In this document: positions 1-49,584 of the stretch, piece after piece
Layout of the letters: each line of letters starts with the position of its first letter
Position numbering within the stretch: the stretch's first letter is position 1
Assembly (NCBI GenBank): GCA_030647965.1
Contig: JAUSIT010000028.1
Span: forward strand, 1 to 49,584
From: Nanobdellota archaeon
GTDB lineage: Archaea; Nanobdellota; Nanobdellia; Pacearchaeales; GW2011-AR1
Reading direction: 5' to 3'
Length of the DNA stretch: 49,584 nucleotides
Notes under the pieces: model-generated
The model's input: only the letters and a program-made list of their open reading frames with translations
Databases searched by the model: none
Told to the model about the DNA's origin: nothing
Position numbers and translations under genes: made by a program

Positions 1-100
1 GAAGTATTGCAAAAAGCTCTGCATCACTTAGTGCTTCTGGTCCAAGTTTAAGAAATCTTTCCCTAGGCCTGTTTTCTTTCGGGATGTCAAGGATTTTCAT
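1..100 (-). CDS. radC: RadC/UPF0758 (JAB-domain) family protein, N-terminal part (runs off window)
   Basis: Manual translation of reverse strand from ATG at 100: [33 protein letters not shown], the RPRE...GxxALSDAELLAIL signature. Confidence 0.9.
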
Positions 101-165
101 AACTATTATAAACATTTAATAATTATAAACGTTATCAAAAATGGAGAGATAAAACTTAAACACAA

Positions 166-585
166 ATGAAAAATAGAAGATTTAACAAACCTCAAAATAA
201 GAATAGTATTCCTCTGAAAGGAAAATTTTCTTCCTATGGAATTATTATTATTGGATTAATTTTCTTAATTGTTTCAATATCTTTCCCAGATGTTAAACCT
301 CAATATGGAAGAATAATTGGAATTTTAGCAGGGGTGTATTGCCTATATTTAGGAATAAAAGGAATAAGAAAACCAGAACCTAATCCTCAACAGGTAATAA
401 AACCTCAAAGAAATGTTATTCGGGTAAAAAGTGGATTTTTTCCACTGATTGTTGGACTGCTTTTCTTGGTTGTTGGAATTTTTGTAACAACTGGCATTTC
501 TCCGCAAAATATTTTTTGGAGAATTATTTGTTTAGTAACTGGATTATTTATGATTTATATTGGAATAAAAGCAATAATCCAATAA
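166..585 (+). CDS. Small membrane protein, ~4 TM, internal two-fold repeat
   Basis: Two similar hydrophobic hairpins (IIGLIFLIV...RIIGILAG..YLGIKGI vs IVGLLFLVV...RIICLVTG..YIGIKAI). Confidence 0.7.
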   Translation: MKNRRFNKPQNKNSIPLKGKFSSYGIIIIGLIFLIVSISFPDVKPQYGRIIGILAGVYCLYLGIKGIRKPEPNPQQVIKPQRNVIRVKSGFFPLIVGLLFLVVGIFVTTGISPQNIFWRIICLVTGLFMIYIGIKAIIQ

Positions 586-735
586 AAAATCCCAATCACA
601 GTAAACTGTGGGGTATTTTTTAAACCTCCAAATGGGAACGTAAAAAGATAAGAACAAAAGTTTTTGGGTATAAGACCCATTTGCAGTAATCAAAACAAAA
701 TCTTAATTAATTTTCCAGCAATTTAATAACCCCCG

Positions 736-875
736 TCCCACCGCATCCACAAAACCTTTTAATCTTCTTGAAATTAGTGAGTATATCATGTTGAAAAATC
801 TTAATAAATATCAAGCAGGTAAAACCCTTATTTATCTTGTGCGTCACGGCGAGAGAATACATATTCCTAGAACTC
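736..875 (+). repeat. Direct repeat copy 1 (promoter region + 5' end of histidine phosphatase gene)
   Basis: Aligns with 4501-4641 with about nine differences by eye. Confidence 0.95.
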
Positions 876-973
876 GCCCCTACAGATCATTAGACCATTA
901 CCTTACCCATATTAATATCAAAACAACAGAATGCAAAGCTTTAAATATTACTATCATTATAATGATAGTATGA
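788..973 (+). pseudogene. Truncated 5' duplicate of the histidine phosphatase gene
   Basis: First ~29 aa match 4554..5138 (YLVRHGERIHIP), then unrelated sequence. Confidence 0.85.
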
Positions 974-1608
974 GAATTGAGTTATTGAACCAGTATGTGA
1001 TAAAGATTTTGATTTCATGCAGGAAAGAAGATAGCATTAGCGCTATTTCAGAGAGAATTGGTTTATCTTATGGGTGGACTCATAAATGGGCGGAGGAATT
1101 AATTAAAGAAGGAGTTTTAAAAGAAAAATGGAGAGGAATTATTTTGCAGGATCAGAATCAATCTTACAAAAGAATAATCAAGTTTATTAAAGAAAATTTG
1201 AATGATGTAGTGTTTTATTATTCTGCATTGCAATTATTCGGAATAAACTACTGCTTGACAAAAACCGATGCAGTTTATTTATGGACAGAAGGAAGATATA
1301 ATATTGCCAGATACAAAAATTTTTATCCAATTTTTATTAAGATTAAAGAAGAAGACCATGCTTTATTTTTAGAATATTGCAAAAAATTAAACTTAAAGAT
1401 TAATTCAAAAAAAGGAATTTTCTATTTTCCTGAAATTGTTAAAAAGTTGGAATGCACCAAGAAAAATAATGTACCTGTTGAAACATTAGATAATACTATA
1501 GAATTTATGAAAGATAATATTTATAACTTTCAGCCAGCTTTAGAAATGATAAGTGAGATGTATCATAAAAAATTAGATATTCAATATAAAGAGGTAAATA
1601 ATTTATAA
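970..1608 (+). CDS. Winged-HTH protein, putative antitoxin partner (AbiEi-like organisation)
   Basis: N-terminal HTH-like SISAISERIGLSYGWTHKWAEELIKEG; directly upstream of an NTase gene; ATG at 970 preferred over 931. Confidence 0.65.
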   Translation: MRIELLNQYVIKILISCRKEDSISAISERIGLSYGWTHKWAEELIKEGVLKEKWRGIILQDQNQSYKRIIKFIKENLNDVVFYYSALQLFGINYCLTKTDAVYLWTEGRYNIARYKNFYPIFIKIKEEDHALFLEYCKKLNLKINSKKGIFYFPEIVKKLECTKKNNVPVETLDNTIEFMKDNIYNFQPALEMISEMYHKKLDIQYKEVNNL

Positions 1609-1610
1609 AA

Positions 1611-1742
1611 ATCAAAAAAACCCTTTTGATTATTCATATGGTTTTTAGGATGAAGGAAATTCGCTCGAATTTCCTGCCCTGAAAATTAAATCAATTTTCA
1701 GTGATCCAAAATTTAACTAAATGATAAAAAATTTATAGACAT
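1611..1742 (+). repeat. AT-bounded four-hairpin palindromic element
   Basis: ATCAAAAAA...GACAT; hairpins ggaaattc/gaatttcc and ctgaaaatt/aattttcag; collinear with reverse complement of 6039-6159. Confidence 0.8.
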
Positions 1743-2424
1743 GAAAGAACTTATAAAAAAGGAAAATAGCATATTTGAAATATTGCAGAAATTTATTGAT
1801 TCTTCCTTAAATTTTATTATTGTTGGAGGTTATGCAGTCTCATCTTTTAGGCATAGATTTTCTGTTGATGCAGATATGGTCATAAAAAACCAAGATTTAG
1901 AAGAATTTGAAATTATTTTGAGAAAAGAGGGTTTTAAAAAAATAATAAGTAAAGAATTAGAGAATATTTACTCTTCGAGATTTGTAAGATATAGTAAAAA
2001 TACGGCTAGCATTGACTTAATGATAGATGCTTTAGCTTCAAGAACAACAACTGCTTCATTTAGTTATGATATATTGTCAAATAACTCTTCTAAAAGAAAA
2101 ATAATCGGAATTGAAAAAGAAATAACTGCATTTGTTCCAGACAAAGAAATCTTAATAGTAACAAAAATTCATTCAGGAAGATTAACTGATTTTAGAGATA
2201 TTGCTGCTTTAGCAAAAGATTCTGACTTAAATAAAATACAGAAATTTCTGTTTATAGGAGATATAAATGAGGTCAATAAGAATTTAAGGGAGTTAAATAA
2301 AATTGTTAATGATAAAAAATTTATAGATTCATTTAAAGGAGTATTTATGGAAAAGAAATTTGACATTGATTTAAAACAGGTTAAAAAAATAAGTGAAATA
2401 AAAAATAACTTTAGAAAAGGATGA
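1741..2424 (+). CDS. Pol-beta superfamily nucleotidyltransferase (AbiEii/DUF6036-like putative toxin)
   Basis: VGGYAV...RFSVDADMV motif; later K..SGR..DFRD motif. Confidence 0.8.
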   Translation: MKELIKKENSIFEILQKFIDSSLNFIIVGGYAVSSFRHRFSVDADMVIKNQDLEEFEIILRKEGFKKIISKELENIYSSRFVRYSKNTASIDLMIDALASRTTTASFSYDILSNNSSKRKIIGIEKEITAFVPDKEILIVTKIHSGRLTDFRDIAALAKDSDLNKIQKFLFIGDINEVNKNLRELNKIVNDKKFIDSFKGVFMEKKFDIDLKQVKKISEIKNNFRKG

Positions 2425-2431
2425 TCTATTC

Positions 2432-2511
2432 AAAAAAGCATAACGAACCCTATCTAATTGTCCTGAGCTCAATCCTGAACCGTCATTCGTTCAATAGGAC
2501 TTACTCGTTAT
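2432..2511 (-). ncRNA. Candidate ~80 nt small structured RNA
   Basis: Minus-strand BRE/TATA at 2540-2533, three nested stems, closing T6 tract at 2437-2432. Confidence 0.5.
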
Positions 2512-2595
2512 AATAGTTATAGTATCGCTCATTATTTAAACTTTTGTAATAGGTTAAGTGTTAAATATTAAAACAGGTATTTCCTCTTAAAAAAT

Positions 2596-4497
2596 ATGAC
2601 TCAAAAGGAACCAATAAAATTAAATAAAGAACAGCAAGAAGCAGTTAATACTATAGATGGAAATCTTCTGATTATTGCAAGTGCTGGAACAGGTAAAACT
2701 ACAACTATAATTGAAAGGTATGTAAATCTAGTGCAAAATCACCAATATAAACCAAATGAGATAATGATGACTACTTTCACGAATAAAGCTTCAAAGGATA
2801 TGATTAGGAAGATTGTTGAAAGAACAGGTTCTGAACCGCCTTATATGGGAACAATGCACTCGCTTTTTTTAAAAATACTAAGGAGTCATGCCAGGAGTAT
2901 ATCTCTTGATCCAGAATTTACTTTAATCCATGATGAATATGACAAAAGAAAAATAATGAAAAAAATAATTATTGGGGAAGGAATTCCTAATAAACCAGAT
3001 AATGTTAATTATTTCTTATTTTGGATTAGTAAATTCAAGAATCGAGGAGTTTTAGCAGAAGATTTATCTGAAAAATCTACACTAGATGATAATATAAAAC
3101 AAGGAGTTATAGAAGAGATCTTAGATGATGATATTATTCAAGTAGATCCTAATTTAAGAAAATATGTTAATAAAATATATAAGATATATGAACAAGAACT
3201 TAAAAAAATAAATTCAATAGATTTAGATGACATTTTACTACTAACCTTTAAAATATTGGATAAAAATCCAGAAATAAAAGAAAGATATTCTCATAAATTT
3301 AAGGCAATTATGGTTGATGAAGCTCAAGATCTAAATGTTGTTCAGATTAATATTTTAGAATTATTAAAAAATAATAATATCTGTTTAATCGGAGATGATT
3401 GCCAAAATATTTATGAGTGGAGGGGGTCTTCAAATAAACTTGTTTTTGAATTTGATAAAACTGCTAAAAAAGTAATATTAAAAGAAAATTATAGATCTAC
3501 TAAAAAGATAATTACAGCAGTTAATAAAACAATAAATTCTTTTACAATTAAAATTGATAAAAATTTGATTTGCACTAGGGAAAGTGGAAAAGAGATATTA
3601 GTTGAATCATTTCATACTTTTGATTATGAAATAAAGTTTATTGTTCATGAAATTAAAAAATTAATAAAAAATAATATTCAAAAAGAAGATATTGCAGTTT
3701 TATTTAGAACAAACAATATGGGGAAACAAATAGAAAAAGAATTTAGAAGAAATAAAATCCTGTGTCACCTCTCTAAATCTAGAAGTTTTTTTGAAAGAGA
3801 AGAAGTAAGAGACATTATTTCATTATTAAAACTTAAACAAAATTATAATTCCCTTTATGACTTTGAAAGAATAATTAATTTACTTCCAAATTTCGGAGAA
3901 TCAAAAATACATAAATTAAAAGAGATATCAATAAATTATAAATGTTCTCTTGTAAACTCTTTAGATTATTCAGATGAACTAAAACTAAATGAGGATGGAA
4001 AATATAACTTAAATTTATTAAAGGATCTTTTATCAAGTAAGGAAAATCCTCTAAAACTATTTCTTAAAACTTTTAATTATCTGGGTAAGATTATTAATAA
4101 ATATAAAGATGATCCTGAAAAACTAGAAGATAAATTAGAAAATATTAAATTAATTGAAGGATTATTTGAAGAATATTCCCCTGATTTAGAAGGAATAAAA
4201 AATTTCTTAGATAGTTTAATAGAATTAGAGAAAAAAGAAAAAGATAGGGATAAAATAGTATTAACCACAATCCATAGTGCTAAAGGGTTAGAATGGAAAT
4301 ATGTATTTCTTGCAGGATGTAATGAAAAAATATTACCGTTTTATGTGCGGTCATTAACTCCTTTAAAGAGAGATAGTGAGTTAAGATTATTTTATGTGGC
4401 CATATCTAGAGCTAAGGATTTTCTTATTATAACTTATTCAGATAATCATCATTGGAAAGAACTAGATCCATCCCACTTTATAGAGATTATTAATTAA
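2596..4497 (+). CDS. uvrD: SF1A UvrD/Rep/PcrA DNA helicase
   Basis: LNKEQQEAV, ASAGTGKT, TFTNKA, VDEAQD, GDDCQNIYEWRG, ENYRS, TIHSAKGLEW, RLFYVAISRA. Confidence 0.95.
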   Translation: MTQKEPIKLNKEQQEAVNTIDGNLLIIASAGTGKTTTIIERYVNLVQNHQYKPNEIMMTTFTNKASKDMIRKIVERTGSEPPYMGTMHSLFLKILRSHARSISLDPEFTLIHDEYDKRKIMKKIIIGEGIPNKPDNVNYFLFWISKFKNRGVLAEDLSEKSTLDDNIKQGVIEEILDDDIIQVDPNLRKYVNKIYKIYEQELKKINSIDLDDILLLTFKILDKNPEIKERYSHKFKAIMVDEAQDLNVVQINILELLKNNNICLIGDDCQNIYEWRGSSNKLVFEFDKTAKKVILKENYRSTKKIITAVNKTINSFTIKIDKNLICTRESGKEILVESFHTFDYEIKFIVHEIKKLIKNNIQKEDIAVLFRTNNMGKQIEKEFRRNKILCHLSKSRSFFEREEVRDIISLLKLKQNYNSLYDFERIINLLPNFGESKIHKLKEISINYKCSLVNSLDYSDELKLNEDGKYNLNLLKDLLSSKENPLKLFLKTFNYLGKIINKYKDDPEKLEDKLENIKLIEGLFEEYSPDLEGIKNFLDSLIELEKKEKDRDKIVLTTIHSAKGLEWKYVFLAGCNEKILPFYVRSLTPLKRDSELRLFYVAISRAKDFLIITYSDNHHWKELDPSHFIEIIN

Positions 4498-4500
4498 TCT

Positions 4501-4641
4501 TCCCACCGCATCCCCAAAACCTTTTTAATCTTCTTGAAATTAGTGAGTATATCATGTTAAAACATCCTAATAAATATCAAACAGGTAAAACCATTATTTA
4601 TCTTGTGCGTCACGGTGAGAGAATACATATTCCTGGAACTC
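4501..4641 (+). repeat. Direct repeat copy 2
   Basis: Matches 736-875; belongs to the intact gene. Confidence 0.95.
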
Positions 4642-5138
4642 CCCCACCACATGATTTTGGCTTGAGCAAAAAGGGAATAAAACAAGCCAAAGATGTTGCT
4701 AAGAAATTTGTTAAAATAAAGGAGGAAGTTGATGCTCTTTATACTAGCCCAATGAAAAGAGCATTTGAAACAGCTGTTGAAATTGGTAAGAAAATAAATA
4801 AAAAACCAATAGTTATTAAGGGTTTAGAAGAGATTACTAAAATACTTGAAAAACCTAAACTTTTTAATAAAAACTATTGGGGGCAGAGAATAAAGTTTAG
4901 AAAAAAACAAAAAATATTTAATGAGCTTCTTAAAAATAATAAAGGCAAGGTAATAATCTTAGTAGCTCATGGAAGATTAAATAGGATGCTTCTTGGAAAA
5001 AAGCTTGGGCTTTCGCATAAAGCCAGCAATGTTTTTGATTCACATAACTGCCACATAACTATTGCTAGTTTTAAGGGTCAAAAGTTAGATTATATTCATT
5101 GTGTTAATAGTAAAGAGCTGATTAACATACAAGATTAA
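4554..5138 (+). CDS. Histidine phosphatase (phosphoglycerate mutase-like) family protein
   Basis: LVRHGE, LSKKGIKQA, SPMKRAFETA, LVAHG motifs. Confidence 0.9.
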   Translation: MLKHPNKYQTGKTIIYLVRHGERIHIPGTPPPHDFGLSKKGIKQAKDVAKKFVKIKEEVDALYTSPMKRAFETAVEIGKKINKKPIVIKGLEEITKILEKPKLFNKNYWGQRIKFRKKQKIFNELLKNNKGKVIILVAHGRLNRMLLGKKLGLSHKASNVFDSHNCHITIASFKGQKLDYIHCVNSKELINIQD

Positions 5139-5148
5139 GGATTTAATG

Positions 5149-5310
5149 TTACTTTTTCTTCTTTAATTTTATTTCGCCTTTTTTTATCTCTGCTTCTAGT
5201 TCATATCCTTCTAAACCAGATTCTTTAACATACATTGGAGGAATAATAACTGCATACTTATAGTATTTCTTATTTTTTCTCTTATTTGAAAGTTGTTTCT
5301 GAATCCTCAT
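5149..5310 (-). CDS. Small AbrB/MazE-like DNA-binding protein (53 aa, absent from ORF track)
   Basis: Manual translation MRIQKQLSNKRKNKKYYKYAVIIPPMYVKESGLEGYELEAEIKKGEIKLKKKK; VIIP..V...GL....L pattern. Confidence 0.7.
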   Translation of the reverse strand: MRIQKQLSNKRKNKKYYKYAVIIPPMYVKESGLEGYELEAEIKKGEIKLKKKK

Positions 5311-5371
5311 ATAATTAATAATAAACTAAAGGCTTTTTTATACTTGTCGGAACCTACTACTTTAAAGTTAC

Positions 5372-5389
5372 TATGTAGGTACCTACATA
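5372..5389. promoter_or_regulatory. Perfect 18 bp palindrome, putative operator
   Basis: TATGTAGGTACCTACATA abutting TATA-like TTTATAA (5390-5396) between divergent genes. Confidence 0.7.
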
Positions 5390-5418
5390 TTTATAAGCTT
5401 GTTTTCATATAAATCTTT

Positions 5419-5622
5419 ATGAAAAATAAATTTCTTGGAGTAGGCTGGAAGAGCAAAATTATCCTAAAAAGGGCTACTGCTTATATTTCAATAAATAAAC
5501 TTGTGGTAGATGGATGTTGCCTAGAAAAAGGGCAGGAATTATATTCTTATCTTGCTGAAGATAAAAAAGGGAGAAAAATAATAATTACTTATCTCGACGG
5601 AAAAAAGAAAGCTAAAAGTTGA
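5419..5622 (+). CDS. Small protein, possible AbrB-like swapped-hairpin fold
   Basis: TAYISINKLVVDGCCLEKGQEL resembles the AbrB pattern; TATA upstream. Confidence 0.55.
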   Translation: MKNKFLGVGWKSKIILKRATAYISINKLVVDGCCLEKGQELYSYLAEDKKGRKIIITYLDGKKKAKS

Positions 5623-5687
5623 AGTTTTTGCTTACGCAAAAACTTACACATTAATTATTTAAGTTTTATAAAGTTTTAAGATATACA

Positions 5688-6032
5688 ATGAGCGAGAGCC
5701 AATCAAGATATAGTATTGTAGAAAGATTAACTCAAAAGAAACTGGATATTATTTCTCAAAAGTTAGAATTAGCTGAAGATTTAAAACTTAAACAACAGAA
5801 AGTTGAACAATTAAAAAAAGAGATTGAAGATTGGGAAGATGATATTCAGCAAGATATTGAAAGAACAAGAAGATTAAAAAAAAGAGAAACAGAAAAATCT
5901 GAAATTGGAAGTGAAAATGCAAAACAAAGAATGGCGGCAAAAGAAGCTGCACTTGATGAAAAAATTAAAGCAATTGATAAAGCATTAGAAAGAATAGAAG
6001 AAATTAGCAAAACCTCTCCAACAAATCAATAG
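5688..6032 (+). CDS. Coiled-coil hypothetical protein
   Basis: 114 aa, E/K/Q-rich heptad pattern. Confidence 0.7.
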   Translation: MSESQSRYSIVERLTQKKLDIISQKLELAEDLKLKQQKVEQLKKEIEDWEDDIQQDIERTRRLKKRETEKSEIGSENAKQRMAAKEAALDEKIKAIDKALERIEEISKTSPTNQ

Positions 6033-6038
6033 ATTATA

Positions 6039-6159
6039 ATGTCAGAAATGAAAATTTCTGAGCACAAGAAAATCACTGATTTTCTGTGCCGAAAATTCCT
6101 TTATGGAATTTTCTTGCATCCCAAAAACCCAACAATAAAACCAAAGGGGTTTTTATGAT
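6039..6159 (-). repeat. AT-bounded four-hairpin palindromic element
   Basis: Reverse complement ATCATAAAAACCCC...TTTCTGACAT; same module order as 1611-1742. Confidence 0.8.
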
Positions 6160-6318
6160 CTCGAAAAAACAAAACTGGCCATGTGCCTGAGATGTAAACT
6201 GGAAAAAAATATGCAATGCCATGTTGCTGCATCCTTGCAGATTCAATTCTGCTAATAAAGGTTAAAAGTTTAATAATATAATTGCCTGCATAACCTGCGG
6301 GCATTTATCTTTAAAAAT

Positions 6319-6540
6319 ATGAACATGAAAAGCACAATAAAATATAAAATTGTTAATAAAAAAAGAAGACCTTTATGTGATTACTATGGAACTTGCAAAA
6401 ATCTTGCGTTCAAAGAAGTTTATCCTGATTTAGGAAAAAAGAAAAAAGGTGATGCGGGCTGGAGTTATTTATGTAGAAAACATCTTATGCAGGAACTAAA
6501 AAGATTAAAAGGAAAATTGCCATATTGCAACATAAATTAA
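6319..6540 (+). CDS. Small basic Cys/His (putative Zn-binding) protein
   Basis: CDYYGTC...WSYLCRKH. Confidence 0.6.
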   Translation: MNMKSTIKYKIVNKKRRPLCDYYGTCKNLAFKEVYPDLGKKKKGDAGWSYLCRKHLMQELKRLKGKLPYCNIN

Positions 6541-6590
6541 CTTATTGAAAATACCCAAATAAATTTAAAGTTTAAAGGATTAATAATAAA

Positions 6591-7067
6591 ATGGAAGAGG
6601 ATACAACAAATATAGCCATATTTAATGGAAAAACAATAAGAAGAAAGCTTGTTGGAGATAAATGGTTTTTTTCTGTGATTGATGTAGTTTATGCCCTAAC
6701 AGATAGTACTATTCCTAAAAGATACTGGGCAGATTTAAAGGCAAAATTAATAGAAGAAGGATTTGAAGCGTACGATAAAATCGTACTGTTGAAATTAATA
6801 GCAGAAGATGATAAATTAAGAGAAACGGATTGTGCAGACACAGAAGGCATATTTAGAATAATTCAATCAATTCCCTCCAAAAAGGCAGAGCCATTTAAAA
6901 GATGGCTTGCTAAAATTGGTTACCTCAAAAATCTTCATGAATTTAGATTTCTGATGGTCCAAAAATTCCAAACAAATACTCAAGAATTTTTTGATGAAAG
7001 AATACAGGAGATAGAAAATCCTGAACTTGCACAAGAAAGGATGAAAAATTCAATTGAATTATGTTAG
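6591..7067 (+). pseudogene. Bro-N (phage antirepressor-like) protein, with in-frame insertion and probable C-terminal truncation
   Basis: WFFSVIDVV..LTDS..P.RYW.DLK, ETDCAD...FRIIQSIPSKKAEPFKRWLAK; stops soon after ELAQERMK. Confidence 0.75.
6922..6995 (-). repeat. Two-hairpin element inserted in frame (72 nt) in the Bro-N gene
   Basis: Splits conserved GY|ERIQEIENPE; reverse complement begins ATCAAAAAA. Confidence 0.75.
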
Positions 7068-7104
7068 TTAGTTATCCTCTTTCCAACCCTTAGCCCGCCC
7101 CCAT

Positions 7105-7120
7105 CAATAACCTTTATAAA
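7105..7120 (+). promoter_or_regulatory. BRE/TATA promoter of the ribosomal protein operon
   Basis: caataaccTTTATAAA about 220 nt upstream of rpl3. Confidence 0.55.
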
Positions 7121-7338
7121 GTCTTTTTTTCTCTAGAAACTATCACGAGCTTAGAACTTAACTGTCTAGGCGGTAGAATCCTAAGTTAAGAAACAGAGAA
7201 CAAGTATGGGCGACTGCTAATTGCCTGTTAGTGTTTGAAGTTTGACCATTTGGAAATGTAAATTTCCGAAGATAAAACTATAAATAAATGGAATATTAAT
7301 CCAAAAATAAATAGAAAATAACATAAAAATAATACAAA

Positions 7339-8289
7339 ATGCCACCACATAAAACAAAAGATGGAAGCTTGCAAATCTGGCCTAGAAAAAGGGCAGAAAA
7401 GATTTTACCTGGTGTGAACTGGAAAGAAATTGGCAAGACTTCTAATAAAAAAGGTCTTCAGGGTTTTATTGGATATAAAGTTGGAATGACTTCTGTTTTT
7501 GTTAAAGATAATACAAATCATTCAATGACAAAAGGAAAAAAGATTACTGTTCCTGCAACAATTATTGAATGCCCTGCAATGAAAATTTATTCTGTTAGAT
7601 TTTACAAAGAAGGCGTTGTAGCAAAAGATGTTATTGTTGGCTTTGATGATGAATTAAAAAATAAATTAAAAAAACCAAAAAAAATTGAAGGAAAAATAGA
7701 GGATGAAAAAGATTTTGAGGATGTGAGAATTATTGTTTATTCTAATGTAAAAACAACTAGTGTAAAAAAAACACCTGATTTAATTGAACTTGCTTTGGCT
7801 GGAACAAATGAAGAAAAAATAAAATTCATAAAAGAAAAAATAGGAAAAGAAATTTTTATTTCAGATGTATTTCAAGAAGGATTAGTTGATGTAAGGGGAG
7901 TTACAACAGGTTATGGATTTCAAGGTCCAATGAGAAGATTTGGAATTGGATTAAAAAGCCATAAGTCTGAAAAAGGAAGAAGAAGACCAGGAAGCTTGGC
8001 CCCATGGCATCCAGCAAGAGTAACTTTTAGAACAGCAATGGCAGGACAGACAGGATTTTTCACAAGAATTGTTTATAATAATTTAATATTGCAAATAGGA
8101 AAAATAAAAGATAATAATATTAACCAAAGTGGCGGATTTCATAAATATGGAAATATTAAAACAGACTTTATTATTTTAAGAGGATCTGTACAAGGATCTA
8201 CAAAAAGACCATTATTAATGACTCCTGCAATAAGGCCAACAAAAGAACAATCTAAAAAGAAATTTGAGGTAATTGAATTAAGACCATGA
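7339..8289 (+). CDS. rpl3: 50S ribosomal protein L3 (uL3)
   Basis: GSLQIWPRKRA, GYKVGMT, GFQGPMRRFG, AGQTG. Confidence 0.97.
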   Translation: MPPHKTKDGSLQIWPRKRAEKILPGVNWKEIGKTSNKKGLQGFIGYKVGMTSVFVKDNTNHSMTKGKKITVPATIIECPAMKIYSVRFYKEGVVAKDVIVGFDDELKNKLKKPKKIEGKIEDEKDFEDVRIIVYSNVKTTSVKKTPDLIELALAGTNEEKIKFIKEKIGKEIFISDVFQEGLVDVRGVTTGYGFQGPMRRFGIGLKSHKSEKGRRRPGSLAPWHPARVTFRTAMAGQTGFFTRIVYNNLILQIGKIKDNNINQSGGFHKYGNIKTDFIILRGSVQGSTKRPLLMTPAIRPTKEQSKKKFEVIELRP

Positions 8290-9068
8290 AAGCAAAAATA
8301 TATGATAAAACAGGGAATGCAATTAAAGAAATAGAATTACCTGTAAATTTTTCTTCTCCAATGAGATATGATATTTTACAAAAAACATTTGAAGCTAAAA
8401 AAGTAAAACAAGCAATGGGTAATTTCCCATGGGCAGGAATGCTTTATTCTGCTTCTGGTATTTTAAAACATAGAAGACATGCTTGGAAAACAGCATATGG
8501 GAAAGGAATTTCAAGAATACCAAGAAAAATAATGTCAAGAAGCGGAGATAGCTTTAATTGGGTTGGAGCAACTGTTGCAAACACAAGAGGTGGAAGACAA
8601 GCACATCCTCCAAAAGCAGAAGAAAATCAATTTAGAAAAATAAACAAAAAAGAAATGACAATTGCATTTAATTCAGCATTTACAGGAACAGCAAATAACA
8701 AATATATTGAAGAAAAATACAAAATAAAAACAGATATCTTGCCTGTAATTTTTAATTCTGAAATTTTAAATTTAAAAACAAAAGAATTTTTAGGTGTTTT
8801 AAGAAAAATTTTCAAAGATGCATCTGAAAAAATTCTAAAGAAAAGAGCAGTAAGAGCAGGAAAAGGAAAAACAAGAGGAAGAAAATACAAAAGAAATGCA
8901 GGATTGCTTTTTGTAATTGCATCTGACGAAGAAATGAAAAGAACAGGAATTGATGTTGTTAAAGTAAAAGATTTGCAATTAAGAAATCTTGCTCCAAACG
9001 GACAGCCAGGAAGATTTGCAGGATATACTGAAAAAGCAATAAAAGAAATAGGAGAAAAATTCAAATGA
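8286..9068 (+). CDS. rpl4: 50S ribosomal protein L4 (uL4)
   Basis: GKGISRIPR, TRGGRQAHPPK, RAGKGKTRGRKY, LAPNGQPGR. Confidence 0.96.
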   Translation: MKAKIYDKTGNAIKEIELPVNFSSPMRYDILQKTFEAKKVKQAMGNFPWAGMLYSASGILKHRRHAWKTAYGKGISRIPRKIMSRSGDSFNWVGATVANTRGGRQAHPPKAEENQFRKINKKEMTIAFNSAFTGTANNKYIEEKYKIKTDILPVIFNSEILNLKTKEFLGVLRKIFKDASEKILKKRAVRAGKGKTRGRKYKRNAGLLFVIASDEEMKRTGIDVVKVKDLQLRNLAPNGQPGRFAGYTEKAIKEIGEKFK

Positions 9069-9310
9069 TAATCCAAAAAATAAAATCAACAGAAAAAATT
9101 GTAAGAATGATTGAAACAACAAACACTCTTGCTTTTGAAACAGACAGGCAATTTAAAAAACCAGAAATAAAAGCAGAAATTGAAAAAATGTTTAGTGTAA
9201 AAGTTGAATCTGTAAATTCACACAACAGAAAAAACAAAAAAATAGTATATGTTAAATTAAAACCTGAATTTCAGGCAGTTGATATCGCAACTAAATTGGG
9301 GTTAATCTAA
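9065..9310 (+). CDS. rpl23: 50S ribosomal protein L23 (uL23)
   Basis: TEK..., KPEIKAEIEKMFSVKVESVN, A.DIATKLG; synteny. Confidence 0.95.
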   Translation: MIIQKIKSTEKIVRMIETTNTLAFETDRQFKKPEIKAEIEKMFSVKVESVNSHNRKNKKIVYVKLKPEFQAVDIATKLGLI

Positions 9311-10005
9311 TGGGAAAGAGAATTATTCAACAGGCAAGAGGGCATGGAGGCCCTGTTTATAGAGTTAGAAGAAAAGCTTTTAGCATAAAGCCCTCATATT
9401 TAACAAACTTATCAGGGGAATTTGAAATTGTAAAATTAATACTTTCAGCAGGACACTCTGCACCAATTATAAAATTAAAAGCAGGAGACAAAGTATTTTA
9501 TAACTTGGCTGCAAATGGATTATACCAAGGACAAAAAATAAAAATCGGCGGAACAGAAAACGGAGATATTACTGAATTAAAAAATTTAAAAAATGGAACA
9601 TTTGTTTTTAATGTCGAAAATAGATCAAAAGATGGTGGGAAATTTATAAGAACAGGTGGAAACTCAGGAATTATAGTTAATCAAGGACCAGGTTATGTAG
9701 GTATAAAAATGCCTTCAAAGCAAGAAAGAAAATTTAATCCAGATTGCAGAGCAACTATTGGAATTATTGCTGGCGACGGAAGACAGGAAAAACCAATTGT
9801 AAAAGCTGGCAAGAACTTTTATATTAAAGGAGCTAAATCAAAACTTTGGCCTAGAACATCTGCAATTAAGATGAATGCAATTGACCATCCATTTGGGGGC
9901 GGTAGAGGAAAGAGAATCAAGAGCAAGATTTGCAAGACAAACTCACCTCCAGGAGCAAAGGTTGGATTGTTAAGACCAAGAAGAACAGGAAGGAAGAAAA
10001 AGTAA
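9310..10005 (+). CDS. rpl2: 50S ribosomal protein L2 (uL2)
   Basis: [29 protein letters not shown]. Confidence 0.97.
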
Positions 10006-10006
10006 A

Positions 10007-10426
10007 ATGGAAATAGAAAATAAAAACCCTGCAATGGAACAGAAAAAACAGAAATTGTTTAAAGGTAAGCCTATGGACGAATGGAAAAAGGTAGATGTAA
10101 GAGAATTTGCAAAATATTTGAAATCAAGACCAAGAAGAGCAATTTTGAGAAATTCAGATGTTATAAATAATTTTGTAAAAAGAACTGAAAAAAAGATTGC
10201 AAGAAACAAGCAAATAAAAACTCATAGAAGAGATATTGTTATTGTTCCTGCTTTAGTCGGATTAGCTATTCAAATTCACAACGGAAAAGAATTTGCTCCA
10301 GTAGTAATTACTGAAGAAATGGTAGGACATAGATTAGGAGAATTCGCACTTACAAGAAAAGCTGTTAAACATGGTGCAGCAGGTATTGGAGCAACTAAAT
10401 CAAGTTCAGCACTGTCTGTTAAATAA
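10007..10426 (+). CDS. rps19: 30S ribosomal protein S19 (uS19)
   Basis: [35 protein letters not shown]. Confidence 0.97.
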
Positions 10427-11058
10427 TGGTAGAAAAAATTAAAGAAAATAAAATGAAGAAAGAAGAAATTAAAAATGAAAAGATAGTTGAAGCTAAAGTT
10501 GAAAATAAAGAAGTTAAAACAGAAACAAACAAAGAAACAAAAGTTGAAGAAAATAAAACTGATAAAAAAACTGAAGAAAAAAAGACAGACGATAAAAAAG
10601 AAGGAAAAAAAGAAACTCCAAAAAAACAAGAAGTAAAACCAAAAGAAATAGCAATTGTTCAAGGAATTTCATTAAGAATAAGCCCAAAATATTCATGGGC
10701 AATATGCAGAGCAATTAAATGGAAATCAACTGAAAATGCAATTGCATTTTTAGAAGATGTTATAAGAAAGAAAAAAGCAGTTCGAATGAATAATTTAGAA
10801 ATTGGACATAGAAAAGGAAAAGGAATGATGGCTGGAAGGTATCCTTTAAATGCATCAAAAGAATTTATATTATTATTAAAACAATTAAAAGCAAATGCTT
10901 CTGTTAATGGAATAGACAACCCAGTAATAACTTTAATAAAAGCAAACAGAGCTTCAAGACCTCATAAAAGAGAAGGAAAGAGAGGAAAAAGAACTCATGT
11001 TTATATAGAAGCAAAAGACAGAACTAAATTCAATAGAGAAAGAAAAGGAAAGAAATAA
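10426..11058 (+). CDS. rpl22: 50S ribosomal protein L22 (uL22) with K/E-rich N-terminal extension
   Basis: ISPKYSWAICRAIK, GRYP, NA..NG; first ~70 aa low complexity. Confidence 0.95.
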   Translation: MVEKIKENKMKKEEIKNEKIVEAKVENKEVKTETNKETKVEENKTDKKTEEKKTDDKKEGKKETPKKQEVKPKEIAIVQGISLRISPKYSWAICRAIKWKSTENAIAFLEDVIRKKKAVRMNNLEIGHRKGKGMMAGRYPLNASKEFILLLKQLKANASVNGIDNPVITLIKANRASRPHKREGKRGKRTHVYIEAKDRTKFNRERKGKK

Positions 11059-11059
11059 A

Positions 11060-11740
11060 ATGGAAGAACAAAAATTCGTAAATGTTAGAAAGGACGAATA
11101 CAACTTAAAGCAATTTGTAAAAAAAACATTTGGAAAAGGAAAAGTAAGTAGAGTTAAAATAGAATATACTCCTGTTGGAGAAAAAATTATAATTTCAACA
11201 CACAGACCTGGATTAATCATCGGAAAAAGTGGAGAAAGCATTGCAAAACTTACAGAAGTACTTAAAAAAAGTTTTAAGATGGAAAATCCACATGTAGATA
11301 TAAATGAAATAAAATATCCTGAATTTGATGCTCAAATTATTGCAGATGAAATTGCTTTATTATTAGAAAGATTTGGTTCAATGAGATTTAAATCAATCAG
11401 CTATAAAATGCTAATGAGAATCAAAAAAGCAGGAGCTTTAGGATGTGAAATTAAAACTTCTGGAAAATTACCAAGTGATAGAGCAAAATCATGGAGATTT
11501 GCATTTGGTTATTTGAAAAAAACAGGAGATTGTTCAAAAGTTGTAGACAGAGCAATGAGTGTTGCAGAAACAAAACAAGGAGTTATTGGAATTAAAGTAG
11601 CAATTCTTGCACCTGATGCAAAGATTCACGATAAAATTGAATTAAATGAAGATTTATTAAATCAAATTAAAAGAAATGCAGCATTTACAGAAGAAGTTGT
11701 AGTAGTTAAAAAATCTAAAAAGAAAAAAATAATAAAGTAA
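11060..11740 (+). CDS. rps3: 30S ribosomal protein S3 (uS3)
   Basis: TPVGEKI, RPGLIIGKSG, GALGCEI..SGKL, GVIGIKV. Confidence 0.97.
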   Translation: MEEQKFVNVRKDEYNLKQFVKKTFGKGKVSRVKIEYTPVGEKIIISTHRPGLIIGKSGESIAKLTEVLKKSFKMENPHVDINEIKYPEFDAQIIADEIALLLERFGSMRFKSISYKMLMRIKKAGALGCEIKTSGKLPSDRAKSWRFAFGYLKKTGDCSKVVDRAMSVAETKQGVIGIKVAILAPDAKIHDKIELNEDLLNQIKRNAAFTEEVVVVKKSKKKKIIK

Positions 11741-11741
11741 C

Positions 11742-11912
11742 ATGGCAAAACAAAAAACAAATTTAAGTGAAAAAGAAATTGAAAGTAAATTAGAAGAATT
11801 AAAAATAGAACAATTAAAAAATCCAACTAAAAAGAAAAAGATTAAAAGGGAAATAGCAAGATTATTAACTATAAAATCAACTAAAATTGCGGAGAAAACT
11901 AAAAATAAATGA
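11742..11912 (+). CDS. rpl29: 50S ribosomal protein L29 (uL29), 56 aa, absent from ORF track
   Basis: Manual translation ...EIESKLEELKIEQLKNPTKKKKIKREIARLLTI...; canonical position; ATGA overlap with next gene. Confidence 0.9.
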   Translation: MAKQKTNLSEKEIESKLEELKIEQLKNPTKKKKIKREIARLLTIKSTKIAEKTKNK

Positions 11913-12205
11913 ACATATGTCCAAAGTGTGGTTTGCCTGTACAAGCCTGTGTTTGTGAAGAAATAGCAAAGACAAATCAACAAATTGTTGTTCAAACAGA
12001 GAAAAGGGCGTTTGGCAAAATATCCACAATAATAAGCGGATTAAAAAACGTTGACATTAAAGAAATCGCAAAAAATCTGAAAACAGAATTGGCTTGCGGT
12101 GGAACAATGAAAAACGACGTGATTGTCCTTCAAGGAAATCATAGGGGAAAAATAAAACCTGTATTAATGAGGATGGGTTTTGACGCATCCCAAATAAGAG
12201 AGTAA
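11909..12205 (+). CDS. sui1: Translation initiation factor aIF1 (SUI1)
   Basis: CPKCGLP..CVCEEIAK, LKTELACGGT, LQGNHR. Confidence 0.95.
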   Translation: MNICPKCGLPVQACVCEEIAKTNQQIVVQTEKRAFGKISTIISGLKNVDIKEIAKNLKTELACGGTMKNDVIVLQGNHRGKIKPVLMRMGFDASQIRE

Positions 12206-12219
12206 AAATAAAAAATAAA

Positions 12220-12594
12220 ATGGCAAAACAAAAAACAGAAACAAAGGAAAAGGAAAAAGCAGTTGTAAAAACTGGCAAAACTAGCTGTGCTGATAAATTA
12301 TGTCCATTCCATGGAATAGAACCTGTAAAATTAAGAGGAAGAATCTTTGAAGGAGAAATAATTAAAAAATTTCCAGGAAGAGTTGTTATTCAATTTGAAA
12401 GAATGTTATATGTTCCAAAATATGAAAGATATGAAAAAAGAAAAACAAAATTACATGCAAGATTGCCTGACTGCTTAAAAGATACAATGCAAGTTGGAGA
12501 TTATATAAAAATTGCAGAATGCAGACCATTGAGCAAAATTATACATTGCATTGCAACTGAAAAAATAAGAAGTAAAGGAGGAAAATTAACATGA
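12220..12594 (+). CDS. rps17: 30S ribosomal protein S17 (uS17)
   Basis: CPFHG, RGRIFEG, PKYERYEKR, ECRPLSK. Confidence 0.97.
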   Translation: MAKQKTETKEKEKAVVKTGKTSCADKLCPFHGIEPVKLRGRIFEGEIIKKFPGRVVIQFERMLYVPKYERYEKRKTKLHARLPDCLKDTMQVGDYIKIAECRPLSKIIHCIATEKIRSKGGKLT

Positions 12595-12992
12595 AAGCAA
12601 TAAGCGCAAGAACAACACGAGGATTAAATTTAGGAAGTGTAGTTGATGCAGCAGATAACAGCGGAGCAAGAAAAGTAAGAATAGTTTCTGTAAAACATGG
12701 AAAAGGAACAAAAGGAAGACAAATAGCTGCAAAAGTTGCTGATTGGGTTAAAGTATCTGTAAGAAAAGGAGATCCAAAAATGAAAGGCGAAGTATTTGAT
12801 GCAGTTGTTGTAAGACAAAGAAGAACATGGAAAAGAAACACAGGAGAAACAGTTGGATTCATGGATAATGCTGTTGTTTTATTAAAAGACGATAAAGGAA
12901 ATCCAAAAGGCACACAGATTAAAGGACCTGTTGCAAGAGAAGTTCAGGAAAGATGGAAGGAAGTAGCTAAACTAGCTACAGTGGTGTATTAA
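12591..12992 (+). CDS. rpl14: 50S ribosomal protein L14 (uL14)
   Basis: ADNSGA, AVVVRQR, DNAVVL, PKGTQIKGPVARE. Confidence 0.97.
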   Translation: MKAISARTTRGLNLGSVVDAADNSGARKVRIVSVKHGKGTKGRQIAAKVADWVKVSVRKGDPKMKGEVFDAVVVRQRRTWKRNTGETVGFMDNAVVLLKDDKGNPKGTQIKGPVAREVQERWKEVAKLATVVY

Positions 12993-12993
12993 T

Positions 12994-13052
12994 ATGAAAA
13001 ATAAAAATTTTTCAAATACTCGCTTGTGGAGGACAAGCTTCGTATAATGAAA
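12994..13052 (+). repeat. Two-hairpin element at the rpl24 start codon
   Basis: 24 nt identical to 15329-15352; bounded by ATGAAA direct repeats. Confidence 0.9.
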
Positions 13053-13538
13053 CAAAAATTCAGTATGAAATGGAGATCAAGCAAGCAACCTCGAAAACAG
13101 AGGAAATTCATAGCAAATGCTCCAATGCATATTAAAAGAAAAATGTTAACAGTTACTCTTGAAAAAGAATTAAGAAAAAAATATGGAAGAAGAAATATTG
13201 AAGTAAGAAAAAATGATGAAGTAAAAATCATGACAGGAAAATTCAAGAAAAAACAAGGAAAAGTTATTGAAGTTAATGTAAAAAAAATGAAAATATATAT
13301 TGAAGGAATACAAATTACAAAAAAAGAAGGAACAAAAGTGGGAGTAGGAATCCATCCTTCAAACCTGAAGATTATTTCATTAAATACAGACGATAAAAAA
13401 AGAATGAAACAAAGAAATGAGAAGAAAACAGGAGAAAAGACTGAAAATAAAAACGAAAAGAAAATGGAAAATAAAATAAAAACAGAAAAAACTCAAACTA
13501 AACAAACTGGAGAACAAAATGCACCTAAAAAGAAATAA
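13047..13538 (+). CDS. rpl24: 50S ribosomal protein L24 (uL24) with K/E-rich C-tail
   Basis: SKQPRKQRK...NAP.H, LRKKYG, IHPSNL; ATG 13047 preferred. Confidence 0.96.
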   Translation: MKQKFSMKWRSSKQPRKQRKFIANAPMHIKRKMLTVTLEKELRKKYGRRNIEVRKNDEVKIMTGKFKKKQGKVIEVNVKKMKIYIEGIQITKKEGTKVGVGIHPSNLKIISLNTDDKKRMKQRNEKKTGEKTENKNEKKMENKIKTEKTQTKQTGEQNAPKKK

Positions 13539-14169
13539 AATGCCTATTGTTTGGCCAATAAGAAGGAAAGGAACAAAATACATAGCAGTAGCTAGTCATT
13601 CAAGAACAAAATCAATCCCAGTATTATTTATTCTTAGAGACATGCTTGGACTTGTTCAAACAAGAAAAGAAGCAAAATATTTTGTTTTAAATGGAAATGT
13701 AAAAATAAATAATAAAATAAGAAAAGATGAAAAATTCCCTGTTTTATTTTTTGATACTTTAAGTTTTGAAAAAACAAAGAAAAATTACAGATTAGAAATT
13801 GTAAACAAAAAATACAAATTAAAAGAAATTTCCGATGCAGAAGCAAACAAAAAAATTGTAAAAATCATTGGCAAAAAAATTATTGATAAAAATAAAATAC
13901 AAATGAATTTAGAAGACGGACAAAATTTCTTTATGAAAGAAAAATTCGCTTTAGGAGATTCTGTTATAGTAGATACAAAACAAAATAAAGTTGAAAAAAT
14001 ACTTGAACTTAAAATTGGAGCAAAATTATTAATTATTGGTGGAAAACATCTTGGAGAATCTGGAAAATTAAAAGAAATTATTCCATTTGAAAGAGAGAAA
14101 AAATATAAAATTCAATTAAAAGATAAGGAAGTAATTCTTCCTGGGAAAACCTTTTTGGTTGTAGATTAA
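13519..14169 (+). CDS. rps4e: 30S ribosomal protein S4e (eS4)
   Basis: MHLKR...W.I.RK, LRDMLG, GGKHLG. Confidence 0.95.
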   Translation: MHLKRNKMPIVWPIRRKGTKYIAVASHSRTKSIPVLFILRDMLGLVQTRKEAKYFVLNGNVKINNKIRKDEKFPVLFFDTLSFEKTKKNYRLEIVNKKYKLKEISDAEANKKIVKIIGKKIIDKNKIQMNLEDGQNFFMKEKFALGDSVIVDTKQNKVEKILELKIGAKLLIIGGKHLGESGKLKEIIPFEREKKYKIQLKDKEVILPGKTFLVVD

Positions 14170-14170
14170 A

Positions 14171-14692
14171 ATGAAAGAAAATTCAATGAGGGACGTTAAA
14201 ATAGAAAAAGTGATTTTAAATGTAGGCGGGACTGGAGATAAACTTGAAAAAGGATTTATTTTACTTCAAACACTATCTGGAAAAAAACCAATAAAAATCA
14301 AAGCAAAAAAAAGAATTCCTACTTGGGGAGTAAGACCTGGATTAGAAGTTGGAACTAAGATTACTTTAAGAGGAGAAGATGCTGAAAAGATGATTAACAA
14401 AGTATTGCCTGCAATTGATAATGTATTAAAAGAAAGACAAATCAAAGATAATTTTGTTTCTTTTGGAATACCTGAATATATTGAAATTCCTGGAATGGAA
14501 TATATCAGAGAAGTTGGAATTATGGGTTTTGAAATTACTATTGTTTTCACAAGATCTGGAAAAAGAATTGAAAGAAAGAAAATAAAGAGAGGCGATGCAA
14601 AAAGACAAAAAGTAAGTGCAGAAGAAATTAAAAAAATTATGATAGATAAGTTTAAAACTAAAATTATAGCTAAGGGAGGAAGAGAACAATGA
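14171..14692 (+). CDS. rpl5: 50S ribosomal protein L5 (uL5)
   Basis: [29 protein letters not shown]. Confidence 0.97.
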
Positions 14693-14919
14693 CTGCAAGT
14701 GATTGGAATAAAGTAACTAAGCAGTTGAAAAACAAACCAGTTATATTAAAGAAATTTACAAAACATAATAAACCAAAAGTAAGAAAATTTGGAATCTCTT
14801 CAAAAAAATGCGAAAATTGCGGAAGATTCGGAGCCCATGTGGGACAATATGGATTAAATTTATGCAGGCAGTGTTTTAGAGAGCTTGCAGTTGAACTAGG
14901 GTTCAAGAAATATAGTTAG
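14689..14919 (+). CDS. rps14: 30S ribosomal protein S14 (uS14, Zn-type)
   Basis: CENCG...[18 protein letters not shown]. Confidence 0.97.
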
Positions 14920-14927
14920 GAGTCAAA

Positions 14928-15299
14928 ATGTCACATGATGTAATTGCTGATGCGCTAAACCAAATAATGAATGCTAAGAAAGTAGAACATAAAGAAGTTC
15001 AAATTAAAATGTTTTCCAAACCACTTATAGAACTATTAACTATAATGAAAAAAAGAGGGCATATTGATTTTACAAAAGAAGACGACAAAATTACAATTAA
15101 AATATTAAATGTAAATGAATGCAAGGCAATAAAACCAAGATATTTTGTAAGAGTAGTTGATATTGACAAATACTTAAAGAGATTTTTGCCTTCAAGAAAT
15201 TTTGGAACAATGATTATTTCTACAAACAAAGGTTTAATGGACCAATTTCAAGCTGAAGAAAATAAATTAGGAGGAAGCTTAATTGCTTATTTCTATTAA
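14928..15299 (+). CDS. rps8: 30S ribosomal protein S8 (uS8)
   Basis: D.IADAL, IKPRY, FLPSRNFG..IISTNKGLM, GG.LIAYFY. Confidence 0.97.
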   Translation: MSHDVIADALNQIMNAKKVEHKEVQIKMFSKPLIELLTIMKKRGHIDFTKEDDKITIKILNVNECKAIKPRYFVRVVDIDKYLKRFLPSRNFGTMIISTNKGLMDQFQAEENKLGGSLIAYFY

Positions 15300-15303
15300 G
15301 AAT

Positions 15304-15364
15304 ATGAAAATTTCATTAAATTTTCAATTACTCGCTTGTGGAGGACAAGCTTTGTACCATGAAA
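15304..15364 (+). repeat. Two-hairpin element at the rpl6 start codon
   Basis: Second copy of the 12994-13052 element. Confidence 0.9.
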
Positions 15365-15904
15365 CGAGATATTGAAGAAATTATAGAAATCCCAGAAGGC
15401 ATTGAACTTAGTTTGAACAATTTTGAAATAATTGTAAAATCAAAGGGTAAAGAATCAAAAAAAGCATTTGTTTTGCCTAATACAATTAAAATTGTAAAAG
15501 ACAATAAAATATTAAAATTAATTGCAAAAAATTCAACAAAAAGAGAATCAAAACTAATTGGAACAACTGTTGCACATATAGAAAATATGATTAATGGAAT
15601 GAATGAAGAATTTGAATATAAATTAGAAATATGTAATGTACACTTTCCAATGAATGTCAAAGTTGAAGGAAATAGAATGATAATTAAGAATTTTTTAGGC
15701 GAAAAAGTTGACAGAATTGCAAAAATACTGCCTGGAGTTAAAGTAGAAGTTAAAGGAAACAAAGTAGATATAACTTCACATAATAGAGAAGCTGCAGGAC
15801 AAACAGCTGCAAATGTTGAAACAGCAACAAAAGTTAGAGGAAGAGATAGAAGAATTTTCCAAGATGGAATATTTTTAACAGAAAAATGTGGGAGGAAGAT
15901 ATAA
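15359..15904 (+). CDS. rpl6: 50S ribosomal protein L6 (uL6)
   Basis: AHIENMING, HFPM, NFLGEK, GQTAAN, DRRIFQDGI. Confidence 0.97.
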   Translation: MKRDIEEIIEIPEGIELSLNNFEIIVKSKGKESKKAFVLPNTIKIVKDNKILKLIAKNSTKRESKLIGTTVAHIENMINGMNEEFEYKLEICNVHFPMNVKVEGNRMIIKNFLGEKVDRIAKILPGVKVEVKGNKVDITSHNREAAGQTAANVETATKVRGRDRRIFQDGIFLTEKCGRKI

Positions 15905-16287
15905 TGGCCATTAAAAGAAAAAAACCAAAATTTTTCAGAAAAGATTGGAATAAAAAATTAAGATTAGGATCAAAACAAAAGAGCAAAAGAAAATGGAAAG
16001 CTGCAAAAGGTGGAGACAATAAAATAAGATTAAAGAGAAGAGGATATGCACAAAAAGTTGCAATTGGCTGGGGCGCTGACAAAAAAATAAAAGGAAAAGT
16101 TGAAGGATTTAATGTGGCTTATATCAGTGTATTAAAAGAAGTTGAAAATGTGAAAAAAGGAGAAGCAATAATTATAAATAAAAATATGGGCAAAAGAAAA
16201 AGAAAAGAAATAATTGACAAAGCAAATCAAAAAGGAATTAAAATTTTAAATAAATACAGGAAAAAAAACGATGCAATTAGCAAATAA
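15904..16287 (+). CDS. rpl32e: 50S ribosomal protein L32e (eL32)
   Basis: KPKFFR.D, W...KG.DNK.R, IG.G, I..LN; synteny. Confidence 0.93.
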   Translation: MAIKRKKPKFFRKDWNKKLRLGSKQKSKRKWKAAKGGDNKIRLKRRGYAQKVAIGWGADKKIKGKVEGFNVAYISVLKEVENVKKGEAIIINKNMGKRKRKEIIDKANQKGIKILNKYRKKNDAISK

Positions 16288-16675
16288 AAAAGCATTGGCT
16301 GCAAAAGTATTGAAAGTTGGAAAGTATAGAATTATCTTTATGGAAGAAAGTCTAAATGAAATAAAAGAAGCAATAACAAGACAAGATATTTCAGATTTAT
16401 ACAAGTCAGGGGCAATAAAAATAAGAGAAATTAGAGGAAGAAGAAAAGCAGTAAAAAGAAAACATAGAAGAGGCGTTGGAAAAGTAAAGAAAAAAGTCAA
16501 AAATTCAAAACAAGAATATGTAAAATTAACAAGAAAATTAAGAACATATGCAAAATTTTTGGTAAAAACTAAAAAAATAAATCCTGAAAAATACAGAAAA
16601 ATAAGAAAAATGATTAAAGCAAAAAGATTCAAGAGCAAAAGACATTTAAATGAAGGTTTAGGAGAAATTCAATGA
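16271..16675 (+). CDS. rpl19e: 50S ribosomal protein L19e (eL19)
   Basis: LAAKVLKVG, AITRQDI, RRGVG; synteny. Confidence 0.94.
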   Translation: MQLANKKALAAKVLKVGKYRIIFMEESLNEIKEAITRQDISDLYKSGAIKIREIRGRRKAVKRKHRRGVGKVKKKVKNSKQEYVKLTRKLRTYAKFLVKTKKINPEKYRKIRKMIKAKRFKSKRHLNEGLGEIQ

Positions 16676-17166
16676 GCTTAAGAACACTAAAGAGAAGAAG
16701 ATTGGAAAAGAAAACTGACTACAAGTTAAGAATGGGATTACTAAAATCAAAAAACCCAAGAATTGTAATTAGAAAAACAAACAAATATATTATTCTTCAG
16801 GTAGTTGAAAGCAAAGAATCTCAAGATAAAATTTCAACAGGAGTTACATCAAAAGACTTATTGGAAAATGGATGGGATAAAAAATATGAAGGTTCATTAA
16901 AATCAATACCTGCAGCATATTTAACAGGATTATTATTAGCTAAAAAAGTTGGAAAAGGCAAATTTATAATTGATATGGGTATGTTAAAGAATATTGCAGG
17001 TTCAAGAATTTATGCTGCTGCAAAAGGATTAGTTGATGGCGGATTAGATATAAACATTAATGAATCTGTATTTCCTCCTGAAGAAAGATTAAACGGCGAA
17101 CACTTAAAAGATGAATTAAAATCTCTAATTAAAAAAGTTAAGGATAAATTGAAAAATGGAAAATGA
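16672..17166 (+). CDS. rpl18: 50S ribosomal protein L18 (uL18)
   Basis: RRR.EKKTDY..R, RKTNK, PAAYLTGLL, KG.VDGGL. Confidence 0.96.
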   Translation: MSLRTLKRRRLEKKTDYKLRMGLLKSKNPRIVIRKTNKYIILQVVESKESQDKISTGVTSKDLLENGWDKKYEGSLKSIPAAYLTGLLLAKKVGKGKFIIDMGMLKNIAGSRIYAAAKGLVDGGLDININESVFPPEERLNGEHLKDELKSLIKKVKDKLKNGK

Positions 17167-17944
17167 AACTGAACCTTTGCTTATAGAACCTAAAGCTATA
17201 CTTGCAGAAGACAAAGAAGTACATAGAAGAAGAGACTCTAGAGGTAGAGATTCAAGAGGTAGAAATAAAGAAAGTTATAAAAGATTTGATGAAGAAAAAA
17301 ATTTAGATGGCTGGATTCCAAAAACAGAATTAGGTAAAGATGTAAAGGCAGGAAAAATAAAAAGCGTAGATGAAATTTTTGAATCAGGAAGAAAAATTCT
17401 TGAAGCAGAAATTGTAGATAGTTTATTAGATTTAAAATCAGATTTATTAAATGTTGGGCAGTCAAAAGGCAAATTTGGCGGCGGAAAAAGAAGAGCTTTT
17501 AAACAAACTCAGAAAAAAACTAAAGAAGGAAATGTACCTACTTTTTCTGTTCTTGCAGTTGTTGGAAATGAACAAGGCTATATTGGAATGGCTTATGGAA
17601 GAGCAAAAGAAACTTTACCTGCAAGAGAAAAAGCAATAAGAAAAGCAAAATTAAATATTCAAAAAATACAAAGAGGATGTGGAAGTTATGATTGTTCATG
17701 CAAAGAACCACATAGTATTCCTATGAGAGTTCAGGGAAAATGTTCAAGTGTAACTGTAAAATTAATGCCTGCACCTCAGGGAACAGGATTAGTTGCAGGA
17801 GATCAATTGAAAAAAATATTAAAATTAGTAGGAATAAAAGATATTTATACAAAAACTTCTGGCACAGTAAGAACAACATTAAATACTGCAAAAGCTTGTG
17901 TAGATGCATTAGAAAAATTAAATGATGTACAATTCAAAAAATAA
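17156..17944 (+). CDS. rps5: 30S ribosomal protein S5 (uS5)
   Basis: W.PKT.LG..V, VVGN..G.IG, RGCGS.DC.C..PHS, PAPQGTGL. Confidence 0.97.
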   Translation: MENETEPLLIEPKAILAEDKEVHRRRDSRGRDSRGRNKESYKRFDEEKNLDGWIPKTELGKDVKAGKIKSVDEIFESGRKILEAEIVDSLLDLKSDLLNVGQSKGKFGGGKRRAFKQTQKKTKEGNVPTFSVLAVVGNEQGYIGMAYGRAKETLPAREKAIRKAKLNIQKIQRGCGSYDCSCKEPHSIPMRVQGKCSSVTVKLMPAPQGTGLVAGDQLKKILKLVGIKDIYTKTSGTVRTTLNTAKACVDALEKLNDVQFKK

Positions 17945-17945
17945 C

Positions 17946-18362
17946 ATGATAGCAATAATAAGAATTCATGGTAGAGTCGGAGTAGACAAAGATATAGATG
18001 AAACTTTATTTAGATTGAAAATAAGAAAAAAATTAGCATGCACTTTAATTGATGAAAAAGATAAAGTAGATTTTGGAATGTTGCAAAAAATAAGACATTA
18101 TGTTGCTTTTGGAAATGTTAGTGATGATGTAATGAAACAATTAATTGAAAAAAGAGGAGAAACACTAACAGGAAAAAGAATAGATAAAAAAGAAGTTGAT
18201 AAAATTTTAGATGAAATCAAAAAAGGAAACTGGAAGATAAAAGGATTTTTCAGATTGCATCCACCAATTGGCGGATTTAAAAAATCAACAAAACTTTCAT
18301 ATCCAAAAGGAATTATAGGAAAACATGAAGATATATCTAAATTATTATTGAGGATGCTATGA
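17946..18362 (+). CDS. rpl30: 50S ribosomal protein L30 (uL30)
   Basis: AIIRIHG, GML.KI, FRLHPP.GG, I..LL.RML. Confidence 0.95.
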   Translation: MIAIIRIHGRVGVDKDIDETLFRLKIRKKLACTLIDEKDKVDFGMLQKIRHYVAFGNVSDDVMKQLIEKRGETLTGKRIDKKEVDKILDEIKKGNWKIKGFFRLHPPIGGFKKSTKLSYPKGIIGKHEDISKLLLRML

Positions 18363-18943
18363 AGCTTAAAAAAAGAACAAAAAGGTCTAGACTAAGAGGA
18401 GCTGAAACTTGCGGCTGGGGCTTTAGACAAAAGCACAGAGGAAGTGGACACAAAGGCGGAGTTGGAATGGCTGGTTCTGGAAGACATAAAAAACAAATGG
18501 CATTAAATATGGCAGATGGTGGAAAATATTTTGGTAGAAGAGGATTTACAAGCAAGCCAACTGCAAAAAAAATAAATAAAGTTTTAAATTTACAAGAAAT
18601 AAAAAATAATTATTCAACTAAAGAAATTAATTTAAAAGATTATAAAATTTTAGGCAAGGGCGAAGGATTTAATGCAATTATAACTGCAGAATCTGCTTCA
18701 AAAAGCGCAATTGAAAAAATGGAAAAAGCAGGCGGAAAAATAATTGTTAGTAAAGTAGCAAAGGTAAAAAAAGTAAAATTAGCACCTGTTGTAAAAGAAA
18801 AAGATAAGGCAAAAGATAAAGCAAAAGCTGAAAAAGCAAAAGAAAATAAAGGGAAGTTGAAGCCACAAGAAACCGAAGGTGTCTTAGGCAAAGAAGTGAA
18901 AGCTGAAAAGCCAATAAAAAAAGAAAAAGCAAAAAAAGAGTAA
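18359..18943 (+). CDS. rpl15: 50S ribosomal protein L15 (uL15) with K/E-rich C-tail
   Basis: RG..TCGWG...HRGSG.KGG.GMAG, KILGKG, KAGG. Confidence 0.96.
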   Translation: MKLKKRTKRSRLRGAETCGWGFRQKHRGSGHKGGVGMAGSGRHKKQMALNMADGGKYFGRRGFTSKPTAKKINKVLNLQEIKNNYSTKEINLKDYKILGKGEGFNAIITAESASKSAIEKMEKAGGKIIVSKVAKVKKVKLAPVVKEKDKAKDKAKAEKAKENKGKLKPQETEGVLGKEVKAEKPIKKEKAKKE

Positions 18944-18996
18944 TTAGGTAAGCTTTAAAAATACTTTTTGTTTCAATTTATCAGAGGAATAATGAA

Positions 18997-20382
18997 ATGA
19001 ATTTAAAAGATATACTACATAATCTGCCTGAAATTCAGGGGCCAACTGAAAAAAAATTAGGTTTTAATGTTAAGCTTAAATGGACAATTATAATTTTAGT
19101 TGCGTTTTTTGTTTTAGCAAATATTCCATTATACGGACTTTCTGAGAATAATTTATCCAGATTCAAATATCTAGCTATTTTACTTGGAACTGAATTTGGT
19201 TCAATTATTTCTTTAGGTATTGGACCAATTGTTATGGCTTCTATTATTTTACAATTACTTGTTGGAGCAAAAATTTTAGAAATTGAAACAAGCACTCCTG
19301 AAGGAAAAAGATATTTTCAGGGTTTGCAGAAATTATTAGTTTTTGCATTTATAATTTTTGAAGCAATGGTTTATGTTTTAATGAAAGGACTTACTTCAAA
19401 TTCTATTTTAGGAATTTATGGTCCAATAATTTTAATAGTTCAGCTCTGTCTCGGCGGGCTGTTAATTGTTTTTATGGATGAAGTTGTTCATAAATGGGGA
19501 TTTGGTTCTGGAGTTAGTTTATTTATCGCAGCAGGAGTTGGCTGGAGATTATTTGCATCATTATTTCAATTTTTAGGACCTGAAAAAACACTTGAACCTT
19601 CTGGAAAGGTTTTGGTTTTAATTTCGTCTTTAATAAATTCAGATCCAACAGGAGCTACAAAAGCTCTTGGTGCGATTATTATAACTGCAATAATATTTTT
19701 AGTTGTTGTATGGGCTCAATCACTAAAAGTTGAAATTCCATTATCATTTGACAGAATGAGGGGATTTGGAATGAGATGGCCATTACAATTTTTTTATGCT
19801 TCGGTTATTCCAGTTATTTTAGTTTCTGCTCTTGCAGCTAATTTGCAATTATTTGCAAGTTTAATTGAAAATTGGGTGGGGCATGCAACATTTTTAGGAG
19901 GATTTTCTGCAGAAGGAACTCCGCTTTCAGGAATATCATTTTGGATTCATTCAACTCCTTTGCTAGATGCTATTCTTACTGGAAGTTTTAGATGGGTTTA
20001 TTTATTGCAGGGATTAGGTCATATTTTATTTTATACTATATTTTCAATTTTATTTGCATTTTTTTGGGTTAATACTTCTGGAATGGATGCTGCTTCACAG
20101 GCAAAAAATATAATGAAATCAGGATTGCAAATTCCTGGATTTAGAAAAGATGAAAGAGTTTTAGAGTCTATATTAAAGAGATATATTGCTCCACTAACAA
20201 TCATGGGTGGTGCTGCAATTGGCCTTTTAGCCTCAATTGCAGACTTATTAGGAGCATTAATTGGAGGAACATCAATATTGCTTGCAGTTATGATTTTATA
20301 TCAATTATACCAAAACATTGCTCAACAACATGCACTTGATATGCATCCTGCATTAAAAGGGGTTTTTGGAGGAAATTCATAA
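18997..20382 (+). CDS. secY: Protein translocase subunit SecY (Sec61-alpha)
   Basis: LGIGPIVMASIILQLL, WGFGSGVSLFIAAG, QIPGFR, GGTSILL. Confidence 0.98.
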   Translation: MNLKDILHNLPEIQGPTEKKLGFNVKLKWTIIILVAFFVLANIPLYGLSENNLSRFKYLAILLGTEFGSIISLGIGPIVMASIILQLLVGAKILEIETSTPEGKRYFQGLQKLLVFAFIIFEAMVYVLMKGLTSNSILGIYGPIILIVQLCLGGLLIVFMDEVVHKWGFGSGVSLFIAAGVGWRLFASLFQFLGPEKTLEPSGKVLVLISSLINSDPTGATKALGAIIITAIIFLVVVWAQSLKVEIPLSFDRMRGFGMRWPLQFFYASVIPVILVSALAANLQLFASLIENWVGHATFLGGFSAEGTPLSGISFWIHSTPLLDAILTGSFRWVYLLQGLGHILFYTIFSILFAFFWVNTSGMDAASQAKNIMKSGLQIPGFRKDERVLESILKRYIAPLTIMGGAAIGLLASIADLLGALIGGTSILLAVMILYQLYQNIAQQHALDMHPALKGVFGGNS

Positions 20383-20386
20383 TAAT

Positions 20387-20800
20387 ATGACTATTTCAGA
20401 ACTTATAATTTCTTATCCAATTTATGCAATTATAATAATTTCATTTATTGCAACTTTTGTATCTACATTAATAACAAAATGGCTTGTTAATCAGGAAAAC
20501 TTAAAAAATATTAAAAAAAGGCAAAAGGAAATTCAAACAGAATTAAAAAACTGCAAAGATGACTGCAAATTAAAAGAATTAAATGCTGAAATGATGCAGC
20601 TAACAGCATCAATGTTCAAAGATTCATTTAAACCATTAATAATAACTATGGTTCCATTTTTAATTTTATTTTATTGGATGAGCAGTGAATTTGCACCTTT
20701 AATTTCAGGAAAATTTTTATTTCCAATGTGGATTTGGTATTATTTAGGGGCAAGCATAGTTGCAAGTATTCTTTATAGAAAGTTATTGAAGATGGCGTGA
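20387..20800 (+). CDS. DUF106 / EMC3-TMCO1 (Oxa1 superfamily) membrane protein
   Basis: TM, coiled coil, SFKPLIITMVP, W..YY; position after secY. Confidence 0.85.
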   Translation: MTISELIISYPIYAIIIISFIATFVSTLITKWLVNQENLKNIKKRQKEIQTELKNCKDDCKLKELNAEMMQLTASMFKDSFKPLIITMVPFLILFYWMSSEFAPLISGKFLFPMWIWYYLGASIVASILYRKLLKMA

Positions 20801-20845
20801 AGTTTCTCTTTTAGGAAAAGAGAAGCTCTCAGGTAAGAGAAAACT
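20801..20845. terminator. Hairpin between convergent genes
   Basis: agtttctctttt-agg-aaaagagaagct. Confidence 0.4.
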
Positions 20846-20861
20846 ATTATTATAAAAAATT

Positions 20862-21251
20862 TTAGTGTTTATCCAACTCTTTATTCACAAGTAAATCTGC
20901 TTGTTCAATAAACTTGTTTTCTCGCTTGACATTTGCAAATTTTACTTTTCTATTATTTGTGAGAATATTGATTTTCTCATTTAGCTCTCTTAGATGCTCT
21001 TTGGTTATTTTATATTCGCCATTTAATTGTTTTACAACAAGCTCTGAATCAGAAAAAACTTCAACTTCATTGTCTTTAATATATTCAAGTGCTTTTATTA
21101 TTGCATTATACTCTGCTTCATTATTTGTTTTAATGCCTAAGAATTCAGAATATTTTTTTATTATTTCATTATTTTCAACAACAATAAAAGAGCATGCTGC
21201 TTTGCCAGGATTTCCTCTGCTTCCTCCATCGGTATAAATTTTTAAAACCAT
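20862..21251 (-). CDS. rnhA: Ribonuclease HI
   Basis: YTDGGSRGNPG, TNNEAEY, SDSELVVKQLNGEY, AD.L. Confidence 0.95.
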   Translation of the reverse strand: MVLKIYTDGGSRGNPGKAACSFIVVENNEIIKKYSEFLGIKTNNEAEYNAIIKALEYIKDNEVEVFSDSELVVKQLNGEYKITKEHLRELNEKINILTNNRKVKFANVKRENKFIEQADLLVNKELDKH

Positions 21252-21259
21252 TTTAATAT

Positions 21260-22072
21260 TTAAGAAAAATCCTTTAAATTTTGTTTTGCTTTTTTTATAA
21301 AATCGTTGTAATTTAAAATTCCAAACTCAGAAACAACTCCTGAAATAAATTTTTTTTCAACTAAATCAAATGCAGGATTTAAAACTTCAATATTTTTATT
21401 ATGTTTATTCCAGATTTCTTTTGCACTTCTAAATTCTATTTTTACTTTTTTAGCGTATTTTAAACTCATTCCGCAAGAATAAGCAGGAATTTTATGTAAA
21501 TGAGATATTTCAGCATACATATTTGTTCCAACTTTATTTACAACTCCTTTTTTCAAAAAAGCATCTGCTCCAAATAAAAATAAATCACATTTTTTCAAAG
21601 AGTAATCTACTGCACTATCTGGAACATGGATTACTTTTATTCCTGCTTTTGCCAAATCATTTGCAGTTTGTCTTCCCTGAAGCAGAGGTTCTGTTTCTGT
21701 ATTATAAACAACAAAATTTTTCTTTTGCTTTTTTGCTTGTTTTAATATATTTATTACAGAAGTTGAATGGCAGTGAGTAAAAACATTCATATCATTCTTT
21801 ATTAGATTTGAACCATATTTTGAAATTTTTTCATCTGAATTTTTTAAATAAGAAAATAATTTTTTAGCTGATTTTTTCTTATCTTTGAATTTTAATAAAA
21901 ATTTTATAGAATTTTGAAGCATGGGTTCTGTAGGCCTTGCTTTTAGAATTTTTTCTGCAGAGTTTCTGTCTGGCTGAAGCAAATATGCATTTATCCCTTC
22001 TCTAGCTATATTATTTGCACCTTGTATTTTAATATCTTTAATATCTTGAATAATCCTATCAAACCTCTCCAT
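21260..22072 (-). CDS. eIF2B alpha/beta/delta family protein, likely ribose-1,5-bisphosphate isomerase
   Basis: IQGA..IA, RPTEPM, THCHS, GADA, NKVGT, NPAFD. Confidence 0.8.
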   Translation of the reverse strand: MERFDRIIQDIKDIKIQGANNIAREGINAYLLQPDRNSAEKILKARPTEPMLQNSIKFLLKFKDKKKSAKKLFSYLKNSDEKISKYGSNLIKNDMNVFTHCHSTSVINILKQAKKQKKNFVVYNTETEPLLQGRQTANDLAKAGIKVIHVPDSAVDYSLKKCDLFLFGADAFLKKGVVNKVGTNMYAEISHLHKIPAYSCGMSLKYAKKVKIEFRSAKEIWNKHNKNIEVLNPAFDLVEKKFISGVVSEFGILNYNDFIKKAKQNLKDFS

Positions 22073-22103
22073 AAACAATATACTTCAAATAACTATAAAA
22101 GGT

Positions 22104-22289
22104 TTGCTGATGAAATGCTGAATTAAATATTCTATTAATGATGCTCGCATAATTTGCACTTCGTTAAGATATTAAGTCGCCTAGCTGCTCCTAACTTTTA
22201 TTAATGATAAATCATTTTCTCATTATTTGATACAGTATTAATTATCCACATTTGCCGCCAGGCAAATCCATTTATCCTTGCATCAGCAA
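22104..22289 (-). repeat. ~200 bp structured dispersed repeat (family A), copy 1
   Basis: Reverse complement attaataaaagttaggagcagctaggcgacttaatatcttaacgaagtgcaaattatgcgagc nearly matches ~28428-28491. Confidence 0.9.
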
Positions 22290-22348
22290 CATTATATACT
22301 CCAAAACGATTAGCCAACATTTAAAAATTAAATCAAACTTAAAGAAAG

Positions 22349-23206
22349 ATGATAGAGATGATAGTAAAGCCAAAAAGAGCTGAAAGAAGACCTTGGGAAA
22401 TGTTTTTTATAGGAATACTTTATGCATCTATTTCACTTTTGCTTGTAAGCTTTGTTTTTTCAAAAGATTCTGTTTTAAATCAATACGGGGGAATTTTAAT
22501 GATTACCTTTACTGTCATCTGTTCTCTACCATTTATGTATTATTTAATAAAATTAGAAGAAGGAAAAGATGTTGAAATTTCAAAAAGTGGGAGATTATTA
22601 AAAGAACATTCAAAAGCAATTAGTGCTTTAATTTGGCTTTTCATGGGTTTTGTTGTTGCATTTTCTTTTTGGTATTTGGTTTTGCCAGAATATACTCCTC
22701 AAAATTTTAATGCACAAATAAAAGTTTTTTGTGCAATTAATAATCCTGCTAATTTTGATTATTGCATACAACAACATGGAATTTCTTCTCCTGTAACAGG
22801 AAATGTTGCAAGACAGCAATTACTAATTAATATTTTTGCAAATAATATTTATGTTTTAATATTTACTGTTTTATTTTCATTAGCATTTGGAGCAGGGGCA
22901 ATTTTTGTTTTAGCATGGAATGCTTCTGTAATTGCTGCTGCAGTAGGTATTTTTGCAGAAAAAAGTTTAGTAAATCTACCTATTGGAATTTTAAGATATA
23001 TGATTCATGGAATACCTGAAATCGGAGCATATTTTATAGGGGCGTTGGCCGGAGGAATTATTTCAGTAGCAATAATTAGAAAAGACTTAGAAGGCGAAAG
23101 AATGTGGAGAATTTTACAAGATTCTTTATTACTTATGATAATTGCAATAGTAATATTATTTGTTGCAGCCTTAGTTGAAGTATATATTACTCCTAATTTC
23201 TTTTAG
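22349..23206 (+). CDS. SpoIIM/DUF95 family membrane protein
   Basis: IFANN, WNAS.I, HGIPEIGAY, AALVEVYIT. Confidence 0.85.
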   Translation: MIEMIVKPKRAERRPWEMFFIGILYASISLLLVSFVFSKDSVLNQYGGILMITFTVICSLPFMYYLIKLEEGKDVEISKSGRLLKEHSKAISALIWLFMGFVVAFSFWYLVLPEYTPQNFNAQIKVFCAINNPANFDYCIQQHGISSPVTGNVARQQLLINIFANNIYVLIFTVLFSLAFGAGAIFVLAWNASVIAAAVGIFAEKSLVNLPIGILRYMIHGIPEIGAYFIGALAGGIISVAIIRKDLEGERMWRILQDSLLLMIIAIVILFVAALVEVYITPNFF

Positions 23207-23250
23207 ATTTAGAATAAACTCCTATGAATTATTAATTTCTTGGGTCTTTA

Positions 23251-24243
23251 CTATCCTTCAATTCTTCTGTATGAACAGTTTCCTTTATTGTTTTCAGGCC
23301 TGTGACAAGGAAATTCCTCAAGAATTTTTTTGCTTAAATCAGATATTAAATCTCGTTTCATATTACCAACTATAGTTTCATTGCCTACACATGGGCTTAC
23401 ATCCCCGTTTCCATATATACACATATGCTCAACACACGGACTTGTTCTAAAATTACTATATATTGGGTGAATAAATCCATATTCAGAATCAACTCTTTTT
23501 ACTATCTCATTTATTCGATCAATTTCATTTTGATTTAAAACAAGACTTCTGTTAAAACTATCGCCAGTACATCTTCCTGCAGGTACATAAGTACAAAATA
23601 CAACCCAAAAATTATTATCCCGGCAATATCTTAATGTCTGTTCAACTTCATGCACATTTTTTTTGCTAACAACCATATCAAAACCTATTCTAGTTGTACC
23701 ATCTTCTTGAGTTTTATTAAAACCATGTTCAACTAGTTTTTTAATTGCTTCATTTCTTTGTTGAAAATATTTTCCAATTTTGTCTCCAACAAGCCAATTT
23801 TGATATTCAGAATTAAATAAACTGTCACATTTTGGGTATACGCTTGCACCAGAATCATATAATCTTTTTACAAATTCATCGTCTCTTAATTTTGTTGCGG
23901 CATCTGTAAATACAATCGGCACAAGGCCTGAATCTCTTGTATATTTCATTATTTCAAAAAAATTCTTATCGATTGTAGGCTCTCCTTCACCCAAATAATC
24001 AATTGCTTTTACATGAGACATTTTTGAAATCTGATTTATCGTATTTTTTATTTCACCAAAATCTAAAGTTCTTTTTTTCTTGTCAGTAAAACAATGAAAG
24101 CAATTATGAGGACATTCATGGGTCATTATTCTTGCATCTATTACTGAATTTGGCCCGAATTGCCATCCATTTAGGACTGCTCCAATTCCAATTGGAACCT
24201 TTCCTAATCCATAATATTCTTTTTCTGTAAGTTTTCTTTCCAT
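23251..24243 (-). CDS. Radical SAM protein with SPASM/twitch-like C-terminus
   Basis: CPHNCFHC, GEGEP, C...GDVSPC...C...C. Confidence 0.9.
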   Translation of the reverse strand: MERKLTEKEYYGLGKVPIGIGAVLNGWQFGPNSVIDARIMTHECPHNCFHCFTDKKKRTLDFGEIKNTINQISKMSHVKAIDYLGEGEPTIDKNFFEIMKYTRDSGLVPIVFTDAATKLRDDEFVKRLYDSGASVYPKCDSLFNSEYQNWLVGDKIGKYFQQRNEAIKKLVEHGFNKTQEDGTTRIGFDMVVSKKNVHEVEQTLRYCRDNNFWVVFCTYVPAGRCTGDSFNRSLVLNQNEIDRINEIVKRVDSEYGFIHPIYSNFRTSPCVEHMCIYGNGDVSPCVGNETIVGNMKRDLISDLSKKILEEFPCHRPENNKGNCSYRRIEG

Positions 24244-24353
24244 TTTATTTTTAATCCTATTTATTTGTTGGGCATAGAATTATAGATAAAACCTTGCTTG
24301 TAAATTTTTATCAAAATAACAAAATTTAAATACTAAATGTTACTATGATATAA

Positions 24354-25349
24354 ATGGTTTTAAAACTTGACACAAAAGATTTAAGGATTCTAGCAGAACT
24401 AGACAAAAACGCCAGACAGTCAAACCGCAAGATTGGAAAAAAAGTTGGTTTAAGCAAAGAAGTTGTGAAATATAGAATTGACAAACTTATTGAAAATAAA
24501 ATTATAGTAAGATTTCATACTATAACTAATTATTTCAAATTAGGAATAATGAAGTTCAAACTTTATCTAAGACTTACAAATATAAATAAAAAGAAAATAG
24601 AAGAAATTGCTAATTATTTTAAGAATAATAAAACAACTGAATGGGATGTTTTTTGCACAGGACGGTGGGATATAATTATAGGTTTCCTTGTGCATAATGT
24701 TAATGAATTCGATGATGAAATACAAAATGTAATGAATAAGTACTCAAAATATATTCAAGAAAAAGCAGTTACAACTACTCTTCATCTTGTTCATCAGGAA
24801 AGAGGATTTCTGGGCAAAGGAAAAAATCCCCCTATTTTTCATACATTAAAAGATAAAAAAGAAGATATTGATAATATAGATTTGGAAATATTAAAAATTC
24901 TTGCAAATAATGCGAGAATGCCTATAATAGATATAGCTGAAATAATAAAAACCACTCCAAGAATAGTCCAATATAAAATCAAGCAATTAGAAAAGAAAGG
25001 GATAATACTTGCATATAAAGCTCATCTTAATCCAAAGCAAATTGACAGGATTTTCTGCAAAGCAATTCTTTATCTTACGAATCTTACTCAAGAAAAAGAA
25101 AAAAAATTTATTTCTTATGCGTCTTCAATTCCTGATGTAGTCTGGCCTCAGAAAGTTTTAGGAGATTGGGATTTTGAGCTTGATTGTGAAGTTGAAAGTT
25201 ATGATCATTTTCAGAATATCTTACTTGACCTAAAAGAAAAATTTCCAGAGATCATAAAGGATTACGAATTCTGCATAGTTTCAGAAGAATACAAGCTTGA
25301 TTTTTTTCCCGGGGCTTACAGAGAGAAGTTAATTAATAAAGAACTTTAG
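24354..25349 (+). CDS. Lrp/AsnC regulator with tandem-duplicated HTH+RAM domains
   Basis: LDTKDLRILAELDKNARQS and IDNIDLEILKILANNARMP; G.WD in both halves. Confidence 0.9.
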   Translation: MVLKLDTKDLRILAELDKNARQSNRKIGKKVGLSKEVVKYRIDKLIENKIIVRFHTITNYFKLGIMKFKLYLRLTNINKKKIEEIANYFKNNKTTEWDVFCTGRWDIIIGFLVHNVNEFDDEIQNVMNKYSKYIQEKAVTTTLHLVHQERGFLGKGKNPPIFHTLKDKKEDIDNIDLEILKILANNARMPIIDIAEIIKTTPRIVQYKIKQLEKKGIILAYKAHLNPKQIDRIFCKAILYLTNLTQEKEKKFISYASSIPDVVWPQKVLGDWDFELDCEVESYDHFQNILLDLKEKFPEIIKDYEFCIVSEEYKLDFFPGAYREKLINKEL

Positions 25350-25408
25350 AAAAACGAGTTAAACTAAATCACCGAAACTATTTTAAATCAAACAATTTTG
25401 TATTTTTC

Positions 25409-25543
25409 ATGGCAAAATACAATTGCAGTACTTGCGGTTATTCTACAACAAGCGGCAGACAACCAAAAAAATGCCCTTATTGCAGCAGAGAAAACACAAT
25501 GGAAGAGGAAGAAAACGCAGAAGAAATTCTAAGCAGATCTTAA
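25409..25543 (+). CDS. 44 aa Zn-ribbon/rubredoxin-like protein (absent from ORF track)
   Basis: MAKYNCSTCGY...PKKCPYC...EEEENAEEIL; TATA-like TTTTAAAT ~25 nt upstream. Confidence 0.75.
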   Translation: MAKYNCSTCGYSTTSGRQPKKCPYCSRENTMEEEENAEEILSRS

Positions 25544-25582
25544 AATCCAGTGTTATTAAAATAGTACTAAAAACTTAGAGAA

Positions 25583-28327
25583 ATGGATAAACAAGAAAAT
25601 ATTATTGATGAGAGGAAAAAGAACTTTATTTCTTTTTTAAAAAAAGAATATGTTTGGGTAGGGATTTTATTAATTATTGCACTTATTCTTGGAATTTATA
25701 TAAGAGCCCTTCCAATGACAGACCACGGAGGAAATCCTGGCTTATGGGATATTACCACTAATAGCTGGACTTTAGGTCCTGATTTAGATCCGTTTTTATT
25801 TTTAAGATATGCAAAAATAATAGCAGAAACTGGCTCTTTGCCATCAATAGATATGTTTAGAAATGTTCCTTTAGGTTTTGATACTTCTTTAGAAACTCCT
25901 TTAATTTCCTATGGTATTTTTTGGTTATATTCTTTTTTACAAATTTTTGATTCACAAACTAGCATAGATTATGCAGCTGTTTTATTTCCAGTTATTATGT
26001 TTGGATTTACAATTATATTTTTCTTTTTGTTTGTAAGAGAAATTTTTACAAGAAAAGGAGAAAAAGAAGAAAATATTAAAGCAAATATTATTGCATTAAT
26101 TTCAACTTTTTTAATGATTGTTTCTCCTGCATTTTTATCAAGAACTGTTGCAGGAATTCCTGAAAAAGAATCAGCAGGTTTTATGTTTATGTTTTTAGCT
26201 TTTTATTTATTTATAAGTGCATGGAAATCTGAAAAATTAAGAAATACGATTATTTTAGGAGCTTTAGCAGGAATTGCAACTGCTTTAATGGGTTTATCCT
26301 GGGGGGGAGTTATGTATTTATTTATTGGAATTGGAATTGCAAGTTTAATTGCTTTTACACTAAATAAAATTCATAAAAAAGAGTTTATTGTTTATTCATT
26401 ATGGATGTTTTTTTCTTTTATAACAATATTATTATTTTCAAATAAATATCCAATAAGGTCTCTTTTAGAATCAATGGACACAGGTTTAGCATTTTTGGTT
26501 TTCTTTATACTTATTGTTCATTTTGCTTTATGGAATACTAAATTAAAAGATATTAATTTTATAAATAAAATTAAACTTCCAAAAAACATAGTTTCAGTTA
26601 TTATTGCTTTTATTTTATTATTTTTTGTTATTATTATTTTATTTGGGCCTTCATTTGTTTCTGATAAAATTAATGTAATTAATCAACTGATGTTTCAGCC
26701 AGTTACTGGAAGATGGAATACTACTGTTGCTGAAAATCGACAGCCATATTTTACAGAATGGGTTGGAAACTTTGGACCATTTTTAAAAAATATACCTGTT
26801 TTATTCTGGTTATTTGCAATTGGCTCTGTTGTTTTATTTAGAAAAATACTAAATAAAATAAATAAAAAAGATGCTTGGATTTTAACATCCTCTTATGTAT
26901 TTTTCTTTTTAGGAATGGTATTTTCAAGATATGCTGCTCATCCAAGTTTATTTGATGGAGATGGTTTATTGAGTAAATCATTTTTTTATATTTCTGCATT
27001 ATTGCTAATTGGTTTAGCAGTTTATTATTATTTAAAATATAATAAAGAAGAAAATAAGGGTTTGGAAAAAATAGATTTTGAATATATATTATTATTTTCA
27101 TTATTTATTTTATGTTTATTTACAGCAAGAAGTGCAGTTAGATTAATTATGACCTTATCCCCTATTGCAACAATTTTTGTTGGTTATCTTATAATAGAAT
27201 CTATTGACCAATTTAAAAAAGCAAAAGATAGCACCATGAAAACAATAATGGCAATAGCAGTTATAATTCTTTTATTATTAAGTATGTTTGTTTTTTGGAA
27301 TTTTTATAATTCTATAAAAGCAGAGTCTTATAATTTTGTTCCATCAGGATATACTCAACAATGGCAAAAAGCAATGGATTGGGTAAGAATAAACACTCCA
27401 ACAGATGCAGTATTTGCACACTGGTGGGATTATGGATATTGGGTTCAATCAATAGGAAATAGAGCAACTGTTACAGATGGAGGAAATGCCATTGCATACT
27501 GGAACTATTTAACAGGAAGATATGTTTTAACAGGAGATAATCAACATGATGCTTTAGAATTTTTACATACACATAATGCAACTTATTTATTAATTGATTC
27601 AACAGATATTGGAAAATATGGAGCTTATTCAAGTATTGGGAGTGATATAAATTTTGACAGATATTCATGGATACCTGTTATGGTTTCAAATCAAAATGAA
27701 ATACAAGAAACAAGTGAAGGAATTACAAGAGTTTATCAGAGCCCAAGTTATATTGATGAAGATATAAATTATAATTTAAATGGAACAAAAATATTCTTGC
27801 CTTCTGGAAAAGCTGCATTAATCGGAGTTATTTTAGAAATTAAAAATCAAAATGGTTCCATGGTTTTTAAGCAACCGGACGCAGTATTTTTTAATAATAA
27901 TCAGCAAATAAAAATTCCTTTAAGATATGTTCAGTATAAGGGGCAACTTTTTGATTATAAACAAGGATTAGAAGGAACATTTAGAGTAACTGAAAATATA
28001 ATACAAGGGCCACAAGGAGTTCAGGTAGATAGTAGTGGTGCAGGAATTTATATTTCACCAAGAATAATGAGGGGAATGTTTGCACAAATTTATCTTTTAA
28101 ATGATCCTTATAAAAAGTTTGACAGCCTTAAACTAGCTTATTCAGAACCAAGTCCTGTTGTTGCAAGTTTAAGATCCCAAGGAATGAAAGATATTGATGA
28201 TTTTGTTTATTTTAATGGAATCCAAGGACCTATAAAAATCTGGACAATTAATTATAAAGGCAATGAAGTTGTTAACCCAGAATATCTTTTAAGAGCACCC
28301 CCTGCAAATATTACTTGGCAGTTTTAA
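25583..28327 (+). CDS. aglB: Oligosaccharyltransferase AglB/STT3
   Basis: DLDP, R.VAG..EKE, TVAE, WWDYG, multi-TM N-half. Confidence 0.96.
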   Translation: MDKQENIIDERKKNFISFLKKEYVWVGILLIIALILGIYIRALPMTDHGGNPGLWDITTNSWTLGPDLDPFLFLRYAKIIAETGSLPSIDMFRNVPLGFDTSLETPLISYGIFWLYSFLQIFDSQTSIDYAAVLFPVIMFGFTIIFFFLFVREIFTRKGEKEENIKANIIALISTFLMIVSPAFLSRTVAGIPEKESAGFMFMFLAFYLFISAWKSEKLRNTIILGALAGIATALMGLSWGGVMYLFIGIGIASLIAFTLNKIHKKEFIVYSLWMFFSFITILLFSNKYPIRSLLESMDTGLAFLVFFILIVHFALWNTKLKDINFINKIKLPKNIVSVIIAFILLFFVIIILFGPSFVSDKINVINQLMFQPVTGRWNTTVAENRQPYFTEWVGNFGPFLKNIPVLFWLFAIGSVVLFRKILNKINKKDAWILTSSYVFFFLGMVFSRYAAHPSLFDGDGLLSKSFFYISALLLIGLAVYYYLKYNKEENKGLEKIDFEYILLFSLFILCLFTARSAVRLIMTLSPIATIFVGYLIIESIDQFKKAKDSTMKTIMAIAVIILLLLSMFVFWNFYNSIKAESYNFVPSGYTQQWQKAMDWVRINTPTDAVFAHWWDYGYWVQSIGNRATVTDGGNAIAYWNYLTGRYVLTGDNQHDALEFLHTHNATYLLIDSTDIGKYGAYSSIGSDINFDRYSWIPVMVSNQNEIQETSEGITRVYQSPSYIDEDINYNLNGTKIFLPSGKAALIGVILEIKNQNGSMVFKQPDAVFFNNNQQIKIPLRYVQYKGQLFDYKQGLEGTFRVTENIIQGPQGVQVDSSGAGIYISPRIMRGMFAQIYLLNDPYKKFDSLKLAYSEPSPVVASLRSQGMKDIDDFVYFNGIQGPIKIWTINYKGNEVVNPEYLLRAPPANITWQF

Positions 28328-28348
28328 GTTTTTAATCTTTCAGATATA

Positions 28349-28567
28349 GCGTGCTAAGGCAAGATATATGGAATTTCTTAGCAGAAATTACGATTTATTA
28401 ATATTGAAATGAAAATGATTTTAGAGAATTAATAAAAGTCTAGGAGCCGCGAGGCGACTTTATATTCTAACGAAGTGCAAATTATGCGAGCGAGCCGTAG
28501 CGAGCGAAAAAGTTTTGCTCTTCTATCTTGCGTTACTTATGCAAGAGCAAAACTTTTTGAGCATCAG
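28349..28567 (+). repeat. Family A repeat, copy 2, with nested 52 bp hairpin (28507-28558)
   Basis: Shares GGCAAGATATATG..AATTACGATTTATTAATA with the 43.7 kb copy and its 3' half with the 22.1 kb copy. Confidence 0.9.
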
Positions 28568-28603
28568 ATATAAATTTAAAAGCTATAAGTTATATTTTAA
28601 GAT

Positions 28604-29629
28604 ATGAATTCAATACTGTTTATATCAATATTAGTGAGCTTTATTGCAGCACTATTAATCATGCCAAGATGGATTAGAAAGTGCAATAAAATCGGGCTTT
28701 TATGGGAAGATATGAATAAATACAAACACCCTAAAAATGTTGCTGCTTCTGGAGGAATCGTAGTTGTAATGGCCTTTATTTTAGGAGTTTTATCTTATGT
28801 GGCAATAAGAACTTTTATTATTAATGATTTAAATGGAATAAGTTTGCAGATTTTTGCATTGCTTAGTGTTGTTTTAATTTTAGCAATTGTTGGCTTGACA
28901 GATGATTTACTTGGCTGGAAACATGGAGGATTATCTGCACAATTTAGAATTTTTTTAGTTTTATTTGCTTCTATTCCTTTAGTTGTAATAAATGCAGGAA
29001 CAAAGCTTATTGAAATTCCTTTTTTTGGAGAAATTGAATTAGGATTATTATATCCTTTAATAATTATTCCACTAGGAATAACTGGCGCAACAACGGTCTA
29101 TAATTTTTTAGCAGGTTTTAATGGACTAGAAGTTGGACAGGGAATTATAATTATTTCATTTTTATCATTTATATCCTATGTTATGGGTTCTGCATGGCTT
29201 TCTTTAGTTGGGCTATGTATGGTTGCTTCTTTGTTAGTTTTTTATTATTATAATAAACATCCTGCAAAAGTTTTTCCAGGCGATGTTTTAACATATTCTA
29301 TTGGAGCAGTAATTGCATGCATGGCCATTTTAGGAAACTTTGAGAGAATAGCTATTTTTGTGTTTATTCCATATATTATAGAATTTATATTAAAATCAAG
29401 AGGCAATTTAAAAAAACAATCTTTTGGAATTCCAAATAAAGATGGAAGTTTAGAAATGCCATATGATAAAATTTATGGACTAACCCATCTTTCAATTTTT
29501 ATATTGCAAAAATTTAAGAAAAAAGTTTATGAAAAAGATGTAACTTATTTGATATTTTCATTCCAAATAATAATCTGCTTGCTTGCTTTAGTAATCTTTA
29601 AAGAATCTTTATTTAATGTAGTTGTTTAA
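28604..29629 (+). CDS. aglH: UDP-GlcNAc:dolichol-phosphate GlcNAc-1-P transferase (AglH/Alg7, MraY family)
   Basis: DMNK, GLTDD, NFLAGFNGLE, PAKVFPGD. Confidence 0.9.
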   Translation: MNSILFISILVSFIAALLIMPRWIRKCNKIGLLWEDMNKYKHPKNVAASGGIVVVMAFILGVLSYVAIRTFIINDLNGISLQIFALLSVVLILAIVGLTDDLLGWKHGGLSAQFRIFLVLFASIPLVVINAGTKLIEIPFFGEIELGLLYPLIIIPLGITGATTVYNFLAGFNGLEVGQGIIIISFLSFISYVMGSAWLSLVGLCMVASLLVFYYYNKHPAKVFPGDVLTYSIGAVIACMAILGNFERIAIFVFIPYIIEFILKSRGNLKKQSFGIPNKDGSLEMPYDKIYGLTHLSIFILQKFKKKVYEKDVTYLIFSFQIIICLLALVIFKESLFNVVV

Positions 29630-29633
29630 AAAA

Positions 29634-30605
29634 ATGAAACTAAAAATTAAAAAATATCTTCCATTAGCAGGTATTGCTATTTTTATATATTTATTATTCA
29701 AAATAAATATCTTAAATGTTTTTTCTGAAATAGAAAAAGCAGATTTAACTCTTCTTTTTATTGCAATACTACTTACTTTTGTTTATGAGATATTTCAAAC
29801 ACTAAAATGGTTTTTAATTGCACGAAAGCAAAAAATTAGTGTTTCTTTTTTAGAAGCATTTAAAATTAATTTTATGACTAATTTTTATGGCTTTGTAACT
29901 CCTTCAAAAATTGGAACAATAATAAGGGCAGATTATTTGAAAAAATATACAAAAAATATTGGAAAAGGTATAAGCAATTTTACAATAGATAAGTTGCTTG
30001 ATTTAACCTCGCTGTTTGTATTGGTTGTGTTTTTTATTTTAGTTTTTAGAAACAAATTTAATTTTATTCCATTAAATTATGTATTCTTCTTTGGATTTGT
30101 TCTTTTAACTTTATTTTTAGTATTTTATAATAAAGAAAGAAGCAAATTTTTACTAAGAATTGTTTATAGAAAATTTGTGCCTAAAAGAATGCAGGAAAAA
30201 GCTAAATTAACTTTTGAATCATTTTATGAAGACTTACCTACAAAGAAATTTTTATTTTTGGTCTTTTTAGTTAATTTAATTGATTGGATTATTATTTATC
30301 TTGTAAACTATTTTGTAGGATTATCTCTTGGAATAAATCTTGATTTAATGTATTTCCTAGCAATATTGCCTATTGCAACCTTAATTGCCCAAATTCCAAT
30401 TACAATTAATGGGCTTGGAACAAGAGAGGCAACAATGATATATTTATTTGGTTTATTTGGAATTGAAGCTGCAAAAGTATTTTCAATGTCAATTTTAGTA
30501 TTATTAATCTCGGGCGTCTTGCCATCTATAATAGGAAGTTTTTTAACTTTCAAAAACAAGGATTCTAGTAATGGAGAAGCTAAGCATAATAATACCGGCA
30601 TATAA
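29634..30605 (+). CDS. Lysylphosphatidylglycerol-synthase-TM / UPF0104 flippase-like membrane protein
   Basis: KW, TPSKIG..R, DKL.D, IPITINGLGTRE. Confidence 0.85.
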   Translation: MKLKIKKYLPLAGIAIFIYLLFKINILNVFSEIEKADLTLLFIAILLTFVYEIFQTLKWFLIARKQKISVSFLEAFKINFMTNFYGFVTPSKIGTIIRADYLKKYTKNIGKGISNFTIDKLLDLTSLFVLVVFFILVFRNKFNFIPLNYVFFFGFVLLTLFLVFYNKERSKFLLRIVYRKFVPKRMQEKAKLTFESFYEDLPTKKFLFLVFLVNLIDWIIIYLVNYFVGLSLGINLDLMYFLAILPIATLIAQIPITINGLGTREATMIYLFGLFGIEAAKVFSMSILVLLISGVLPSIIGSFLTFKNKDSSNGEAKHNNTGI

Positions 30606-31356
30606 TGAAGAAGCAAGAATAGGTAGGACTTTAGAACAATACTTGGCTTTTTTTAAACAAAAGAAAAAACAAAAAATTGTTGATGTTGAGATTATAGTTG
30701 TTTTAAATGCATGTAAAGATAAAACTCTAGAAGTTTGCAATAAATTTAAATGTAAAGAGCTTAAAATTCTAAATTTTGAACAGGGCGGAAAGGGTTTTGC
30801 AGTTGTTGAAGGATTTAAAGAAGCATTAAAAGGAGATAGCAATTATATCGGATTTACAGATGCAGATATGTCTACTCCTCCCGAAGCATTTTACGATTTA
30901 TATGCAAATATAAAAGATGTAGATGGGGTAATTGCAAACAGATGGGATAAAAACAGCAAGATTAGTGTTGAACAAACTCTTTTAAGAAAAATTATGAGTA
31001 GAGGATTTAATGTTATTATAAGAACTTTATTTATTATACCTCATAGAGATACTCAGTGTGGTGCAAAATTGTTTAAAAGAGAAAAATTAATGATTGTTTT
31101 ACCAAAACTAGGTTCAAGTGAATGGAGTTTTGATGTTGATTTGCTTTTTTATATGAGAAGAGAAAAAGCAAAAATAAAATCAATTCCAACAACATGGAAT
31201 GATGAAAAAGGCTCTAAAATCAATATTAAAAAAACTCCAATAAAGATGTTTTTATCTGCAGTAAGATTAAGATTAGTGCACTCCCCATTAAAATTTATAG
31301 TAAGAGTTCATAATATAATGCCTGAAAAATTTAAGATACATAATTTGCTGAAGTGA
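30571..31356 (+). CDS. GT2 dolichyl-phosphate hexosyltransferase (Alg5-like)
   Basis: IIIPAYNEE, GKG.AV, DADMST, DTQCGAKLF, FDVDLL. Confidence 0.9.
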   Translation: MEKLSIIIPAYNEEARIGRTLEQYLAFFKQKKKQKIVDVEIIVVLNACKDKTLEVCNKFKCKELKILNFEQGGKGFAVVEGFKEALKGDSNYIGFTDADMSTPPEAFYDLYANIKDVDGVIANRWDKNSKISVEQTLLRKIMSRGFNVIIRTLFIIPHRDTQCGAKLFKREKLMIVLPKLGSSEWSFDVDLLFYMRREKAKIKSIPTTWNDEKGSKINIKKTPIKMFLSAVRLRLVHSPLKFIVRVHNIMPEKFKIHNLLK

Positions 31357-31418
31357 GTTTTTACAAGAATATAGCACCATATACAAATCTTTAAAATAGA
31401 TATTTTCTATCTTATTTA

Positions 31419-32348
31419 ATGATTAAATTTTCATTAATTATACCTGTAGCGCCAGATAGAAATGCAGAAATAATTGAATCAATAAGTCATATTGACTATC
31501 CTAAATCTAAGTTTCAAGTAATAGTTGTAAAAGGTAAAAATCCTTCTGAAAATAGAAATAAAGGGGCTGCTCAAGCAAAAGGAGAGTTTCTTGCTTTTTT
31601 AGACGATGATGCTGTTATTGACAAAGATATTTTAAAAAATGCAGAGAATTTTTTTGGAAATAATAAAAATATTGATATTGTTGGAGGACCTCAGCTAACT
31701 CCTAAAGATGAAAAAGGCTTTGCACTAAAATCAGGGTATGCTTTAAGTTCAAAATTTGGTGCTTGGAAAATGGCCAATAGATATAGTGGAACAAAAGAAG
31801 TTTATGATGTTGATGAAACAATGCTTACTTCTGCAAATTTATTCTGTAAAAAAAGAGTTTTTGACAAGATAAAATTTGACCCTAATTTATTCCCTGGTGA
31901 AGATCCAAAATTTATTGAAGATGCAAAAAAAGAAGGATATAAAGTAGCTTATTCTCCAAATTTAATTGTTTATCATAGAAGAAGAGCAACTCTAAAAGGT
32001 TTAATAAAACAAATTTTTAATTATGGAAAAACACGACCTAAAAAAGAATCTTTAATTAACACAATTAAAAAACCATTTTTTGTTATTCCAAGCTTATTTG
32101 TTTTATATTTAGTGGGTTTGATGATATTATCTTTTATAAGTTATTCTTATATTTGGTTTATACCTTTAGGGTTATATTTACTAATGGATTTTTTATTTTC
32201 AATTTATGAATCAGTTAAAAATAATTCATTTTATTCAATTTTCTACCTGATTTTTATATTCCCAATAATTCATATAAGCTATGGCCTTGGAATGATTTTG
32301 GGCAGTCTAACTAAATTAAAACCAAAAAAGAATACAAATACACAATGA
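31419..32348 (+). CDS. GT2 glycosyltransferase with C-terminal TM segments
   Basis: NRN.G, FLDDD, GED, YHRRR, Q.F.YG. Confidence 0.9.
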   Translation: MIKFSLIIPVAPDRNAEIIESISHIDYPKSKFQVIVVKGKNPSENRNKGAAQAKGEFLAFLDDDAVIDKDILKNAENFFGNNKNIDIVGGPQLTPKDEKGFALKSGYALSSKFGAWKMANRYSGTKEVYDVDETMLTSANLFCKKRVFDKIKFDPNLFPGEDPKFIEDAKKEGYKVAYSPNLIVYHRRRATLKGLIKQIFNYGKTRPKKESLINTIKKPFFVIPSLFVLYLVGLMILSFISYSYIWFIPLGLYLLMDFLFSIYESVKNNSFYSIFYLIFIFPIIHISYGLGMILGSLTKLKPKKNTNTQ

Positions 32349-33823
32349 AAATAATAATAGGTTATCCACCAACAGAATCTGCAAAAGGAACTGCATTGCT
32401 ATCACAAAATAGGCAGTTTCAGTGGTTTAGCAATCCAACTTATATATTTCCAGTAATACTTGCTTCTGCTGCAACTATTTTAAAAGCAAATGGAAATGAA
32501 GTAAAATGGATTGATTGTATTGCTGAAAAAATAAATAAAGAAAATTTTTTTGAAGAAATTGAAAGAGAAAAACCAGAATTATTTATTTTTGAAACAAAAA
32601 CTCCTGTAATAAAACAACACTGGAATTTAATAAATGAAATAAAAGAAAAATTTCCTGAATTAAAAATAGCTGTTTTAGGAGATCATGTTACATCTTTTCC
32701 AGAAGAAACAATGAAAAATTCAAAAGCAGATTTTGTTTTAACAGGGGGAGATTTTGATTTTCTCTCTTTAAACCTTGTTAATTTCTTAAGCAAAAATAAC
32801 AAGAAAGGCAAAAAAGTAAAAGAAAAATTAGATACAGGAATTTATTATAGAAAAGCTGGAAAAATTTTGAATACAGGAACTTTTCAATTGAAACATAATT
32901 TAGATGAAGCTCCATTTATAGACCGGGAATTAACAAAATGGAAGTTGTATGAAATTGAATATAATTTAATTGGAAGGCCATTTTTTTACATAATGTCTGG
33001 AAGAGATTGCTGGTGGGGGAAATGCAAGTTTTGTGCATGGCCAAGATTATTTCCAAAATTCAGATGCAGAAGTGTGAAAAATGTTTTAGATGAAATTGGA
33101 ATGTTAATTGACAAGTATGATGTTAAAGAAATATTTGATGATTCTGGGACTCTAATGGTTGGAGATTGGCTAAAAGAATTATGCAATGGATTAATTGAAA
33201 GAGGATATAATAAAAAAATAATATATTCGTGCAATATGAGATTTGGAACACTAAAGCAAGAAGATTATGATTTAATGAAAAAAGCAGGATTTAGGCTTTT
33301 AAAATTTGGATTAGAGTCTGCAAATCAGTCAACATTAGACCTATTAAATAAAGGAATTAAAGTTGAAGACATTAAAAATGGATGTGAAATGGCAAAAAAG
33401 GCAGGCTTAACTGTTCATTTAACAATGATTGTAGGTTATCCTTGGGAAACAAAAGAAGATGCCTTAAACACCTTTAAACTTGCAAAAGGGCTAATGCAAT
33501 CAGGAAGAGCAGACTTGCTTCAGGCAACTGTTTTAGTCCCATATCCAGGAACTCCTATATGGAAAGATGCTAAACAAAATGACTGGTTTTTATTTAATCC
33601 AATGGAATATGAAAGATATGATATGTCAGAACCAATTTTAAAAACAAAAGATTCAAATCCAGAAGAAATTGCAAAAATCTGTGGAAAAATTTATACAATA
33701 TTTTTAACTCCTCAGTATGTATTTGCAAGATTAAAAAGCATAAGAAGTGTTGATGATTTTAAATTTAACTTAAGAGGAGTCAAGGCAGTTGCAGGGCATT
33801 TGAAAGACTTTTTAGTTAGATAA
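32345..33823 (+). CDS. B12-binding-domain radical SAM protein
   Basis: N-terminal cobalamin-binding-like domain; RDCWWGKCKFC, FGLES, VGYPWET, PYPGT. Confidence 0.88.
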   Translation: MKIIIGYPPTESAKGTALLSQNRQFQWFSNPTYIFPVILASAATILKANGNEVKWIDCIAEKINKENFFEEIEREKPELFIFETKTPVIKQHWNLINEIKEKFPELKIAVLGDHVTSFPEETMKNSKADFVLTGGDFDFLSLNLVNFLSKNNKKGKKVKEKLDTGIYYRKAGKILNTGTFQLKHNLDEAPFIDRELTKWKLYEIEYNLIGRPFFYIMSGRDCWWGKCKFCAWPRLFPKFRCRSVKNVLDEIGMLIDKYDVKEIFDDSGTLMVGDWLKELCNGLIERGYNKKIIYSCNMRFGTLKQEDYDLMKKAGFRLLKFGLESANQSTLDLLNKGIKVEDIKNGCEMAKKAGLTVHLTMIVGYPWETKEDALNTFKLAKGLMQSGRADLLQATVLVPYPGTPIWKDAKQNDWFLFNPMEYERYDMSEPILKTKDSNPEEIAKICGKIYTIFLTPQYVFARLKSIRSVDDFKFNLRGVKAVAGHLKDFLVR

Positions 33824-33832
33824 AATAATAAG

Positions 33833-34975
33833 ATGGTAAAATATACTACTTCAGTAGAGGCTGATAAAAAAATTGAACAAGATTTAGAAATAATTAAAAA
33901 GATTATTCTTGAAAAATTTAAACCAATTTCAATAGTTATGTTTGGGGGCTTTGGGCATGGTGCAGGAAGCTTTAAGAAAATAAAAAATAAGATTATACCT
34001 TTAAATGATTATGATTTATATTTAATAACTGAAAATAAAATAAGTGATGAAGAGCTTGAAAAAGCAGGAGAAGAGTGTTCAAAAGCTCTTGGAAGAGGTG
34101 GAATAGAATTCGTTGAGAATTTTGAAAAAACATATGATGAAAATAATTTCTTTCATGTTGATTTGCACTGTTTAGAGTATAAAAAATTAAAAAAATTATA
34201 TCCTACTCAAAGAAGCTTTGATTTAAAGACAAGTTTAGTAATTTATGGGGACAAAGATATTTTAAATCAAATCCCTGAAATAAAAATATCAAAATCAGAT
34301 GCAATAAGGCTTTTATTTAATAAGCTTGACCATTTTGCAATTGCAGAAAATAATTCTGAGATTATCAAATCAATTTATGCTGTAAAAGGATTTAATGATT
34401 TATGCTCTGCAATTTTGATTTCAAAAGGAATTTATGTTTCTTCATATGAAGAAAGAGCTAAAATTTTTGAAAAATTAGATGATATGTCTGGAGAATTAAA
34501 AAAATTAGTAAAAAAAGCAACAGATTCTAAATTAAATAATGGTTATGAAATAAAAGATACAGATAAATTCTTTAATGAATCAAAAAAATGGGTTGAATGG
34601 ACTTTAAAAAAAATAATCAAAGAACATTTGAGGATTGATTCTGATGATTGGAATGAAATAGCAAAAATAATGTATAAAAAATTGCCTTATAGTTATTTTA
34701 ATGATTATCTGGGAAGCAAATACTTATTTTTTGGTCAGTATTACTTAAATATTAAATTCTTTTTATCAGCAATAAGAAAAAATGAATTTTTGCCAAAATC
34801 ACTTATTAGGTGGAGAGATTCGGGATTAATAATTGCAATTTCACTTATGTTATACTCTTTTAAACAAGAAAAAGGAGCTGAAAAATATCTTAAAAAATTA
34901 ACCCGCAAAACAAATCCATTAAGGGAGAGGATTCTTAAATTATACTCAATATATTATTTACAGAAATTGGTTTAA
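33833..34975 (+). CDS. Pol-beta-like nucleotidyltransferase domain protein
   Basis: MFGGFGHG...NDYDLY...VDL. Confidence 0.7.
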   Translation: MVKYTTSVEADKKIEQDLEIIKKIILEKFKPISIVMFGGFGHGAGSFKKIKNKIIPLNDYDLYLITENKISDEELEKAGEECSKALGRGGIEFVENFEKTYDENNFFHVDLHCLEYKKLKKLYPTQRSFDLKTSLVIYGDKDILNQIPEIKISKSDAIRLLFNKLDHFAIAENNSEIIKSIYAVKGFNDLCSAILISKGIYVSSYEERAKIFEKLDDMSGELKKLVKKATDSKLNNGYEIKDTDKFFNESKKWVEWTLKKIIKEHLRIDSDDWNEIAKIMYKKLPYSYFNDYLGSKYLFFGQYYLNIKFFLSAIRKNEFLPKSLIRWRDSGLIIAISLMLYSFKQEKGAEKYLKKLTRKTNPLRERILKLYSIYYLQKLV

Positions 34976-34991
34976 ATAAAATAAAAAACAA

Positions 34992-36104
34992 ATGAAAATA
35001 CTAATAACCGGAGCAACAGGATTTATTGGAAGCCATTTAGTTGAAGAGCTGAAAAAAGATAAGAAAAATAGTATAAGATGTCTTGTTTTGAAAAATAGCC
35101 CTATTTTTAAAAAAAATAGAGAAAAAAGAGAATTAGAGCTTAAAAATTTAGGTGTTGAAATATTTTATGGGGATTTACTTGATAAAGATTCTTTAATTAA
35201 TGCACTTAAGGGTGTTGAAAAAGTATATCACTTAGCTGCAATAAGCAGGCCTATGAATGTTGAAAAGCATGTTTATTATGATATTAATGTAATAGGAACA
35301 AAAAATTTATTTGAGGCTTGCAAAATAAAAAAAGTCAAGAAAATAATACATGTTTCTACAATGTCTGTTTTTGGATTTTCAAGAAATGGAAATCCTTTAA
35401 ATGAAAACTCCCCAAAACTTCCTGTAAGTGATTATGGAGAAAGTAAAAAACAGGCAGAGGATTTTGCTTTTGATTTTTGCAAAAAAAATAAAATTCAACT
35501 AGTTGTTATAAGACCTCCAATGGTTTTTGGGCCAAGAGATTTTCAATTTTTAAGATTGTTTAAATTAATTAATACTGGATTTTTTCCTTTATTAAAAAAA
35601 GGAAGAGCAAAATTAGAATTTTGTTATGTTAAAAATTTAGTTAATGGAATAATTCTTGCAGATAAATATGGTAAAAATCTAGAAGCTTATGATATTTCTG
35701 ATGGCCAGACATATACTATAAAAGAAGTTTTTGGAAAAATTGCAGAAGTAGAAGGGAAAAAATTATTTCCTTTTTCTGTTCCTGTTTTTTCTGTAAGAAT
35801 TATAGGATGGATATTTGAAAAAACATATGGCTTATTTGGTAAAAAAGCACCTTTTAATTCAGGAACAGGATTATGGATGAGTAAGGACAATGTAATGGAT
35901 ATTTCAAAAGCTAAAAAAGAGATTAAATATTCAAATAAAATTAATCTTGAAGAAAGTATAAAAGAAACAGTTAAATGGTATCAAAAAAACAATATGCTAC
36001 CTACACCTAAAGGCGGGAATTTAAAAAGCAGTAGCACTTGTTTTTTGGATGATCCGAAATTAAAACCAGTAAATTTCGGACATAAAAGTGAGGGTTTATT
36101 ATGA
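34992..36104 (+). CDS. NAD-dependent epimerase/dehydratase (extended SDR), with C-terminal in-frame insertion
   Basis: TGATGFIG, HLAA, YGESK, RPPMVFGP. Confidence 0.92.
   Translation: MKILITGATGFIGSHLVEELKKDKKNSIRCLVLKNSPIFKKNREKRELELKNLGVEIFYGDLLDKDSLINALKGVEKVYHLAAISRPMNVEKHVYYDINVIGTKNLFEACKIKKVKKIIHVSTMSVFGFSRNGNPLNENSPKLPVSDYGESKKQAEDFAFDFCKKNKIQLVVIRPPMVFGPRDFQFLRLFKLINTGFFPLLKKGRAKLEFCYVKNLVNGIILADKYGKNLEAYDISDGQTYTIKEVFGKIAEVEGKKLFPFSVPVFSVRIIGWIFEKTYGLFGKKAPFNSGTGLWMSKDNVMDISKAKKEIKYSNKINLEESIKETVKWYQKNNMLPTPKGGNLKSSSTCFLDDPKLKPVNFGHKSEGLL
35980..36083 (+). repeat. AT-bounded two-hairpin element inserted in frame (102 nt)
   Basis: ATCAAAAAAA...GGACAT; removal restores WYKSEGLL*. 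Confidence 0.75.
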
Positions 36105-37318
36105 AAACACTAATATTGTTTATTGATGCATTCAGCTTTACAGATTTAAATGAAAAAAATGCTCCTTTTATTTTTAATCTTGCAAAAAATGGAAGTTATG
36201 GGCCCTTAACAACAATTCCTGCAGGATACCATATTGAATATAGTATGCTTTCAGGTTCTCTTCCACTAAAACATAATGTATGGACATGGTATTATCTTAA
36301 AAAAAATTCTTCATTTTCAAAAATAAAATATATTAAGCCATTAATAAAATTACTGAACAAAAATGAAAAAATGCAAAGAAAATTAATTGATGTTTATATT
36401 AATCTATTAAGACTTTTATCAGGAAAAACAAGATTTTTAAAAACAAACAAGATTCCAATAAATTTGCTTGAAAAATTTGAAATTGCAGTTGACAAATCTT
36501 ATGTTGATCATAATCCATTGAATGTTCCAACACTATTTGATATTTTTAGAAAACAAAATATAAATTATGTTGCAATGGAATATCCAACAATATCAAATAA
36601 AAATAAAACATGGTTTTATTCTGGAAAAGATGATTTCAAACAGCTGGAAAAAACAGAAAAATTGCTTGAAAAATACGATGTTGTTTATAACCATATATGG
36701 AATTTAGATTCAATTGAACATAAATATGGCTTACATAGTGCTGAAGCATTAGAACATATTAAAAAAATTGATTCTTATGTTGAAAAAATAGTATTGAGTC
36801 AAAGAGAACCAATTAAAATAGTAATTTTTTCAGACCATGGCGGATGCAATGTTAATCAAACAAAAAATATACTAGATATTTTAAAAGGATTTAATGTAGA
36901 TTATTTTATTGGTTCAACAACATGCCAGATTTGGTTTAAAGAAGATAACTTAAAAGAAAAAGAGAGACTTAAAAATATTTTAAAAGATCATGATTATTTG
37001 ATTTATGATAAGAAAAATATTGAAAAAGAGCTAAAAATACCATATAAAAGAGAGTTTGTAGGGGATATTTTAGCCTGGGTAAAGCCAGGGGAGCAAATAT
37101 ACCCTGATTTTTTCAGAGATACAGATAAGGTTAAGTCAATGCATGGATATACTCAAAAAGTTCCTGAAATGGCAGGTATTTTTATTATGAATGGGTTTGA
37201 CAAAAAAGATAAAAAAAATAAAATAAAAGAAATGATGCTATATGATATCGCGCCTACAATTTTAAAAGGATTTAATATGGAGATTCCTAAAGAGTGGGAT
37301 GGAAAAGCGAGAGTTTAA
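36101..37318 (+). CDS. Alkaline phosphatase superfamily (nucleotide pyrophosphatase/phosphodiesterase-like) protein
   Basis: FIDA, D..EH.YG, FSDHG, MHGY, DIAPTIL. Confidence 0.85.
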   Translation: MKTLILFIDAFSFTDLNEKNAPFIFNLAKNGSYGPLTTIPAGYHIEYSMLSGSLPLKHNVWTWYYLKKNSSFSKIKYIKPLIKLLNKNEKMQRKLIDVYINLLRLLSGKTRFLKTNKIPINLLEKFEIAVDKSYVDHNPLNVPTLFDIFRKQNINYVAMEYPTISNKNKTWFYSGKDDFKQLEKTEKLLEKYDVVYNHIWNLDSIEHKYGLHSAEALEHIKKIDSYVEKIVLSQREPIKIVIFSDHGGCNVNQTKNILDILKGFNVDYFIGSTTCQIWFKEDNLKEKERLKNILKDHDYLIYDKKNIEKELKIPYKREFVGDILAWVKPGEQIYPDFFRDTDKVKSMHGYTQKVPEMAGIFIMNGFDKKDKKNKIKEMMLYDIAPTILKGFNMEIPKEWDGKARV

Positions 37319-37346
37319 GTTAGTATTTAATTGAATTTATTTTCAT

Positions 37347-38936
37347 TCAACCGCTTACACTTCTATTAAATTCATAAATTACTAAGACAGGAGATTGCTG
37401 GCCTTGTATTGTTTGACTATATGCTTGAACAGGGACTAGTAAATCTTGGTGATTTTGAGGGTATTCTAAAACCCATTGAGGATGACTTTCAAAAACAGAG
37501 AGTATGAAAAATCTTGGATTTAATTTTTCTAATCTATTAATTTCAAAATCAGATTCATTTACACCAAAATCATATGAAGACCTTTCTGAATAGTATTGAA
37601 TTTGAGGCATTGAAGCAGTTATTACAATATCTTGAGGATTTGAATTTTGTTTTAACCATAATCCTGCTTCTTTTACTTCTGCATAAGAAGTTAACTTATT
37701 GTCAATTAAGCCATTTCCAAAAGTATAGTTTGAATAAAATAAAAATATAACTAATACAAAAATAATAAATCCTGCAACTTTTTTGCTTTTAATAAATTTC
37801 TCAGACATATTTTCAAGGGTCATGATGGGGGAAAGTGCAATTAAAAATAAAAATGGAAGACAGGGAATAACATATCTTTGTTCAACATAATCTGTAATTC
37901 TTCCTAAAATTAAAAATGAAGCAACAATCCATACTAAAATAAATAATTTCTTTTGAAGCTCTTGATTTTGAAATATTTTATCAAAACCTAAGACTAAATC
38001 TGAAAAAAAGATGAAAATACCTAGAATAAATAAAATAAATATAATTGGGAACTTATCTGCAGAAAGAATATATGGAAGATTTTTGAAATAATCTAACATT
38101 GTTGAAAAAGATCTTTGATCAGCAGCAGTTTGTTCAATGCCTTGTTTTCCAAATCCAAAATAGTGAGCCATAATGTCTGTAACAGGATTTCCGAAATGCC
38201 CCCAGTATAAAAATAAAAGAGGAAGTAAAACAAGTGCGAAAATAGCTATAGAAATCCATAATTGCTTATTTTTAACAAATTTGAATTTTTCTTTTGTAAA
38301 AGCATAAACTAAAAAAGCAGGAGCAAACATTAAACTCTGCATTCTTGTTAAAGCAGCAAGGGCTAAAAATAATCCAAACAAGTAAATATACTTATTTCCC
38401 TGATTTTTAACATATCCTTTCCAAAAAAACAAAGTTGCTGTTAAAAGAAAAAAAGCAGCAGGAATTTCTGTTAAAGTTCTTCCTGTAAAAAATAAAATTG
38501 TCCAGGATAAAACCATGCCTATACTTACATATAAAGAAATTTTTTTATTAAACATTTCACTAATTAATAAATAGGTAACTAAAACCAATCCTGTTGAAAA
38601 TAAAACTGCTACAAATCTTATTCCTGTTTCTCCAAATCCTAATTTAAATAAAAATGCGCAAATTAAAGGAAATAAAAAACCCCTCCTATAGTACCATATA
38701 TCTAAAAGATTAAGACCAAGACCCCATTGTTTTGCAGTTGCTAAATAACTTGCCCCATCATACCATAGTGGCTGATTCATTGTTTTAAGAAAAATTAAAA
38801 ATCTAATGACAAAAGCTGCGATTAAAATTAAGATAAAAACTCTGGTATAAGGATCTTTAAACCATGAAGAAATTTTATCTTTAAATTTGTTTTTTCTCTG
38901 CTCAATTATTTCGTTAGATTCACTTGAATTTTCCAT
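37347..38936 (-). CDS. GT-C fold glycosyltransferase (PMT/ArnT-like)
   Basis: LWYDGASY, multi-TM, QRYVIP.LPF, soluble C-domain. Confidence 0.85.
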   Translation of the reverse strand: MENSSESNEIIEQRKNKFKDKISSWFKDPYTRVFILILIAAFVIRFLIFLKTMNQPLWYDGASYLATAKQWGLGLNLLDIWYYRRGFLFPLICAFLFKLGFGETGIRFVAVLFSTGLVLVTYLLISEMFNKKISLYVSIGMVLSWTILFFTGRTLTEIPAAFFLLTATLFFWKGYVKNQGNKYIYLFGLFLALAALTRMQSLMFAPAFLVYAFTKEKFKFVKNKQLWISIAIFALVLLPLLFLYWGHFGNPVTDIMAHYFGFGKQGIEQTAADQRSFSTMLDYFKNLPYILSADKFPIIFILFILGIFIFFSDLVLGFDKIFQNQELQKKLFILVWIVASFLILGRITDYVEQRYVIPCLPFLFLIALSPIMTLENMSEKFIKSKKVAGFIIFVLVIFLFYSNYTFGNGLIDNKLTSYAEVKEAGLWLKQNSNPQDIVITASMPQIQYYSERSSYDFGVNESDFEINRLEKLNPRFFILSVFESHPQWVLEYPQNHQDLLVPVQAYSQTIQGQQSPVLVIYEFNRSVSG

Positions 38937-39022
38937 TAATATTCTTGTATAATTGGGTTTTTATTTATTACTTATATGAGAAAAATTCATTTAAAAGAAT
39001 TTATGTAGGGGATTTTAGGTGA

Positions 39023-39910
39023 TTATTTTGTGCTTTCTACCCTATCCCATGCATCCACTTTATAGTCTTTTTTTACATATAATTTAAAGAAACTAACTAG
39101 CCAGATGTATAATCTAAAAGGAAATAAGCTTAGTGTCCAATAAAACTCTTTAAAACTTTTATGATATGAAAATATTTTATAGCTTTCAAGAATTTCATTT
39201 TTCAGTGTTTTCATTCTTGGAACATTTTTTAAATCTGCATATTGAGAAAGAGTTTCATGAGCTTTAGCTGTTCTCTTTTTTTGATCTAAAAAATCTTTTA
39301 AATTAGAGGGATATTTAACATAAACTTCTGCTTGAGGAACATATTTTATTTTATAGCCTTTTTGATAAAATAATATCGGGACAATTGTATCTTCTGCTGT
39401 TTCCTGAGGAATAGACTTAATAACATTATTTCTAAATGCCCATAAATAACCTGAACATTCTAAAAATTTTCCTTTTTTATTTCTGTCAAATCTTAATCTA
39501 TGAGCTGCATAGCATAATAAATGAGCCCAGTACCCATATTTATTATCTTTAGAATTTGATGGAACTGGCTGGCCTGTAACACATCCAACTTCTTTATTTT
39601 CAAATTCTTTTAAGATTTCATTTATTGAATTTTCAGATGCATAAACATCCCCATCAGTCAAAACAATTATATTTCCTTTTAACTTTGGCAATAGCAAATT
39701 TAAAGCAAAAGTTTTGCCTTTTCCAGGGTCTTGAAAAACCTTTATTTTTTTGTTCTTTTTTGCATAGCTTTTTGCAACATCTATTGTTTCTTTATCTGGA
39801 GCAGAAACTATTAATTCGTATTTTTCTTTAATATTCTGGCGTGTTATTGCAGATATTGCCTTGCCTATTGTTTCTGGCTCCTTATAGGAGGTTATGATTA
39901 TTGAGATCAT
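39023..39910 (-). CDS. GT2 glycosyltransferase
   Basis: GK..ALN, TDGD, AED, QKKR. Confidence 0.9.
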   Translation of the reverse strand: MISIIITSYKEPETIGKAISAITRQNIKEKYELIVSAPDKETIDVAKSYAKKNKKIKVFQDPGKGKTFALNLLLPKLKGNIIVLTDGDVYASENSINEILKEFENKEVGCVTGQPVPSNSKDNKYGYWAHLLCYAAHRLRFDRNKKGKFLECSGYLWAFRNNVIKSIPQETAEDTIVPILFYQKGYKIKYVPQAEVYVKYPSNLKDFLDQKKRTAKAHETLSQYADLKNVPRMKTLKNEILESYKIFSYHKSFKEFYWTLSLFPFRLYIWLVSFFKLYVKKDYKVDAWDRVESTK

Positions 39911-39960
39911 AATCAACAAACTACCGATAGATTTAAATATGTTTTTAGAAAGTTTATTTT

Positions 39961-40350
39961 ATGAAATACCCATTAGATGAGCTAATTGACAAGAAGTCAA
40001 TAATTCAGCTTAAAACAGAAAGAATTGAAGATAGTACTGACAGGGAAAGATTAAAGGGGGAGTTAAAAGATTATTCTCAAGCTATTGAAGAGTATATTCT
40101 AGGGGAGGTTTGCAATCCTGAACAAGTTCAAAATTGGTATAAAAGACTTTATGAAGCAAATGGAAAAACATGGGATTTAGAAGTAAATATAAGAAAAGGC
40201 CAGCTCGGGACAATGAGCTTAGAAGAAGTTGGAAGAACTGCAATTAAAATAAGAGAATCAAATGGAGTAAGAGTTAAAATAAAAAGTGAGATTGTAGAAG
40301 CAACAGGAATTGGATATAAAGATATTAAGATTAATCATGCTTCTCAATAG
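39961..40350 (+). CDS. Helical hypothetical protein (DUF6165/DUF4254-like)
   Basis: ELIDK.SI..LK.ERI, N...WDLE..IR, N..R...K..I pattern. Confidence 0.6.
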   Translation: MKYPLDELIDKKSIIQLKTERIEDSTDRERLKGELKDYSQAIEEYILGEVCNPEQVQNWYKRLYEANGKTWDLEVNIRKGQLGTMSLEEVGRTAIKIRESNGVRVKIKSEIVEATGIGYKDIKINHASQ

Positions 40351-41718
40351 TTATAGATCAAAACCATAAAGTTCTTTATCTGCTGTTTTTCTAAAATTTT
40401 TATACATTCTTGAATAAGTTTCATTTACTTCTTTGTTTGGAATTTCTAAAAGTTCAATTAATCTTTCTTGAGTATAGACTTCAGGATATTTAACTGCTAA
40501 TGCAAATAATTTCTGAAGATTTACTCTTTCATTTTTATTTGGAATTTCAATAACAGACTGATCAAAAAAATTATTTCCTATATCTGAAAAATCTCCTTTG
40601 TAAACTCCTTCCTTAACACATCTTTCACCTAATTCTGTTTTTGGATAGGGCTGAAATAAACTAACCCAAGAATAATTTGGCTGGCACTGCCTATTTAATT
40701 CTAAAGTTTCTAAATCATCTTCTAAACTAGTGAACGGCAAGCCGATTATATTTTGAAGCATTACTTTAATCCCTTTTTCTTTTAATTTTTTAACAGAATC
40801 TATTATTTGTTCATTAGTCATATTTCTATTTAATATATTTCTTCTTACATAGTCAGAGCCTGCTTCAGAAGCTATATGAACACTATAACATCCTGCATCT
40901 GAAAGAGAATTAATAATTTCATCATTTACTAAATTTGCTCTTAAGTGTGAATGAAATGGCAAATTTATTTTTTGTTTATATTTTTCTGAAAATTCTTTAA
41001 CCCATTCTTTATTTAAAATAAAAGTATCATCTTGAAAATAAATAAATTTTGTAGGAGATTCTTCAACTACTTGTTTAACTTCGTCTAAAAGATTATCAAC
41101 AGATCTAAATCTTACTCTTTTTCCTTTATCTTGATATATTTCTGAATAAGATGCATTAAAACAATAAGAACAATTAAATGGGCATCCCCTTGAAGCAATA
41201 AAATGTTTTATAGGCCCATCACCAATATTAGGATATTTAAAAACAAGTTCTCTATCTGGAAATGAAATTTCATCAAGATTAGCAATTAAATTTCTAGGAG
41301 GATTAGAATAAATTTTATTATCTTTTTTGACCCATAAATTTTGAATATTAGTAATATCCTGTTTTTTTTCAAGTTTATTACATAACTCTGAAAAAGAAAG
41401 TTCTCCTTCTCCAATATTTATTGCATCAAAACTTGAATCTTTAAACCATTCTGGAAAAAATGTAGGGTGAGGCCCCCCTGCAATTGAAAATTTATCATAT
41501 TTTTTTAGTTGGCGATTAGTATTATCAAAAAATTGATGGTCTCCTGTAATCAAGCTATAAGCCAGTATATCTGGAGAAAACTCTTCTACCTTATTTTCTA
41601 AATTTTCTGTTGTTAGTACTAAATCTGTTGAATGGCCCTGTTTTTTTAGTGAAGATGAAAGGTACATCACCCCTAAAGGTTCGATATTAAAAGGCTTTGA
41701 AATAAATAATACCTTCAT
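40351..41718 (-). CDS. B12-binding-domain radical SAM protein
   Basis: EPLG.MYL, GGPHPT, GEGE, SRGCPFNCSYC, DDTF. Confidence 0.92.
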   Translation of the reverse strand: MKVLFISKPFNIEPLGVMYLSSSLKKQGHSTDLVLTTENLENKVEEFSPDILAYSLITGDHQFFDNTNRQLKKYDKFSIAGGPHPTFFPEWFKDSSFDAINIGEGELSFSELCNKLEKKQDITNIQNLWVKKDNKIYSNPPRNLIANLDEISFPDRELVFKYPNIGDGPIKHFIASRGCPFNCSYCFNASYSEIYQDKGKRVRFRSVDNLLDEVKQVVEESPTKFIYFQDDTFILNKEWVKEFSEKYKQKINLPFHSHLRANLVNDEIINSLSDAGCYSVHIASEAGSDYVRRNILNRNMTNEQIIDSVKKLKEKGIKVMLQNIIGLPFTSLEDDLETLELNRQCQPNYSWVSLFQPYPKTELGERCVKEGVYKGDFSDIGNNFFDQSVIEIPNKNERVNLQKLFALAVKYPEVYTQERLIELLEIPNKEVNETYSRMYKNFRKTADKELYGFDL

Positions 41719-41793
41719 GCTAAATGCACAATAATAATGTTTATAAATTTAATAATCTATTTTCGTAATTGTATAAAGGTAACAAAATAACCA

Positions 41794-43671
41794 ATGAAAG
41801 CACTAATACTCGCTGGCGGAAGAGGAAGCCGGTTAAACGAATTAACAAAAGACAAAAACAAAAGCATGTTAGAACTATTTGAAAAACCCCTTATTGAGTA
41901 TAATTTAGGGCATGCTTTTGAAGCAGGTGTTGGCGAGATTATAATTGTTGTGGGTTATAAAAAAGAAGATATTATCAAATATGTAGGAAATAGCTATAAG
42001 GGGATAAAAGTCAGCTATGTTGTTCAAAAAGAGCAAAGAGGGGTTGTTAATGCTATTGAAAGTGCAAGAAAAGCAATTGGAAAAAGTGATTTTATTCTTA
42101 TGCTGGCTGATGAAATAGTTGTTGATGCAAAATTAAAAGAAATGGCTGAAAAATTTAAAAAACAAGAGCTTTTTGGAATTTGTGGAGTAACTTTTGAAAC
42201 AGATAAATCCAGCATTGGAAAGACTTATTCTTCAATGGTTAATGAAAAAGGAAGAGTTTTCAGGTTAATAGAAAAACCAAGATTCCCAATAAATAACATT
42301 AAAGGAACAGGGCATTGTATTTTGAAAAATGAAATTTTAGATTATATTGAAAGAACCCCTATAAATGCAAACAGGGGAGAAAGAGAGTTAGTTGATTTAA
42401 TTCAGTGTGCTGTTGATGAAGGAAAAAAAGTTTATGTTTATCCTATAACAAAAGCTTATGTTAATGCAAATACACAAGAAGATTTTGATTTAGCAAAAGA
42501 AATGATTAAAAAATCAAATCCAAGAGTTTTAATTGTTCATACTCAAATGAAATATTTAGGTGGAGCTGAATTGCTTATTGTAGAATTATGCAACTGGCTG
42601 ACAAAAAAAGGAGTAAAAAATGACATATTAGCTTTATCAAAATCAAAAGAAGTTGAAAATTCTCTAATTAATACAAATATAATTATCCCAAAGCACAATA
42701 TTGATTTGTCTCCCCCTGGATTTAAAAATTCTAAAGATATTTTAGATTTTATAAAAGTATATAGAGGAGAATTAAGAAAATTAGCAAAAGAATATGATGT
42801 TATTAATTTTCATAATTTTCCTGCAACTTGGACATTATTTCCAAGAAAAAAACCTTGTGTCTGGATGTTAAATGAACCTCCAAATTTATGGAGCAAGCCA
42901 AATGCAAGCTTTTCATTGAAAATGCTAAATAAAATAAGAAATTATGTAGATAGAGAAATTATTAGAAATTCAGTAGATATTATTTGTGTTGCAGACGATT
43001 TTAACAAAGAAAGAGCAAAAATAAGATATAAGAAAAATCCAAGACTTTTTTATTATGGTGTTAATTATGATTTTTTCTCTAAAGGAAATGCTGAAAAAGC
43101 AAGAAAAAAATTTAATTTAAAAAATAAATTTATAGTTATTCAATCTGGAATGCTTACTGAACAAAAAAATCAACTAGAAAGCATAAAAACAATTAACCAT
43201 GTAAAAAAAGAAATTCCAAATATCTTGCTAGTTTTAGCTGGAAAAGCAGATGAAGATTATAAGAAAAAATTAAATAATTATATTTTAAAAAATAATTTAG
43301 AAAAATATGTTTTATTTACAGATAATTTAAACAGAGAAGACTTAAGAGATTTATATGAGGCAAGTGATGTAGGTTTATTTCCTATTGGAAAGCAAGGAGG
43401 ATGGCTTGCACCATTTGAAATGCTTTGTTCTGAAAATCCAATAATTGTTTCAGAAGATTTAGGTGCTGCTTCTATAATTAAGAAAAATGAATTAGGTAGT
43501 GTAACAAATAATTATACAGATGCACTAATTAAAATTTATAAAAATAAACAAGAATATAAAGATCAGGCAAAAAAAGCTGCATTATGGATTAGTAAAAATC
43601 TTGGATGGAATGTTTTTGCAGACAAAATGATTAAGGCATATAAAGATGCATGGAAGATGCATCGGGGATAA
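41794..43671 (+). CDS. Sugar-phosphate nucleotidyltransferase fused to GT4 glycosyltransferase
   Basis: LAGGRGSRL..LT...K, EKP, RGE.ELVD; then GGAE, KNQ, PFE GT-B domain. Confidence 0.9.
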   Translation: MKALILAGGRGSRLNELTKDKNKSMLELFEKPLIEYNLGHAFEAGVGEIIIVVGYKKEDIIKYVGNSYKGIKVSYVVQKEQRGVVNAIESARKAIGKSDFILMLADEIVVDAKLKEMAEKFKKQELFGICGVTFETDKSSIGKTYSSMVNEKGRVFRLIEKPRFPINNIKGTGHCILKNEILDYIERTPINANRGERELVDLIQCAVDEGKKVYVYPITKAYVNANTQEDFDLAKEMIKKSNPRVLIVHTQMKYLGGAELLIVELCNWLTKKGVKNDILALSKSKEVENSLINTNIIIPKHNIDLSPPGFKNSKDILDFIKVYRGELRKLAKEYDVINFHNFPATWTLFPRKKPCVWMLNEPPNLWSKPNASFSLKMLNKIRNYVDREIIRNSVDIICVADDFNKERAKIRYKKNPRLFYYGVNYDFFSKGNAEKARKKFNLKNKFIVIQSGMLTEQKNQLESIKTINHVKKEIPNILLVLAGKADEDYKKKLNNYILKNNLEKYVLFTDNLNREDLRDLYEASDVGLFPIGKQGGWLAPFEMLCSENPIIVSEDLGAASIIKKNELGSVTNNYTDALIKIYKNKQEYKDQAKKAALWISKNLGWNVFADKMIKAYKDAWKMHRG

Positions 43672-43687
43672 AAATTTTCTAATAATT

Positions 43688-43910
43688 TGATGCTCGCTTC
43701 GCTCGCATATGATGTGCCTGATGGCAAGATATATGAAATTTTCTAGCAAAAATTACGATTTATTAATAATTCTGATACAGAATTTCTGGGTAGGATTTTT
43801 ACTAATAAATCGTTAGGAGACGCCAAAAAGTTTTACTCTTACAATAAGTAACGATAATAGAAGAGTAAAACTTTTTCAGTCGACTTAGTATTATCACAAA
43901 GTGCTAAATT
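43688..43910 (+). repeat. Family A repeat, copy 3, with nested 52 bp hairpin (43825-43876)
   Basis: Homologous to the 28.3 kb and 22.1 kb copies. Confidence 0.9.
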
Positions 43911-43914
43911 CTAG

Positions 43915-45054
43915 TCAATGATTTAATTTTTTACACTCACCTAATTCATAAGCAGGGCATAATGTGCATTGTTTTGGAACTTTGTTTTCTCTGATTAATT
44001 TTCTCATTTGCTTGTATTCATCTGAATACCAGATTTCTTTAAATGGTTTTTCAAAAACATTTCCCAGAGCAAGATTTTTCTGCCACTCTCTTGCATTTGC
44101 TTCATTTTGGCCACAGCAAGGAGTTACATGACCTGTAACAAAAATAAATGGCATTATGTACTCTTTACAATTTCTTATTGGAGGTTTGCATGAAAGGCCT
44201 TCTGCGTCTTGTTTTGCAGACATATTAACTGTTATTGGAATTTTGTATTGTGCAGCCCTTTCATTAATTTTTCTTACATATTCCTGATCAATTTTAACTT
44301 CATATTTTTTTGCTTCTTTATATCCATGAAGCAAAGGAGTTACTAGTATCTCTCCAACTTCTGTATCTAAAGAATGAACCATATCAATAAAATCTAGTAT
44401 TTCATCTTTTGATTTACTTGTAACAATATAATGAAAATTAATTATTGGAAATCTTTTTTTCATTTGTTTTTTCAACTGAACAAATGTTTTAAGATTTTTT
44501 ATTAATTTATCATAATCACTTCCAACACAAATTGATTCAAAAGATTTTTTTGAAGCACCATATACTGAAAGAAATTGAAAGTCAGGCCCAACTTCAATTA
44601 ATTCTTTTATTTGCTCATCATTTTTAAAATGAGAAAAGTGGTCAAAGACTTCTATTATTGTTCCTCTTGATTTTGCATAGGCCATCATTTTATGATAGTC
44701 TGGATTTAAATAAGAAGAACCTATTCCGGTTAAGCCCAACCATTTTGGTCTTCCAAAATCATCCATTATTTTTCTAAATTGTTCAAAAGTCATATTTTTT
44801 GAAGGCTCTTTCCAATAAGTATGCTCGCAGCACCGACAACGGAAATTACAAACTGTTGTTGGTTCTATTTCTAAAAAAGGAAGAAATAAATCAATTCCTA
44901 ATTTTGGAAAAAGTTTGTTTAATAAAAAAGAAGAGGATTTTCTATTCCACCATAATGGATAAACCCAAAACATATTATATATTTCTCTGAATTTTCGCTC
45001 TAATATAAAATTAGACAGCATTTTCATTTTATGTGTAAAAGACATTGATGGCAT
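43915..45054 (-). CDS. Radical SAM/SPASM protein
   Basis: EPTTVCNFRCRCC; C...GHVTPCC...LGNV...IW...CTLC. Confidence 0.92.
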   Translation of the reverse strand: MPSMSFTHKMKMLSNFILERKFREIYNMFWVYPLWWNRKSSSFLLNKLFPKLGIDLFLPFLEIEPTTVCNFRCRCCEHTYWKEPSKNMTFEQFRKIMDDFGRPKWLGLTGIGSSYLNPDYHKMMAYAKSRGTIIEVFDHFSHFKNDEQIKELIEVGPDFQFLSVYGASKKSFESICVGSDYDKLIKNLKTFVQLKKQMKKRFPIINFHYIVTSKSKDEILDFIDMVHSLDTEVGEILVTPLLHGYKEAKKYEVKIDQEYVRKINERAAQYKIPITVNMSAKQDAEGLSCKPPIRNCKEYIMPFIFVTGHVTPCCGQNEANAREWQKNLALGNVFEKPFKEIWYSDEYKQMRKLIRENKVPKQCTLCPAYELGECKKLNH

Positions 45055-45142
45055 AAAAGAAATAAAAAAAAGATGTTTATAAAGATAATTGAACTATTAT
45101 GAATATCTAAATATTTTTAAAGAGAAATATACATTTTTTTCC

Positions 45143-46189
45143 ATGGAAAATACACAATCTAATAAGGTTTTGGTAACTGGTGGATGTGGCTTTTTAGGAA
45201 GTCATATTTGTGAAATGTATATAAAAAAAGGCTGGGAAGTTATTGCTTATGACAACCTTGCTAAACATGAATTTGCAAGAAACACATATATGAAGCCAGA
45301 AGCAAGATATCATAATCAAAAGCTATTGGAAAAACTTGGTGTAAAAGTTGTTGTTGCAGATATAAGAGATAAAGAAACTTTAATGAAATGGGCTGAAGGA
45401 TGCAATTATATATGTCATACTGCTGCACAACCAACAATGACTATGTCTTGGGAAGATCCTGTTTTAGATTTTACAACAAATGTTGTTGGGACTTTTAATG
45501 TTTTAGAAGCAGCAAGAAAATTTAATATTCCAATTGCATCATGTAATTCTGTTCATTGTTATGGGCCTGATAAAATTAATTCTGAACTAACAGAAAAAGA
45601 AACAAGATATGTAAGAAACCCAGTTACAATAAATGAAAAAGAGCCTTTATTACAAGGAGTTGTTACACCACTTCATGCTTCAAAATCTTCTGCAGAGCAT
45701 TATATTCAGTGTTATATTGATACTTTTAAATTAAAAGCAGCTAGTTTTAGATTAACAGGAATTTATGGGCCAAATCAGTTTGGTGGAGAAGACCATGGAT
45801 GGGTTGCAAATTTTGCAATTAGAAATGTTTTAGATATGCCCTTGACAGTTTTTGGAACAGGAAAGCAATTAAGAGATATTCTTTATGCAACCGATGTTGC
45901 AGAAGCTTTTGATGCTTTTTATGAAAATCAAAAACCAGGAATTTATAATATTGGTGGCGGAGAAAAAACAATGATTTCCCTGATAGAATGTATTAAAATG
46001 ATTGATGAAATAACAGGCAAAAAATCAAATGTAATTTTTGATAAAGACAGATTTGGAGATTTAAGATATTATGTTTCAGATATAAGCAAAGCAAAAAAAG
46101 AGCTTGGATGGGAGCCAAAAGTTCTTCCAAGAGAAGGTATTGAAAATCTGATTAAATGGATTAATCAAAATAGAAATTTATTTATCTGA
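45143..46189 (+). CDS. NAD-dependent sugar epimerase, CDP-paratose 2-epimerase (RfbE)-like
   Basis: TGGCGFLG, HTAAQP, YGPNQFGGEDHGWVA, RDILY; note LHASK where YxxSK is usual. Confidence 0.85.
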   Translation: MENTQSNKVLVTGGCGFLGSHICEMYIKKGWEVIAYDNLAKHEFARNTYMKPEARYHNQKLLEKLGVKVVVADIRDKETLMKWAEGCNYICHTAAQPTMTMSWEDPVLDFTTNVVGTFNVLEAARKFNIPIASCNSVHCYGPDKINSELTEKETRYVRNPVTINEKEPLLQGVVTPLHASKSSAEHYIQCYIDTFKLKAASFRLTGIYGPNQFGGEDHGWVANFAIRNVLDMPLTVFGTGKQLRDILYATDVAEAFDAFYENQKPGIYNIGGGEKTMISLIECIKMIDEITGKKSNVIFDKDRFGDLRYYVSDISKAKKELGWEPKVLPREGIENLIKWINQNRNLFI

Positions 46190-46233
46190 ACTAAACCGGA
46201 TTAATTTATAAACTAAAAATTCTGAAATTATCT

Positions 46234-47613
46234 ATGGCTAAACTAGTGTTAGTAAATGCTGGCAAAAAATATGAATATGGGGTTCATGAACCATTGCACT
46301 TGTTAGGATTAGCTGCTTATGCAAAAAAGTTTGGACATGAAGTGCATATTCTTGACCAAATAGCAGGAGAAAATGTTTTTGAAAAAATTCAAAAACTAAA
46401 TCCTGATTTTGTAGGAATTACTGCAACAACTGCAGTTATAACTGATGCATATGAAATAGCAGATTGGTGCAAGAAAAATAATTTTAAAACAATTATTGGC
46501 GGAGTTCATGTAAGTGTTATGCCTGAAGAAGCAAAAGAACATGCTAATTTTGTAGTTAAAGGAGAAGGAGAAGAAGCCTTAGTAAGTATTATTTCTGGAA
46601 AAGAGAAAGAAGGAATAATTCCCGGAAGTTGTATTAAAGATTTAGATTCTTTGCCTAAAATAGATAGAGATTTAATAGACATGAAATACTATCAAAAAGG
46701 AAAAGATAGGACTCCTGGAACACATCTTCATTTTGTTCCACCAAATACAAAATTAAATTCAATAATTGGAACAAGAGGTTGTCCTTTTAATTGTATTTTT
46801 TGCCATAATAGCTGGAGGGGGCTTCCAGTAAGAATGAATTCTGCTAAACATATAATTGAAGAAATGAAAGAACTAGAAGAAAAATACCAAACAGAAGCTG
46901 TTTTTTTTATGGATGATGATTTTTTATTTAGCAAGCAAAGAGTAAATGAATTTTGTGATCTTTACAAAAAAGAAGGATTAAAAATAATTTGGGGATGCCA
47001 ATCAAGAGTAACTGCTGTTGATGAAGAAATTTTAAAAAAACTAAAAGAAGCAAATTGCAAACAAATTACATTTGGCTTAGAATCAGGTTCTCAAAGAATT
47101 CTTGGAATTTTAAAAAATAATAGAACAACTGTTGAACAAAATAAAAATGCAATAAAACTGGTAAAAGAAGCTGGAATTCTTGCTTGTGGATCATTTATGA
47201 TAGGAAATCCTGGAGAAACAGAAGAAGAAATTTTAGAAACTAAAAAATTCATTATTGAAAATGATTTAGATGGTTTTGGCGTAAGTGTTACAACCCCTTT
47301 CCCAGGAACTAAATTATGGGAAATGTGCAAAGAAAAAGGAATTATCCCTCAAAAAATTGATTGGGCTAATTTTAATCTTTCTAAGCTTACATTTGCACTA
47401 AATGATATTCCTCCTGAAAAAATGGAAAAAATAAACCAAGATTTTCTTAATCTTGTTTTAGAAAGAAATCCTGGAATGGCTCCAAAAAATATTTTAAAAG
47501 TTGCATTAAGACATCCTAAAAAAGCAATTACTAGGCTAATTAAAAATCCAAAAGCAGTTATAACTATTTTTAAAAGAATATTTAAGAAAAATGGAAAGAC
47601 TCAAACTAATTAA
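46234..47613 (+). CDS. B12-binding-domain radical SAM protein
   Basis: GGVH, GEGE, TRGCPFNCIFC, FGLESG, PFPGT. Confidence 0.92.
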   Translation: MAKLVLVNAGKKYEYGVHEPLHLLGLAAYAKKFGHEVHILDQIAGENVFEKIQKLNPDFVGITATTAVITDAYEIADWCKKNNFKTIIGGVHVSVMPEEAKEHANFVVKGEGEEALVSIISGKEKEGIIPGSCIKDLDSLPKIDRDLIDMKYYQKGKDRTPGTHLHFVPPNTKLNSIIGTRGCPFNCIFCHNSWRGLPVRMNSAKHIIEEMKELEEKYQTEAVFFMDDDFLFSKQRVNEFCDLYKKEGLKIIWGCQSRVTAVDEEILKKLKEANCKQITFGLESGSQRILGILKNNRTTVEQNKNAIKLVKEAGILACGSFMIGNPGETEEEILETKKFIIENDLDGFGVSVTTPFPGTKLWEMCKEKGIIPQKIDWANFNLSKLTFALNDIPPEKMEKINQDFLNLVLERNPGMAPKNILKVALRHPKKAITRLIKNPKAVITIFKRIFKKNGKTQTN

Positions 47614-48778
47614 AATTGCACACTGTTCACATTCTTACTTTTTAGGAGAAGGTGAAAGGGATTTGAAAAAACTTGTTTTAAATGATTGGTATGCAAAAAC
47701 TGCAAGGCAGATAAAAAAATATAATCCTGAAATAGAAATTGAATGCTGGGCTCCTGAAAAAATCTACAAAAAAGATGAAGAGTTCATTGATGCAGAGATA
47801 AAATATAGATTTTTTCCTGTAACTTTTTCTCCTGTTTATGCTCTTGATTTCTCAATACCTATGCTTAAAGAACTTAAAAAAGAAATAGAAAAAAGCAAAA
47901 AAGAAAATTATAAATTAATTATCCATATCCATGAAATCCATAATTTGCATGGGCTTTTAATTGCAAGTTTTTTTGGCAAAGAAAAATTGATTGTTCAGCA
48001 CCATGGTGGAAGCTGGCCCATGAAACATTTAATGCAAACAAAAAGATACAAACTGTTCTTTCCATTATTTATTTTAGGTCAGATTTGGGAAAATATTGTT
48101 TTAAAAAATATAAAATGCTTTTTTGTGCTAAGTAAGGATGAAATGAATTATCTAAACAAAGTTGCTCCTAAATCTAAAGTTATATTTCAAACAATGGGAA
48201 TTGAAGATGAATATTTTAAAACAATTGATAAAAAAACAGCAAGAAAAAAATTGCATTTAAAACAAGATAAAAAAATATTATTATTTCTAGGAAGAATTAA
48301 TCAGGTAAAGGGAGTTGGAACATTACTTGAAGCAATGCTTAAATTAAAAGATAAAAAAGATATTGAATTAAAAATTGCAGGATTTGGGCCAGAAGAAGAA
48401 AAATTCAAAAATTATGTTAAAGAAAATGAATTGAAAAATGTTGAATTTTTGGGCGGAGTTTTTGGAGATAAAAAGTTGTTATATTTAAGCGCAGCAGATG
48501 CTTTAGTTCTTCCTTCATCAAAAGAAGGTGCTCCTGTTTCTGTTATGGAAGCAATGGCTAAAAATCTGCCTTCAATTGCAACAAATGTTGGAGGAGTTTC
48601 TTTAATGATTGAAAATGGGCAAAATGGCCTAGTAATAAATCCAAGAAAACCTGATGAAATAGTTAATGCAGTAAATGAAATACTGGCTTGGAAAGGCAAA
48701 AACATAAGAAAATACGCTGAAAAATATAAATGGAAAGAAATTATAAAAAATACTGTTGAAAATTACAAGATCATATAG
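47591..48778 (+). CDS. GT4 glycosyltransferase
   Basis: LGRI..VKG, LPSSKEGAPVSVMEAMA, TNVGG. Confidence 0.92.
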   Translation: MERLKLIKIAHCSHSYFLGEGERDLKKLVLNDWYAKTARQIKKYNPEIEIECWAPEKIYKKDEEFIDAEIKYRFFPVTFSPVYALDFSIPMLKELKKEIEKSKKENYKLIIHIHEIHNLHGLLIASFFGKEKLIVQHHGGSWPMKHLMQTKRYKLFFPLFILGQIWENIVLKNIKCFFVLSKDEMNYLNKVAPKSKVIFQTMGIEDEYFKTIDKKTARKKLHLKQDKKILLFLGRINQVKGVGTLLEAMLKLKDKKDIELKIAGFGPEEEKFKNYVKENELKNVEFLGGVFGDKKLLYLSAADALVLPSSKEGAPVSVMEAMAKNLPSIATNVGGVSLMIENGQNGLVINPRKPDEIVNAVNEILAWKGKNIRKYAEKYKWKEIIKNTVENYKII

Positions 48779-48779
48779 A

Positions 48780-49584
48780 TTAATTAAAAAGCTTATTGAT
48801 AAATTCTTTTTTCAAGTTTTCTTCACTATACTCTTTTATAATAAATTTTCTTGATTCTAAAGAGATTTTTTTCTTTTGTTTTTCAGAAATTTCAAAGAAT
48901 TTTTTAATTTCATTATTCATGGATTCATAATTTAGTTTGCTTTTGATTGCAGATTCTAATGTTCTTAATGATTTAATATCAGAAACTAAGGTTGGAAGGC
49001 CACAAGACATTGCCTCTCTTGGAACAAATCCAAATGATTCTATTCTGCTTGGAAAAATACACAAATCAGCAGAATTATAATAATCTACAAGTTCTTCATG
49101 TTTTTTTGAATTTAAATGAATTAAATTCTGTAAATTCAAATTCTTAAAATGATTATCATTAATCTCTCCAATTAAAACAAAAATTTTGTTAGGATTATTT
49201 TTAATTAATTCTAATGATATATCAGAACCTTTCATATATTCTATTCTCCCAACATATAGAATAATTTCTTTATTTATGGGTAAACCTAATTTTTTTCTTG
49301 CTGTTTTTTTATCTTTTGGAACAAATAGTTTAGTATCTATTGTTAGAGGAAGATAATCTAAATTTTTAATTAAATAAGAAAAATTCTTTTTATAAAATTC
49401 ATAAATGTCTTTTGAACAAAATAAAATTTTTTTAGGTAAAAAGCTTAATGGTAAAAAAAACAAGGCTTCAAAAAAAGATTTTATTTTATATTTCTTATTG
49501 CTTACTTTAAAAGATTCAATAGGATCTCCTACTTGAAAACAAATAAAATCTCTTTTATTAAAAAGTGATGAAAAAGACATAGCA
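48780..49584 (-). CDS. GT4 glycosyltransferase (5' end probably outside window)
   Basis: VGRI..KG, PSRIESFGFVPREAMSCG. Confidence 0.9.
   Translation of the reverse strand, partial: AMSFSSLFNKRDFICFQVGDPIESFKVSNKKYKIKSFFEALFFLPLSFLPKKILFCSKDIYEFYKKNFSYLIKNLDYLPLTIDTKLFVPKDKKTARKKLGLPINKEIILYVGRIEYMKGSDISLELIKNNPNKIFVLIGEINDNHFKNLNLQNLIHLNSKKHEELVDYYNSADLCIFPSRIESFGFVPREAMSCGLPTLVSDIKSLRTLESAIKSKLNYESMNNEIKKFFEISEKQKKKISLESRKFIIKEYSEENLKKEFINKLFN

Follow-up and report, generated by a model that had tools for sequence, protein, structure and literature searches.

The window analysed here is a whole contig of 49,584 nt from the 982-kb genome (assembly 85% complete) of a Pacearchaeota-like DPANN archaeon from groundwater. 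Among its genes are those for the ribosomal proteins uL14, uL24, uS8 and uL6, a Bro-N protein and a NAD-dependent epimerase, and between and within genes lie ten short hairpin elements. A sequence-only reading of the same DNA had proposed nine of them as a dispersed system of palindromic inserts. All nine were found where it placed them, which confirms the observation, and we add a tenth at 580-693 (family F). The elements are 53-227 nt long, and no ORF of at least 60 aa in the window ORF list lies inside one of them. Folding z-scores of all ten, calculated against 100 mononucleotide shuffles per element, range from -2.45 to -6.73. A covariance-model search of the window with Rfam 15 returned no match for the elements; its sole match above cut-off, DUF3800-X at 2441-2510, lies outside them.

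The copy-number check that had been suggested, self-BLAST of the genome, places 38,848 of 981,990 nt (~4%) in 263 repeat islands. Iterated nhmmer searches yield 174 de-duplicated element loci genome-wide (de-duplicated copies: M3 87, M2 80, M1 56, T/D-type 38, T/B-type 23, F 19). By nhmmer, eight of the nine originally listed inserts have further copies in their own genome, the exception being that at 6922. Hairpin density also exceeds that of shuffled DNA, with 351 perfect hairpins (stem of at least 8, at least 2 G/C) as compared to 207, 220 and 228 in three shuffles.

Four of the inserts, for which shared ends had been noted, proved to be members of one family, here called T:

1611-1742, plus strand: T element of B subtype, 132 nt, flanked by the stop codon 1606-1608 and the ATG at 1741
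6039-6159, minus strand: T element of B subtype, 121 nt, four tandem hairpins in the sequence
6922-6995, minus strand: minimal divergent T element, 74 nt, of which 72 nt (24 codons) are net insert, in frame within the Bro-N ORF 6591-7067
35980-36083, plus strand: T element of D subtype, 104 nt, of which 102 nt (34 codons) are net insert, in frame within ORF 34992-36104

T elements have the architecture TCAGAAAAAC-core-GTTTTTNGGATGCTCAGAAAT-loop-ATTTCTGACA between a flanking A and a flanking T. They comprise a head hairpin, the fixed junction GTTTTTNGGATGCTCAGAAAT and at least one tail hairpin, with cores that are variable and compensated. The elements at 1611-1742 and 35980-36083 both start with ATCAAAAAAAC and end in GACAT and GGACAT, respectively. 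Insertion is at AT with a net gain of the element length (L) minus 2; a 2-bp duplication and insertion between A and T fit these flanks equally. The AT-bounded pattern described earlier applies to 25 of 26 parsed T copies (TC...ACA between A and T), one row being mis-parsed. In 25 of 26 parsed copies 5' ATCAGAAA pairs with 3' TTTCTGA(C)AT, giving terminal inverted repeats of 7-8 bp. The left flank has one fixed A only, and an A is found at target position +2 in 22 of 26 rows (21 of 25 without the mis-parsed row). A 60-nt deletion derivative at C24:1202 retains both ends. The genome contains 35 T junction motifs. In the strand test, 16 T copies lie on the plus and 20 on the minus strand (Fisher p = 1.0 versus GC skew, 0.73 versus coding strand); this lack of strand bias is compatible with symmetric double-strand insertion.

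Concerning the individual sites, the final AT of 1611-1742 (fold z -4.03) is the AT of the start codon at 1741, and the flanking genes are separated by a spacer of 1-8 nt in all three relatives' loci. The element at 6039-6159 (fold z -6.73) begins 7 nt past the stop of ORF 5688-6032 and has a 105-nt copy at C29:29284-29388 (nhmmer E 3e-25; BLAST 89% over 110 nt). The insert at 6922-6995, without a second copy in its own genome by nhmmer, lies in an ORF with a Pfam Bro-N match; by tblastn the homologue in G014 lacks the 24-aa block exactly here, and in two contigs from other organisms 6911-6993 and 6923-7002, respectively, are passed over, each lacking 72 nt net. ORF 34992-36104 is the NAD-dependent epimerase (Pfam Epimerase match), and the 35980 insert is located near its C-terminus. 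The 34-aa block is missing from all 119 homologues listed; their lengths (224-361 aa, full-length ones 320-361) and query coverage of 60-91% indicate that none of the 119 listed spans the insert. Removal of the element yields a C-terminal WYKSEGLL, and the corresponding end reads WYKxxxLL or YYKxxxLL in nine aligned homologues. The comparison with relatives bears out the claim that five AT-bounded inserts are removable: the sites at 1611, 6922, 12994, 15304 and 35980, all that could be checked, are empty in other genera and show tight junctions or uninterrupted proteins there.

The further claim that the elements insert with little damage to genes holds in part. All nine T copies lying wholly within called ORFs have an L-2 divisible by 3, as compared to 5 of 11 intergenic and 0 of 6 ORF-edge copies. 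In-frame copies carry variants in which the TAG present in the common GTTTTTAGG form is lost, and in the eight host ORFs examined they would be read through as peptide, as RPE are, with homologue gaps for two. Against the claim, one T copy (C13:20181-20296) splits an ADP-ribosylglycohydrolase gene, whose halves correspond to positions 2-136 and 147-281 of the ADP_ribosyl_GH profile, and another (C39:22629-22758) interrupts a 214-aa ORF. Excision of exactly L-2 nt restores ORFs of 350 and 214 aa, respectively. The elements are repeated and structured, they are missing from orthologous sites, and their exact excision restores reading frames.

Three inserts had been grouped as family A, two of them with a nested hairpin, and this proved correct. 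The nested hairpin is M3, which is present in the copies at 28349 and 43688 and absent from 22104. Together with the F element these are:

580-693, unstranded: F-family hairpin element (CAAATGGG...CCCATTTG) with half an M3 hairpin, 19 nhmmer copies
22104-22290, minus strand: A composite of M1, spacer and M2, without M3, bounded by TTGCTGATG and CATCAGCAA
28349-28575, plus strand: A composite of M1 and M2, with M3 at 28506-28559 close to the right end
28506-28559, unstranded: M3, palindromic hairpin of 54 nt, AAAAAGTTTTGCTCTT-loop-AAGAGCAAAACTTTTT, with a run of five T on either strand
43688-43910, plus strand: A composite of M1, spacer and M2, with M3 at 43824-43877 within the M2 loop

The A composites are built of the modules M1 and M2 and are only intergenic (fold z -4.35, -3.42 and -3.86 for 22104-22290, 28349-28575 and 43688-43910; -3.88 for the F element). 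In the 22104 copy, TTGCTGATG and CATCAGCAA form terminal inverted repeats. At this site the intergenic spacers of G016, G003 and G006 are shorter by ~200 nt, and at 28349 those of G017 and G006 by ~200-220 nt. Genome-wide, 221 of 223 matches to A, M1, M2 and M3 are intergenic. Inside ORFs of at least 120 aa lie 5 F matches and 11 T matches, as against 45 T matches that are intergenic. M3 occurs within the loops of M2 and M1, an M2 arm, the T core and F, i.e. in at least four host element types, with 0-1 nt of target duplication at its insertion sites, and M3-free copies of M1, M2 and T coexist with M3-filled ones. As to the origin of the subfamilies, which the sequence-only reading had regarded as unproven, the T inserts do form one family; A, M3, E (described below) and F are separate, and no shared origin was found among them.

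We consider it likely that the window holds several families of short non-coding hairpin mobile elements of the MITE kind, with an RPE-like effect on genes, which would have multiplied in this Pacearchaeota-like DPANN archaeon. From comparison with other genera, at 63-76% nucleotide identity, we infer that they are mobile as DNA and are assisted in trans by an enzyme encoded outside the 85%-complete assembly. The earlier interpretation as non-autonomous elements is supported, since they are short and multi-copy, contain no ORF of at least 60 aa and are missing at orthologous sites of relatives. T would enter at an AT within A-rich sequence, with an A two bases downstream, and add its length minus 2. 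Such a target is offered by gene starts that read AAATGAAA, so that T copies would often end precisely in a start codon. Within genes, copies would survive if they keep the frame and are free of stops, being translated as peptide inserts of 24-51 aa; other copies would disrupt the gene. A composites (M1 and M2) would remain between genes, and M3 appears to be a separate palindrome that invaded loops and arms of other elements. Runs of T residues after the stems probably let the elements act as transcription stops, which would account for their tolerance between genes.

Across the order, the T junction motif turns up in 37 of 401 genomes and 27 of 153 genera (reversed control: 2 matches), with 148 copies in G327. 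T copies of eight other genomes, from seven other genera, have identical ends, and the 21-nt junction is nearly invariant between GTDB families. A conserved function would also fit this near-invariance. A family with almost unchanged ends could be useful for tracing gene flow among uncultured Pacearchaeales, and could provide a handle for discovering a mobilising enzyme.

In agreement with the earlier statement that the window encodes no mobilising enzyme, none of eight transposase families searched matches the window contig. In the whole genome, searches for Y1_Tnp, OrfB_IS605, DDE_3, DDE_Tnp_1, DEDD_Tnp_IS110, Y2_Tnp and Helitron_like_N gave no matches. Control genomes respond to the Y1 HUH (RAYT) family PF01797, of which the own genome (G000) has 0 matches; no control genome responded to Helitron_like_N either, and the blank for this family therefore carries little weight. 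The TnpB zinc-ribbon family produced sub-threshold matches only. The sole transposase of the genome, an IS6-like enzyme at C9:412-1617, was rejected as a partner of T, having no T-like ends; the family to which it belongs, present in 165 of 401 genomes, does not track T. In T-rich relatives, the full set of T ends was found at 0 of 25 transposase loci fetched (DDE_Tnp_1, Y1, DDE_3, Y2, rve), the assemblies of the partner search being 78-88% complete.

Helitron and IS91 elements insert between A and T, start with 5' TC, carry a 3' hairpin and a CTRR end, and have no inverted repeats. T could accordingly be viewed as a non-autonomous rolling-circle element of this type, moved by a Y2 HUH transposase and inserted between A and T without duplication, which we regard as improbable. 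Its TC...CA between flanking A and T, the net insert of L-2 and a tail hairpin that stops 2-3 nt short of the 3' end match such elements. Moreover, of the 401 genomes of the order, 12 have Y2_Tnp, and T is present in 5 of these 12 versus 32 of the 389 others (odds ratio 8.0, Fisher p = 0.0025, with related genomes non-independent); Y2 was found in 3 of 7 other genomes with at least 9 T copies. However, IS-rich, fragmented genomes inflate this weak co-occurrence, and five T-rich genomes (G000, the present one, and G127, G246, G257 and G296) have no Y2 match. None of 11 fetched Y2 loci has full T ends, the matches there being isolated and of low complexity. T also differs in its inverted repeats, in a 3' GACA instead of CTRR and in the absence of strand bias. 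Far less credible still is that the in-gene T copies are intron-like and removed from RNA, e.g. by the bulge-helix-bulge endonuclease, with functional host genes. Exact L-2 removal does restore the two interrupted ORFs, and the two T ends, as read from the sequences, are able to pair. But in this pairing a 6-bp helix is followed by a 2-nt bulge confined to one strand and then by 2 bp, whereas the bulge-helix-bulge motif has two 3-nt bulges around a 4-bp helix. Frame-keeping and freedom from stops in 9 of 9 in-ORF copies would be needless if these were spliced, and in-frame copies carry the variants without the TAG.

Mobile hairpin elements of the MITE kind with an RPE-like effect, the reading we prefer, can be compared with several known systems. 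Rickettsia palindromic elements (RPE), as outlined in the review PMC10969869, are short palindromic repeats with no known transposase of their own, many of them in frame within unrelated housekeeping genes and read through. The present elements are likewise palindromic and in frame in genes, with no transposase of their own found. They differ in their archaeal host, in the fixed ends, AT flanks and modular hairpin string of T, and in that most T copies are intergenic and two break genes. The host is a DPANN archaeon and not Rickettsia, and no Rfam family matches the elements. We know of no sequence relation between these elements and RPE. With MITEs (Sulfolobus SM, Correia, Nezha) the elements share small size, lack of coding capacity, multiple copies (T junction motifs lie on many contigs), terminal inverted repeats, apparent short flanking repeats, a chiefly intergenic location and deletion derivatives that retain both ends. 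They differ from MITEs in that no parent IS with matching ends was found, in nesting in one another's hairpin loops and in the AT flank; IS630-type MITEs are flanked by TA. A MITE census gives 105 MITEs per Mb for a Woesearchaeal genome (PMC11602168). REP/BIME resemble the present elements as tandem modular palindromes between genes. The GTAG/CGTC head of REP (cf. PMC3733652) is lacking in the elements here. Further differences are the lack of a Y1_Tnp match in the genome, units of 50-230 nt versus 20-40 nt and the location of some inside genes. IS insertions into REP are known, and the loop-entering elements recall them. Hairpin-rich non-autonomous elements are also known from archaea as PATE, which derive from IS200/IS605. 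For PATE, PMC10969869 names Haloquadratum. Like PATE, the present elements are hairpin-rich, non-autonomous and archaeal, but no TnpA was found, no TnpB reached its cut-off, and there is neither a fixed left-flank target of 4-5 nt nor a strand bias. The element families resemble the Rickettsia palindromic elements but are apparently new; no published description of them was found.

DPANN archaea have among the smallest cellular genomes, yet ~4% of this one consists of hairpin repeats, including some within conserved enzymes and at ribosomal-protein starts. In-frame palindromic inserts, so far best documented in Rickettsia, would also arise in reduced archaeal genomes and offer a second, independent case for studying how proteins tolerate or exploit inserts. 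Hairpin repeats also break MAG assemblies and distort gene calls, giving spuriously long or split ORFs and misplaced start codons, and known element ends allow cleaner MAG annotation.

The two inserts described as sitting at ribosomal-protein start codons do so, next to genes confirmed by Pfam, and constitute family E:

12994-13046, plus strand: E element, 53 nt, after the stop of uL14 and before the uL24 ATG at 13047 (both genes by Pfam)
15304-15358, plus strand: E element, 55 nt, between the uS8 stop at 15297-15299 and the uL6 ATG at 15359 (both genes by Pfam)

E consists of two covarying hairpins with a GGAGG loop shortly 5' of the start codon; at 12994 these are TGAAAAAT..ATTTTTCA and, following it, GCTTGT-GGAGG-ACAAGC. 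Both window copies are flanked by AT and the start-codon AT. In the own genome nhmmer gave 7 raw matches, a motif scan 3 full copies and one with the second hairpin only, and BLAST a fourth full copy on C30. The same E lies at the uL14/uL24 junction of L023, and E also occurs at uS8/uL6 in G003 (L002) and L037. No Rfam match for E was obtained at E <=1 in 12900-15450; it would therefore be an undescribed motif, and a candidate new cis-acting one for archaeal ribosomal-protein operons.

In its behaviour E stands apart from the other elements, and it may function as a module of RNA or DNA. It is possible, if hardly the favoured case, that E, and perhaps part of T, is a functional cis-acting module under selection and not junk. 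As a two-hairpin leader E might then display the GGAGG loop 15-16 nt 5' of the start codon. With the same reserve, at tight operon junctions it could serve the initiation of translation, the processing of mRNA or the binding of protein. Its patchiness might tentatively be ascribed to loss or to homing to start codons. Consistent with function, 97% of cells pair in an alignment of 10 copies from 8 genomes and 6 of 14 pairs are changed on both sides, a level reached by 0 of 500 shuffles, with 31-56% paired in slid controls. All full copies examined are oriented toward the next ORF, with its ATG within ~16 nt except for the tandem pair in G316 (49 and 105 nt). Half of the 12 full copies lie 5' of a gene for a ribosomal protein (two of uL24, three of uL6, one of uL10; identified by Pfam for the window genes and uL10 of G181, by tblastn for uL6 of G003 and L037, and by eye for uL24 of L023), recurring at the same junctions of distant lineages. 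E is ~90% identical across lineages whose adjoining uS8 is only 54-55% identical.

Against this, the closest relatives at uS8/uL6 are without E (L023 and L024, with 92% and 75% uS8 identity). Tight junctions are common, the uS8/uL6 spacer being <=5 nt in 46 of 82 loci and uL14/uL24 tight in 10 of 11 rows, i.e. in 7 of 8 other relative genomes, although L023 does carry E there. This distribution resembles insertional gain more than an ancestral regulator. A distance of 15-16 nt from GGAGG to ATG is long for a Shine-Dalgarno sequence. E is also found 5' of unrelated genes (a radical-SAM activase, an 82-aa ORF), and its AT flanks, as in T, are compatible with a shared insertion route. The exact 13-mer core occurs in 22 genomes of the order versus ~27 reversed-control matches, so that full-context copies alone count. 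More doubtful again, E might be a mobile and self-contained start-codon cassette with an exposed GGAGG loop, which enters at the start-codon AT, favours tight ribosomal-protein junctions and is kept by selection for an effect on translation or RNA processing, T, whose stems are backed by T-runs, using the same AT-directed route. If true, one insertion machinery would spread ready-made expression signals through a minimal archaeal genome.

A further repeat was noted in the window:

20799-20850, unstranded: small low-copy hairpin repeat, GTTTCTCTTTT..AAAAGAGAAGC, just 3' of ORF 20387-20800

It is 96% identical to C30:13649-13700 and has 3 copies by nhmmer.

The hairpin inserts of the window are part of a system of new MITE/RPE-like hairpin elements that is real, abundant and in part order-wide. 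The window is the whole of contig C16 in an assembly of 981,990 nt in 45 contigs, with 28% G+C and 85% completeness by marker genes. Among sequencing runs, X1, a groundwater metagenome, is alone in containing nearly all of the assembly's words and is probably the source sample; the runs listed with this DNA include none of RNA. The nearest named relatives found with its uS8 protein are MAGs titled Pacearchaeota, Woesearchaeota or Nanoarchaeota; the earlier assignment of the host to the DPANN archaea therefore stands. Each of the nine palindromic inserts recognised in the sequence-only reading was confirmed at its position. The alignments place 1611, 6039 and 35980 in a single family, and 6922-6995 was assigned to it by reading the sequence.

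1611, hairpin element of family T
6039 (minus strand), family T
6922-6995 (minus strand), minimal member of family T
12994, two-hairpin element E at the uL14-uL24 junction
15304, element E at the uS8-uL6 junction
22104, family A, composite of modules M1 and M2
28349, family A
35980, family T
43688, family A

Genome-wide self-BLAST bore out the proposed dispersal, yielding 263 short-repeat islands with a total of 38,848 nt (4.0% of the assembly); in a rough ORF assignment, 169 of them fall between genes, 68 within ORFs and 26 are mixed. Iterated nhmmer searches with the window seeds gave, after de-duplication, 87 copies of M3 (a 54-nt palindrome), 80 of M2, 56 of M1, 38 of T/D-type, 23 of T/B-type and 19 of F (the family of window 580-693), at 174 loci. 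Alone among the seeds, 6922 found no other copy. Hairpin density likewise exceeds that of the shuffled control, with 351 perfect hairpins versus 207-228 in three shuffles (1.6-fold), and all ten window elements are more stable in their folding than 100 shuffles of each, with z values from -2.45 to -6.73. Self-repeats of at least 300 nt were considered as IS copies and rejected, as they are paralogous genes.

Family T has a well-defined insertion geometry. Its parts are as follows, with carets splitting the bounding ATs.

5' end, A^TCA(G/A)AAAAAC, then a variable self-complementary core
Junction after the core, GTTTTTNGGATG(C/A)TC(A/C)GAAAT
After the junction, a loop or more GAAAAT...ATTTTC hairpins
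3' end, ATTTC(T/G)GACA^T
Bounding ends in short form, A^TCAGAAAAAC ... TTTCTGACA^T

The 11 nt at the 5' end form a stem with GTTTTTNGGAT that is interrupted by a 2x2 mismatch, and ATG-c-TCAGAAAT forms another with ATTTCTGA-CAT. The termini are mutual inverted repeats. A script located both ends in 26 copies; 25 of these start with ATC and finish with ACAT or ACAC, the remaining row being mis-parsed. A 60-nt derivative at C24:1202 has kept only the two ends. With L as the length from first A to last T, L-2 is divisible by 3 in 9/9 copies lying fully in a called ORF, 5/11 intergenic copies and 0/6 copies at ORF edges; as a position within an ORF already demands preservation of the frame, this is a check of the boundaries and not independent proof. 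Excision of exactly L-2 nt at C13:20181-20296 joins two fragments into a 350-aa ORF, whose halves match positions 2-136 and 147-281 of the 287 of the ADP_ribosyl_GH profile. At C39:22629-22758 L-2 is not a multiple of 3, and the corresponding excision restores a 214-aa ORF. T thus adds L-2 nt at an AT, which fits duplication of AT and entry between A and T alike. Upstream flanks are T-rich and then A-rich, and downstream an A stands at +2 in 22/26 rows (21/25 without the bad row). The target is matched by gene starts like AAATGAAA, which accounts for copies that share their last AT with a start codon, namely at window 1611, C22:7891, C34:3465 and C13:45947.

Several T copies lie in frame within genes and two are gene-breaking. 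Eight host ORFs with read-through copies are listed, including the window epimerase, a YggS-like PLP protein (C13:46087-46839, Ala_racemase_N match), a cytidylyltransferase-like protein and a large helicase. Forward in-gene copies have a single frame across the junction, which encodes the peptide F-L-D-(A/D)-P-K-L-K-P, and carry TTG, TGG or GTG at the position of TAG in the common intergenic form. In-gene copies score lower with the family model than intergenic or gene-breaking ones, which fits older, selected survivors. Inside ORFs of at least 120 aa there are 11 T and 5 F hits; 221/223 hits of family A and M3 are intergenic, and these families avoid genes. A 2024 review presents frequent in-frame insertion as something particular to the Rickettsia RPE (PMC10969869). 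The ADP-ribosylglycohydrolase gene (C13:19657-20808) is interrupted by a near-consensus T copy carrying an in-frame stop codon, probably a recent knock-out. The helicase-like ORF (C8:10958-14143, 1061 aa) contains an intein as judged by eye (CIGGDT...HNC block), its in-frame T insert lying near the C-terminus.

Sites in relatives uphold the claim that five AT-bounded inserts can be removed to leave tight gene junctions (1611, 12994, 15304) or to match gaps in homologous proteins (6922, 35980). The GTDB relatives compared belong to other genera throughout and align at 63-76% nucleotide identity. The genes flanking 1611 are 1-8 nt apart in 3/3 relatives. At 12994, a TAAAATG-type junction is found in 10/11 rows, representing 7/8 genomes; the eighth has an unrelated 245-nt spacer. 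At 15304, the spacer is at most 5 nt in 46/82 loci. A homologue from genome G014 (56% identical) aligns on either side of a 24-aa gap at 6922, and two contigs of other organisms in sequencing run X1 are without the same 72 nt. For 35980, the 119 homologues listed measure 224-361 aa (320-361 aa if full-length), with coverage of the 370-aa query at 60-91%; nine aligned homologues finish (W/Y)YKxxxLL, where the window protein reads WY-(34 aa)-KSEGLL. Intergenic spacers are shorter by about 200 nt at 22104 in G016, G003 and G006 and at 28349 in G017 and G006. In run X2 (same species, short contigs, about 3x depth) no listed contig bridges an element. The alignment of one contig of run X3 (record 20) ends at 15299, the uS8 stop, with 31 further letters unaligned; this contig does not count here as an empty site.

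The three A copies of about 200 nt consist of M1, a variable spacer and M2, M1 being a GGAATTTTC...GAAAATT hairpin; a compact form of about 90 nt occurs at C43:8087, C13:84269 and C28:39138. M3 is a separate palindrome, found both solitary and at the following positions within other elements (caret, point of entry).

M2 loop, at GCCGC^TAGGCGAC
M1 loop
M2 arm, at AACG^AAGTGC
T core
F, as a half-copy

M3-free versions of each host exist, and M3 therefore entered these elements; its insertion junctions show a repeat of merely 0-1 nt. Its copy number may stem in part from the spread of composites already holding it.

Element E, which sits at two ribosomal-protein start codons, is a different thing from the other inserts. 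It comprises the hairpins TGAAAAT..ATTTTCA and GCTTGT-GGAGG-ACAAGC. The exact 13-mer of E is no commoner across the order than its reversed control, and only full-context copies were therefore used. In its own genome, nhmmer gave seven raw hits; a motif scan recognised three full copies and one with the second hairpin alone, and BLAST a fourth full copy on C30. E points toward the next ORF in every case examined, and in 10/12 full copies examined the second hairpin lies within about 16 nt of the next ATG. E also occupies uS8-uL6 in G003 and in metagenome locus L037, whose uS8 proteins are 54-55% identical to that of the window, and uL14-uL24 in locus L023. E is absent from uS8-uL6 in both L023 and L024, which are closer relatives. 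Further copies precede, among others, uL10 in G181, a radical-SAM activase on the genome's own C30 and an 82-aa ORF in G406. Over ten copies 97% of cells pair, and 6/14 pairs change on both sides, which 0/500 shuffles reach; E, which has no Rfam family match, may be functional. Adding an insert between two ATs to the empty junction CTACTAATGAAAAAA, as present in G016 and G007, gives the filled site of G003, so that E has AT flanks in common with T. L023, the closest relative (92% uS8 identity), holds a different 110-nt insert at uS8-uL6 in place of the window's E, with ATCAGAAAAAT and GGAGG ahead of the ATG. In locus L164 (G316:C71, about 1465-1583) two E-like units stand in tandem; their first hairpin differs (AAAGATTT..AAATCTTT), and the second hairpin and GGAGG loop are identical.

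The T junction motif (at most one mismatch) occurs in 37/401 sampled genomes of the order and in 27/153 genera, reaching four GTDB families beyond the host's own. Counts are uneven, with 35 in this genome, 148 in G327, 17 in G127 and 14 in G048, and two hits in total for the reversed control; T is thus an order-wide family with patchy bursts. Copies from eight other genomes (seven other genera) have unchanged ends, and some of their tail loops are near-identical. An A/M3 query against 200 other genomes gave just five weak matches. Over 946 kb of related loci that were fetched, nhmmer detected three E and one B-type T copy (metagenome locus L036), and none of M1, M2, M3, D-type T or F. Among the genomes searched, A and M3 seem confined to this lineage. 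Viral contigs gave no hit to the T junction motif, at least 119 single chance-like hits to an M3 16-mer whose model matches were no more than marginal (best E about 0.002), and three hits to an E 17-mer, none in E context. Locus L155 (G327:C7:9279-12299) has one 262-aa membrane-anchored ORF between two near-identical, oppositely oriented T copies; the copies could be a composite unit or merely two neighbouring insertions.

Regarding the mobilising enzyme, HUH/Y1 or TnpB genes flanked by the same hairpins had been named as candidates, and the search of the genome gave no such gene. It covered nine transposase families (PF07282, PF01797, PF13358, PF01385, PF00665, PF01609, PF01548, PF04986, PF14214), and its sole find, through a weak rve hit, was an IS6-like gene (C9:412-1617) and a 97% identical fragment at a contig end (C7:3-221). 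T copies have no strand bias; this and the absence of Y1 and TnpB genes disfavour an IS200/IS605-type route. Pairing of orphan 5' and 3' ends, with a 5' motif too low in complexity, gave no credible pair around an ORF as an autonomous T in this genome. The T-rich genomes G327, G127, G048, G246 and G361 encode DDE_Tnp_1 (4/5), Y1 (2/5), DDE_3 (1/5) and rve-like (3/5) proteins, and Y2 in 3/4 genomes searched, G246 being covered by a separate search; none of their fetched transposase loci has T ends. The IS6-like gene was rejected as mobiliser of T, having no T-like ends and belonging to a family present in 165/401 genomes irrespective of T. Its product (locus L140; 401 aa, DDE_Tnp_IS240 46 bits) has an N-terminal SWIM zinc finger and full-length relatives in 25 other genomes (61-70% identity, E at most 1e-160), mostly one copy each; this pattern resembles that of a vertically inherited and possibly domesticated gene more than that of an active IS.

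A rolling-circle route by IS91-like Y2 enzymes is one lead, though of low probability. Rolling-circle elements have flanks of the A^TC...CA^T kind, which those of T resemble, and few genomes of the order have IS91-like Y2 genes (12/401), yet T is present in 5/12 of these genomes (odds ratio 8, p = 0.0025, with kin not independent). However, 0/11 Y2 loci have T ends, and five T-rich genomes are without Y2. T ends joined through one AT read TTTCTGA-CA-TCAGAAA, a perfect inverted repeat with 7-bp arms and a 2-nt centre. Judged from this sequence, joined ends would be a fitting substrate for enzymes working on abutted ends, for which there is an IS30-type precedent.

As judged from their sequence, T and M3 stems are putative two-way transcription stops. 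This role is plausible because, on either strand, a run of five to seven T comes after each stem, and archaeal RNA polymerase stops at oligo-T.

The literature searched contained no published description of these element families. A 2024 census places a Woesearchaeal genome among the archaea richest in MITEs, with 105 per Mb (PMC11602168). The 2024 review gives archaeal MITEs for Sulfolobus, Halobacterium, Haloquadratum, Desulfurococcus and 'several other' genomes only (PMC10969869).

The window holds other features of note. Its end (49279-49584) shares 95% identity over 306 nt, within an ORF, with C2:1-306, probably a paralogue or repeat that broke the assembly. ORFs 788-973 and 4554-5138 both start within a 129-nt direct repeat (751-879 and 4517-4645, 92% identical), which is no hairpin element; a gene start or leader may have been duplicated here. 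Directly after ORF 1741-2424, Rfam matches DUF3800-X RNA (RF02984) at 2441-2510 on the minus strand with 58.4 bits versus a gathering score of 38.2. ORF 5688-6032 (114 aa) has a sub-threshold match to Pfam TscT (19 bits, cut-off 27) and its neighbour, ORF 6591-7067, encodes a Bro-N protein; the two may form a small mobile or defence islet.

Follow-up and report, generated by a model that had tools for sequence, protein, structure and literature searches.

A family of small gene-less hairpin elements within and between genes of a Pacearchaeota-like DPANN archaeon

Results

A hairpin-rich sequence between an HTH gene and an NTase gene

The window (the whole 49,584-nt stretch of DNA analysed here) belongs to a genome, G000, of a Pacearchaeota-like DPANN archaeon (0.98 Mb in 45 contigs, 28% G+C, 85% complete), the placement among Pacearchaeota/Nanoarchaeota coming from the names given to homologues of a gene on a neighboring contig. 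An HTH gene and an NTase-like gene lie on the same strand (Table 1), and between them stands a hairpin-rich sequence, copy 1, that lies in the interval between the HTH-gene stop codon TAA (1606-1608) and the NTase-gene ATG (1741-1743); the first two bases of that start codon are the terminal AT of copy 1. The NTase product matches DUF6036 and NTP_transf_5, in both cases below the cut-offs, and searches against NCBIfam and PADLOC gave no match, which leaves unsupported the suggestion of an earlier sequence-only reading that it is a putative toxin.

Table 1. Features of the window (positions without a contig label) and of labelled contigs of its genome
Feature	Position	Strand	Description
129-nt direct repeat	751-879 and 4517-4645		92% identical
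Truncated histidine-phosphatase ORF	788-973
HTH partner gene	931-1608	+	225-aa protein, weak winged-helix match
Element copy 1	1611-1742	+	132 nt; starts ATCAAAAAAACCC, ends TTTATAGACAT
P1 hairpin of copy 1 and fixed flanks	1611-1652	+	ATC-AA-AAAAACC...GGTTTTT-AG-GATG
Nested two-hairpin module of copy 1	1653-1703	+	51 nt; AGGAAATTC..GAATTTCCT and CTGAAAATT..AATTTTCAG
Last hairpin of copy 1 and terminal CAT	1704-1742	+	worn stem TCCAAAATTT..AAATTTATAGA
NTase-like gene	1741-2424	+	227 aa, length intact
DUF3800-X RNA (RF02984)	2441-2510	-	full-length; 58.4 bits, gathering score 38.2
UvrD-like helicase gene	2596-4497
Intact histidine-phosphatase gene	4554-5138
Element copy 2, inverted sister of copy 1	6039-6159	-	121 nt; 6 nt past the stop of ORF 5688-6032 and antisense to it
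Element copy 3	6922-6995	-	74 nt, worn; covariance-model match E 0.0016; in frame inside Bro-N-domain ORF 6591-7067
Element copy 4	35980-36083	+	104 nt; in-frame 34-aa insert near the C-terminus of epimerase ORF 34992-36104
Dispersed repeats, about 90% identity	22143-22193/28441-28491; 28358-28403/43723-43768; 13006-13053/15318-15365
In-frame copy	C30		host radical-SAM activase (NrdG)
In-frame copy	C13:21198		host CTP_transf_like
In-frame copy	C39:16499		within Fic/Doc-like motif HPFSDGN/../KRTA; Pfam 22.5 bits, cut-off 24
Four further in-frame copies			host ORFs without Pfam match
Copies with mini-hairpin runs	C1:10434-10616; C30:7443-7660; C32:120-351; C4:2167-2334

Copy 1 and its sister copy 2 lie where the sequence-only reading placed them, in inverted orientation, and they are related well beyond shuffled controls. 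When copy 1 is aligned globally with the reverse complement of copy 2, 90 of 139 columns are identical. The alignment scores 38.5, whereas 1000 shuffles of copy 2 score -2.7 +/- 4.2 and never reach that value (z=9.9); a MAFFT alignment of the two copies with their flanks agreed. Both fold strongly. The sense strands reach -30.0 kcal/mol (copy 1, z -4.43) and -39.2 kcal/mol (copy 2, z -4.48), values that in either case none of 200 dinucleotide shuffles equalled, and the antisense strands have z -3.04 (copy 1, 1/200 shuffles as good) and z -6.79 (copy 2, 0/200).

The four hairpins that had been read in copy 1 are present as described, and they make up the two-hairpin core plus a nested two-hairpin module. 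The 51-nt module, placed after GGATG and before the last hairpin, is missing from two-hairpin copies; we saw the same module only within other copies (C13:21198, C7:14614, C20:19980 and C34:38375), with variants at C16:6039 and C29:29284.

Empty sites

We located NTase relatives at 36 loci in public genomes (44-84% identity). The HTH partner precedes the NTase gene in 35 of the 35 loci having upstream sequence, and the stop-to-start spacers of these pairs run from -29 to +13 nt, mostly -5 to +2. All 35 being short, orthologous pairs do not routinely carry a long unrelated spacer. The junction of the closest pair, L176 (NTase 84%, HTH 81% identity), is TTATAAAAATG, which equals the window minus 130 nt; in wider context, AACTTATAAAAATGGAAGAT in L176 corresponds to AATTTATAAAA, the 130 nt and ATGAAAGAAC in the window. 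The empty site TAA-AA-ATG predicted from copy 1 alone, obtained as TAAAAATG when 130 nt are deleted, is thus found in a natural relative.

A second copy gives another case within a conserved gene. The activase of anaerobic ribonucleotide reductase (NrdG, contig C30) has 270 aa here and about 233 in its homologues, and the 37-residue insert is one clean gap in 8/8 aligned homologues, one of them 86% identical; 37 aa correspond to 111 nt, the 113 nt of the copy minus 2. For copy 3, five contigs from the source sequencing run follow the Bro-N gene as far as 6922, beyond which they agree with 6995-7024 at 26 of 30 positions (compared by eye); since their sequence resumes at window position 6995, these contigs lack 72 inserted bases. 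For copies 1 and 2, no source-run Logan contig joins the flanks (1611-1742, 6039-6159) and both copies are present in the source contig, a result that is neutral as to their insertion. We consider it very likely that 1611-1742 is an inserted small, non-coding, non-autonomous mobile element.

On this reading, copy 1 inserted at the AT of the start codon of the NTase gene, with the ATG rebuilt from the element's own terminal AT, and the 2-nt junction turned into a 132-nt hairpin-rich spacer. Overlapping or near-abutting genes are an arrangement linked to translational coupling in archaea and bacteria in the available text of PMC10666635. As the overlap or short spacer of the orthologues is replaced by 130 nt of stable hairpins, it is reasonable to predict that the insertion removed translational coupling between the HTH and NTase genes. 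Copy 1 also brings in an A-run and stem followed by a T5 run (GGTTTTTAGG), an arrangement identical on both strands, and P1 is probably a transcription stop in either direction, with a putative polar effect.

The element family and its anatomy

Relatives in the genome were gathered by BLAST, nhmmer and a motif scan, yielding at least 51 curated full copies of 65-244 nt (median 116) that total 6.4 kb, about 0.65% of G000. Of 60 pattern candidates, we excluded nine that were chance long-range matches or had no hairpin after them (C10+38899, C10-45797, C2+1605, C2+6476, C25-6178, C28+36886, C32+1351, C34-51398 and C34-3503). A covariance model, the search that had been suggested for these elements, was built from 36 two-hairpin copies and gave 57 matches in the genome at E<=0.01, copies 3 and 4 of the window among them; C34:38375 and ten other covariance-model matches were left out of the 51.

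All 51 curated copies start with (A/G)TC, and 47 end with CAT. The core consists of two hairpins between fixed single-stranded motifs, 5'-ATC-P1-RGGATG-P2-CAT-3', or in detail ATC-AR-[AAAAAYY..RRTTTTT]-RG-GATG-M-[TCAGAAAT..ATTTCTGA]-CAT. The smallest whole elements, at 55-58 nt with loops of 3-5 nt, occur in G054, from another family of the same order. At the other extreme, the P1 tip may carry a nested hairpin CCACACCTTAAAAGGTGTGG, alone or with another 50-nt hairpin, P2 may carry one or two nested hairpins, and extra hairpins also stand between GGATG and P2, showing that the hairpin tips tolerate additional nested hairpins. In one subfamily, 2-5 mini-hairpins with the pattern TCA..TGA-CAK stand in tandem, such as TTCAGGAATgtaaATTCCTGA and CTCAAGAAATcatATTTCTTGA (Table 1), which looks like repeated copying of the last hairpin unit. 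Another hairpin module, AAAAAGTTTTGCTCTT..AAGAGCAAAACTTTTT, recurs in the P1 tip of several copies and beside a tRNA-like sequence at C28:36886, and may be a second small mobile module.

The impression from copies 1 and 2 that stems are kept while loops differ holds across the family. On the 36-copy alignment, 95% of the cells in the 15 core pairs are paired, and changes on both sides of a pair occur in 51 cells, compared with 15.0 +/- 2.8 in shuffles (0/500 reach it) and 1-3 when the structure is slid by one column; the copies are related to one another, and these are counts and not probabilities. Helix 1 (P1) is paired in 99.5% of cells, with both-side changes in two of its six pairs. Only one paired cell is G-U. 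Because the compensation is almost purely Watson-Crick, the constraint on the stems points to pairing of DNA, on both strands, and not of an RNA.

Distribution among genomes

The strict pattern has 25 matches in G000 (reversed control 0) and is present in two of 40 relatives. Among 150 other genomes from the order, 31 have covariance-model matches to the element (24/105 in family f1, 5/5 in f9 and 0/24 in f4), where per-genome counts near 25 should be read as "at least". G166 contains 35 copies of one 119-nt form that are 96-100% identical, and this near-identity indicates a recent burst; near-identical sets of copies were also found in G132, G151 and G055. Viral contigs searched with the core pattern gave 0 matches.

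Placement relative to genes

Most copies in G000 are intergenic, in either orientation; others lie at gene ends, in frame inside genes, or across genes that they split. By crude ORF calls (>=70 aa), the upstream neighbor is on the same strand as the element in 24 cases and on the opposite strand in 25, and the downstream neighbor in 27 and 23. With orientation so mixed, we rejected the idea of a dedicated 5' or 3' UTR element. Nor was there orientation bias with respect to GC skew (23/28), AT skew (26/25) or local gene strand (24/27), comparisons that are uninformative here.

Seven internal copies lie in continuous ORFs, and all are stop-free in the frame of the host (Table 1). Together with the two in-frame copies of the window they have lengths of 2 mod 3, so that the net gain of length minus 2 is divisible by three. 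A Pfam match was found in only three of the seven host ORFs, the Fic match being below cut-off, and these matches end at the insert. Open frames are not an inherent property of the family, a possibility that we considered and rejected: 38/306 frames are open (shuffles, about 5%), and the majority of copies have no open frame among the six. That every in-frame copy is open although so few frames are makes these copies look selected for read-through. The pattern is not an artefact of the search, since in silico excision of length minus 2 also uncovers copies that break genes. The clearest break is in an ADP-ribosylglycohydrolase gene, the halves of which match Pfam profile positions 2-136 and 147-281 of 287. 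Six further copies replace or extend the C-terminus of a gene.

The subfamily ending in ...TTTATRGACAT has seven of nine copies followed by G, and these thus abut an ATG. The closest NrdG homologue, P0002, begins with MDM, as encoded by ATGGACATG, the 3' end of one subfamily, and G000 genes starting at ...ATGGACATG are found at C7:14786, on C22 and at C34:3464. Element ends may generate false or new start codons.

Element ends and target site

Each insertion adds the element length minus 2, with AT at both ends. The second base after the terminal CAT is A in 42 of 51 copies in G000, 16/16 in G166, 16/17 in G132, 13/13 in G151 and 7/7 in G055; the base preceding ATC is variable, which leaves a conserved motif on one flank only. 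Read on the opposite strand, copies follow T-N-A-T (TTAT in 16 of 16 inspected G166 copies) and end in ..TGAT. The 2-bp AT target duplication proposed in the sequence-only reading agrees with the net gain and is made doubtful by the one-sided motif. We regard a one-sided T-N-A-T target, with an element end that is also AT, as more likely than a symmetric AT duplication, two cases that, if the duplication had a biased context, sequence alone cannot separate. No terminal inverted repeats were found in the family (G000 and G166), and a hairpin lies near each end. A partial 7-nt end match, TCAGAAA/TTTCTGA, is present in about half of the G000 copies; the ends do not covary in a hand tally, and the G166 subfamily lacks the match (ATCAAAAAGTCC... 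versus ...CCTTGGCAT).

Candidate mobilizing systems

IS200/IS605 elements move as single strands by means of a Y1 HUH transposase, and are marked by a motif on one flank, by end hairpins, and by the lack of both inverted repeats and target duplication; IS608 and ISDra2 follow a "peel and paste" mechanism. Our leading proposal, held tentatively and at a little less than an even chance, is that the family is mobilized as single-stranded DNA by a transposase of this type acting in trans. The enzyme would move the element as a single strand and insert it beside T-N-A-T, and the central CATC is complementary to the GAT/G junction that such a circle would have after excision, as it is to either end of the element.

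Two of the burst genomes carry Y1 transposase genes, with nine matches in G166 (one such gene is at G166:C44:19797-20150) and three in G151. The Y1_Tnp Pfam (PF01797) has 0 matches in the 85%-complete G000 assembly, and none in copy-rich G132, G055 and G054, which counts against a Y1 enzyme. Co-occurrence is weak, with Y1_Tnp matches in 11 of 31 element-bearing and 25 of 119 element-free genomes (odds ratio 2.1, one-sided p 0.08, relatedness ignored), in assemblies that are 59-100% complete and in which insertion sequences often fail to assemble. A local IS200-like right-end motif is likewise present in 15/31 element-bearing and 44/119 element-free genomes (p 0.17). The ends also speak against an HUH enzyme, being unlike those of IS200-like elements: local alignment of the G166 element with the IS200-like elements of G166 and G151 scored 21, against 18 +/- 2.4 for shuffles, and an nhmmer profile of the element, run against 25 transposase-bearing or related loci, matched only a copy that interrupts a tnpA gene. 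That such a gene is itself interrupted, and that T-N-A-T is a loose target next to those of textbook members, are further points against. The interrupted tnpA (L158, G166:C42:10300-11200) is the Y1 gene of an IS200-like element.

No mobilizing enzyme was found in G000, in a search that covered Y1_Tnp, Resolvase and TnpB; Resolvase had 0 matches, and for TnpB there were two zinc-ribbon matches, both below cut-off. TnpB was not found over cut-off in five copy-rich genomes either. As the G000 copies are diverged and no transposase was found with them, they are probably fossils.

The only feature that the family shares with one IS200-like right end is the short motif GGATG..CAT. We had considered that the center and 3' end of the element derive from the right end ..GGATGTCAT, and now treat the resemblance as possibly due to chance, the local alignment not exceeding shuffles. 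Separately, many contigs of G166, G154, G094, G130, G066, G075 and others begin 40-90 nt from an IS200-like right end (a hairpin with GAGGATGTCAY after it), and right-end motifs of this type occur in 59 of the 150 genomes of the order, far above a reversed-pattern control. The clustering at contig starts suggests that an abundant insertion sequence breaks these assemblies.

A different mode of movement is that of a cut-and-paste MITE mobilized by a DDE transposase or by a recombinase making a 2-bp crossover, which would duplicate an AT dinucleotide, as the sequence-only reading proposed, or recombine at one. AT at both ends with a net gain of length minus 2 would fit, as would the 7-nt end match in about half of the G000 copies and the flanks, which are T-rich upstream and A-rich downstream and so form a roughly symmetric context; DPANN genomes are moreover reported to have high MITE densities in the accessible text of PMC11602168. 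Copies that are short, non-coding, numerous, patchily distributed, prone to bursts, reliant on an enzyme in trans, and present or absent at orthologous sites are what one sees in classical MITEs (Sulfolobus SM1-4, Correia, ERIC), but the family lacks the terminal inverted repeats that define these, and its duplication is doubtful. Given also the conserved base near the junction on one flank only, an end match that neither covaries nor occurs in the G166 subfamily, and the lack of a resolvase in G000 in the search for Y1_Tnp, Resolvase and TnpB, we judge a MITE of this kind unlikely.

More speculative, and rather improbable in our estimate, is that the family is the substrate of an undescribed transposition system with a non-Y1 enzyme and a self-guiding single-stranded DNA core of 55 nt, its copies perhaps being adopted by the host as protein inserts and two-way transcription stops. 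The enzyme is taken to be non-Y1 because the copy-rich genomes G000, G132, G054 and G055 show no Y1. Here CATC would act as a guide that pairs with the circle junction GAT/G and with both cleavage sites.

Could the copies instead be structured RNA genes, or cis-regulatory RNA or terminator cassettes, kept by selection for RNA function? The strong fold z-scores on both strands, the covarying stems, the resemblance of P1 to a two-way terminator (A-run, stem, T-run) and the seven of nine ...TTTATRGACAT copies that abut an ATG would all suit such a role, but it sits poorly with a single G-U cell, with either orientation to neighboring genes, with copies inside and across coding sequences that are missing at orthologous sites, and with the burst of 35 near-identical copies in one genome. 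An Rfam 15 search of the window also gave the elements no match, whether at the gathering score or with E<=1, its sole match being the DUF3800-X RNA outside the element, and a tRNA/tmRNA search of the window found none. We consider RNA function very improbable, although copies may have side effects on the host, such as termination. A reading of GGATGA..CTGA as a box C/D RNA or k-turn was rejected, as the motifs, by eye, are not kept across copies. The least credible explanation is an intervening sequence spliced from RNA (an archaeal bulge-helix-bulge-type intron or similar): several copies do lie inside conserved genes, their T-rich and A-rich flanks could pair, and DPANN archaea are known for many unusual introns, but the seven internal copies are stop-free with a gain that is a multiple of three, as expected of translated and not of spliced sequence, most family frames are closed (38/306 open), most copies are intergenic, and the predicted structures contain no bulge-helix-bulge fold.

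Discussion

Relation to known elements

Returning to mobilization by an IS200/IS605-type transposase in trans, the nearest precedents are the PATEs of Haloquadratum walsbyi, which Dyall-Smith et al. 2011 reportedly described as gene-less derivatives of IS200/IS605 elements. The present family resembles these and IS200/IS605 elements in lacking terminal inverted repeats, in having a hairpin near each end, strand-asymmetric ends and a motif on one flank, in its many short copies, and in the Y1 transposases of some burst genomes. It differs in that its ends have no significant similarity to any IS200-like element examined, and in that no transposase was found in the G000 assembly or in several other copy-rich ones. 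Its target is less strict than TTAC or TTGAT, cleavage would fall 1-3 nt from the feet of the hairpins, the hairpin tips contain nested modules, and there is no remnant of TnpB or of a guide RNA. No IS family is more widespread in archaea than IS200/IS605, according to the available portion of PMC13343696.

Fixed end modules, a variable number of internal hairpins and stable folds on both strands also recall BOX and REP/BIME elements. Pneumococcal BOX has the form boxA-boxB(n)-boxC; BOX and REP elements are extragenic and bacterial, and genomes with REPs have one RAYT gene, a member of the Y1_Tnp family. Our family, in contrast, has copies inside genes as well, and no Y1_Tnp gene was found in the G000 assembly.

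In behavior the closest likeness is to Rickettsia palindromic elements (RPEs), which the accessible part of PMC10969869 describes as palindromic sequences of about 100-150 bp that sit in frame in unrelated housekeeping genes and are read through. In-frame RPEs are described there only for Rickettsia, and archaeal MITEs are listed for Sulfolobus, Halobacterium and Haloquadratum (PMC10969869, same part). The in-frame copies of the present family, in genes for the NrdG activase, an NMNAT-like protein, a Fic/Doc-like protein, an epimerase (in its tail) and a Bro-N protein, are predicted from their open frames to be read through as peptide inserts, and so would work like RPEs. The host is here an archaeon, most copies are intergenic and some break genes, and the likeness is one of behavior, not a claim of a common sequence family.

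A census based on terminal inverted repeats reports very high MITE density in DPANN, and in its accessible text describes no family (PMC11602168); the supplementary tables of that source may list these hairpins as MITEs. A limited literature search turned up no description of this family or of archaeal in-frame palindromic elements. We conclude that the copies form a new family of a known kind, the gene-less hairpin transposon, of which it is a somewhat unusual variant, and that the family behaves like an RPE in a DPANN archaeon.

Selfish DNA has been thought scarce in the tiny, packed genomes of DPANN archaea, and a single family makes up some two-thirds of a percent of this one. It has remodeled operon junctions, added peptide segments to housekeeping enzymes (as predicted), and knocked out genes, and so provides an archaeal counterpart to the in-frame palindromic elements of Rickettsia. 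Annotation is affected as well, through false "MDM..." starts, extended or truncated C-termini and split genes. Should the self-complementary core and the one-sided T-N-A-T target prove true, single-strand transposition would have in the 55-nt form one of its smallest defined substrates.

Neighboring features of the window

Each 129-nt direct repeat spans the start of the histidine-phosphatase gene, from its upstream region into its first codons, one copy belonging to the intact gene and the other to the truncated ORF (Table 1). They bracket a 3.6-kb insert that holds the HTH-NTase pair, the DUF3800-X RNA and the UvrD-like helicase gene, and this segment looks like an integrated island. Within it the RNA stands between the NTase gene, which it directly follows, and the helicase gene. 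The 129-nt repeats are also points at which contigs of the source run break.

What the first reader, a model, noticed from the sequence alone, without database searches (positions are those of the whole stretch)
6922..6995. 72 nt palindromic element in frame inside a Bro-N gene
The family-typical WLAKxGYERIQEIENPE is split by LKNLHEFRFLMVQKFQTNTQEFFD. The DNA forms two hairpins (tcaaaaatct/agatttctga and caaaaattc/gaatttttt) and its reverse complement starts ATCAAAAAA like the other copies. The insertion point is a Tyr codon, as in the epimerase case.
Basis: partly seen in the sequence, partly recalled or inferred. Interest (0 to 1): 0.7.

Follow-up and report, generated by a model that had tools for sequence, protein, structure and literature searches.

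The report
Mobile hairpin repeat translated inside gene
A 72-base, two-hairpin jumping-DNA repeat sits in frame inside a DNA-binding (Bro-N) gene of a tiny DPANN archaeon and is read through as 24 extra amino acids, an archaeal parallel to the palindromic elements found inside Rickettsia genes.

Summary
Nucleotides 6924-6995 are a clean 72-nt, stop-free, in-frame insertion between the Tyr and Glu codons of the conserved WLAKxGY|ERIQEIENPE motif of a Bro-N gene (6591-7067). 23 of 30 aligned homologs lack it exactly.

It is a full-length copy of a dispersed two-hairpin repeat. A covariance model built from 12 other genomic copies hits it at 53.5 bits (E 9e-8). That model finds 32 copies in this 0.98-Mb genome and 1-15 copies in 11 of 100 related genomes. 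The stems covary strongly.

Other copies in the same genome also sit in frame in a YggS-like and a radical-SAM activase gene, and one splits an ADP-ribosylglycohydrolase gene. So the family behaves like Rickettsia palindromic elements.

Seven of the 30 homologs carry the same insert. Three DNA versions show internal frame changes, compensatory stem changes and near-zero synonymous change. The constraint is therefore on nucleotides plus an open frame, not on the peptide.

Insert carriers are scattered on the gene tree (AU p 0.002).

The transposition mechanism is unresolved. It looks IS200/IS605- or PATE-like, but no matching transposase ends were found.

This scan had already noted the same repeat family on other DNA of this genome.

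The parts
6591..7067 (+). Host gene. A short Bro-N domain protein of 158 aa. It is truncated relative to ~275-aa DinD-like homologs.
   Evidence: ORF. Pfam Bro-N E 1.7e-7, residues 21-107. Full-length homologs run on for ~140 aa more. No C-terminal half was found elsewhere in the genome. dN/dS is 0.155 against the L189 copy over 111 codons. AF2 pLDDT is about 88-91 over most of residues 11-110 (77-80 for 51-70, 72 for 1-10) and 41-57 afterwards.
6924..6995 (+). Net 72-nt in-frame insertion (24 codons, LKNLHEFRFLMVQKFQTNTQEFFD). Because TAC and TAT are synonymous, the boundaries could be slid 1-2 nt to the left.
   Evidence: Clean gap in 23 of 30 homologs. Contigs of other organisms join 6921 to 6994, skipping 72 nt.
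6920..6995 (+). Full-length match to the two-hairpin repeat family. It includes the host TTAC, which corresponds to the family's left tetranucleotide.
   Evidence: Model R1, built without this copy: 53.5 bits, E 9.3e-8, model positions 1-85 of 85.
6922..6958 (+). Hairpin 1. Foot ACC-TCA / TGA-(T)-GGT, inner stem AAATCT/AGATTT, loop 6935-6944.
   Evidence: DNA minimum-energy fold. The L189 copy gives the same fold, with inner stem CT/AG replaced by GC/GC.
6961..6991 (+). Hairpin 2. Stem CAAAAATT/AATTTTTG in the fold (one nt offset from the AAAAATTC/GAATTTTT register used elsewhere in this report), loop 6969-6983.
   Evidence: DNA fold. The stem is AAAAAACC/GGTTTTTT in L233 and AGAAAACC/GGTTTTTT in L189.
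6084..6159 (+). Another copy of the same repeat family, in the gap between ORFs 5688-6032 and 6319-6540.
   Evidence: R1 48.5 bits, E 7.7e-7. HMM E 4.6e-9.
35980..36085 (-). Another copy, antisense to the gene. It forms the 3' end of the epimerase-like ORF 34992-36104 and supplies its last ~40 codons.
   Evidence: R1 41.4 bits, E 1.6e-5. ORF and sequence.
1611..1682 (-). Another copy of the family.
   Evidence: R1 37.5 bits, E 8.3e-5. HMM E 1.4e-6.

Best explanation
What it is. The 72 nt are a copy of a small non-coding mobile element. The family runs about 62-125 nt and has two hairpins, with consensus roughly T(T/G)AT|GTCAGAAATg..loop..cATTTCTGAGCATCC-AAAAAyCC..loop..GGrTTTTTyTGAT.

Where it landed. 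The copy lies immediately after GGTTAY, between the Tyr and Glu codons of the conserved GY|ERIQEIENPE motif. That is just behind the folded Bro-N domain.

Consequence for the gene. The net gain is a multiple of three and has no stop in the gene's frame, so the gene stayed open. The element is read through as 24 extra residues in a poorly ordered linker. This is inferred from the open frame and purifying selection; there are no RNA or protein data.

Family behaviour. The same thing happened to several other genes in this gene-dense genome. Only in-frame, tolerated insertions into needed genes survive selection, as with Rickettsia palindromic elements.

After insertion. The hairpins have been kept by compensatory changes while the frame was kept open. 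The copy is thus under a double constraint, on nucleotide structure and on the ORF.

History. Its history differs from that of the N-terminal domain. That points either to repeated insertion into this same TTAY|GA site or to short-tract recombination between Bro-N paralogs.

How it moves is inferred only. The most likely route is as single-stranded DNA recognised through its hairpins by a transposase supplied in trans (IS200/IS605 TnpA-like, as for PATEs). I give about 0.35 to that sub-claim.
For: Family membership
- HMM without this copy: E 8.7e-7.
- Covariance model without this copy: 53.5 bits, full length. The L189 insert scores 56.8 bits.

Multi-copy and patchy distribution
- 32 matches in the own genome at E <= 1e-4.
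- 11 of 100 other genomes of the order have 1-15 copies.
- 6 copies in the genome that holds L189.

Hairpins are conserved as structure
- On 31 aligned copies, 93.1% of cells pair against 78.6% in shuffles.
- 16 of 21 pairs have changes on both sides.
- Covariation score is 0.429 against 0.171; 0 of 500 shuffles reach it. Slid controls give 0.036-0.069. The alignment was fitted to the model.

In-frame insertions elsewhere in the same genome
- YggS-like gene: about 29 extra aa against 2 homologs.
- Radical-SAM activase: at least five relatives' genes match query residues 1-~138 and 177-270 in two pieces that lie a few bases apart or overlap in the subject.
- ADP-ribosylglycohydrolase: split exactly at model hit C13:20179-20296.
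- 7 of 32 copies lie in read-through ORFs.
- 39 of 192 frames are open, against a shuffle mean of 20.05, sd 4.07, max 32.

The host gene is under selection
- dN/dS 0.155 with dS 1.07.
- All 9 insert-bearing homologs seen keep the frame through to ERIQEI...
- L189 keeps it through a compensated -2/+2 indel pair.

Nucleotide-level constraint
- Window against L233: 1 difference in the 42 nt covering hairpin 1, against 19 of 50 flanking third positions.
- 4 stem pairs changed on both sides among the three DNA versions.

Position in the protein
- The insert lies after the confident Bro-N fold: pLDDT about 88-91 over most of residues 11-110, then 41-57 afterwards.

Target
- Empty Bro-N sites end the Tyr codon with TTAT in 74 and TTAC in 8 of 193 sites in the fetched loci.
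- That matches the family's commonest left tetranucleotide, TTAT, in 10 of 31 copies.
Against: - No RNA or protein data exist for this organism, and no RNA run was listed. Translation of the insert is therefore inferred.
- The hairpins' folding energy is no better than that of shuffled sequence: z -0.57, -0.58 and -0.32.
- No Y1 transposase gene was found in the own genome, which is 85% complete. TnpB-type matches there are only sub-threshold.
- Y1 transposase genes occur in 3 of 5 element-rich genomes. Their three intact loci show no family-like ends.
- The only adjacency is one 28.8-bit hit, 38 nt from a truncated tnpA.
- The ends also look like short inverted repeats (TCAGAAA...TTTCTGA), which fits a classical MITE rather than a PATE.
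- The host gene is truncated after the insert. The selective value of the downstream 23 codons is uncertain.
- The high conservation of hairpin 1 could reflect recent transfer rather than constraint.
- Only three DNA versions of the Bro-N insert were available.
Confidence: 0.85

Rival explanations
1. An ordinary lineage-specific protein insertion: a loop or linker that arose in a subclade of Bro-N proteins and is conserved because the peptide matters. It would have no connection to mobile DNA.
For: 7 of 30 close homologs share a similar 24-25 aa segment at the same place, with conservative changes such as K/R, H/Y and V/A/F. All of them stay in frame.
Against: - The nucleotides match a non-coding repeat family modelled without them: E 9.3e-8 full length, E 8.7e-7.
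- L189 reads the conserved core in a different frame.
- Stems change by compensatory pairs, and there is no synonymous change across the 14 codons of the hairpin-1 part, while flanks differ at 38% of third positions.
- Carriers are not one clade on the N-terminal tree (AU p 0.0019).
Confidence: 0.04
2. An intervening sequence removed from the RNA: an archaeal bulge-helix-bulge intron cut by the tRNA splicing endonuclease, or another form of RNA excision. The protein would then lack the 24 aa.
For: - Precise in-frame interruptions of highly conserved motifs: GY|ER here, and just before the HxIGxLQxNK motif in YggS.
- Strong structure conservation.
- That DPANN archaea are known for split and permuted genes is from my own knowledge.
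Against: - The predicted folds place both junctions at the base of ordinary hairpins. There are no two 3-nt bulges separated by a 4-bp helix. I also tried to pair exon and intron ends by hand and found no such motif.
- All 9 versions keep an open frame of 72, 75 or 123 nt, and one does so through compensated indels. An intron would not need this.
- Many copies are intergenic.
Confidence: 0.03
3. On the history rather than the nature of the insert: one ancient insertion, inherited and then spread among Bro-N paralogs by homologous recombination or gene conversion, rather than repeated targeted insertion.
For: - The three DNA versions share derived features found in no other aligned copy: foot ACC..GGT, bulged T and left TTAC, in 3 of 31 copies, all in Bro-N.
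- Bro-N genes are multi-copy in these genomes, up to 7 matches in one genome. The genome holding L189 has two carriers plus insert-free paralogs.
- Carriers share short truncated tails.
Against: - Differences lie within 9 nt upstream and 15 nt downstream of the insert, so any conversion tract would have to be almost exactly the insert.
- A second, longer and more canonical family insert (P0070, 41 aa, starting VRNV) occupies the same site. That suggests the site can be hit more than once.
- The site offers the family's commonest left tetranucleotide, TTAT.
Confidence: 0.45

Closest known systems
Rickettsia palindromic elements (RPEs; Ogata et al. 2000, as summarised in the review PMC10969869, of which I read passages)
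   Same: Short palindromic repeats in a reduced, gene-dense genome. They are repeatedly found inside unrelated protein genes in frame, so the host ORF stays open and gains a peptide segment. About a fifth to a half of copies are intragenic.
   Different: - Host: archaeal (DPANN), not alpha-proteobacterial.
- Size: about 62-125 nt, against ~150 bp as stated in that review.
- Frame: there is no single conserved peptide. The same DNA is read in at least three frames (HFGASQNP.., ISEHPKNP.., RFLMVQKF..).
- Sequence relatedness to RPEs was not tested.
PATEs, including 52-bp 'terminal-only' derivatives of IS605-type transposons in Haloquadratum walsbyi (PMC3119063, passages read)
   Same: Tiny transposase-free archaeal repeats made essentially of two near-terminal palindromes. 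There is no evident target duplication. They are heterogeneous in sequence but keep short terminal oligonucleotides.
   Different: - No autonomous IS with matching ends was found.
- No TnpA gene is present in the own genome.
- The ends here also resemble short inverted repeats.
- The passages I read do not describe an in-frame intragenic habit for PATEs.
Classical prokaryotic MITEs (terminal inverted repeats plus target-site duplication)
   Same: Small, non-coding, multi-copy and patchy among relatives. The ends TCAGAAA...TTTCTGA are inverted copies of each other. High MITE densities have been reported for a Woesearchaea genome (PMC11602168, passage read).
   Different: - No consistent target duplication beyond a possible AT.
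- Internal stems covary, so structure rather than only the termini is conserved.
- That census reports 88.9% of archaeal MITEs as intergenic.
BRO / Bro-N, DinD-like 'phage antirepressor' proteins (the host gene)
   Same: An N-terminal Bro-N domain above the Pfam threshold, and the conserved WLAKxGYERIQEIENPE segment.
   Different: The protein is truncated after ERMK, so it has 158 aa against ~275. It also carries the 24-aa insert.

Membership tests
The two-hairpin repeat family of this genome (model R1) | Full-length match to a model built without the candidate | tested here: met
   53.5 bits, E 9.3e-8, model positions 1-85 of 85. HMM E 8.7e-7.
The two-hairpin repeat family of this genome (model R1) | Both hairpins form at the modelled positions | tested here: met
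   The DNA minimum-energy fold gives both hairpins. There is only one non-standard pair (A.C) in the model alignment.
Mobile element in general | Many dispersed copies, with patchy presence among relatives | tested here: met
   32 copies in the own genome. 11 of 100 other genomes have 1-15 copies.
Mobile element in general | Filled and empty sites for the same locus | tested here: met
   23 of 30 homologs have the empty site. The empty-site joint 6921->6994 appears in contigs of two runs, X1 and X4. These are homologous genes of other organisms, not alleles of one population.
Classical MITE | Terminal inverted repeats | tested here: inconclusive
   Left GTCAGAAA and right TTTCTGAT share a 7-nt inverted core, seen by inspection. 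The same core is also the 3' arm of hairpin 1.
Classical MITE | Target-site duplication | tested here: inconclusive
   No consistent direct repeat flanks the copies beyond AT. A 2-nt AT duplication cannot be excluded.
PATE / IS200-IS605-derived element | Subterminal palindromes at both ends and no target duplication | tested here: met
   Two covarying hairpins fill the element. No clear duplication was seen.
PATE / IS200-IS605-derived element | Insertion 3' of a fixed tetra- or pentanucleotide | tested here: inconclusive
   The left tetranucleotide is TTAT in 10, TGAT in 3 and TTAC in 3 of 31 copies, with other sequences in 15. In Bro-N the TTAY is host sequence.
PATE / IS200-IS605-derived element | Ends similar to those of an autonomous IS with TnpA/TnpB | tested here: not met
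   Three intact tnpA loci (L250-L252) have no R1 match better than E 0.69 and no close end motifs. One 28.8-bit hit lies beside a truncated tnpA.
PATE / IS200-IS605-derived element | A Y1 transposase available in the genome | tested here: not met
   PF01797 gave 0 matches in the own genome, which is 85% complete. It is present in 3 of 5 other element-rich genomes.
Rickettsia palindromic elements | Palindromic repeat inserted in frame in unrelated protein genes, leaving ORFs open | tested here: met
   Bro-N, YggS-like and radical-SAM activase. 7 of 32 copies lie in read-through ORFs. This shows similar behaviour, not membership of the RPE sequence families.
Rickettsia palindromic elements | Sequence homology to RPE-1 to RPE-10 | not tested
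   No RPE sequences were on hand. Different domain of life.
Archaeal BHB intron | Two 3-nt bulges separated by a 4-bp helix at the junctions | tested here: not met
   The folds show plain hairpins with 1-nt bulges. My manual pairing of the junctions found none.
Archaeal BHB intron | Spliced RNA | not testable with these tools
   No RNA run holds the locus.
Bro-N domain proteins (host gene) | Pfam PF02498 above the gathering score | tested here: met
   32.2 bits against a cut-off of 25.6.

The most novel reading that the evidence does not exclude
DPANN archaea may carry an RPE-like system of their own. It would be a structure-conserved hairpin element that colonises essential and accessory genes in frame and is translated.

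One sub-lineage, with foot ACC..GGT matching a TTAC flank, may have specialised on the conserved GGTTAY|GAR site of Bro-N genes. It would re-insert there repeatedly, like a homing element without an endonuclease gene. Its flank-pairing foot would act as the target guide, and both the hairpins and the reading frame would stay under selection.
Probability: 0.25. Interest if true: 0.7.

Novelty: new member of a known kind. Interest (0 to 1): 0.5.

Why it matters
This is an archaeal counterpart of the classic Rickettsia case. In a very small, gene-dense genome, a selfish hairpin repeat survives inside genes by being readable, and so adds new peptide segments to conserved proteins.

The Bro-N copy is informative for four reasons:
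- It has persisted across genes that differ by about one substitution per synonymous site.
- It keeps both its hairpins and an open frame.
- A second version of the family occupies the same site.
- It is scattered on the gene tree.

Together these make target choice and in-gene persistence of such elements directly testable.

There is also a practical point. These inserts inflate and distort protein predictions in DPANN metagenome bins. BLASTN misses them, but a covariance model finds them.

Tried and rejected
- BLAST-type search of the own genome with the 88 nt: no second copy. The family surfaced only with profile searches.
- Rfam: nothing at the locus at gathering scores. Only sub-threshold chance matches appeared in E-value mode.
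Of 160 loci, only L189 carried the insert.
- Junction pattern search: 0 of 400 other genomes of the family. It gave 13 chance hits in viral contigs, none of them Bro-N.
- No RNA holder was listed among the sequencing runs, so expression and splicing could not be examined.
- The laid DNA contigs showed insert-free homologs of other organisms and a few insert-bearing variants. They showed no empty-site allele of this organism.
- C-terminal half of the DinD-like protein: not found elsewhere in the genome, so this is not a split gene.
- PDB sequence searches for the Bro-N protein and for the Fic-like protein: nothing useful. The Fic/Doc case rests on a sub-threshold Pfam hit (22.5 against 24 bits) plus a motif I recalled, so I do not count it as verified.
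- Search for family-like ends around tnpA genes: negative for intact copies.
- Downstream region 7040-7340: unique in the genome.
- Literature searches for DPANN or archaeal in-frame MITEs (passages read in PMC11602168 and PMC13343696): no description found.
- One script call returned no answer. I repeated it in reduced form.

Full report
**The observation**

Window 6591-7067 (+) is a 158-aa ORF. Residues 21-107 match the Pfam Bro-N domain: 32.2 bits against a cut-off of 25.6. Its sequence reads ...KRWLAKIGY-LKNLHEFRFLMVQKFQTNTQEFFD-ERIQEIENPELAQERMK....

A protein search returned 7982 relatives with E <= 0.001 among 8000 scored candidates, and 120 were listed. I aligned the window protein with 30 of them.
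- 23 of the 30 have a clean gap exactly between GY and ER. The net insertion is therefore 6924-6995, 72 nt.
- 7 of the 30 (P0002, P0003, P0004, P0005, P0010, P0013, P0021) carry a related 24-25 aa segment at the same place.

Among all 120 listed proteins, my pattern flagged 15. On inspection:
- 8, including the window's own protein, carry this insert.
- One, P0070, carries a longer 41-aa version.
- 6 are insert-free proteins with variant residues.
- 6 further proteins lacked the anchor motif and were not scored.

The energy is no better than that of shuffled sequence: z -0.57 as DNA, and -0.32 as RNA with flanks. Stability alone is no argument.

**What it is**

A BLAST-type search of the window's own genome (0.98 Mb, 45 contigs, 85% complete) found no second copy. 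Profile searches did.
- A two-sequence HMM of the window insert and its counterpart in locus L189 picked up weak full-length hits. When aligned, these showed a common architecture.
- An HMM of 15 such copies, built without the Bro-N insert, hits 6940-6998 at E 8.7e-7. It also hits three other places in the window and 38 places in the genome at E < 1e-3.
- A covariance model (R1; 12 genomic copies, Bro-N insert not included; 85 positions, 21 base pairs) matches 6920-6995 over its full length at 53.5 bits, E 9.3e-8.
- R1 also matches the L189 insert at 56.8 bits, and window 6084-6159 (+), 35980-36085 (-) and 1611-1682 (-).

R1 finds 32 copies in this genome at E <= 1e-4. It finds 1-15 copies in 11 of 100 other genomes sampled from the same order, and 6 in the genome that holds L189.

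On 31 copies aligned to the model:
- 93.1% of cells form standard pairs, against 78.6% in shuffles.
- 16 of 21 pairs show changes on both sides.
- The covariation score is 0.429, against 0.171 in shuffles. 0 of 500 shuffles reach it.
- Structures slid by 1-3 columns score 0.036-0.069.

The caveat is that this alignment was fitted to the model. The insert is thus a full-length member of a multi-copy, patchily distributed, structure-conserved repeat family. That is a small non-autonomous mobile element.

**It is not an isolated case**

In the same genome other copies lie in frame inside recognisable genes.
- A YggS-like PLP protein has about 29 extra residues just before its HxIGxLQxNK motif, relative to two homologs from related genomes.
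- A radical-SAM activase has about 38 extra residues. For at least five relatives the search reports the gene in two pieces, query residues 1-~138 and 177-270, which lie a few bases apart or overlap in the subject.
- The ADP-ribosylglycohydrolase gene is split exactly at R1 hit C13:20179-20296.
- In the window, a copy supplies the last ~40 codons of the epimerase-like ORF.

By a simple rule, 7 of 32 copies lie in read-through ORFs. The rule asks for at least 30 codons after an ATG before the copy and at least 8 codons after it.

The copies hold 39 open frames of 192. Shuffles of the same sequences give a mean of 20.05 (sd 4.07, max 32 in 200). Random genomic windows give 46.9.

A Fic/Doc-like ORF also seems split within its motif. 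That case rests on a sub-threshold Pfam hit and a motif I recalled, and a PDB search gave nothing. I do not count it.

**Why the shared insert in homologs is not protein-level conservation**

I obtained DNA for three versions:
- the window, 72 nt;
- L189, 72 nt;
- L233, 75 nt, from the same genome as L189.

L189 keeps the nucleotides ATTTCTGATGGTCCA but reads them in another frame. A 2-nt loss before them and a 2-nt gain after them restore the frame.

Among the three versions, four stem pairs differ on both sides:
- The hairpin 1 inner stem is CT/AG in two versions and GC/GC in the third.
- The hairpin 2 stem is AAAAAACC/GGTTTTTT in L233, where the window has AAAAATTC/GAATTTTT; the two differ at two of the eight pairs, each changed on both sides.

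Between the window and L233, the 42 nt covering hairpin 1 differ at one position and show no synonymous change. The flanking third codon positions differ at 14 of 33 upstream and 5 of 17 downstream.

The N-terminal 111 codons of the window and L189 genes give dS 1.07, dN 0.167 and dN/dS 0.155. So the host genes are under purifying selection and are long diverged, yet the insert is 53 of 75 columns identical.

All nine carriers keep the frame through to ERIQEI.... The constraint is on nucleotides (structure or recognition) plus an open frame, not on the peptide.

**Position in the protein**

An AlphaFold2 model built on the 31-row alignment gives pLDDT about 88-91 over most of residues 11-110 (77-80 for 51-70, 72 for 1-10). 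The insert and tail score 41-57. The insert sits behind the folded domain, where an extra linker is likely to be tolerated.

The gene is also truncated relative to ~275-aa homologs. The missing half is not elsewhere in the genome. Many insert-free homologs are similarly short.

**History**

I built a tree from the N-terminal 112 residues of 114 proteins. The nine carriers need 8 changes on it, and well-supported branches force at least 4.

An AU test rejects a single clade of the eight LRNL-type carriers: delta lnL 134.8, p 0.0019. I defined the group by the insert, but I ran the test after seeing the tree.

The three DNA versions share a foot (ACC..GGT with a left TTAC) seen in no other of the 31 aligned copies. 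They therefore form one sub-lineage of the element.

Differences lie within 9 nt upstream and 15 nt downstream of the insert. P0070 has a more canonical family insert at the same site.

Insert-free Bro-N sites end the Tyr codon with TTAT in 74 and TTAC in 8 of 193 sites in the fetched loci. Some loci are duplicates between collections. TTAT is the family's commonest left tetranucleotide, in 10 of 31 copies.

I cannot decide between repeated insertion into this site and short-tract recombination among paralogs.

Laid contigs of four metagenome runs showed abundant insert-free homologs and some insert-bearing variants. They showed no empty allele of this organism.

**How it moves**

Features that resemble IS200/IS605-derived PATEs (definition read in PMC3119063):
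- two subterminal, covarying hairpins;
- no clear target duplication;
- a semi-conserved flank tetranucleotide.

Evidence against that link:
- The own genome has no Y1 transposase and only sub-threshold TnpB-type matches.
- Y1 genes occur in 3 of 5 element-rich genomes, but their intact loci lack family-like ends.
- Only one weak hit lies beside a truncated tnpA.
- The ends also resemble short inverted repeats.

The mechanism is therefore inferred and open.

**Comparison and novelty**

In behaviour the family matches Rickettsia palindromic elements: in-frame insertion into unrelated genes of a reduced genome (review PMC10969869, passages read).

A MITE census reports high densities in a Woesearchaea genome and mostly intergenic positions in archaea (PMC11602168, passages read).

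My searches found no description of in-frame hairpin repeats in DPANN archaea.

Earlier notes of this scan had already flagged the same family on other contigs of this genome. I confirmed the link for the ARH case.

I class the finding as a new member of a known kind, with a more novel possibility: a site-specialised, frame-compatible sub-lineage in Bro-N genes.

Noticed in passing
window 22143-22193 (-), 28441-28491 (+), 28358-28403 and 43723-43768: A different repeat family. It shows a 51-nt inverted pair at 90% and a 46-nt direct pair at 91%, each followed by a long AAAAAGTTTTGCTCTT...AAGAGCAAAACTTTTT hairpin (28504-28557; similar at 43826-43877).
   Followed up: no
window 2441-2510 (-): Rfam DUF3800-X RNA, 58.4 bits against a gathering score of 38.2.
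   Followed up: no
window 751-879 and 4517-4645; 13006-13053 and 15318-15365: A 129-nt direct repeat at 92% identity and a 48-nt direct repeat at 90%. Their nature was not examined.
   Followed up: no
window 7068-7338: A slightly GC-richer non-coding stretch between the Bro-N stop and rpl3. It is unique in the genome. Part of it (7103-7252) is conserved in a contig of another groundwater run, with 7 differences. No Rfam match.
   Followed up: partly
P0070 (protein only): A second, longer (41-aa) and more canonical version of the same repeat family occupies the identical GY|ER site of another Bro-N gene. Its DNA could not be fetched.
   Followed up: partly
L189 2686-3120 and 3122-3988; L233 1420-1676 (-): One Woesearchaeota-labelled genome holds two insert-bearing truncated Bro-N genes. 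One of them abuts a full-length insert-free paralog. The genome also has further insert-free copies in L133 and L171.
   Followed up: partly
own genome C13:46278-46368, C30:18080-18194, C13:20179-20296, C39:16499-16607, C40:4694-4778, C20:10529-10595, C34:58142-58247: Copies of the repeat lie inside ORFs: YggS-like, radical-SAM activase, ADP-ribosylglycohydrolase, a Fic-like ORF and three unnamed ORFs. The first three were checked against homologs or Pfam.
   Followed up: partly
L253 1480-1842: In a related genome a family-like two-hairpin unit (28.8 bits) lies 38 nt from the start of a truncated IS200-type tnpA, on the opposite strand.
   Followed up: partly

Follow-up and report, generated by a model that had tools for sequence, protein, structure and literature searches.

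In tiny archaeal genomes that are densely packed with genes, selfish or regulatory DNA finds hardly any space, and most operon genes are translated through stop-start coupling. The locus described here raises the question of what a repeated pair of hairpins is doing directly before the start codons of two ribosomal-protein (r-protein) genes, how it came to be there, and whether it acts on the translation of the genes that follow.

Two copies in a ribosomal-protein gene cluster

The window (the whole stretch of DNA that was analysed, 49,584 nt) contains two exact occurrences of the 24-mer TACTCGCTTGTGGAGGACAAGCTT (13017-13040 and 15329-15352; zero mismatches, expected number 0), and none of 100 dinucleotide shuffles contains a match at up to 3 mismatches, confirming the identity claimed by a sequence-only reading of this DNA. 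Both occurrences sit in spacers between genes assigned by Pfam, and each belongs to a module of 53-55 nt in which a first hairpin (HP1, AUGAAAAU..AUUUUCA) is followed by a second (HP2) made of a basal stem, a UC/UUC internal loop, a 6-bp stem and an RGAGG loop. The features are as follows.

12591..12992, + strand: rpl14, gene upstream of copy 1 (Pfam Ribosomal_L14, E 7.5e-34)
12994..13046, + strand: copy 1 of the element, 53 nt, in the rpl14-rpl24 spacer, with the exact 24-mer
12994..13047, + strand: uORF 1, 17 codons, MKNKNFSNTRLWRTSFV
12995..13014, + strand: HP1 of copy 1, stem of 8 bp (UGAAAAAU/AUUUUUCA) closing a 4-nt loop (minimum-energy fold)
13016..13045, + strand: HP2 of copy 1 (fold; covariation of the family), with basal stem 13016-13019/13042-13045, internal loop UC 13020-13021 / UUC 13039-13041, apical stem 13022-13027/13033-13038 and GGAGG loop 13028-13032
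13047..13538, + strand: rpl24 (archaeal L24), gene behind copy 1 (Pfam Ribosomal_L26/KOW; N-terminus matches relatives)
14928..15299, + strand: rps8, gene upstream of copy 2 (Pfam Ribosomal_S8)
15304..15358, + strand: copy 2 of the element, 55 nt, in the rps8-rpl6 spacer, with the exact 24-mer
15304..15375, + strand: uORF 2, 23 codons, MKISLNFQLLACGGQALYHETRY
15305..15326, + strand: HP1 of copy 2, stem of 9 bp (UGAAAAUUU/AAAUUUUCA) closing a 4-nt loop (fold)
15329..15356, + strand: HP2 of copy 2 (apical hairpin in the fold; basal stem from the family alignment), with basal UAC 15329-15331 / GUA 15354-15356, internal loop UC 15332-15333 / UUU 15351-15353, apical stem 15334-15339/15345-15350 and GGAGG loop 15340-15344
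15359..15904, + strand: rpl6, gene behind copy 2 (Pfam Ribosomal_L6)

The hairpins described earlier (TGAAAA..TTTTCA, and GCUUGU/ACAAGC with a GGAGG loop) fold in both copies, with energies of -13.4 kcal/mol (z -3.7) for copy 1 and -12.7 kcal/mol (z -1.95) for copy 2, and HP1 of copy 1 takes in the U and G of the upstream AUG. The proposed TAC/GTA basal stem is present in the minimum-energy fold of copy 1 but not in that of copy 2. Covariance model R1 matches the two copies at 13013-13048 (58.4 bits) and 15325-15360 (50.9 bits). The suggestion that these are the two longest spacers between r-protein genes holds only in that they are among the three longest, as the 53-nt spacer before a 461-aa ORF at 18997 is equally long and lacks the element.

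The short reading frames were also described correctly, with lengths of 17 and 23 aa and frames different from those of the genes behind them: uORF 1 begins 1 nt past the stop codon of rpl14 and ends in a TAA that shares bases with the rpl24 ATG (TAATG), and uORF 2 starts 4 nt past the rps8 stop and overlaps rpl6 by 17 nt. Natural gene overlaps of 11-23 nt are present elsewhere in the same operon as copy 2. The positions of the upstream ATGs (12994 and 15304) and of the gene ATGs (13047 for rpl24, 15359 for rpl6) place the ATGAAA repeats 53 and 55 nt apart, and the sequence bears out that excision of copy 1 gives TAA-T-ATG. The repeats thought to flank the copies do exist, but the 5' ATGAAA is the 5' arm of HP1, i.e., a part of the element. 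By sequence comparison, these gene ATGs are the real starts of rpl24 and rpl6, because the N-termini of relatives align with them; a GTG in the loop is in frame in 5/5 early copies, but is ruled out as a start by the same N-termini.

A repeat family with a covarying RNA structure

R1 detects 11 copies in the window's genome (G000, 85% complete). A structural scan of that genome for TC-N6-RGRGR-N6'-TTY gives 12 matches; reversing the genome leaves 1, and five shuffled versions yield 0-1. With up to 3 mismatches allowed, the whole genome, its rRNA contig too, contains the 24-mer at three element sites only. At the same tolerance the 24-mer is present in 7/355 genomes of the family, carrier genomes having 1-11 copies each. 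R1 finds no copy in 150 other genomes sampled across the class (0/150, including 0/17 of the same family), and the element is absent from the closest sampled relative, G016. HP2 and the linker are identical over 32 nt between two genera in which S8 is only ~55-57% identical, a degree of conservation that needs either very strong selection or recent transfer. The element is a small non-coding cassette of ~50-57 nt found in a few genera of one DPANN family. Scanning the whole window at Rfam gathering scores returned only DUF3800-X, away from the element, and at E up to 10 the locus of the third copy gave only a chance Histone3 match off the element; full-text literature searches, supplements aside, turned up no account of the element.

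Comparisons across the family use 86 distinct instances with an exact 20-mer core from related DPANN MAGs and metagenomes. Three loci in GC-rich coding DNA (L030, L098 and L133, one of them titled Micromonospora) were removed before all counts, and the loose 18-mer matches L004, L005, L008 and L009, which are without HP1 and without the TC/TTC frame, were treated as chance. All 10 base pairs of HP2 covary with changes on both sides (76 aligned HP2 sequences), and 92% of alignment cells pair, versus 79% in shuffles (0/500 reach the observed value) and 29-48% with the partners slid. The basal stem, which was unused in sequence selection, shows AU 43 / CG 19 / GC 9 / UA 3 as well as UA 34 / CG 33, and it ends 0-5 nt ahead of the real AUG. 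HP1 has a stem of at least 7 bp in 82/86 instances (best within 40 nt before HP2) versus ~21 in shuffles, occurs with 45 different 5' arm sequences, and is separated from HP2 by a gap of only 1-3 nt.

The unpaired UC/UUC and RGAGG are conserved at a fixed distance of 6 bp between two covarying stems. The invariance of UC and TT(C/T) in the 76-sequence alignment is partly by construction, because the search pattern had preset both flanks, and looser R1 matches include UC/UC and UU/UUC variants of the internal loop. Display of a Shine-Dalgarno (SD) sequence alone does not explain the conservation of UC/UUC, which suggests a specific binding partner. A likeness of UGUAGAGGACA to the sarcin-ricin loop was weighed by eye, as were a K-turn, a C/D box, a tRNA anticodon-arm mimic and an internal archaeal promoter, and all were dropped as the defining bases are lacking.

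Placement, insertion and junction geometry

A same-strand ORF led by ATG lies within 60 nt of 74/86 instances (55 have the ATG at +7 and 10 have it at +4), and in essentially every case the element reads in the same direction as its neighbouring genes. The r-protein genes make up 29/74 of the downstream ORFs (Pfam), with the element before at least 20 different r-protein genes and many others (e.g., RNA polymerase subunits, Spt4, exosome, proteasome, NDK, antitoxin-like genes (MazE, HicB-like) and ArsR-type genes); in the window's genome the downstream genes are those for L24, L6, L10e, EF-2, NrdD and a radical-SAM protein. Three of the genome's copies are found at gene 3' ends, with a stop codon within HP1 and no adjacent gene start, and tandem arrays with no ORF to serve are found on four contigs of other genomes. 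A long open frame contains just one of the 86 exact-core instances, L148, which belongs to a tandem array.

Evidence for movement comes from junctions that differ in content. The rpl14-rpl24 junction is tight and without the element in 29/29 relatives, and the rps8-rpl6 junction is tight in most of 29 relatives and element-bearing in G003. An empty site is seen on a 303-nt contig of a close strain (run X3; flanks ~98% like the window, depth 2.9), which reads ...TAATATGAAA + CAAAAATTTTCA + ATGAAATGG..., i.e., the L24 start minus the 53 nt; this comparison used contigs, and of its joints, which were mostly cross-matches to DNA of other organisms, the X3 record-18 join alone was kept. The leucyl-tRNA synthetase (LeuRS) of the window's genome contains 18 extra residues derived from a complete HP1-HP2 copy (54 nt, in frame, stop-free), and the segments that flank it are contiguous in 24/24 matching relatives (17 N-termini read directly). 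These sequence comparisons show that copies are gained by insertion. The earlier suggestion of a mobile insert is accordingly upheld in part, by 11 genome copies, junctions not fixed in the lineage, one empty site and the in-frame insertion in LeuRS; the two refutation tests set with it, for random placement and for fixed presence at the two junctions, were both run, and neither the mobile idea nor that of a donated ribosome-binding site was refuted. The further suggestion of that reading, a shared translational or processing control, may also hold.

Flanking direct repeats range from 3 to 21 nt (one copy having the 21-nt repeat) and reach 10 nt or more in 10/54 cases versus 6% of mismatched pairs. 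ATGAAA was rejected as a general target-site duplication, since the third copy precedes a gene beginning ATGGCA, HP1 variants without ATG lack the repeat, and in LeuRS the ATGGAAAAT came in with the insertion itself. The HP1 5' arm was likewise rejected as a host target sequence for LeuRS, where its codons are missing in relatives; a host-derived 5' arm is possible for the three copies at gene 3' ends. Just ahead of HP2, the segment ..ATTTTCAATTAC nearly matches the reverse complement of TAAnATGAAAAT, the junction sequence on either side of the element, which suggests possible targeting via base pairing or microhomology. By inspection, the ends (ATGAAAAT... and ...TTCGTA(A/T)A) have no terminal inverted repeats, the inverted repeats being internal (HP1 and HP2). 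No transposase was linked to the element in a search for the Y1 family (PF01797), which has 0 matches in G000 and G186 and is present in G321, G332 and G379; with 3/5 carriers searched having it, the link was rejected as inconsistent.

In 39/63 cases the HP1 AUG is found between -6 and +12 nt from the stop of an upstream ORF (spacers of -4 in 10, -1 in 2, +1 in 16 and +2 in 4), 6 more have a TATA-like word 13-45 nt upstream, and 18 fit neither pattern. At the other end the uORF, most commonly 16-17 codons long, stops at +1 (30), -4 (6) or -1 (1) from the real ATG in 37/59 cases, and 15/59 uORFs extend 7-35 nt past the real AUG. Only 3/52 uORFs (ATG at +7) share the frame of the gene, and 1 of these 3 reads through; such under-representation of the gene's frame implies recognition of the HP1 AUG by ribosomes. 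About 23/86 instances have no AUG in HP1, which, together with the uORFs that overrun the real AUG, means that a relay of ribosomes through the uORF cannot be the whole story.

The 16S rRNA 3' end (G000 C18) reads ...GGATCACCTCCT, and the GGAGG loop is complementary to its CCTCC, the AGAGG variant pairing over 4 bases. SD-like motifs are rare in this genome: a survey of 30 nt ahead of each of 682 long ORFs gives 33 occurrences of GGAGG, most of them with a spacer of 6-9 nt to the ATG. The idea that the element donates a ribosome-binding site thus finds both agreement and difficulty. For 65/86 copies a same-strand ATG-led ORF starts exactly 4 or 7 nt after the core, a placement that is non-random, but the loop-to-ATG spacer (14 nt at +7, 10-11 nt at +4) is longer than the usual range of the genome, and the loop is a putative ribosome-binding site.

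Possible functions and competing explanations

Whether the element works as a portable cassette for translational coupling and ribosome binding is, in our judgement, about evenly balanced. The proposal builds on the repeat family, its RNA structure, its fixed position and strand and the geometry of both junctions; from these we infer translation of the relay ORF, binding of ribosomes by the loop, and a benefit to the host. The cassette has repeatedly been inserted, mostly at a stop-start junction directly before a gene, so that the HP1 AUG usually occupies the place that the downstream AUG would have in a tight operon. Reporters in H. volcanii and E. coli indicate that ~20 nt between genes almost abolishes coupling (PMC10666635). 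Where genes adjoin tightly, ~55 nt of inserted DNA should disrupt coupling by termination and reinitiation, a break that the cassette would repair. Ribosomes ending the upstream gene, or entering at the mRNA 5' end, would restart at the HP1 AUG and read the relay ORF of 16-17 codons, melting both hairpins en route, until they meet its stop codon 1 nt before, or overlapping, the real AUG. With that stop in the A site, the RGAGG, complementary to CCUCC of the 16S rRNA 3' end, would be ~7 nt from the P-site codon and could tether the small subunit for a restart on the gene. In copies without an HP1 AUG the exposed loop might recruit the small subunit directly.

This arrangement resembles bicistronic designs (BCD), reportedly first described by Mutalik et al. 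in 2013, and other coupled leader cistrons, which share a leader ORF of ~16-17 codons, a second-cistron SD within the leader coding sequence, a leader stop overlapping or abutting the gene start (TAATG, ATGA, TAAnATG) and the expectation that the translating ribosome unfolds local structure. Unlike a BCD, the element is natural, archaeal, multicopy and insertional, has two conserved hairpins and a conserved internal loop, has an SD spacer of 14 nt versus ~7, and is without a leader AUG in about a quarter of the copies. Synthetic BCD elements are treated in PMC5995908 and bioRxiv 10.1101/2023.02.09.527918. A stronger version, which we hold only tentatively and consider somewhat doubtful, is that the element is a self-propagating coupling adaptor of ~55 nt that homes to stop-start junctions and makes its own insertion harmless or useful, by bringing a relay mini-cistron and a ribosome-binding loop. 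The cassette may have originated in rpl24, since the HP1 palindrome is already present in the first codons at the 5' end of that gene.

The conserved hairpin could alternatively be a lineage-specific regulon operator, HP2 being bound by a trans-acting protein (an r-protein, an initiation factor or another RNA binder) that co-regulates the translation of r-proteins, EF-2, RNA polymerase, tRNA synthetases and similar genes, with copies duplicated and kept by the host. Once bound, this protein would mask the start region in the way that MS2 coat protein does at its operator hairpin. We regard this as unlikely. Conserved unpaired UC/UUC and RGAGG within covarying stems are what a hairpin recognised by a protein usually shows, translation and growth functions are enriched among the downstream genes (the r-protein share, EF-2, NrdD and the LeuRS context), and conservation of the element reaches far beyond that of the flanking genes; like the operators of archaeal L1, of bacterial S8/spc and of MS2, the element is a small hairpin with conserved unpaired bases, and it is found at r-protein cistron starts inside a spc-like operon. 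No partner is known, however, and an element missing in 150/150 sampled genomes of the class and in G016 cannot be a core regulatory system. Unlike r-protein operators, it is not confined to one operon or to its own mRNA, has no motif copy in the genome's rRNA (24-mer, up to 3 mismatches), matches nothing in Rfam and is absent from most relatives. The antitoxin-like and ArsR-type targets, the partly constructed invariance of the internal loop, and the 3'-end, tandem-array and LeuRS copies, which have no start codon to regulate, weigh in the same direction. A role in mRNA processing or stability, quite unlikely in our estimate, would have the transcript cut between or beside the hairpins, so that HP1 guards the 3' end of the upstream piece and HP2 the 5' end of the downstream piece, where, perhaps with a bound small subunit, it improves translation. 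Paired hairpins at cistron borders, copies at gene 3' ends and tandem arrays suit such a role, and an SD-like 5' stabiliser has a precedent in STAB-SD of Bacillus thuringiensis cryIIIA. Processing sites are over-represented in the 5' UTRs and intergenic regions of r-protein operons of a methanogen, mostly just 5' of ribosome-binding sites, with processed transcripts that are stabler and better translated (PMC5499594). Against this, HP1 and HP2 are separated by just 1-3 nt, and processing leaves the +4/+7 distance to the ATG, the uORF junction geometry and the avoidance of the gene frame unexplained.

Two further explanations place the element at the level of DNA or of spliced RNA. A selfish palindromic repeat like REP or RPE, with hairpins that serve a recombinase or transposase on single-stranded DNA and with the SD likeness and the uORF as by-products of which insertions survive, is very unlikely, even if a patchy multicopy distribution, tandem arrays and structure kept while sequence varies (as in other hairpin recombination sites) are what such a repeat would show. 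The insertion polymorphism and in-frame insertion in a conserved protein seen here are also described for RPEs, and repeats fused into protein genes for archaea including Methanocaldococcus (PMC10969869 and PMC2229807); with RPEs and Methanocaldococcus palindromic repeats the element shares a non-autonomous, patchy, multicopy, intergenic palindrome and, once here, an in-frame insertion that leaves a housekeeping protein (LeuRS) unbroken. Unlike RPEs (~100-150 bp, mostly intragenic), it is ~55 nt long, intragenic in 1/11 genome copies, tied to start codons and equipped with an SD-like loop. REP/BIME (RAYT) repeats and MITEs are likewise short and hairpin-forming, lie in intergenic DNA that is transcribed, fall into subfamilies, form tandem arrays and are expected to affect mRNA, but the criterion for REPs in PMC3733652, a GTAG/CGTC tetranucleotide ending a 20-40 bp palindrome, has no counterpart here, the GTAG of the element being found only at the stem-loop border of AGAGG variants and never at an end. 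No Y1 (IS200/IS605-type) transposase was found in 2/5 carriers, including the window's genome, in contrast to REP/RAYT; MITEs differ by their terminal inverted repeats, and the direct repeats of the element are variable. The sense orientation and fixed start-codon distance, which distinguish the element from REPs and MITEs, are not required by a DNA hairpin site, and the scarcity of uORFs in the gene's frame again implies recognition of the AUG by ribosomes. An intron-like intervening sequence, cut from the RNA to restore the tight junction or the LeuRS frame, is scarcely credible. Removal does restore TAA-T-ATG and the LeuRS sequence of relatives, and ATGAAA repeats flank both window copies, but the shorter form exists as DNA, because the empty site was seen in DNA contigs, and 54 stop-free nt in frame in LeuRS are what a translated, not a spliced, insertion needs. 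An archaeal bulge-helix-bulge (two 3-nt bulges on opposite strands of a 4-bp helix) is missing, the element having only hairpins and a 2x3 internal loop in which 2 and 3 unpaired bases face each other, and it matches no Rfam ribozyme or intron family.

The element bears on annotation, as gene callers will pick the in-frame loop GTG or call relay ORFs, and will take the LeuRS insertion for ordinary sequence. To our knowledge translation initiation in DPANN archaea has not been studied experimentally, and the element offers a concrete handle on it; the strongly conserved hairpin may in addition indicate an RNA-binding partner. If the coupling cassette is real, it would be a ready-made, evolution-tested part for context-independent archaeal expression, and, should it also propagate itself as an adaptor, a natural mobile counterpart of engineered bicistronic designs. 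For the organisms themselves, a cassette able to enter such a junction precisely while still handing ribosomes on would offer repeats a new means of survival in streamlined genomes, and genes a new route to an independent ribosome-binding site.

Elements of the ribosomal-protein operon and their structure

The 24-mer singled out by the sequence-only reading has exactly two matches in the window (13017-13040 and 15329-15352), compared with none in 100 shuffles even when 3 mismatches are allowed. As claimed, both fall in spacers between ribosomal-protein genes, which Pfam assignments place at the rpl14-rpl24 and rps8-rpl6 junctions of an archaeal ribosomal-protein super-operon (source genome ~1 Mb, 28% G+C, 45 contigs, from a groundwater community), and the upstream ATGs, the distances of 53 and 55 nt, the two hairpins (HP1 and HP2), and the two upstream ORFs (uORFs, read from the HP1 AUG) in differing frames were all recovered. 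The description of these as the two longest spacers is only partly accurate: both stand out in an operon whose other junctions are tight (mainly -4, -1, or +1 nt; some genes overlap by 11-23 nt), but a third spacer of 53 nt stands out equally. The window features concerned are:

~1655-1712 (+): copy of a second repeat family
2441-2510 (-): DUF3800-X RNA, 58.4 bits versus a cut-off of 38.2, the sole Rfam gathering-score match in the window
12994..13046: element copy 1, rpl14-rpl24 spacer
13026 and 15338: in-frame GTG within the HP2 loop, taken as the start of rpl24 and rpl6 by a mechanical ORF list
13047-13075: first codons of rpl24, which in many relatives (MKKEFS = ATGAAAAAAGAATTTTCA; loci L237-L265) form an HP1-like palindrome
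15304..15358: element copy 2, rps8-rpl6 spacer
18944-18996: third long spacer, before a 461-aa ORF at 18997, with a promoter-like AT box, TATA-like GCTTTAAAAATAC, plus AGAGGAATAATGAAATG; lacks the element; a probable internal promoter followed by an SD of the ordinary kind

Each copy forms a two-hairpin module in which HP1 precedes HP2 by 1-3 nt. The stem of HP1 is A/U-rich, 8-9 bp long, and begins on its 5' side within an AUG (AUGAAAAU...AUUUUCA). HP2 comprises a basal stem of 3-4 bp, an internal loop of UC versus UUC (UUU in place of UUC in copy 2), and a 6-bp apical stem closed by the five bases GGAGG. In the window copies, the end of the HP2 basal stem lies 1-2 nt before the AUG of the gene. 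Gene callers may choose the loop GTG as the mechanical list did, adding 7 false residues to rpl24 or rpl6. Two further likenesses to rpl24 were observed, the copy 1 uORF (MKNKNFSNTRLWRTSFV) resembling the L24 N-terminus (MKxxFSxxWKxSKQ) and TGGAGGACAAGC in HP2 resembling TGGAGATCAAGC in the gene.

In a 76-sequence alignment, all ten HP2 pairs change on both sides and 92% of cells are paired, versus 79% in shuffles (0 of 500 reach 92%) and 29-48% with partners slid, although covariation figures for the apical stem and its TC/TT(C/T) flanks are biased because these were part of the selection pattern. The basal stem, which was not a selection criterion, covaries freely (AU 43, CG 19, GC 9, UA 3; UA 34, CG 33). 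Six complementary forms of the apical stem occur in the window's genome (GCTTGT/ACAAGC, GGCTAA/TTAGCC, GCTTTA/TAAAGC, ATTTGT/ACAAAT, GTTACA/TGTAAC, and AATTGT/ACAATT), with further forms in other carriers. Among 86 distinct instances of an exact 20-base core, HP1 has a stem of at least 7 bp in 82 (versus ~21 expected from shuffles), with 45 different 5' arms, and its 3' end keeps the same offset from HP2 in 57. The constant parts of the element are the unpaired bases UC, UUC, and R-G-A-G-G. The alignments indicate that the RNA structure of the element is under selection.

Copies in the genome and among relatives

Searching the whole genome revealed a third copy, between rpl35ae and rpl10e, and more beyond it. 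A structural scan (TC-N6-RGRGR-N6'-TTY with paired N6) gave 12 matches, ten of them convincing, compared with 1 in the reversed genome and 0-1 in each of five shuffles, and a covariance model of HP2 built on 76 sequences (R1) found 11 copies.

Locations of the copies in the window's genome
Six copies: directly 5' of start codons (L24, L6, L10e/uL16, aEF-2, NrdD, radical-SAM protein)
Three copies: gene 3' ends, stop codon within HP1 (Obg-like GTPase, PheRS alpha, OB-fold protein)
One copy: tandem partner of another copy
One copy: within the LeuRS reading frame

With one genome taken per prokaryote species, the exact core occurs at 19 loci (18 lie in MAGs whose titles name Woesearchaeota, Pacearchaeota, or Nanoarchaeota), and metagenome contigs contribute 81 loci; the 86 distinct instances are those left after removal of duplicates and 3 GC-rich coding-DNA matches, and strain variants may be counted among them as separate instances. 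At 3 or fewer mismatches, the 24-mer was found in 7 of 355 family genomes (reversed control pattern, 0) and in none of 45 genomes from other families of the order. No copy was found by R1 in 150 other genomes across the class (17 of the same family), using stricter Infernal filters that recover all 11 copies in the window's genome.

Copies per carrier genome (range 1-11)
G186: 6-8
G321: 5-8
G332: 8
G379: 3-5
G410: 3
G003: 2
G266: 2
G134: 1
G018: 1-2

No copy was found in G012, G013, G016 (nearest to the window's genome among sampled relatives, with 79% L14 identity), G001, G008, or G006, though many genomes are 60-90% complete, such that a copy not found is not necessarily absent. Between the window's genome and G003, S8 is ~55-57% and L14 69% identical; HP2 and the linker are identical over 32 nt, and the HP1 loops differ. 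This identity points either to very strong selection on the HP2 sequence or to copies renewed by transfer or conversion.

Several related arrangements were also observed. Tandem arrays of the whole unit (L016/L028, L038/L130, L104, L147, L148) have periods of 51-65 nt, often with an extra HP1 last, and in some, one unit's 'real ATG' doubles as the HP1 AUG of the unit after it. Three-hairpin composites (loci L202, L207, L209, and L210 of G186; C30:14072-14163 and ~32650-32732 in the window's genome) carry an extra hairpin 5' of HP1 and HP2, its loop usually RGAGG-like (AGAAG or a UCAC tetraloop in the window's genome). In metagenome run X2, from another community, a loose end at window 12989 has an element copy right after an apparent tRNA gene 3' end with a T-arm-like word (..GGGTTCAATTCC..). 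The second repeat family has five copies (window ~1655-1712 and, on other contigs of the same genome, C7:14708, C13:21267, C20:20066(-), and C34:38419), each with a GGAAATTC..GAATTTCC hairpin, TGCCC, a TGAAAATT..AATTTTCA hairpin with the same stem as HP1, and GTGATCC; it ends ~40-70 nt 5' of an ATG and is without an Rfam match.

Placement at start codons and gain by insertion

A same-strand, ATG-led ORF lies within 60 nt of the element in 74 of the 86 instances, and the ATG follows the core at +7 nt in 55 and at +4 in 10. Copies do not lie at random positions and orientations, the outcome that would have refuted the suggestion of the sequence-only reading that the element may bring its own ribosome-binding site. 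Ribosomal proteins make up 29 of the 74 downstream ORFs, including two assignments under Pfam's cut-off (L18 five times, L6 four times, and ~18 other kinds); RNA polymerase subunits, Spt4, exosome subunits, a proteasome subunit, NDK, an amidase, ArsR-type regulators, and antitoxin-like proteins also occur. Instances off the start-codon rule either come after a same-strand gene's 3' end or belong to tandem [HP1-HP2] arrays.

Fixed presence at both junctions across the lineage with no other copies would have refuted mobility. All 29 relatives with L14 found have a tight rpl14-rpl24 junction, including G003, the carrier of an rpl6 copy. At rps8-rpl6, G003 has the element and most of 29 relatives examined have a tight junction; neither junction is fixed and other copies exist. 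At the rps8-rpl6 junction of G013 (L046) and G012 (L061), an HP1-like ATGAAA..TTTTCA(A)TCATTC hairpin precedes a small hairpin unlike HP2, whose loop contains GGGG or AGGAGG (at L061, at a normal 8-nt SD spacing), and these loci look like a decayed or replaced element. A 303-nt contig from run X3, which belongs to the study that probably supplied the source sample, aligns to 12936-12999 with 1 difference and to 13065-13291 with 5, and the twelve letters in between read as the L24 start with synonymous changes; by its sequence, this one contig (depth 2.9) is the rpl14-rpl24 junction without the 53 nt. Window 13059-13064 reads TTCAGT versus TTTTCA in this empty-site strain, and because the four synonymous changes cluster in six bases amid ~98% identical flanks, there is a hint that the filled allele came through tract recombination rather than a bare insertion.

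Within LeuRS, a complete HP1-HP2 copy adds 54 nt, in frame and without a stop codon, between conserved segments that are contiguous in 24 relatives. Since by rough arithmetic only ~7% of random inserts of this size and base composition would have a length divisible by three and no stop, the reading frame argues that this copy is translated, not spliced. The copy at the GTPase gene 3' end is flanked by a 21-nt direct repeat containing the gene's last codons, and the other two 3'-end copies by direct repeats of ~13-21 nt (by eye).

The element has no terminal inverted repeats, and the direct repeats around it vary in length; a Y1 transposase is present in 3 of 5 carriers searched and was not found in the window's genome or G186. 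Identical runs of at least 10 nt surround the two ATGs in 10 of 54 instances versus 6% of mismatched pairs, the longest (17 nt) spanning the stop-start junction itself. The segment 5' of HP2 (ATTTTCAATTAC) approximates the reverse complement of the junction word (G)TAAnATGAAAAT, which often flanks the element, and ATGAAA opens 28 of 67 genes behind the element versus 156 of 930 long ORFs genome-wide. Insertion and precise loss at stop-start junctions by pairing or microhomology can be put forward as a lead only, and the family may have begun from the 5' end of rpl24.

Proposed relay translation and alternative roles

HP1 starts with an AUG in 63 of the 86 instances, and in 39 of these the AUG lies -6 to +12 nt from the stop of an upstream ORF, most commonly at +1 (16), -4 (10), or +2 (4), which are classic stop-start distances. 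Among the 59 instances that combine this AUG with a downstream gene, the uORF ends 1 nt short of the real ATG in 30; forms overlapping the ATG are ATGA (6) and TAATG (1). Two frames are in use (38 and 14 instances), and because they encode unrelated peptides, conservation does not extend to the peptide. A third frame, in which uORF and gene would be fused, accounts for only 3 of 52 instances with ATG at +7, and only one of these reads through. HP1 lengths are 19, 22, 25, 28, and 37 nt in one frame and 26, 29, 32, and 38 nt in the other, suggesting that indels are kept to the two frames, although the instances are related and do not make a clean statistic.

The 16S rRNA ends in GGATCACCTCCT, and therefore GGAGG or GAGG can pair with it. 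SD-like words are rare in this genome (33 occurrences of GGAGG in the 30-nt regions preceding 682 long ORFs) and usually lie 6-9 nt from the ATG, versus 14 or 11 nt in the element. With the stop codon of the commonest uORF frame in the A site, the sequence places GGAGG 7 nt from the P-site codon, a point from which the loop could tether the small subunit. In reporter work in H. volcanii and E. coli (PMC10666635), separating genes by ~20 nt all but eliminates coupling, so a 55-nt insert would need a relay. By function, the element comes nearest to engineered bicistronic designs and to naturally occurring coupled leader cistrons.

The long SD spacer and the conserved internal loop leave room for a protein-bound operator or for a role in processing or stability, and processing is kept alive by sites adjoining ribosome-binding sites in archaeal ribosomal-protein operons (PMC5499594). 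As a genomic object the element is like REP, RPE, and MITE sequences, including in-frame insertion in conserved proteins, but it lacks features that define them: end tags, terminal inverted repeats, size, and a linked transposase (PMC10969869, PMC2229807, PMC3733652). A full-text literature search found no description of the element. Relay translation with ribosome binding at the loop is the best-supported mechanism, with about an even chance of being correct, and the family, its structure, its position rule, and its gain by insertion are, taken jointly, very probably right. The original observation holds, and beyond it lies a family of insertional, structured cassettes at start codons.

Follow-up and report, generated by a model that had tools for sequence, protein, structure and literature searches.

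Three intergenic repeats of an archaeal genome as probable members of a large family of modular, MITE-like elements

Results

The three repeat copies in the window, i.e. the whole 49,584-nt stretch of DNA that was analysed, probably belong, in decayed form, to a large family of non-coding and non-autonomous mobile elements of the MITE kind that is restricted to one lineage. Their modules are most likely leftover non-coding mobile DNA and not a gene regulator and, by analogy of organization, the family resembles the BOX/SPRITE mosaic repeats of pneumococci. MITE-like mosaic repeats are a known kind of element; what is new here is a further family of them. Copy number, module grammar, intergenic restriction, stem covariation, relative module ages and phyletic restriction were all observed directly and are described in the following.

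Repeat copies in the window

The original prediction had placed three repeat copies at 22104-22289 (minus strand), 28349-28567 and 43688-43910, in divergent, tandem and convergent gene contexts. All three are present, their alignment gives the shared order of motifs that had been claimed, and the three contexts agree with the ORF table. Each copy is a composite of short modules: the ~200-bp unit comprises modules A and B, to which a hairpin C is added in nested or appended form in copies 2 and 3 (Table 1). The module matches in the window are beyond chance, with nhmmer E-values from 4e-5 to 6e-14, and a covariance model of B (R1) also detects copies 1 and 2. The exchange described for the first hairpin between copies 2 and 1 is real. 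The inverted terminal motif TGATGCTCGC was recovered as described on the right of copy 1 (22139-22148) and on the left of copy 3 (from 43691), and the end of copy 2 matches it at 8/10 positions (GAGCATCA). Composition predicts 0.26 chance occurrences of TGATGCTCGC in the genome; ATGCGAGC occurs six times, three of them within the window copies. The inverted TTGCTGATG ends of copy 1 were recovered at 22103-22115 and 22278-22289. Recognizable D and T ends, as defined below, are absent from all three window copies, which have only short inverted motifs, namely TGATGCTCGC and, in copy 1, TTGCTGATG.

At a finer level, the short hairpin of module B in copy 1 combines a loop of the GNNA type with a tandem G·A/A·G step. 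The spacer of this copy is partially similar to the spacers of copy 2 and of C19:37102-37131, and has no significant matches elsewhere in the genome. In the alignment, the left part of copy 2 corresponds in diverged form to the 3' part of module D; it starts 8 nt behind the stop codon of an aglB/STT3-like gene (Pfam), and the start codon of a GT4 glycosyltransferase follows 46 nt downstream of its module C. In copy 3, an h hairpin (GCC-TGAT-GGC) is located immediately 5' of module A, and the 5' half of B could be placed because the 3' half is present and 23 similar B::C junctions occur.

Table 1. Features of the three repeat copies (window positions)
Feature	Position	Strand	Description
Copy 1 module A	22237..22281	-	GCAAGGATAAATGG, 7-bp hairpin ATTTGCC-TGGC-GGCAAAT, ..ATAATTAAT; nhmmer E 5.4e-8, model positions 1-44
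Copy 1 A-B spacer	22206..22236	-	31 nt, AT-rich; 'variable loop', centre of left/right inverted symmetry
Copy 1 module B	22155..22205	-	ATTAATAAAAGTTAGGAG-CA-GCTA-GG-CGACTTAATAT....ACGAAGTGCA; nhmmer E 7.7e-13; covariance model R1 E 2.4e-9
Copy 1 tail motif T2	22139..22154	-	AATTATGCGAGCATCA; common to copies 1, 2, 3 only
Copy 1 5' hairpin h	22278..22294	-	TTGC-TGAT-GCAA; 9-mer TTGCTGATG inverted again at 22103-22115
Copy 2 left part	28335..28358	+	CTTTCAGATATAGCG + h hairpin TGC-TAAG-GCA
Copy 2 module A	28359..28402	+	hairpin AATTTCT-TAGC-AGAAATT; nhmmer E 4.1e-10
Copy 2 spacer	28403..28427	+	25 nt
Copy 2 module B	28428..28479	+	GGAG-CC-GCGA-GG-CGAC; nhmmer E 2.1e-13; R1 E 4.1e-9
Copy 2 tail T2	28480..28506	+	GCGAGC repeated, AATTATGCGAGCGAGCCGTAGCGAGCG
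Copy 2 module C	28507..28558	+	16-bp stem, AAAAAGTTTTGCTCTT..loop..AAGAGCAAAACTTTTT, appended after tail; nhmmer E 5.6e-14, fold
Copy 3 tail motif T2, inverted, left end	43688..43711	+	TTTGATGCTCGCTTCGCTCGCATA
Copy 3 module A	43724..43767	+	AATTTT-CTAGCA-AAAATT; nhmmer E 1e-9
Copy 3 module B, 5' half	43801..43824	+	ACTAATAAATCGTTAGGAGACGCC, ends at apical loop; below profile length
Copy 3 module C	43826..43876	-	nested in loop of B hairpin; nhmmer E 2.9e-10, fold
Copy 3 module B, 3' half	43877..43904	+	CAGTCGACTTAGTAT....ACAAAGTGC; nhmmer E 4e-5, model positions 24-51

A genome-wide family

Three copies proved to be a large undercount. The archaeal host genome has 982 kb at 28 % GC, in an assembly of 45 contigs that is 85 % complete. 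Modules were counted by profile searches. Altogether, 300 matches were obtained (A 62, B 79, C 88, D 47, T 24), which fall into 119 clusters in 108 intergenic regions on 37 of the 45 contigs and occupy 13.3 kb, about 1.35 % of the genome. Nearly all A, B and C matches (226/229) are intergenic, in a genome of which 86 % is coding by crude ORF calls, and about one spacer in ten holds a copy (108 regions vs roughly 1,034 gene-pair junctions). Module orientation relative to the genes is random, with 23 sense and 24 antisense B modules in tandem-gene spacers. The types of spacer that bear elements agree in their proportions with gene-pair junctions as a whole (chi-square p 0.25); a comparison with spacers of at least 60 nt shows a mild depletion of divergent ones (p 0.047). 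Both orientations are present on most contigs, and an integron attC array, the hallmark of which is sites in one orientation between gene cassettes with an adjoining integrase, was therefore rejected. The suggested recombination substrate around the glycan locus also fared poorly: the longest exact matches among the window copies are 24, 19 and 10 nt, and the family is not tied to glycan genes because it is spread across the whole genome.

Mean pairwise identity is 76-77 % in A, B and D, and identical pairs do not occur. In an alignment of 42 B copies, 9 columns are invariant and 18 nearly invariant at a mean column identity of 75 %. Such near-invariant columns among copies that are otherwise ~75 % alike could point to a host function as well.

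Module grammar and ends of the full element

Throughout the genome, the modules invariably follow the order D-A-B-T; many forms are truncated, and nested C modules occur. The full element reads D, a small hairpin h (present in most A copies), A, a centre of 0 to 104 nt, B and T. Both D and T were found in 21 copies, with lengths of 162-181 nt in six, 225-234 nt in twelve (one C) and 280-298 nt in three (two C). These lengths of 162-298 nt lie within the size range of noncoding MITEs (about 50-800 bp); by inspection, a reading frame across module A reaches 9 codons at most. Full-length elements are bordered by TGTTAAGTAAAC...GTTTACTTAACA, a 12-bp terminal inverted repeat (10-15 bp or more are expected of MITEs), both ends of which are well kept in only part of these 21 copies. 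Furthermore, the left half loosely resembles the inverted right half, a modest symmetry (scores of 18-22 vs a shuffle mean of about 15, sd 3) that leaves the centre, the 'variable loop' of the original prediction, free to vary. Concerning target-site duplication, a putative TTAA would merge with the palindrome in which the inverted repeat ends, and other flanks mismatch. With its high copy number, intergenic placement in both orientations, inverted-repeat ends on full-length relatives, truncated or nested copies and narrow phyletic range, the family agrees with the MITE/REP-like element that had been proposed.

In module C, a hairpin of 52 nt, one side has a run of A5 and the opposite side a run of T5. 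The B loop holds 23 of its 88 matches and the A hairpin 10; a further 6 are located at B position 47, 4 immediately 5' of A and 2 at other, single junctions. For 45 matches, a directly adjacent module was not detected. A C that has a module on either side enters once for each of them, and these numbers need not sum to 88. The median nearest-neighbour identity is 96 %, and 10 copies have an identical twin. Judged by sequence comparison, C is younger than the A/B/D element and has spread later, both within A/B hairpins and at other sites. Clusters that consist of C alone show no preference for gene 3' ends (0 convergent, 5 divergent and 9 tandem spacers). By inspection, one flanking base at most is duplicated at C, and no conserved tetranucleotide is evident beside it.

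Covariation and folding

The predicted covariation holds and grows in the larger alignment, and is strong in A, B and C. In the case of A, 47 complete hairpins comprise 23 stem variants, 12 fully paired, with Watson-Crick pairs in 310/329 cells. In the case of B, changes on both sides occur in 25 cells vs 5.1 in shuffles (0/500 shuffles as high), and the paired fraction drops from 88 % to 7-55 % in the register control. In C, 1219/1303 cells are Watson-Crick, and pair 6-48 appears as GC (60), AT (19) and CG (4). Folding energies of whole copies are unremarkable for copy 1 (z -0.10) and copy 2 (z -1.32); hairpin C drives the value of copy 3 (z -3.56).

The B loops are of the GNNA type (GCTA, GCGA, GCCA, GATA, GAAA), and the tandem G·A/A·G step of the hairpin (GGAG/CGAC) is conserved. 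Loops and steps of this sort are typical of RNA. On the strand that shows GNNA in the B loop, the A loop has TNGC, thus RNA-like loops for both are found on no single strand. A kink-turn, the L7Ae-binding motif defined by a three-nucleotide bulge beside tandem G·A pairs, was rejected, since the B step is a symmetric 2x2 G·A/A·G and the bulge is absent.

Phyletic spread and transposases

The search of relatives by covariance model, which had been suggested, was positive only in part: the B model matches 2/61 relatives and 2/151 genomes of the taxonomic family, the host (G000) included, and none of the rest. The second positive genome (G029) also has C-like hairpins. An exact B pattern gave 0 matches in the genome_contigs collection, described as holding one genome per species (185,579 species), and was found on 2 metagenome contigs, and the C pattern gave one match, in a Woesearchaeota MAG. 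Taken together, the family is lineage-restricted. An Rfam match had been named as grounds for abandoning the original prediction; such grounds do not arise, as no Rfam family matches the copies in the whole window at the gathering threshold. On copy 2 with E up to 10, the best score was 24.5 bits vs a threshold of 54.3, and two full-length relatives gave nothing with E up to 0.1.

Autonomous elements with the same ends had been suggested too, and none was found in the 85 %-complete genome. Matches to Y1_Tnp, DDE_Tnp_1, DDE_3 and DDE_Tnp_IS1595 are likewise absent from this assembly, Y1 (RAYT, PF01797) had 0 matches in G000 with control genomes positive, and TnpB-type domains had sub-threshold matches only. 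The single clear transposase has an IS240-type DDE domain and a SWIM finger (C9:412-1617), and contig C7 has part of a second copy. It is a poor candidate for the parent: its one definable end looks unlike the repeat ends, and its homologues occur in 67/151 genomes of the taxonomic family but were not found in G029, so that it does not track the repeats. A candidate metagenome contig for comparing filled and empty sites was not syntenic. As presence/absence polymorphism was unobserved, mobility is a property that we infer.

Discussion

Possible course of events

A full D-h-A-centre-B-T element would have spread first, and the C hairpin would have been dispersed later, also into A/B hairpins. 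The copying machinery probably reads hairpin shape and conserved flanking bases, not stem sequence. Recognition of shape would allow many master lineages, with stems that differ but remain paired, to be propagated. Transposition would probably have relied on an enzyme supplied in trans and absent from the assembly, and the elements may have effects on neighbouring genes.

A bolder version, which we consider unlikely, is that the hairpins are substrates of an undescribed DPANN mobilization system that reads shape, or that the host has adopted them. Such a system would recognize folded hairpins that have a C-TAGC-G top and fixed flanks, would leave no target duplication, and would do so with no known transposase family in the genome. 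If the variant of host adoption were true, C would be a mobile element that stops transcription both ways in a genome with very short spacers.

Alternative explanations

Selection for folding would also explain the covariation if the modules were structured-RNA genes or cis-elements, e.g. a multicopy small RNA or hairpins for mRNA stability or processing. The strongly covarying stems of A, B and C are consistent with this, as are the B loops with their tandem step and the A5-stem-T5 arrangement of C, which has the shape of a two-way terminator; archaeal termination is driven by oligo-U tracts, according to a section of PMC8716108. However, the strand bias of mismatches is not seen, G·T vs A·C being 3 vs 8 in A and 34 vs 45 in C. 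Neither strand offers RNA-like loops for both A and B, orientation relative to genes is random, Rfam has no match, and only 2/151 genomes carry the family. Many copies are truncated, C-only clusters do not gather at gene 3' ends, and the folding of copies 1 and 2 is unremarkable. A structured RNA is therefore improbable, and the multicopy ncRNA of the original prediction finds no support. The symmetric mismatch types would be expected if both strands matter, as in resident DNA sites that the host uses in the way proposed for REP/BIME, e.g. hairpins or cruciforms to which a chromatin or replication protein or a topoisomerase binds, and which are selected in place. The invariant and nearly invariant B columns and a copy in ~1/10 of the intergenic regions also favour such sites. 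On the other hand, presence in 2/151 genomes makes a core cellular role unlikely, many copies are truncated or interrupted by C even inside conserved hairpins, and ~6 % of A pairs are broken (19/329) at a nearest-neighbour divergence of ~9 %, similar to neutral decay by a rough estimate. Altogether, we regard resident sites as very unlikely.

Finally, the copies might specifically regulate the glycosylation genes of the window, as leaders, promoters or terminators. Copy 1 is upstream of and co-directional with an aIF-2B-family gene, copy 2 likewise with the GT4 gene, and TATA-like AT-rich strings occur in A and B. Copy 3, however, lies between convergent genes, and 116 further clusters stand beside unrelated genes with no orientation preference. 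This genome-wide distribution contradicts a glycosylation-specific role, which is hardly credible.

Comparison with known systems

Mobile repeats of the MITE kind, our preferred reading, have several counterparts. BOX elements have the module order boxA-boxB-boxC. To our knowledge, a mobilizing enzyme is known neither for BOX/RUP/SPRITE nor for the present family. Like the present modules, BOX, RUP and SPRITE of Streptococcus pneumoniae are short non-coding intergenic repeats with fixed-order modules, clustering and mutual insertion, and SPRITE resembles a hairpin terminator, as C does here (sections of PMC10969869). Unlike in those bacterial repeats, the host is archaeal here and sequence homology is not expected, and the full element has a 12-bp terminal inverted repeat and a loose overall inverted symmetry. 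ERIC is a 127-bp imperfect palindrome. Correia/NEMIS (Neisseria) and ERIC (enterobacteria) share with our family a size of about 100-200 nt, terminal inverted repeats (here in full-length relatives) and >100 intergenic copies per genome; folding into long imperfect hairpins on transcription and incidental effects on nearby genes would be further common ground. Correia copy numbers and RNase III processing are treated in part of PMC10969869. In Correia, the TA target duplication is clear and an IHF site is present, whereas here no duplication is demonstrable; our family also has internal hairpins that covary, keep their loops conserved and are more prominent than in Correia/ERIC.

REP/BIME (RAYT Y1) and mini-elements of the IS200/IS605 family are characterized by covarying stems, fixed flanks, minimal or no target duplication and mosaic intergenic clusters. 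The present family has in common with them the covarying short hairpins, fixed flanks and mosaic clusters, and C shows one duplicated base at most; REP is mentioned in a portion of PMC3184786. Unlike in REP/RAYT, a Y1 transposase was not found here and TnpB-type matches are sub-threshold; also, terminal inverted repeats, absent from REPs, are a feature of the older element. Sulfolobus MITEs are derived from known IS elements. Like the archaeal MITEs (Sulfolobus SM1-4, Halobacterium and others), our family is non-coding, multicopy and restricted to a genus, and its host is an archaeon; unlike in Sulfolobus, no parent IS is known here. The host list of these MITEs is taken from a section of PMC10969869. 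Our literature search returned no description of the module structure, covariation or nesting of such repeats. A published MITE census (PMC11602168) consists of counts only; one of the archaea with the highest densities in it is 'a Woesearchaea genome' with 105 MITEs/Mb, a density similar to the 119 clusters per 0.98 Mb found here.

Repeat copies in the window

Sequence reading and alignment showed that the three stretches are built as originally described and can be aligned over a common core. Profile matches placed exactly three repeat clusters in the window, and the neighbouring genes bore out the described divergent, tandem and convergent contexts (Table). In the following, A, B, C, D and T denote the repeat modules, h a small hairpin and D-h-A-centre-B-T the full element; C is a 52-nt hairpin with an A5 run on one side and a T5 run on the other. 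The window copies are of the spacer-bearing kind, in which A and B lie apart. They have no recognisable D and T, and a diverged counterpart of the 3' part of D is kept upstream of A.

A private GCGAGC-rich tail (ATGCGAGC...), inverted in one of its three occurrences, is common to the window copies and is absent from all other members of the family in the genome. Thus, the three are each other's closest relatives and, on the basis of this shared tail, may have arisen locally. The idea that they act as a recombination substrate is weak: because exact identity between copies is at most 24 nt, they are poor substrates for recombination. The repeats are not specifically linked to the glycosylation genes of the window. 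The hairpin C of copy 2, which carries a T5 run and separates aglB from the glycosyltransferase that follows, might split the transcripts of these two genes.

Elsewhere in the window, a full-length match to the Rfam DUF3800-X RNA (58.4 bits, threshold 38.2) is flanked by a nucleotidyltransferase-like ORF and a UvrD-type helicase gene. The ORF stays slightly below the Pfam cut-offs (DUF6036, 23.3 bits vs 23.6; NTP_transf_5, 21.6 vs 31.2), and no DUF3800 gene adjoins the RNA match.

Table. Location of the features discussed (L-numbers are sequence pieces taken from contigs of the source genome, G000, or from metagenome contigs; C9, C10 and C28 are contigs of the source genome)
Feature	Location	Strand	Composition or context
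Copy 1	window 22104-22289	-	A-B; between aIF-2B-family gene and SpoIIM-like gene, divergent pair
Copy 2	window 28349-28567		A-B-C; between aglB/STT3-like gene and GT4 glycosyltransferase, tandem pair
Copy 3	window 43688-43910		A-[B 5' half]-C-[B 3' half]; between nucleotidyl/glycosyl-transferase fusion and radical-SAM gene, convergent pair
GCGAGC-rich tail	window 22139-22154, 28480-28506, 43688-43711
DUF3800-X RNA match	window 2441-2510	-
Nucleotidyltransferase-like ORF	window 1741-2424
UvrD-type helicase gene	window 2596-4497
IS240-type transposase-like gene	L074:412-1617 (G000:C9)	-	domain matches
Repeat family E	L069:186-304 (G000:C28:29785-29903)		also in L070, L071, L072, L073
tRNA match	L061:1633-1764 (G000:C10:45471-45602)	+	132 nt
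C-like hairpin	L077:540-680		Candidatus Woesearchaeota MAG contig CAZWNN010000010.1

Genome-wide load and anatomy of the element

The source genome comprises 982 kb in 45 contigs (28 % GC, 85 % complete) and was judged archaeal by STT3/AglB, aIF-2B and a SecY with a Sec61-type plug. The original guess of a DPANN host fits the related repeat in a MAG labelled Candidatus Woesearchaeota. When copy 2 was compared with its own genome by BLAST, 50 matches fell into separate query blocks, three such blocks once flanks were added. Iterated nhmmer profiles then gave 62 (A), 79 (B) and 88 (C) non-overlapping matches in 118 clusters. D and T were found by masking these matches and comparing the intergenic sequence all against all; their own profiles gave 47 and 24 matches, with D upstream of A and T downstream of B. 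All modules together amount to 300 matches in 119 clusters and 108 intergenic regions, covering 13.3 kb or 1.35 % of the genome. About one tenth of the intergenic spacers is occupied by hairpin repeats, and 17 clusters consist of C only. DPANN genomes are tiny, gene-dense and usually thought poor in selfish DNA; here, a two-layer system of hairpin repeats takes up about 1.35 %.

Without exception, D, A, B and T follow each other in this order on a single strand. Both D and T are present in 21 copies, which measure 162-181 nt without C (n=6), 225-234 nt with one C (n=12) and 280-298 nt with two (n=3). Where best preserved, the ends are TGTTAAGTAAAC...GTTTACTTAACA. A and B either abut, with an ATTAAT in common, or have an AT-rich spacer of 25-104 nt between them. 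When the left half (D, A) was set against the right half (B, T) in reverse complement, three collinear pieces matched, each only 1-2 sd above shuffles, so an inverted symmetry of the whole element is suggestive only. If it were real, the spacer would be the centre of a long imperfect palindrome and thus free to vary. A role of the spacer as a guide was rejected, as 11 spacers (25-104 nt) gave only genome matches of 14-19 nt, the longest of them on a repeat end.

Next to one full-length D-A-C-B-T element, 47 nt downstream, lies a 132-nt tRNA match of a size that would accommodate an intron. The intergenic comparison also revealed an unrelated repeat family of about 130 nt, family E, with up to about 20 matches per base. 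It consists of a long hairpin TCAGAAATTAA...TTAATTTCTGA followed by CATCCTAAAAACAAG, a GC-rich hairpin and a T7 run, and has no Rfam match. Its copies start at the edge of the intergenic region, so that the element may reach into the 3' end of the preceding gene, and several copies contain a hairpin C.

Covariation of the stems

The compensatory stem changes noted in the window proved real and general, as covariation was seen in A, B and C. Module A carries a 7-bp hairpin closed by C-TAGC-G. The 47 complete hairpins fall into 23 stem variants (for example AATTGTC/GACAATT, ATTTGCC/GGCAAAT and AATCTCC/GGAGATT), of which 12 pair perfectly, and 310 of 329 stem cells are Watson-Crick. In the case of the module B hairpin, GGAG-NN-GNNA-NN-CGAC, the three inner pairs of 42 copies contain 21 cells with both sides changed. 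Over six pairs there are 25 such cells compared to 5.1 in shuffles, a value reached by 0 of 500 shuffles, and sliding the register lowers pairing from 88 % to 7-55 %. Module C has a 16-bp stem (1219 of 1303 cells Watson-Crick) with compensated swaps at two positions, while position 11-43 behaves as unconstrained. These dozens of stem variants around fixed loops and flanks form a clean data set that could reveal what a putative mobilising enzyme reads.

RNA function or mobile DNA

Covariation of this kind could be taken as the mark of a structured RNA. A strand-signature test was applied, in which a G·T cell corresponds to G·U in the RNA of that strand and an A·C cell to a wobble on the other strand only. 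The counts of G·T versus A·C cells (3 vs 8 in A, 34 vs 45 in C) showed no strand bias. Moreover, A carries the loop TNGC and B the loop GNNA on one and the same strand, so the two tops are inverted copies of one motif, CTAGCG/CGCTAG. This matches the expectation for a DNA element with inverted symmetry and not for one RNA. Orientation to the flanking genes is random: B lies sense in 23 and antisense in 24 tandem spacers, with 15 copies in convergent and 13 in divergent ones. Spacer types resemble those of the gene-pair junctions overall (p 0.25), with a mild deficit in divergent spacers when compared to spacers of at least 60 nt (p 0.047). The Rfam check returned no family for the copies or for two full-length relatives, a look for RNA runs containing the sequence found none, and the thermodynamic fold stability of copies 1 and 2 was not significant. 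Altogether, the repeats may have an RNA function, but nothing favours it. This also serves as a warning for annotation: covariation in a few intergenic copies is insufficient to call a regulatory RNA.

Paired stems could also point to selection on the resident copies. About 6 % of A stem cells (19 of 329) are non-Watson-Crick, and the divergence between nearest neighbours is about 9 %. By a rough estimate, a comparable fraction of pairs would be lost to neutral decay once the copies had inserted, and selection on resident copies is therefore not required. Diversified master copies, each with its paired stem kept, would suffice to produce the variants. The near-invariant columns of B fit either view, being compatible with selection in place as well as at the copying stage.

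Overall, the MITE-like reading is best supported and we regard it as probably correct; the original observation is confirmed and greatly extended, to 119 clusters genome-wide. Among known systems, the pneumococcal BOX, RUP and SPRITE elements come closest; they are modular, cluster and insert into each other, one being terminator-like (PMC10969869). Correia and other bacterial MITEs are close as well. In a MITE census, the highest densities among archaea are those of DPANN genomes, with ‘a Woesearchaea genome’ at 105 per Mb as one of them (PMC11602168). High density in this lineage is thus already on record, as counts. The literature searched gave no account of the grammar of the modules, of their covarying hairpins or of the nested hairpin element; the supplements of PMC11602168 may list these sequences. 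The features that stand out here are the density in a minimal genome and the unusually clean hairpin covariation.

Hairpin C as a younger layer

Copies of A, B and D share 76-77 % identity on average and 87-91 % with their nearest neighbours, with no identical pairs. In the case of C, the nearest-neighbour median is 96 % and 10 copies have an identical twin. C sits in the apical loop of B (23 cases, split 19 to 4 between the two relative orientations), in the A hairpin on its 3' arm (10), between ACG and AAGTGC of B (6), just 5' of A (4) and at single other junctions (2); 45 have no adjoining detected module, some lying inside an unrelated repeat family. These cases need not total 88, since a C abutting modules on both sides was scored once per side. 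C is a second, younger element laid over the first. By inspection, no more than one base is duplicated at its junctions. The idea that C favours hairpin tops in general was dismissed, as the 8-nt flanks of 87 copies had a mean complementarity of 4.05 compared to 4.39 in random intergenic sequence; the preference stands for the A and B sites only.

Search for a mobilising enzyme, and phyletic distribution

Movement of the element is inferred. A filled/empty-site comparison of a repeat locus with a metagenome contig (L078) met downstream flanking genes that are not syntenic. The source genome, at 85 % completeness, gave no match to Y1_Tnp, DDE_Tnp_1, DDE_3 or DDE_Tnp_IS1595, and only sub-threshold matches to TnpB-type domains. 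Following up a weak rve match revealed a protein of 401 aa that combines a DDE_Tnp_IS240 domain (46 bits) with a SWIM zinc finger. Its gene occurs in at least two copies, the other one being partial (97 % identical protein) and located at the beginning of contig C7. This IS240-type transposase is not a credible partner: its single defined end is unlike the repeat ends, and its homologues, present in 67 genomes out of the 151 searched for the taxonomic family, do not track the repeats, none being found in the second repeat-bearing genome (G029).

The proposed covariance-model search was run and the B model found 58 copies in the source genome and 8 in G029, which belongs to a different genus of the same taxonomic family, with no match in the other 59 relatives. 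Among 151 genomes of the family (one per genus), only these two were positive. Diverged hairpins of both B and C also occur in G029, with the GGAG..CGAC frame kept. The exact B pattern had 0 matches in genome_contigs, described as one genome each of 185,579 species, and occurred in two metagenome contigs, each with an h-A-B unit. A viral origin was rejected, the C pattern having 0 matches in viral contigs. The exact C pattern was found in one Woesearchaeota MAG, next to a GC-rich hairpin whose loop is likewise TAGC. In this MAG contig (L077), the C-like hairpin has much more GC-rich surroundings and is flanked by other small hairpins; the neighbour GCGTGAC-TAGC-GTCACGC carries the same TAGC loop as module A.
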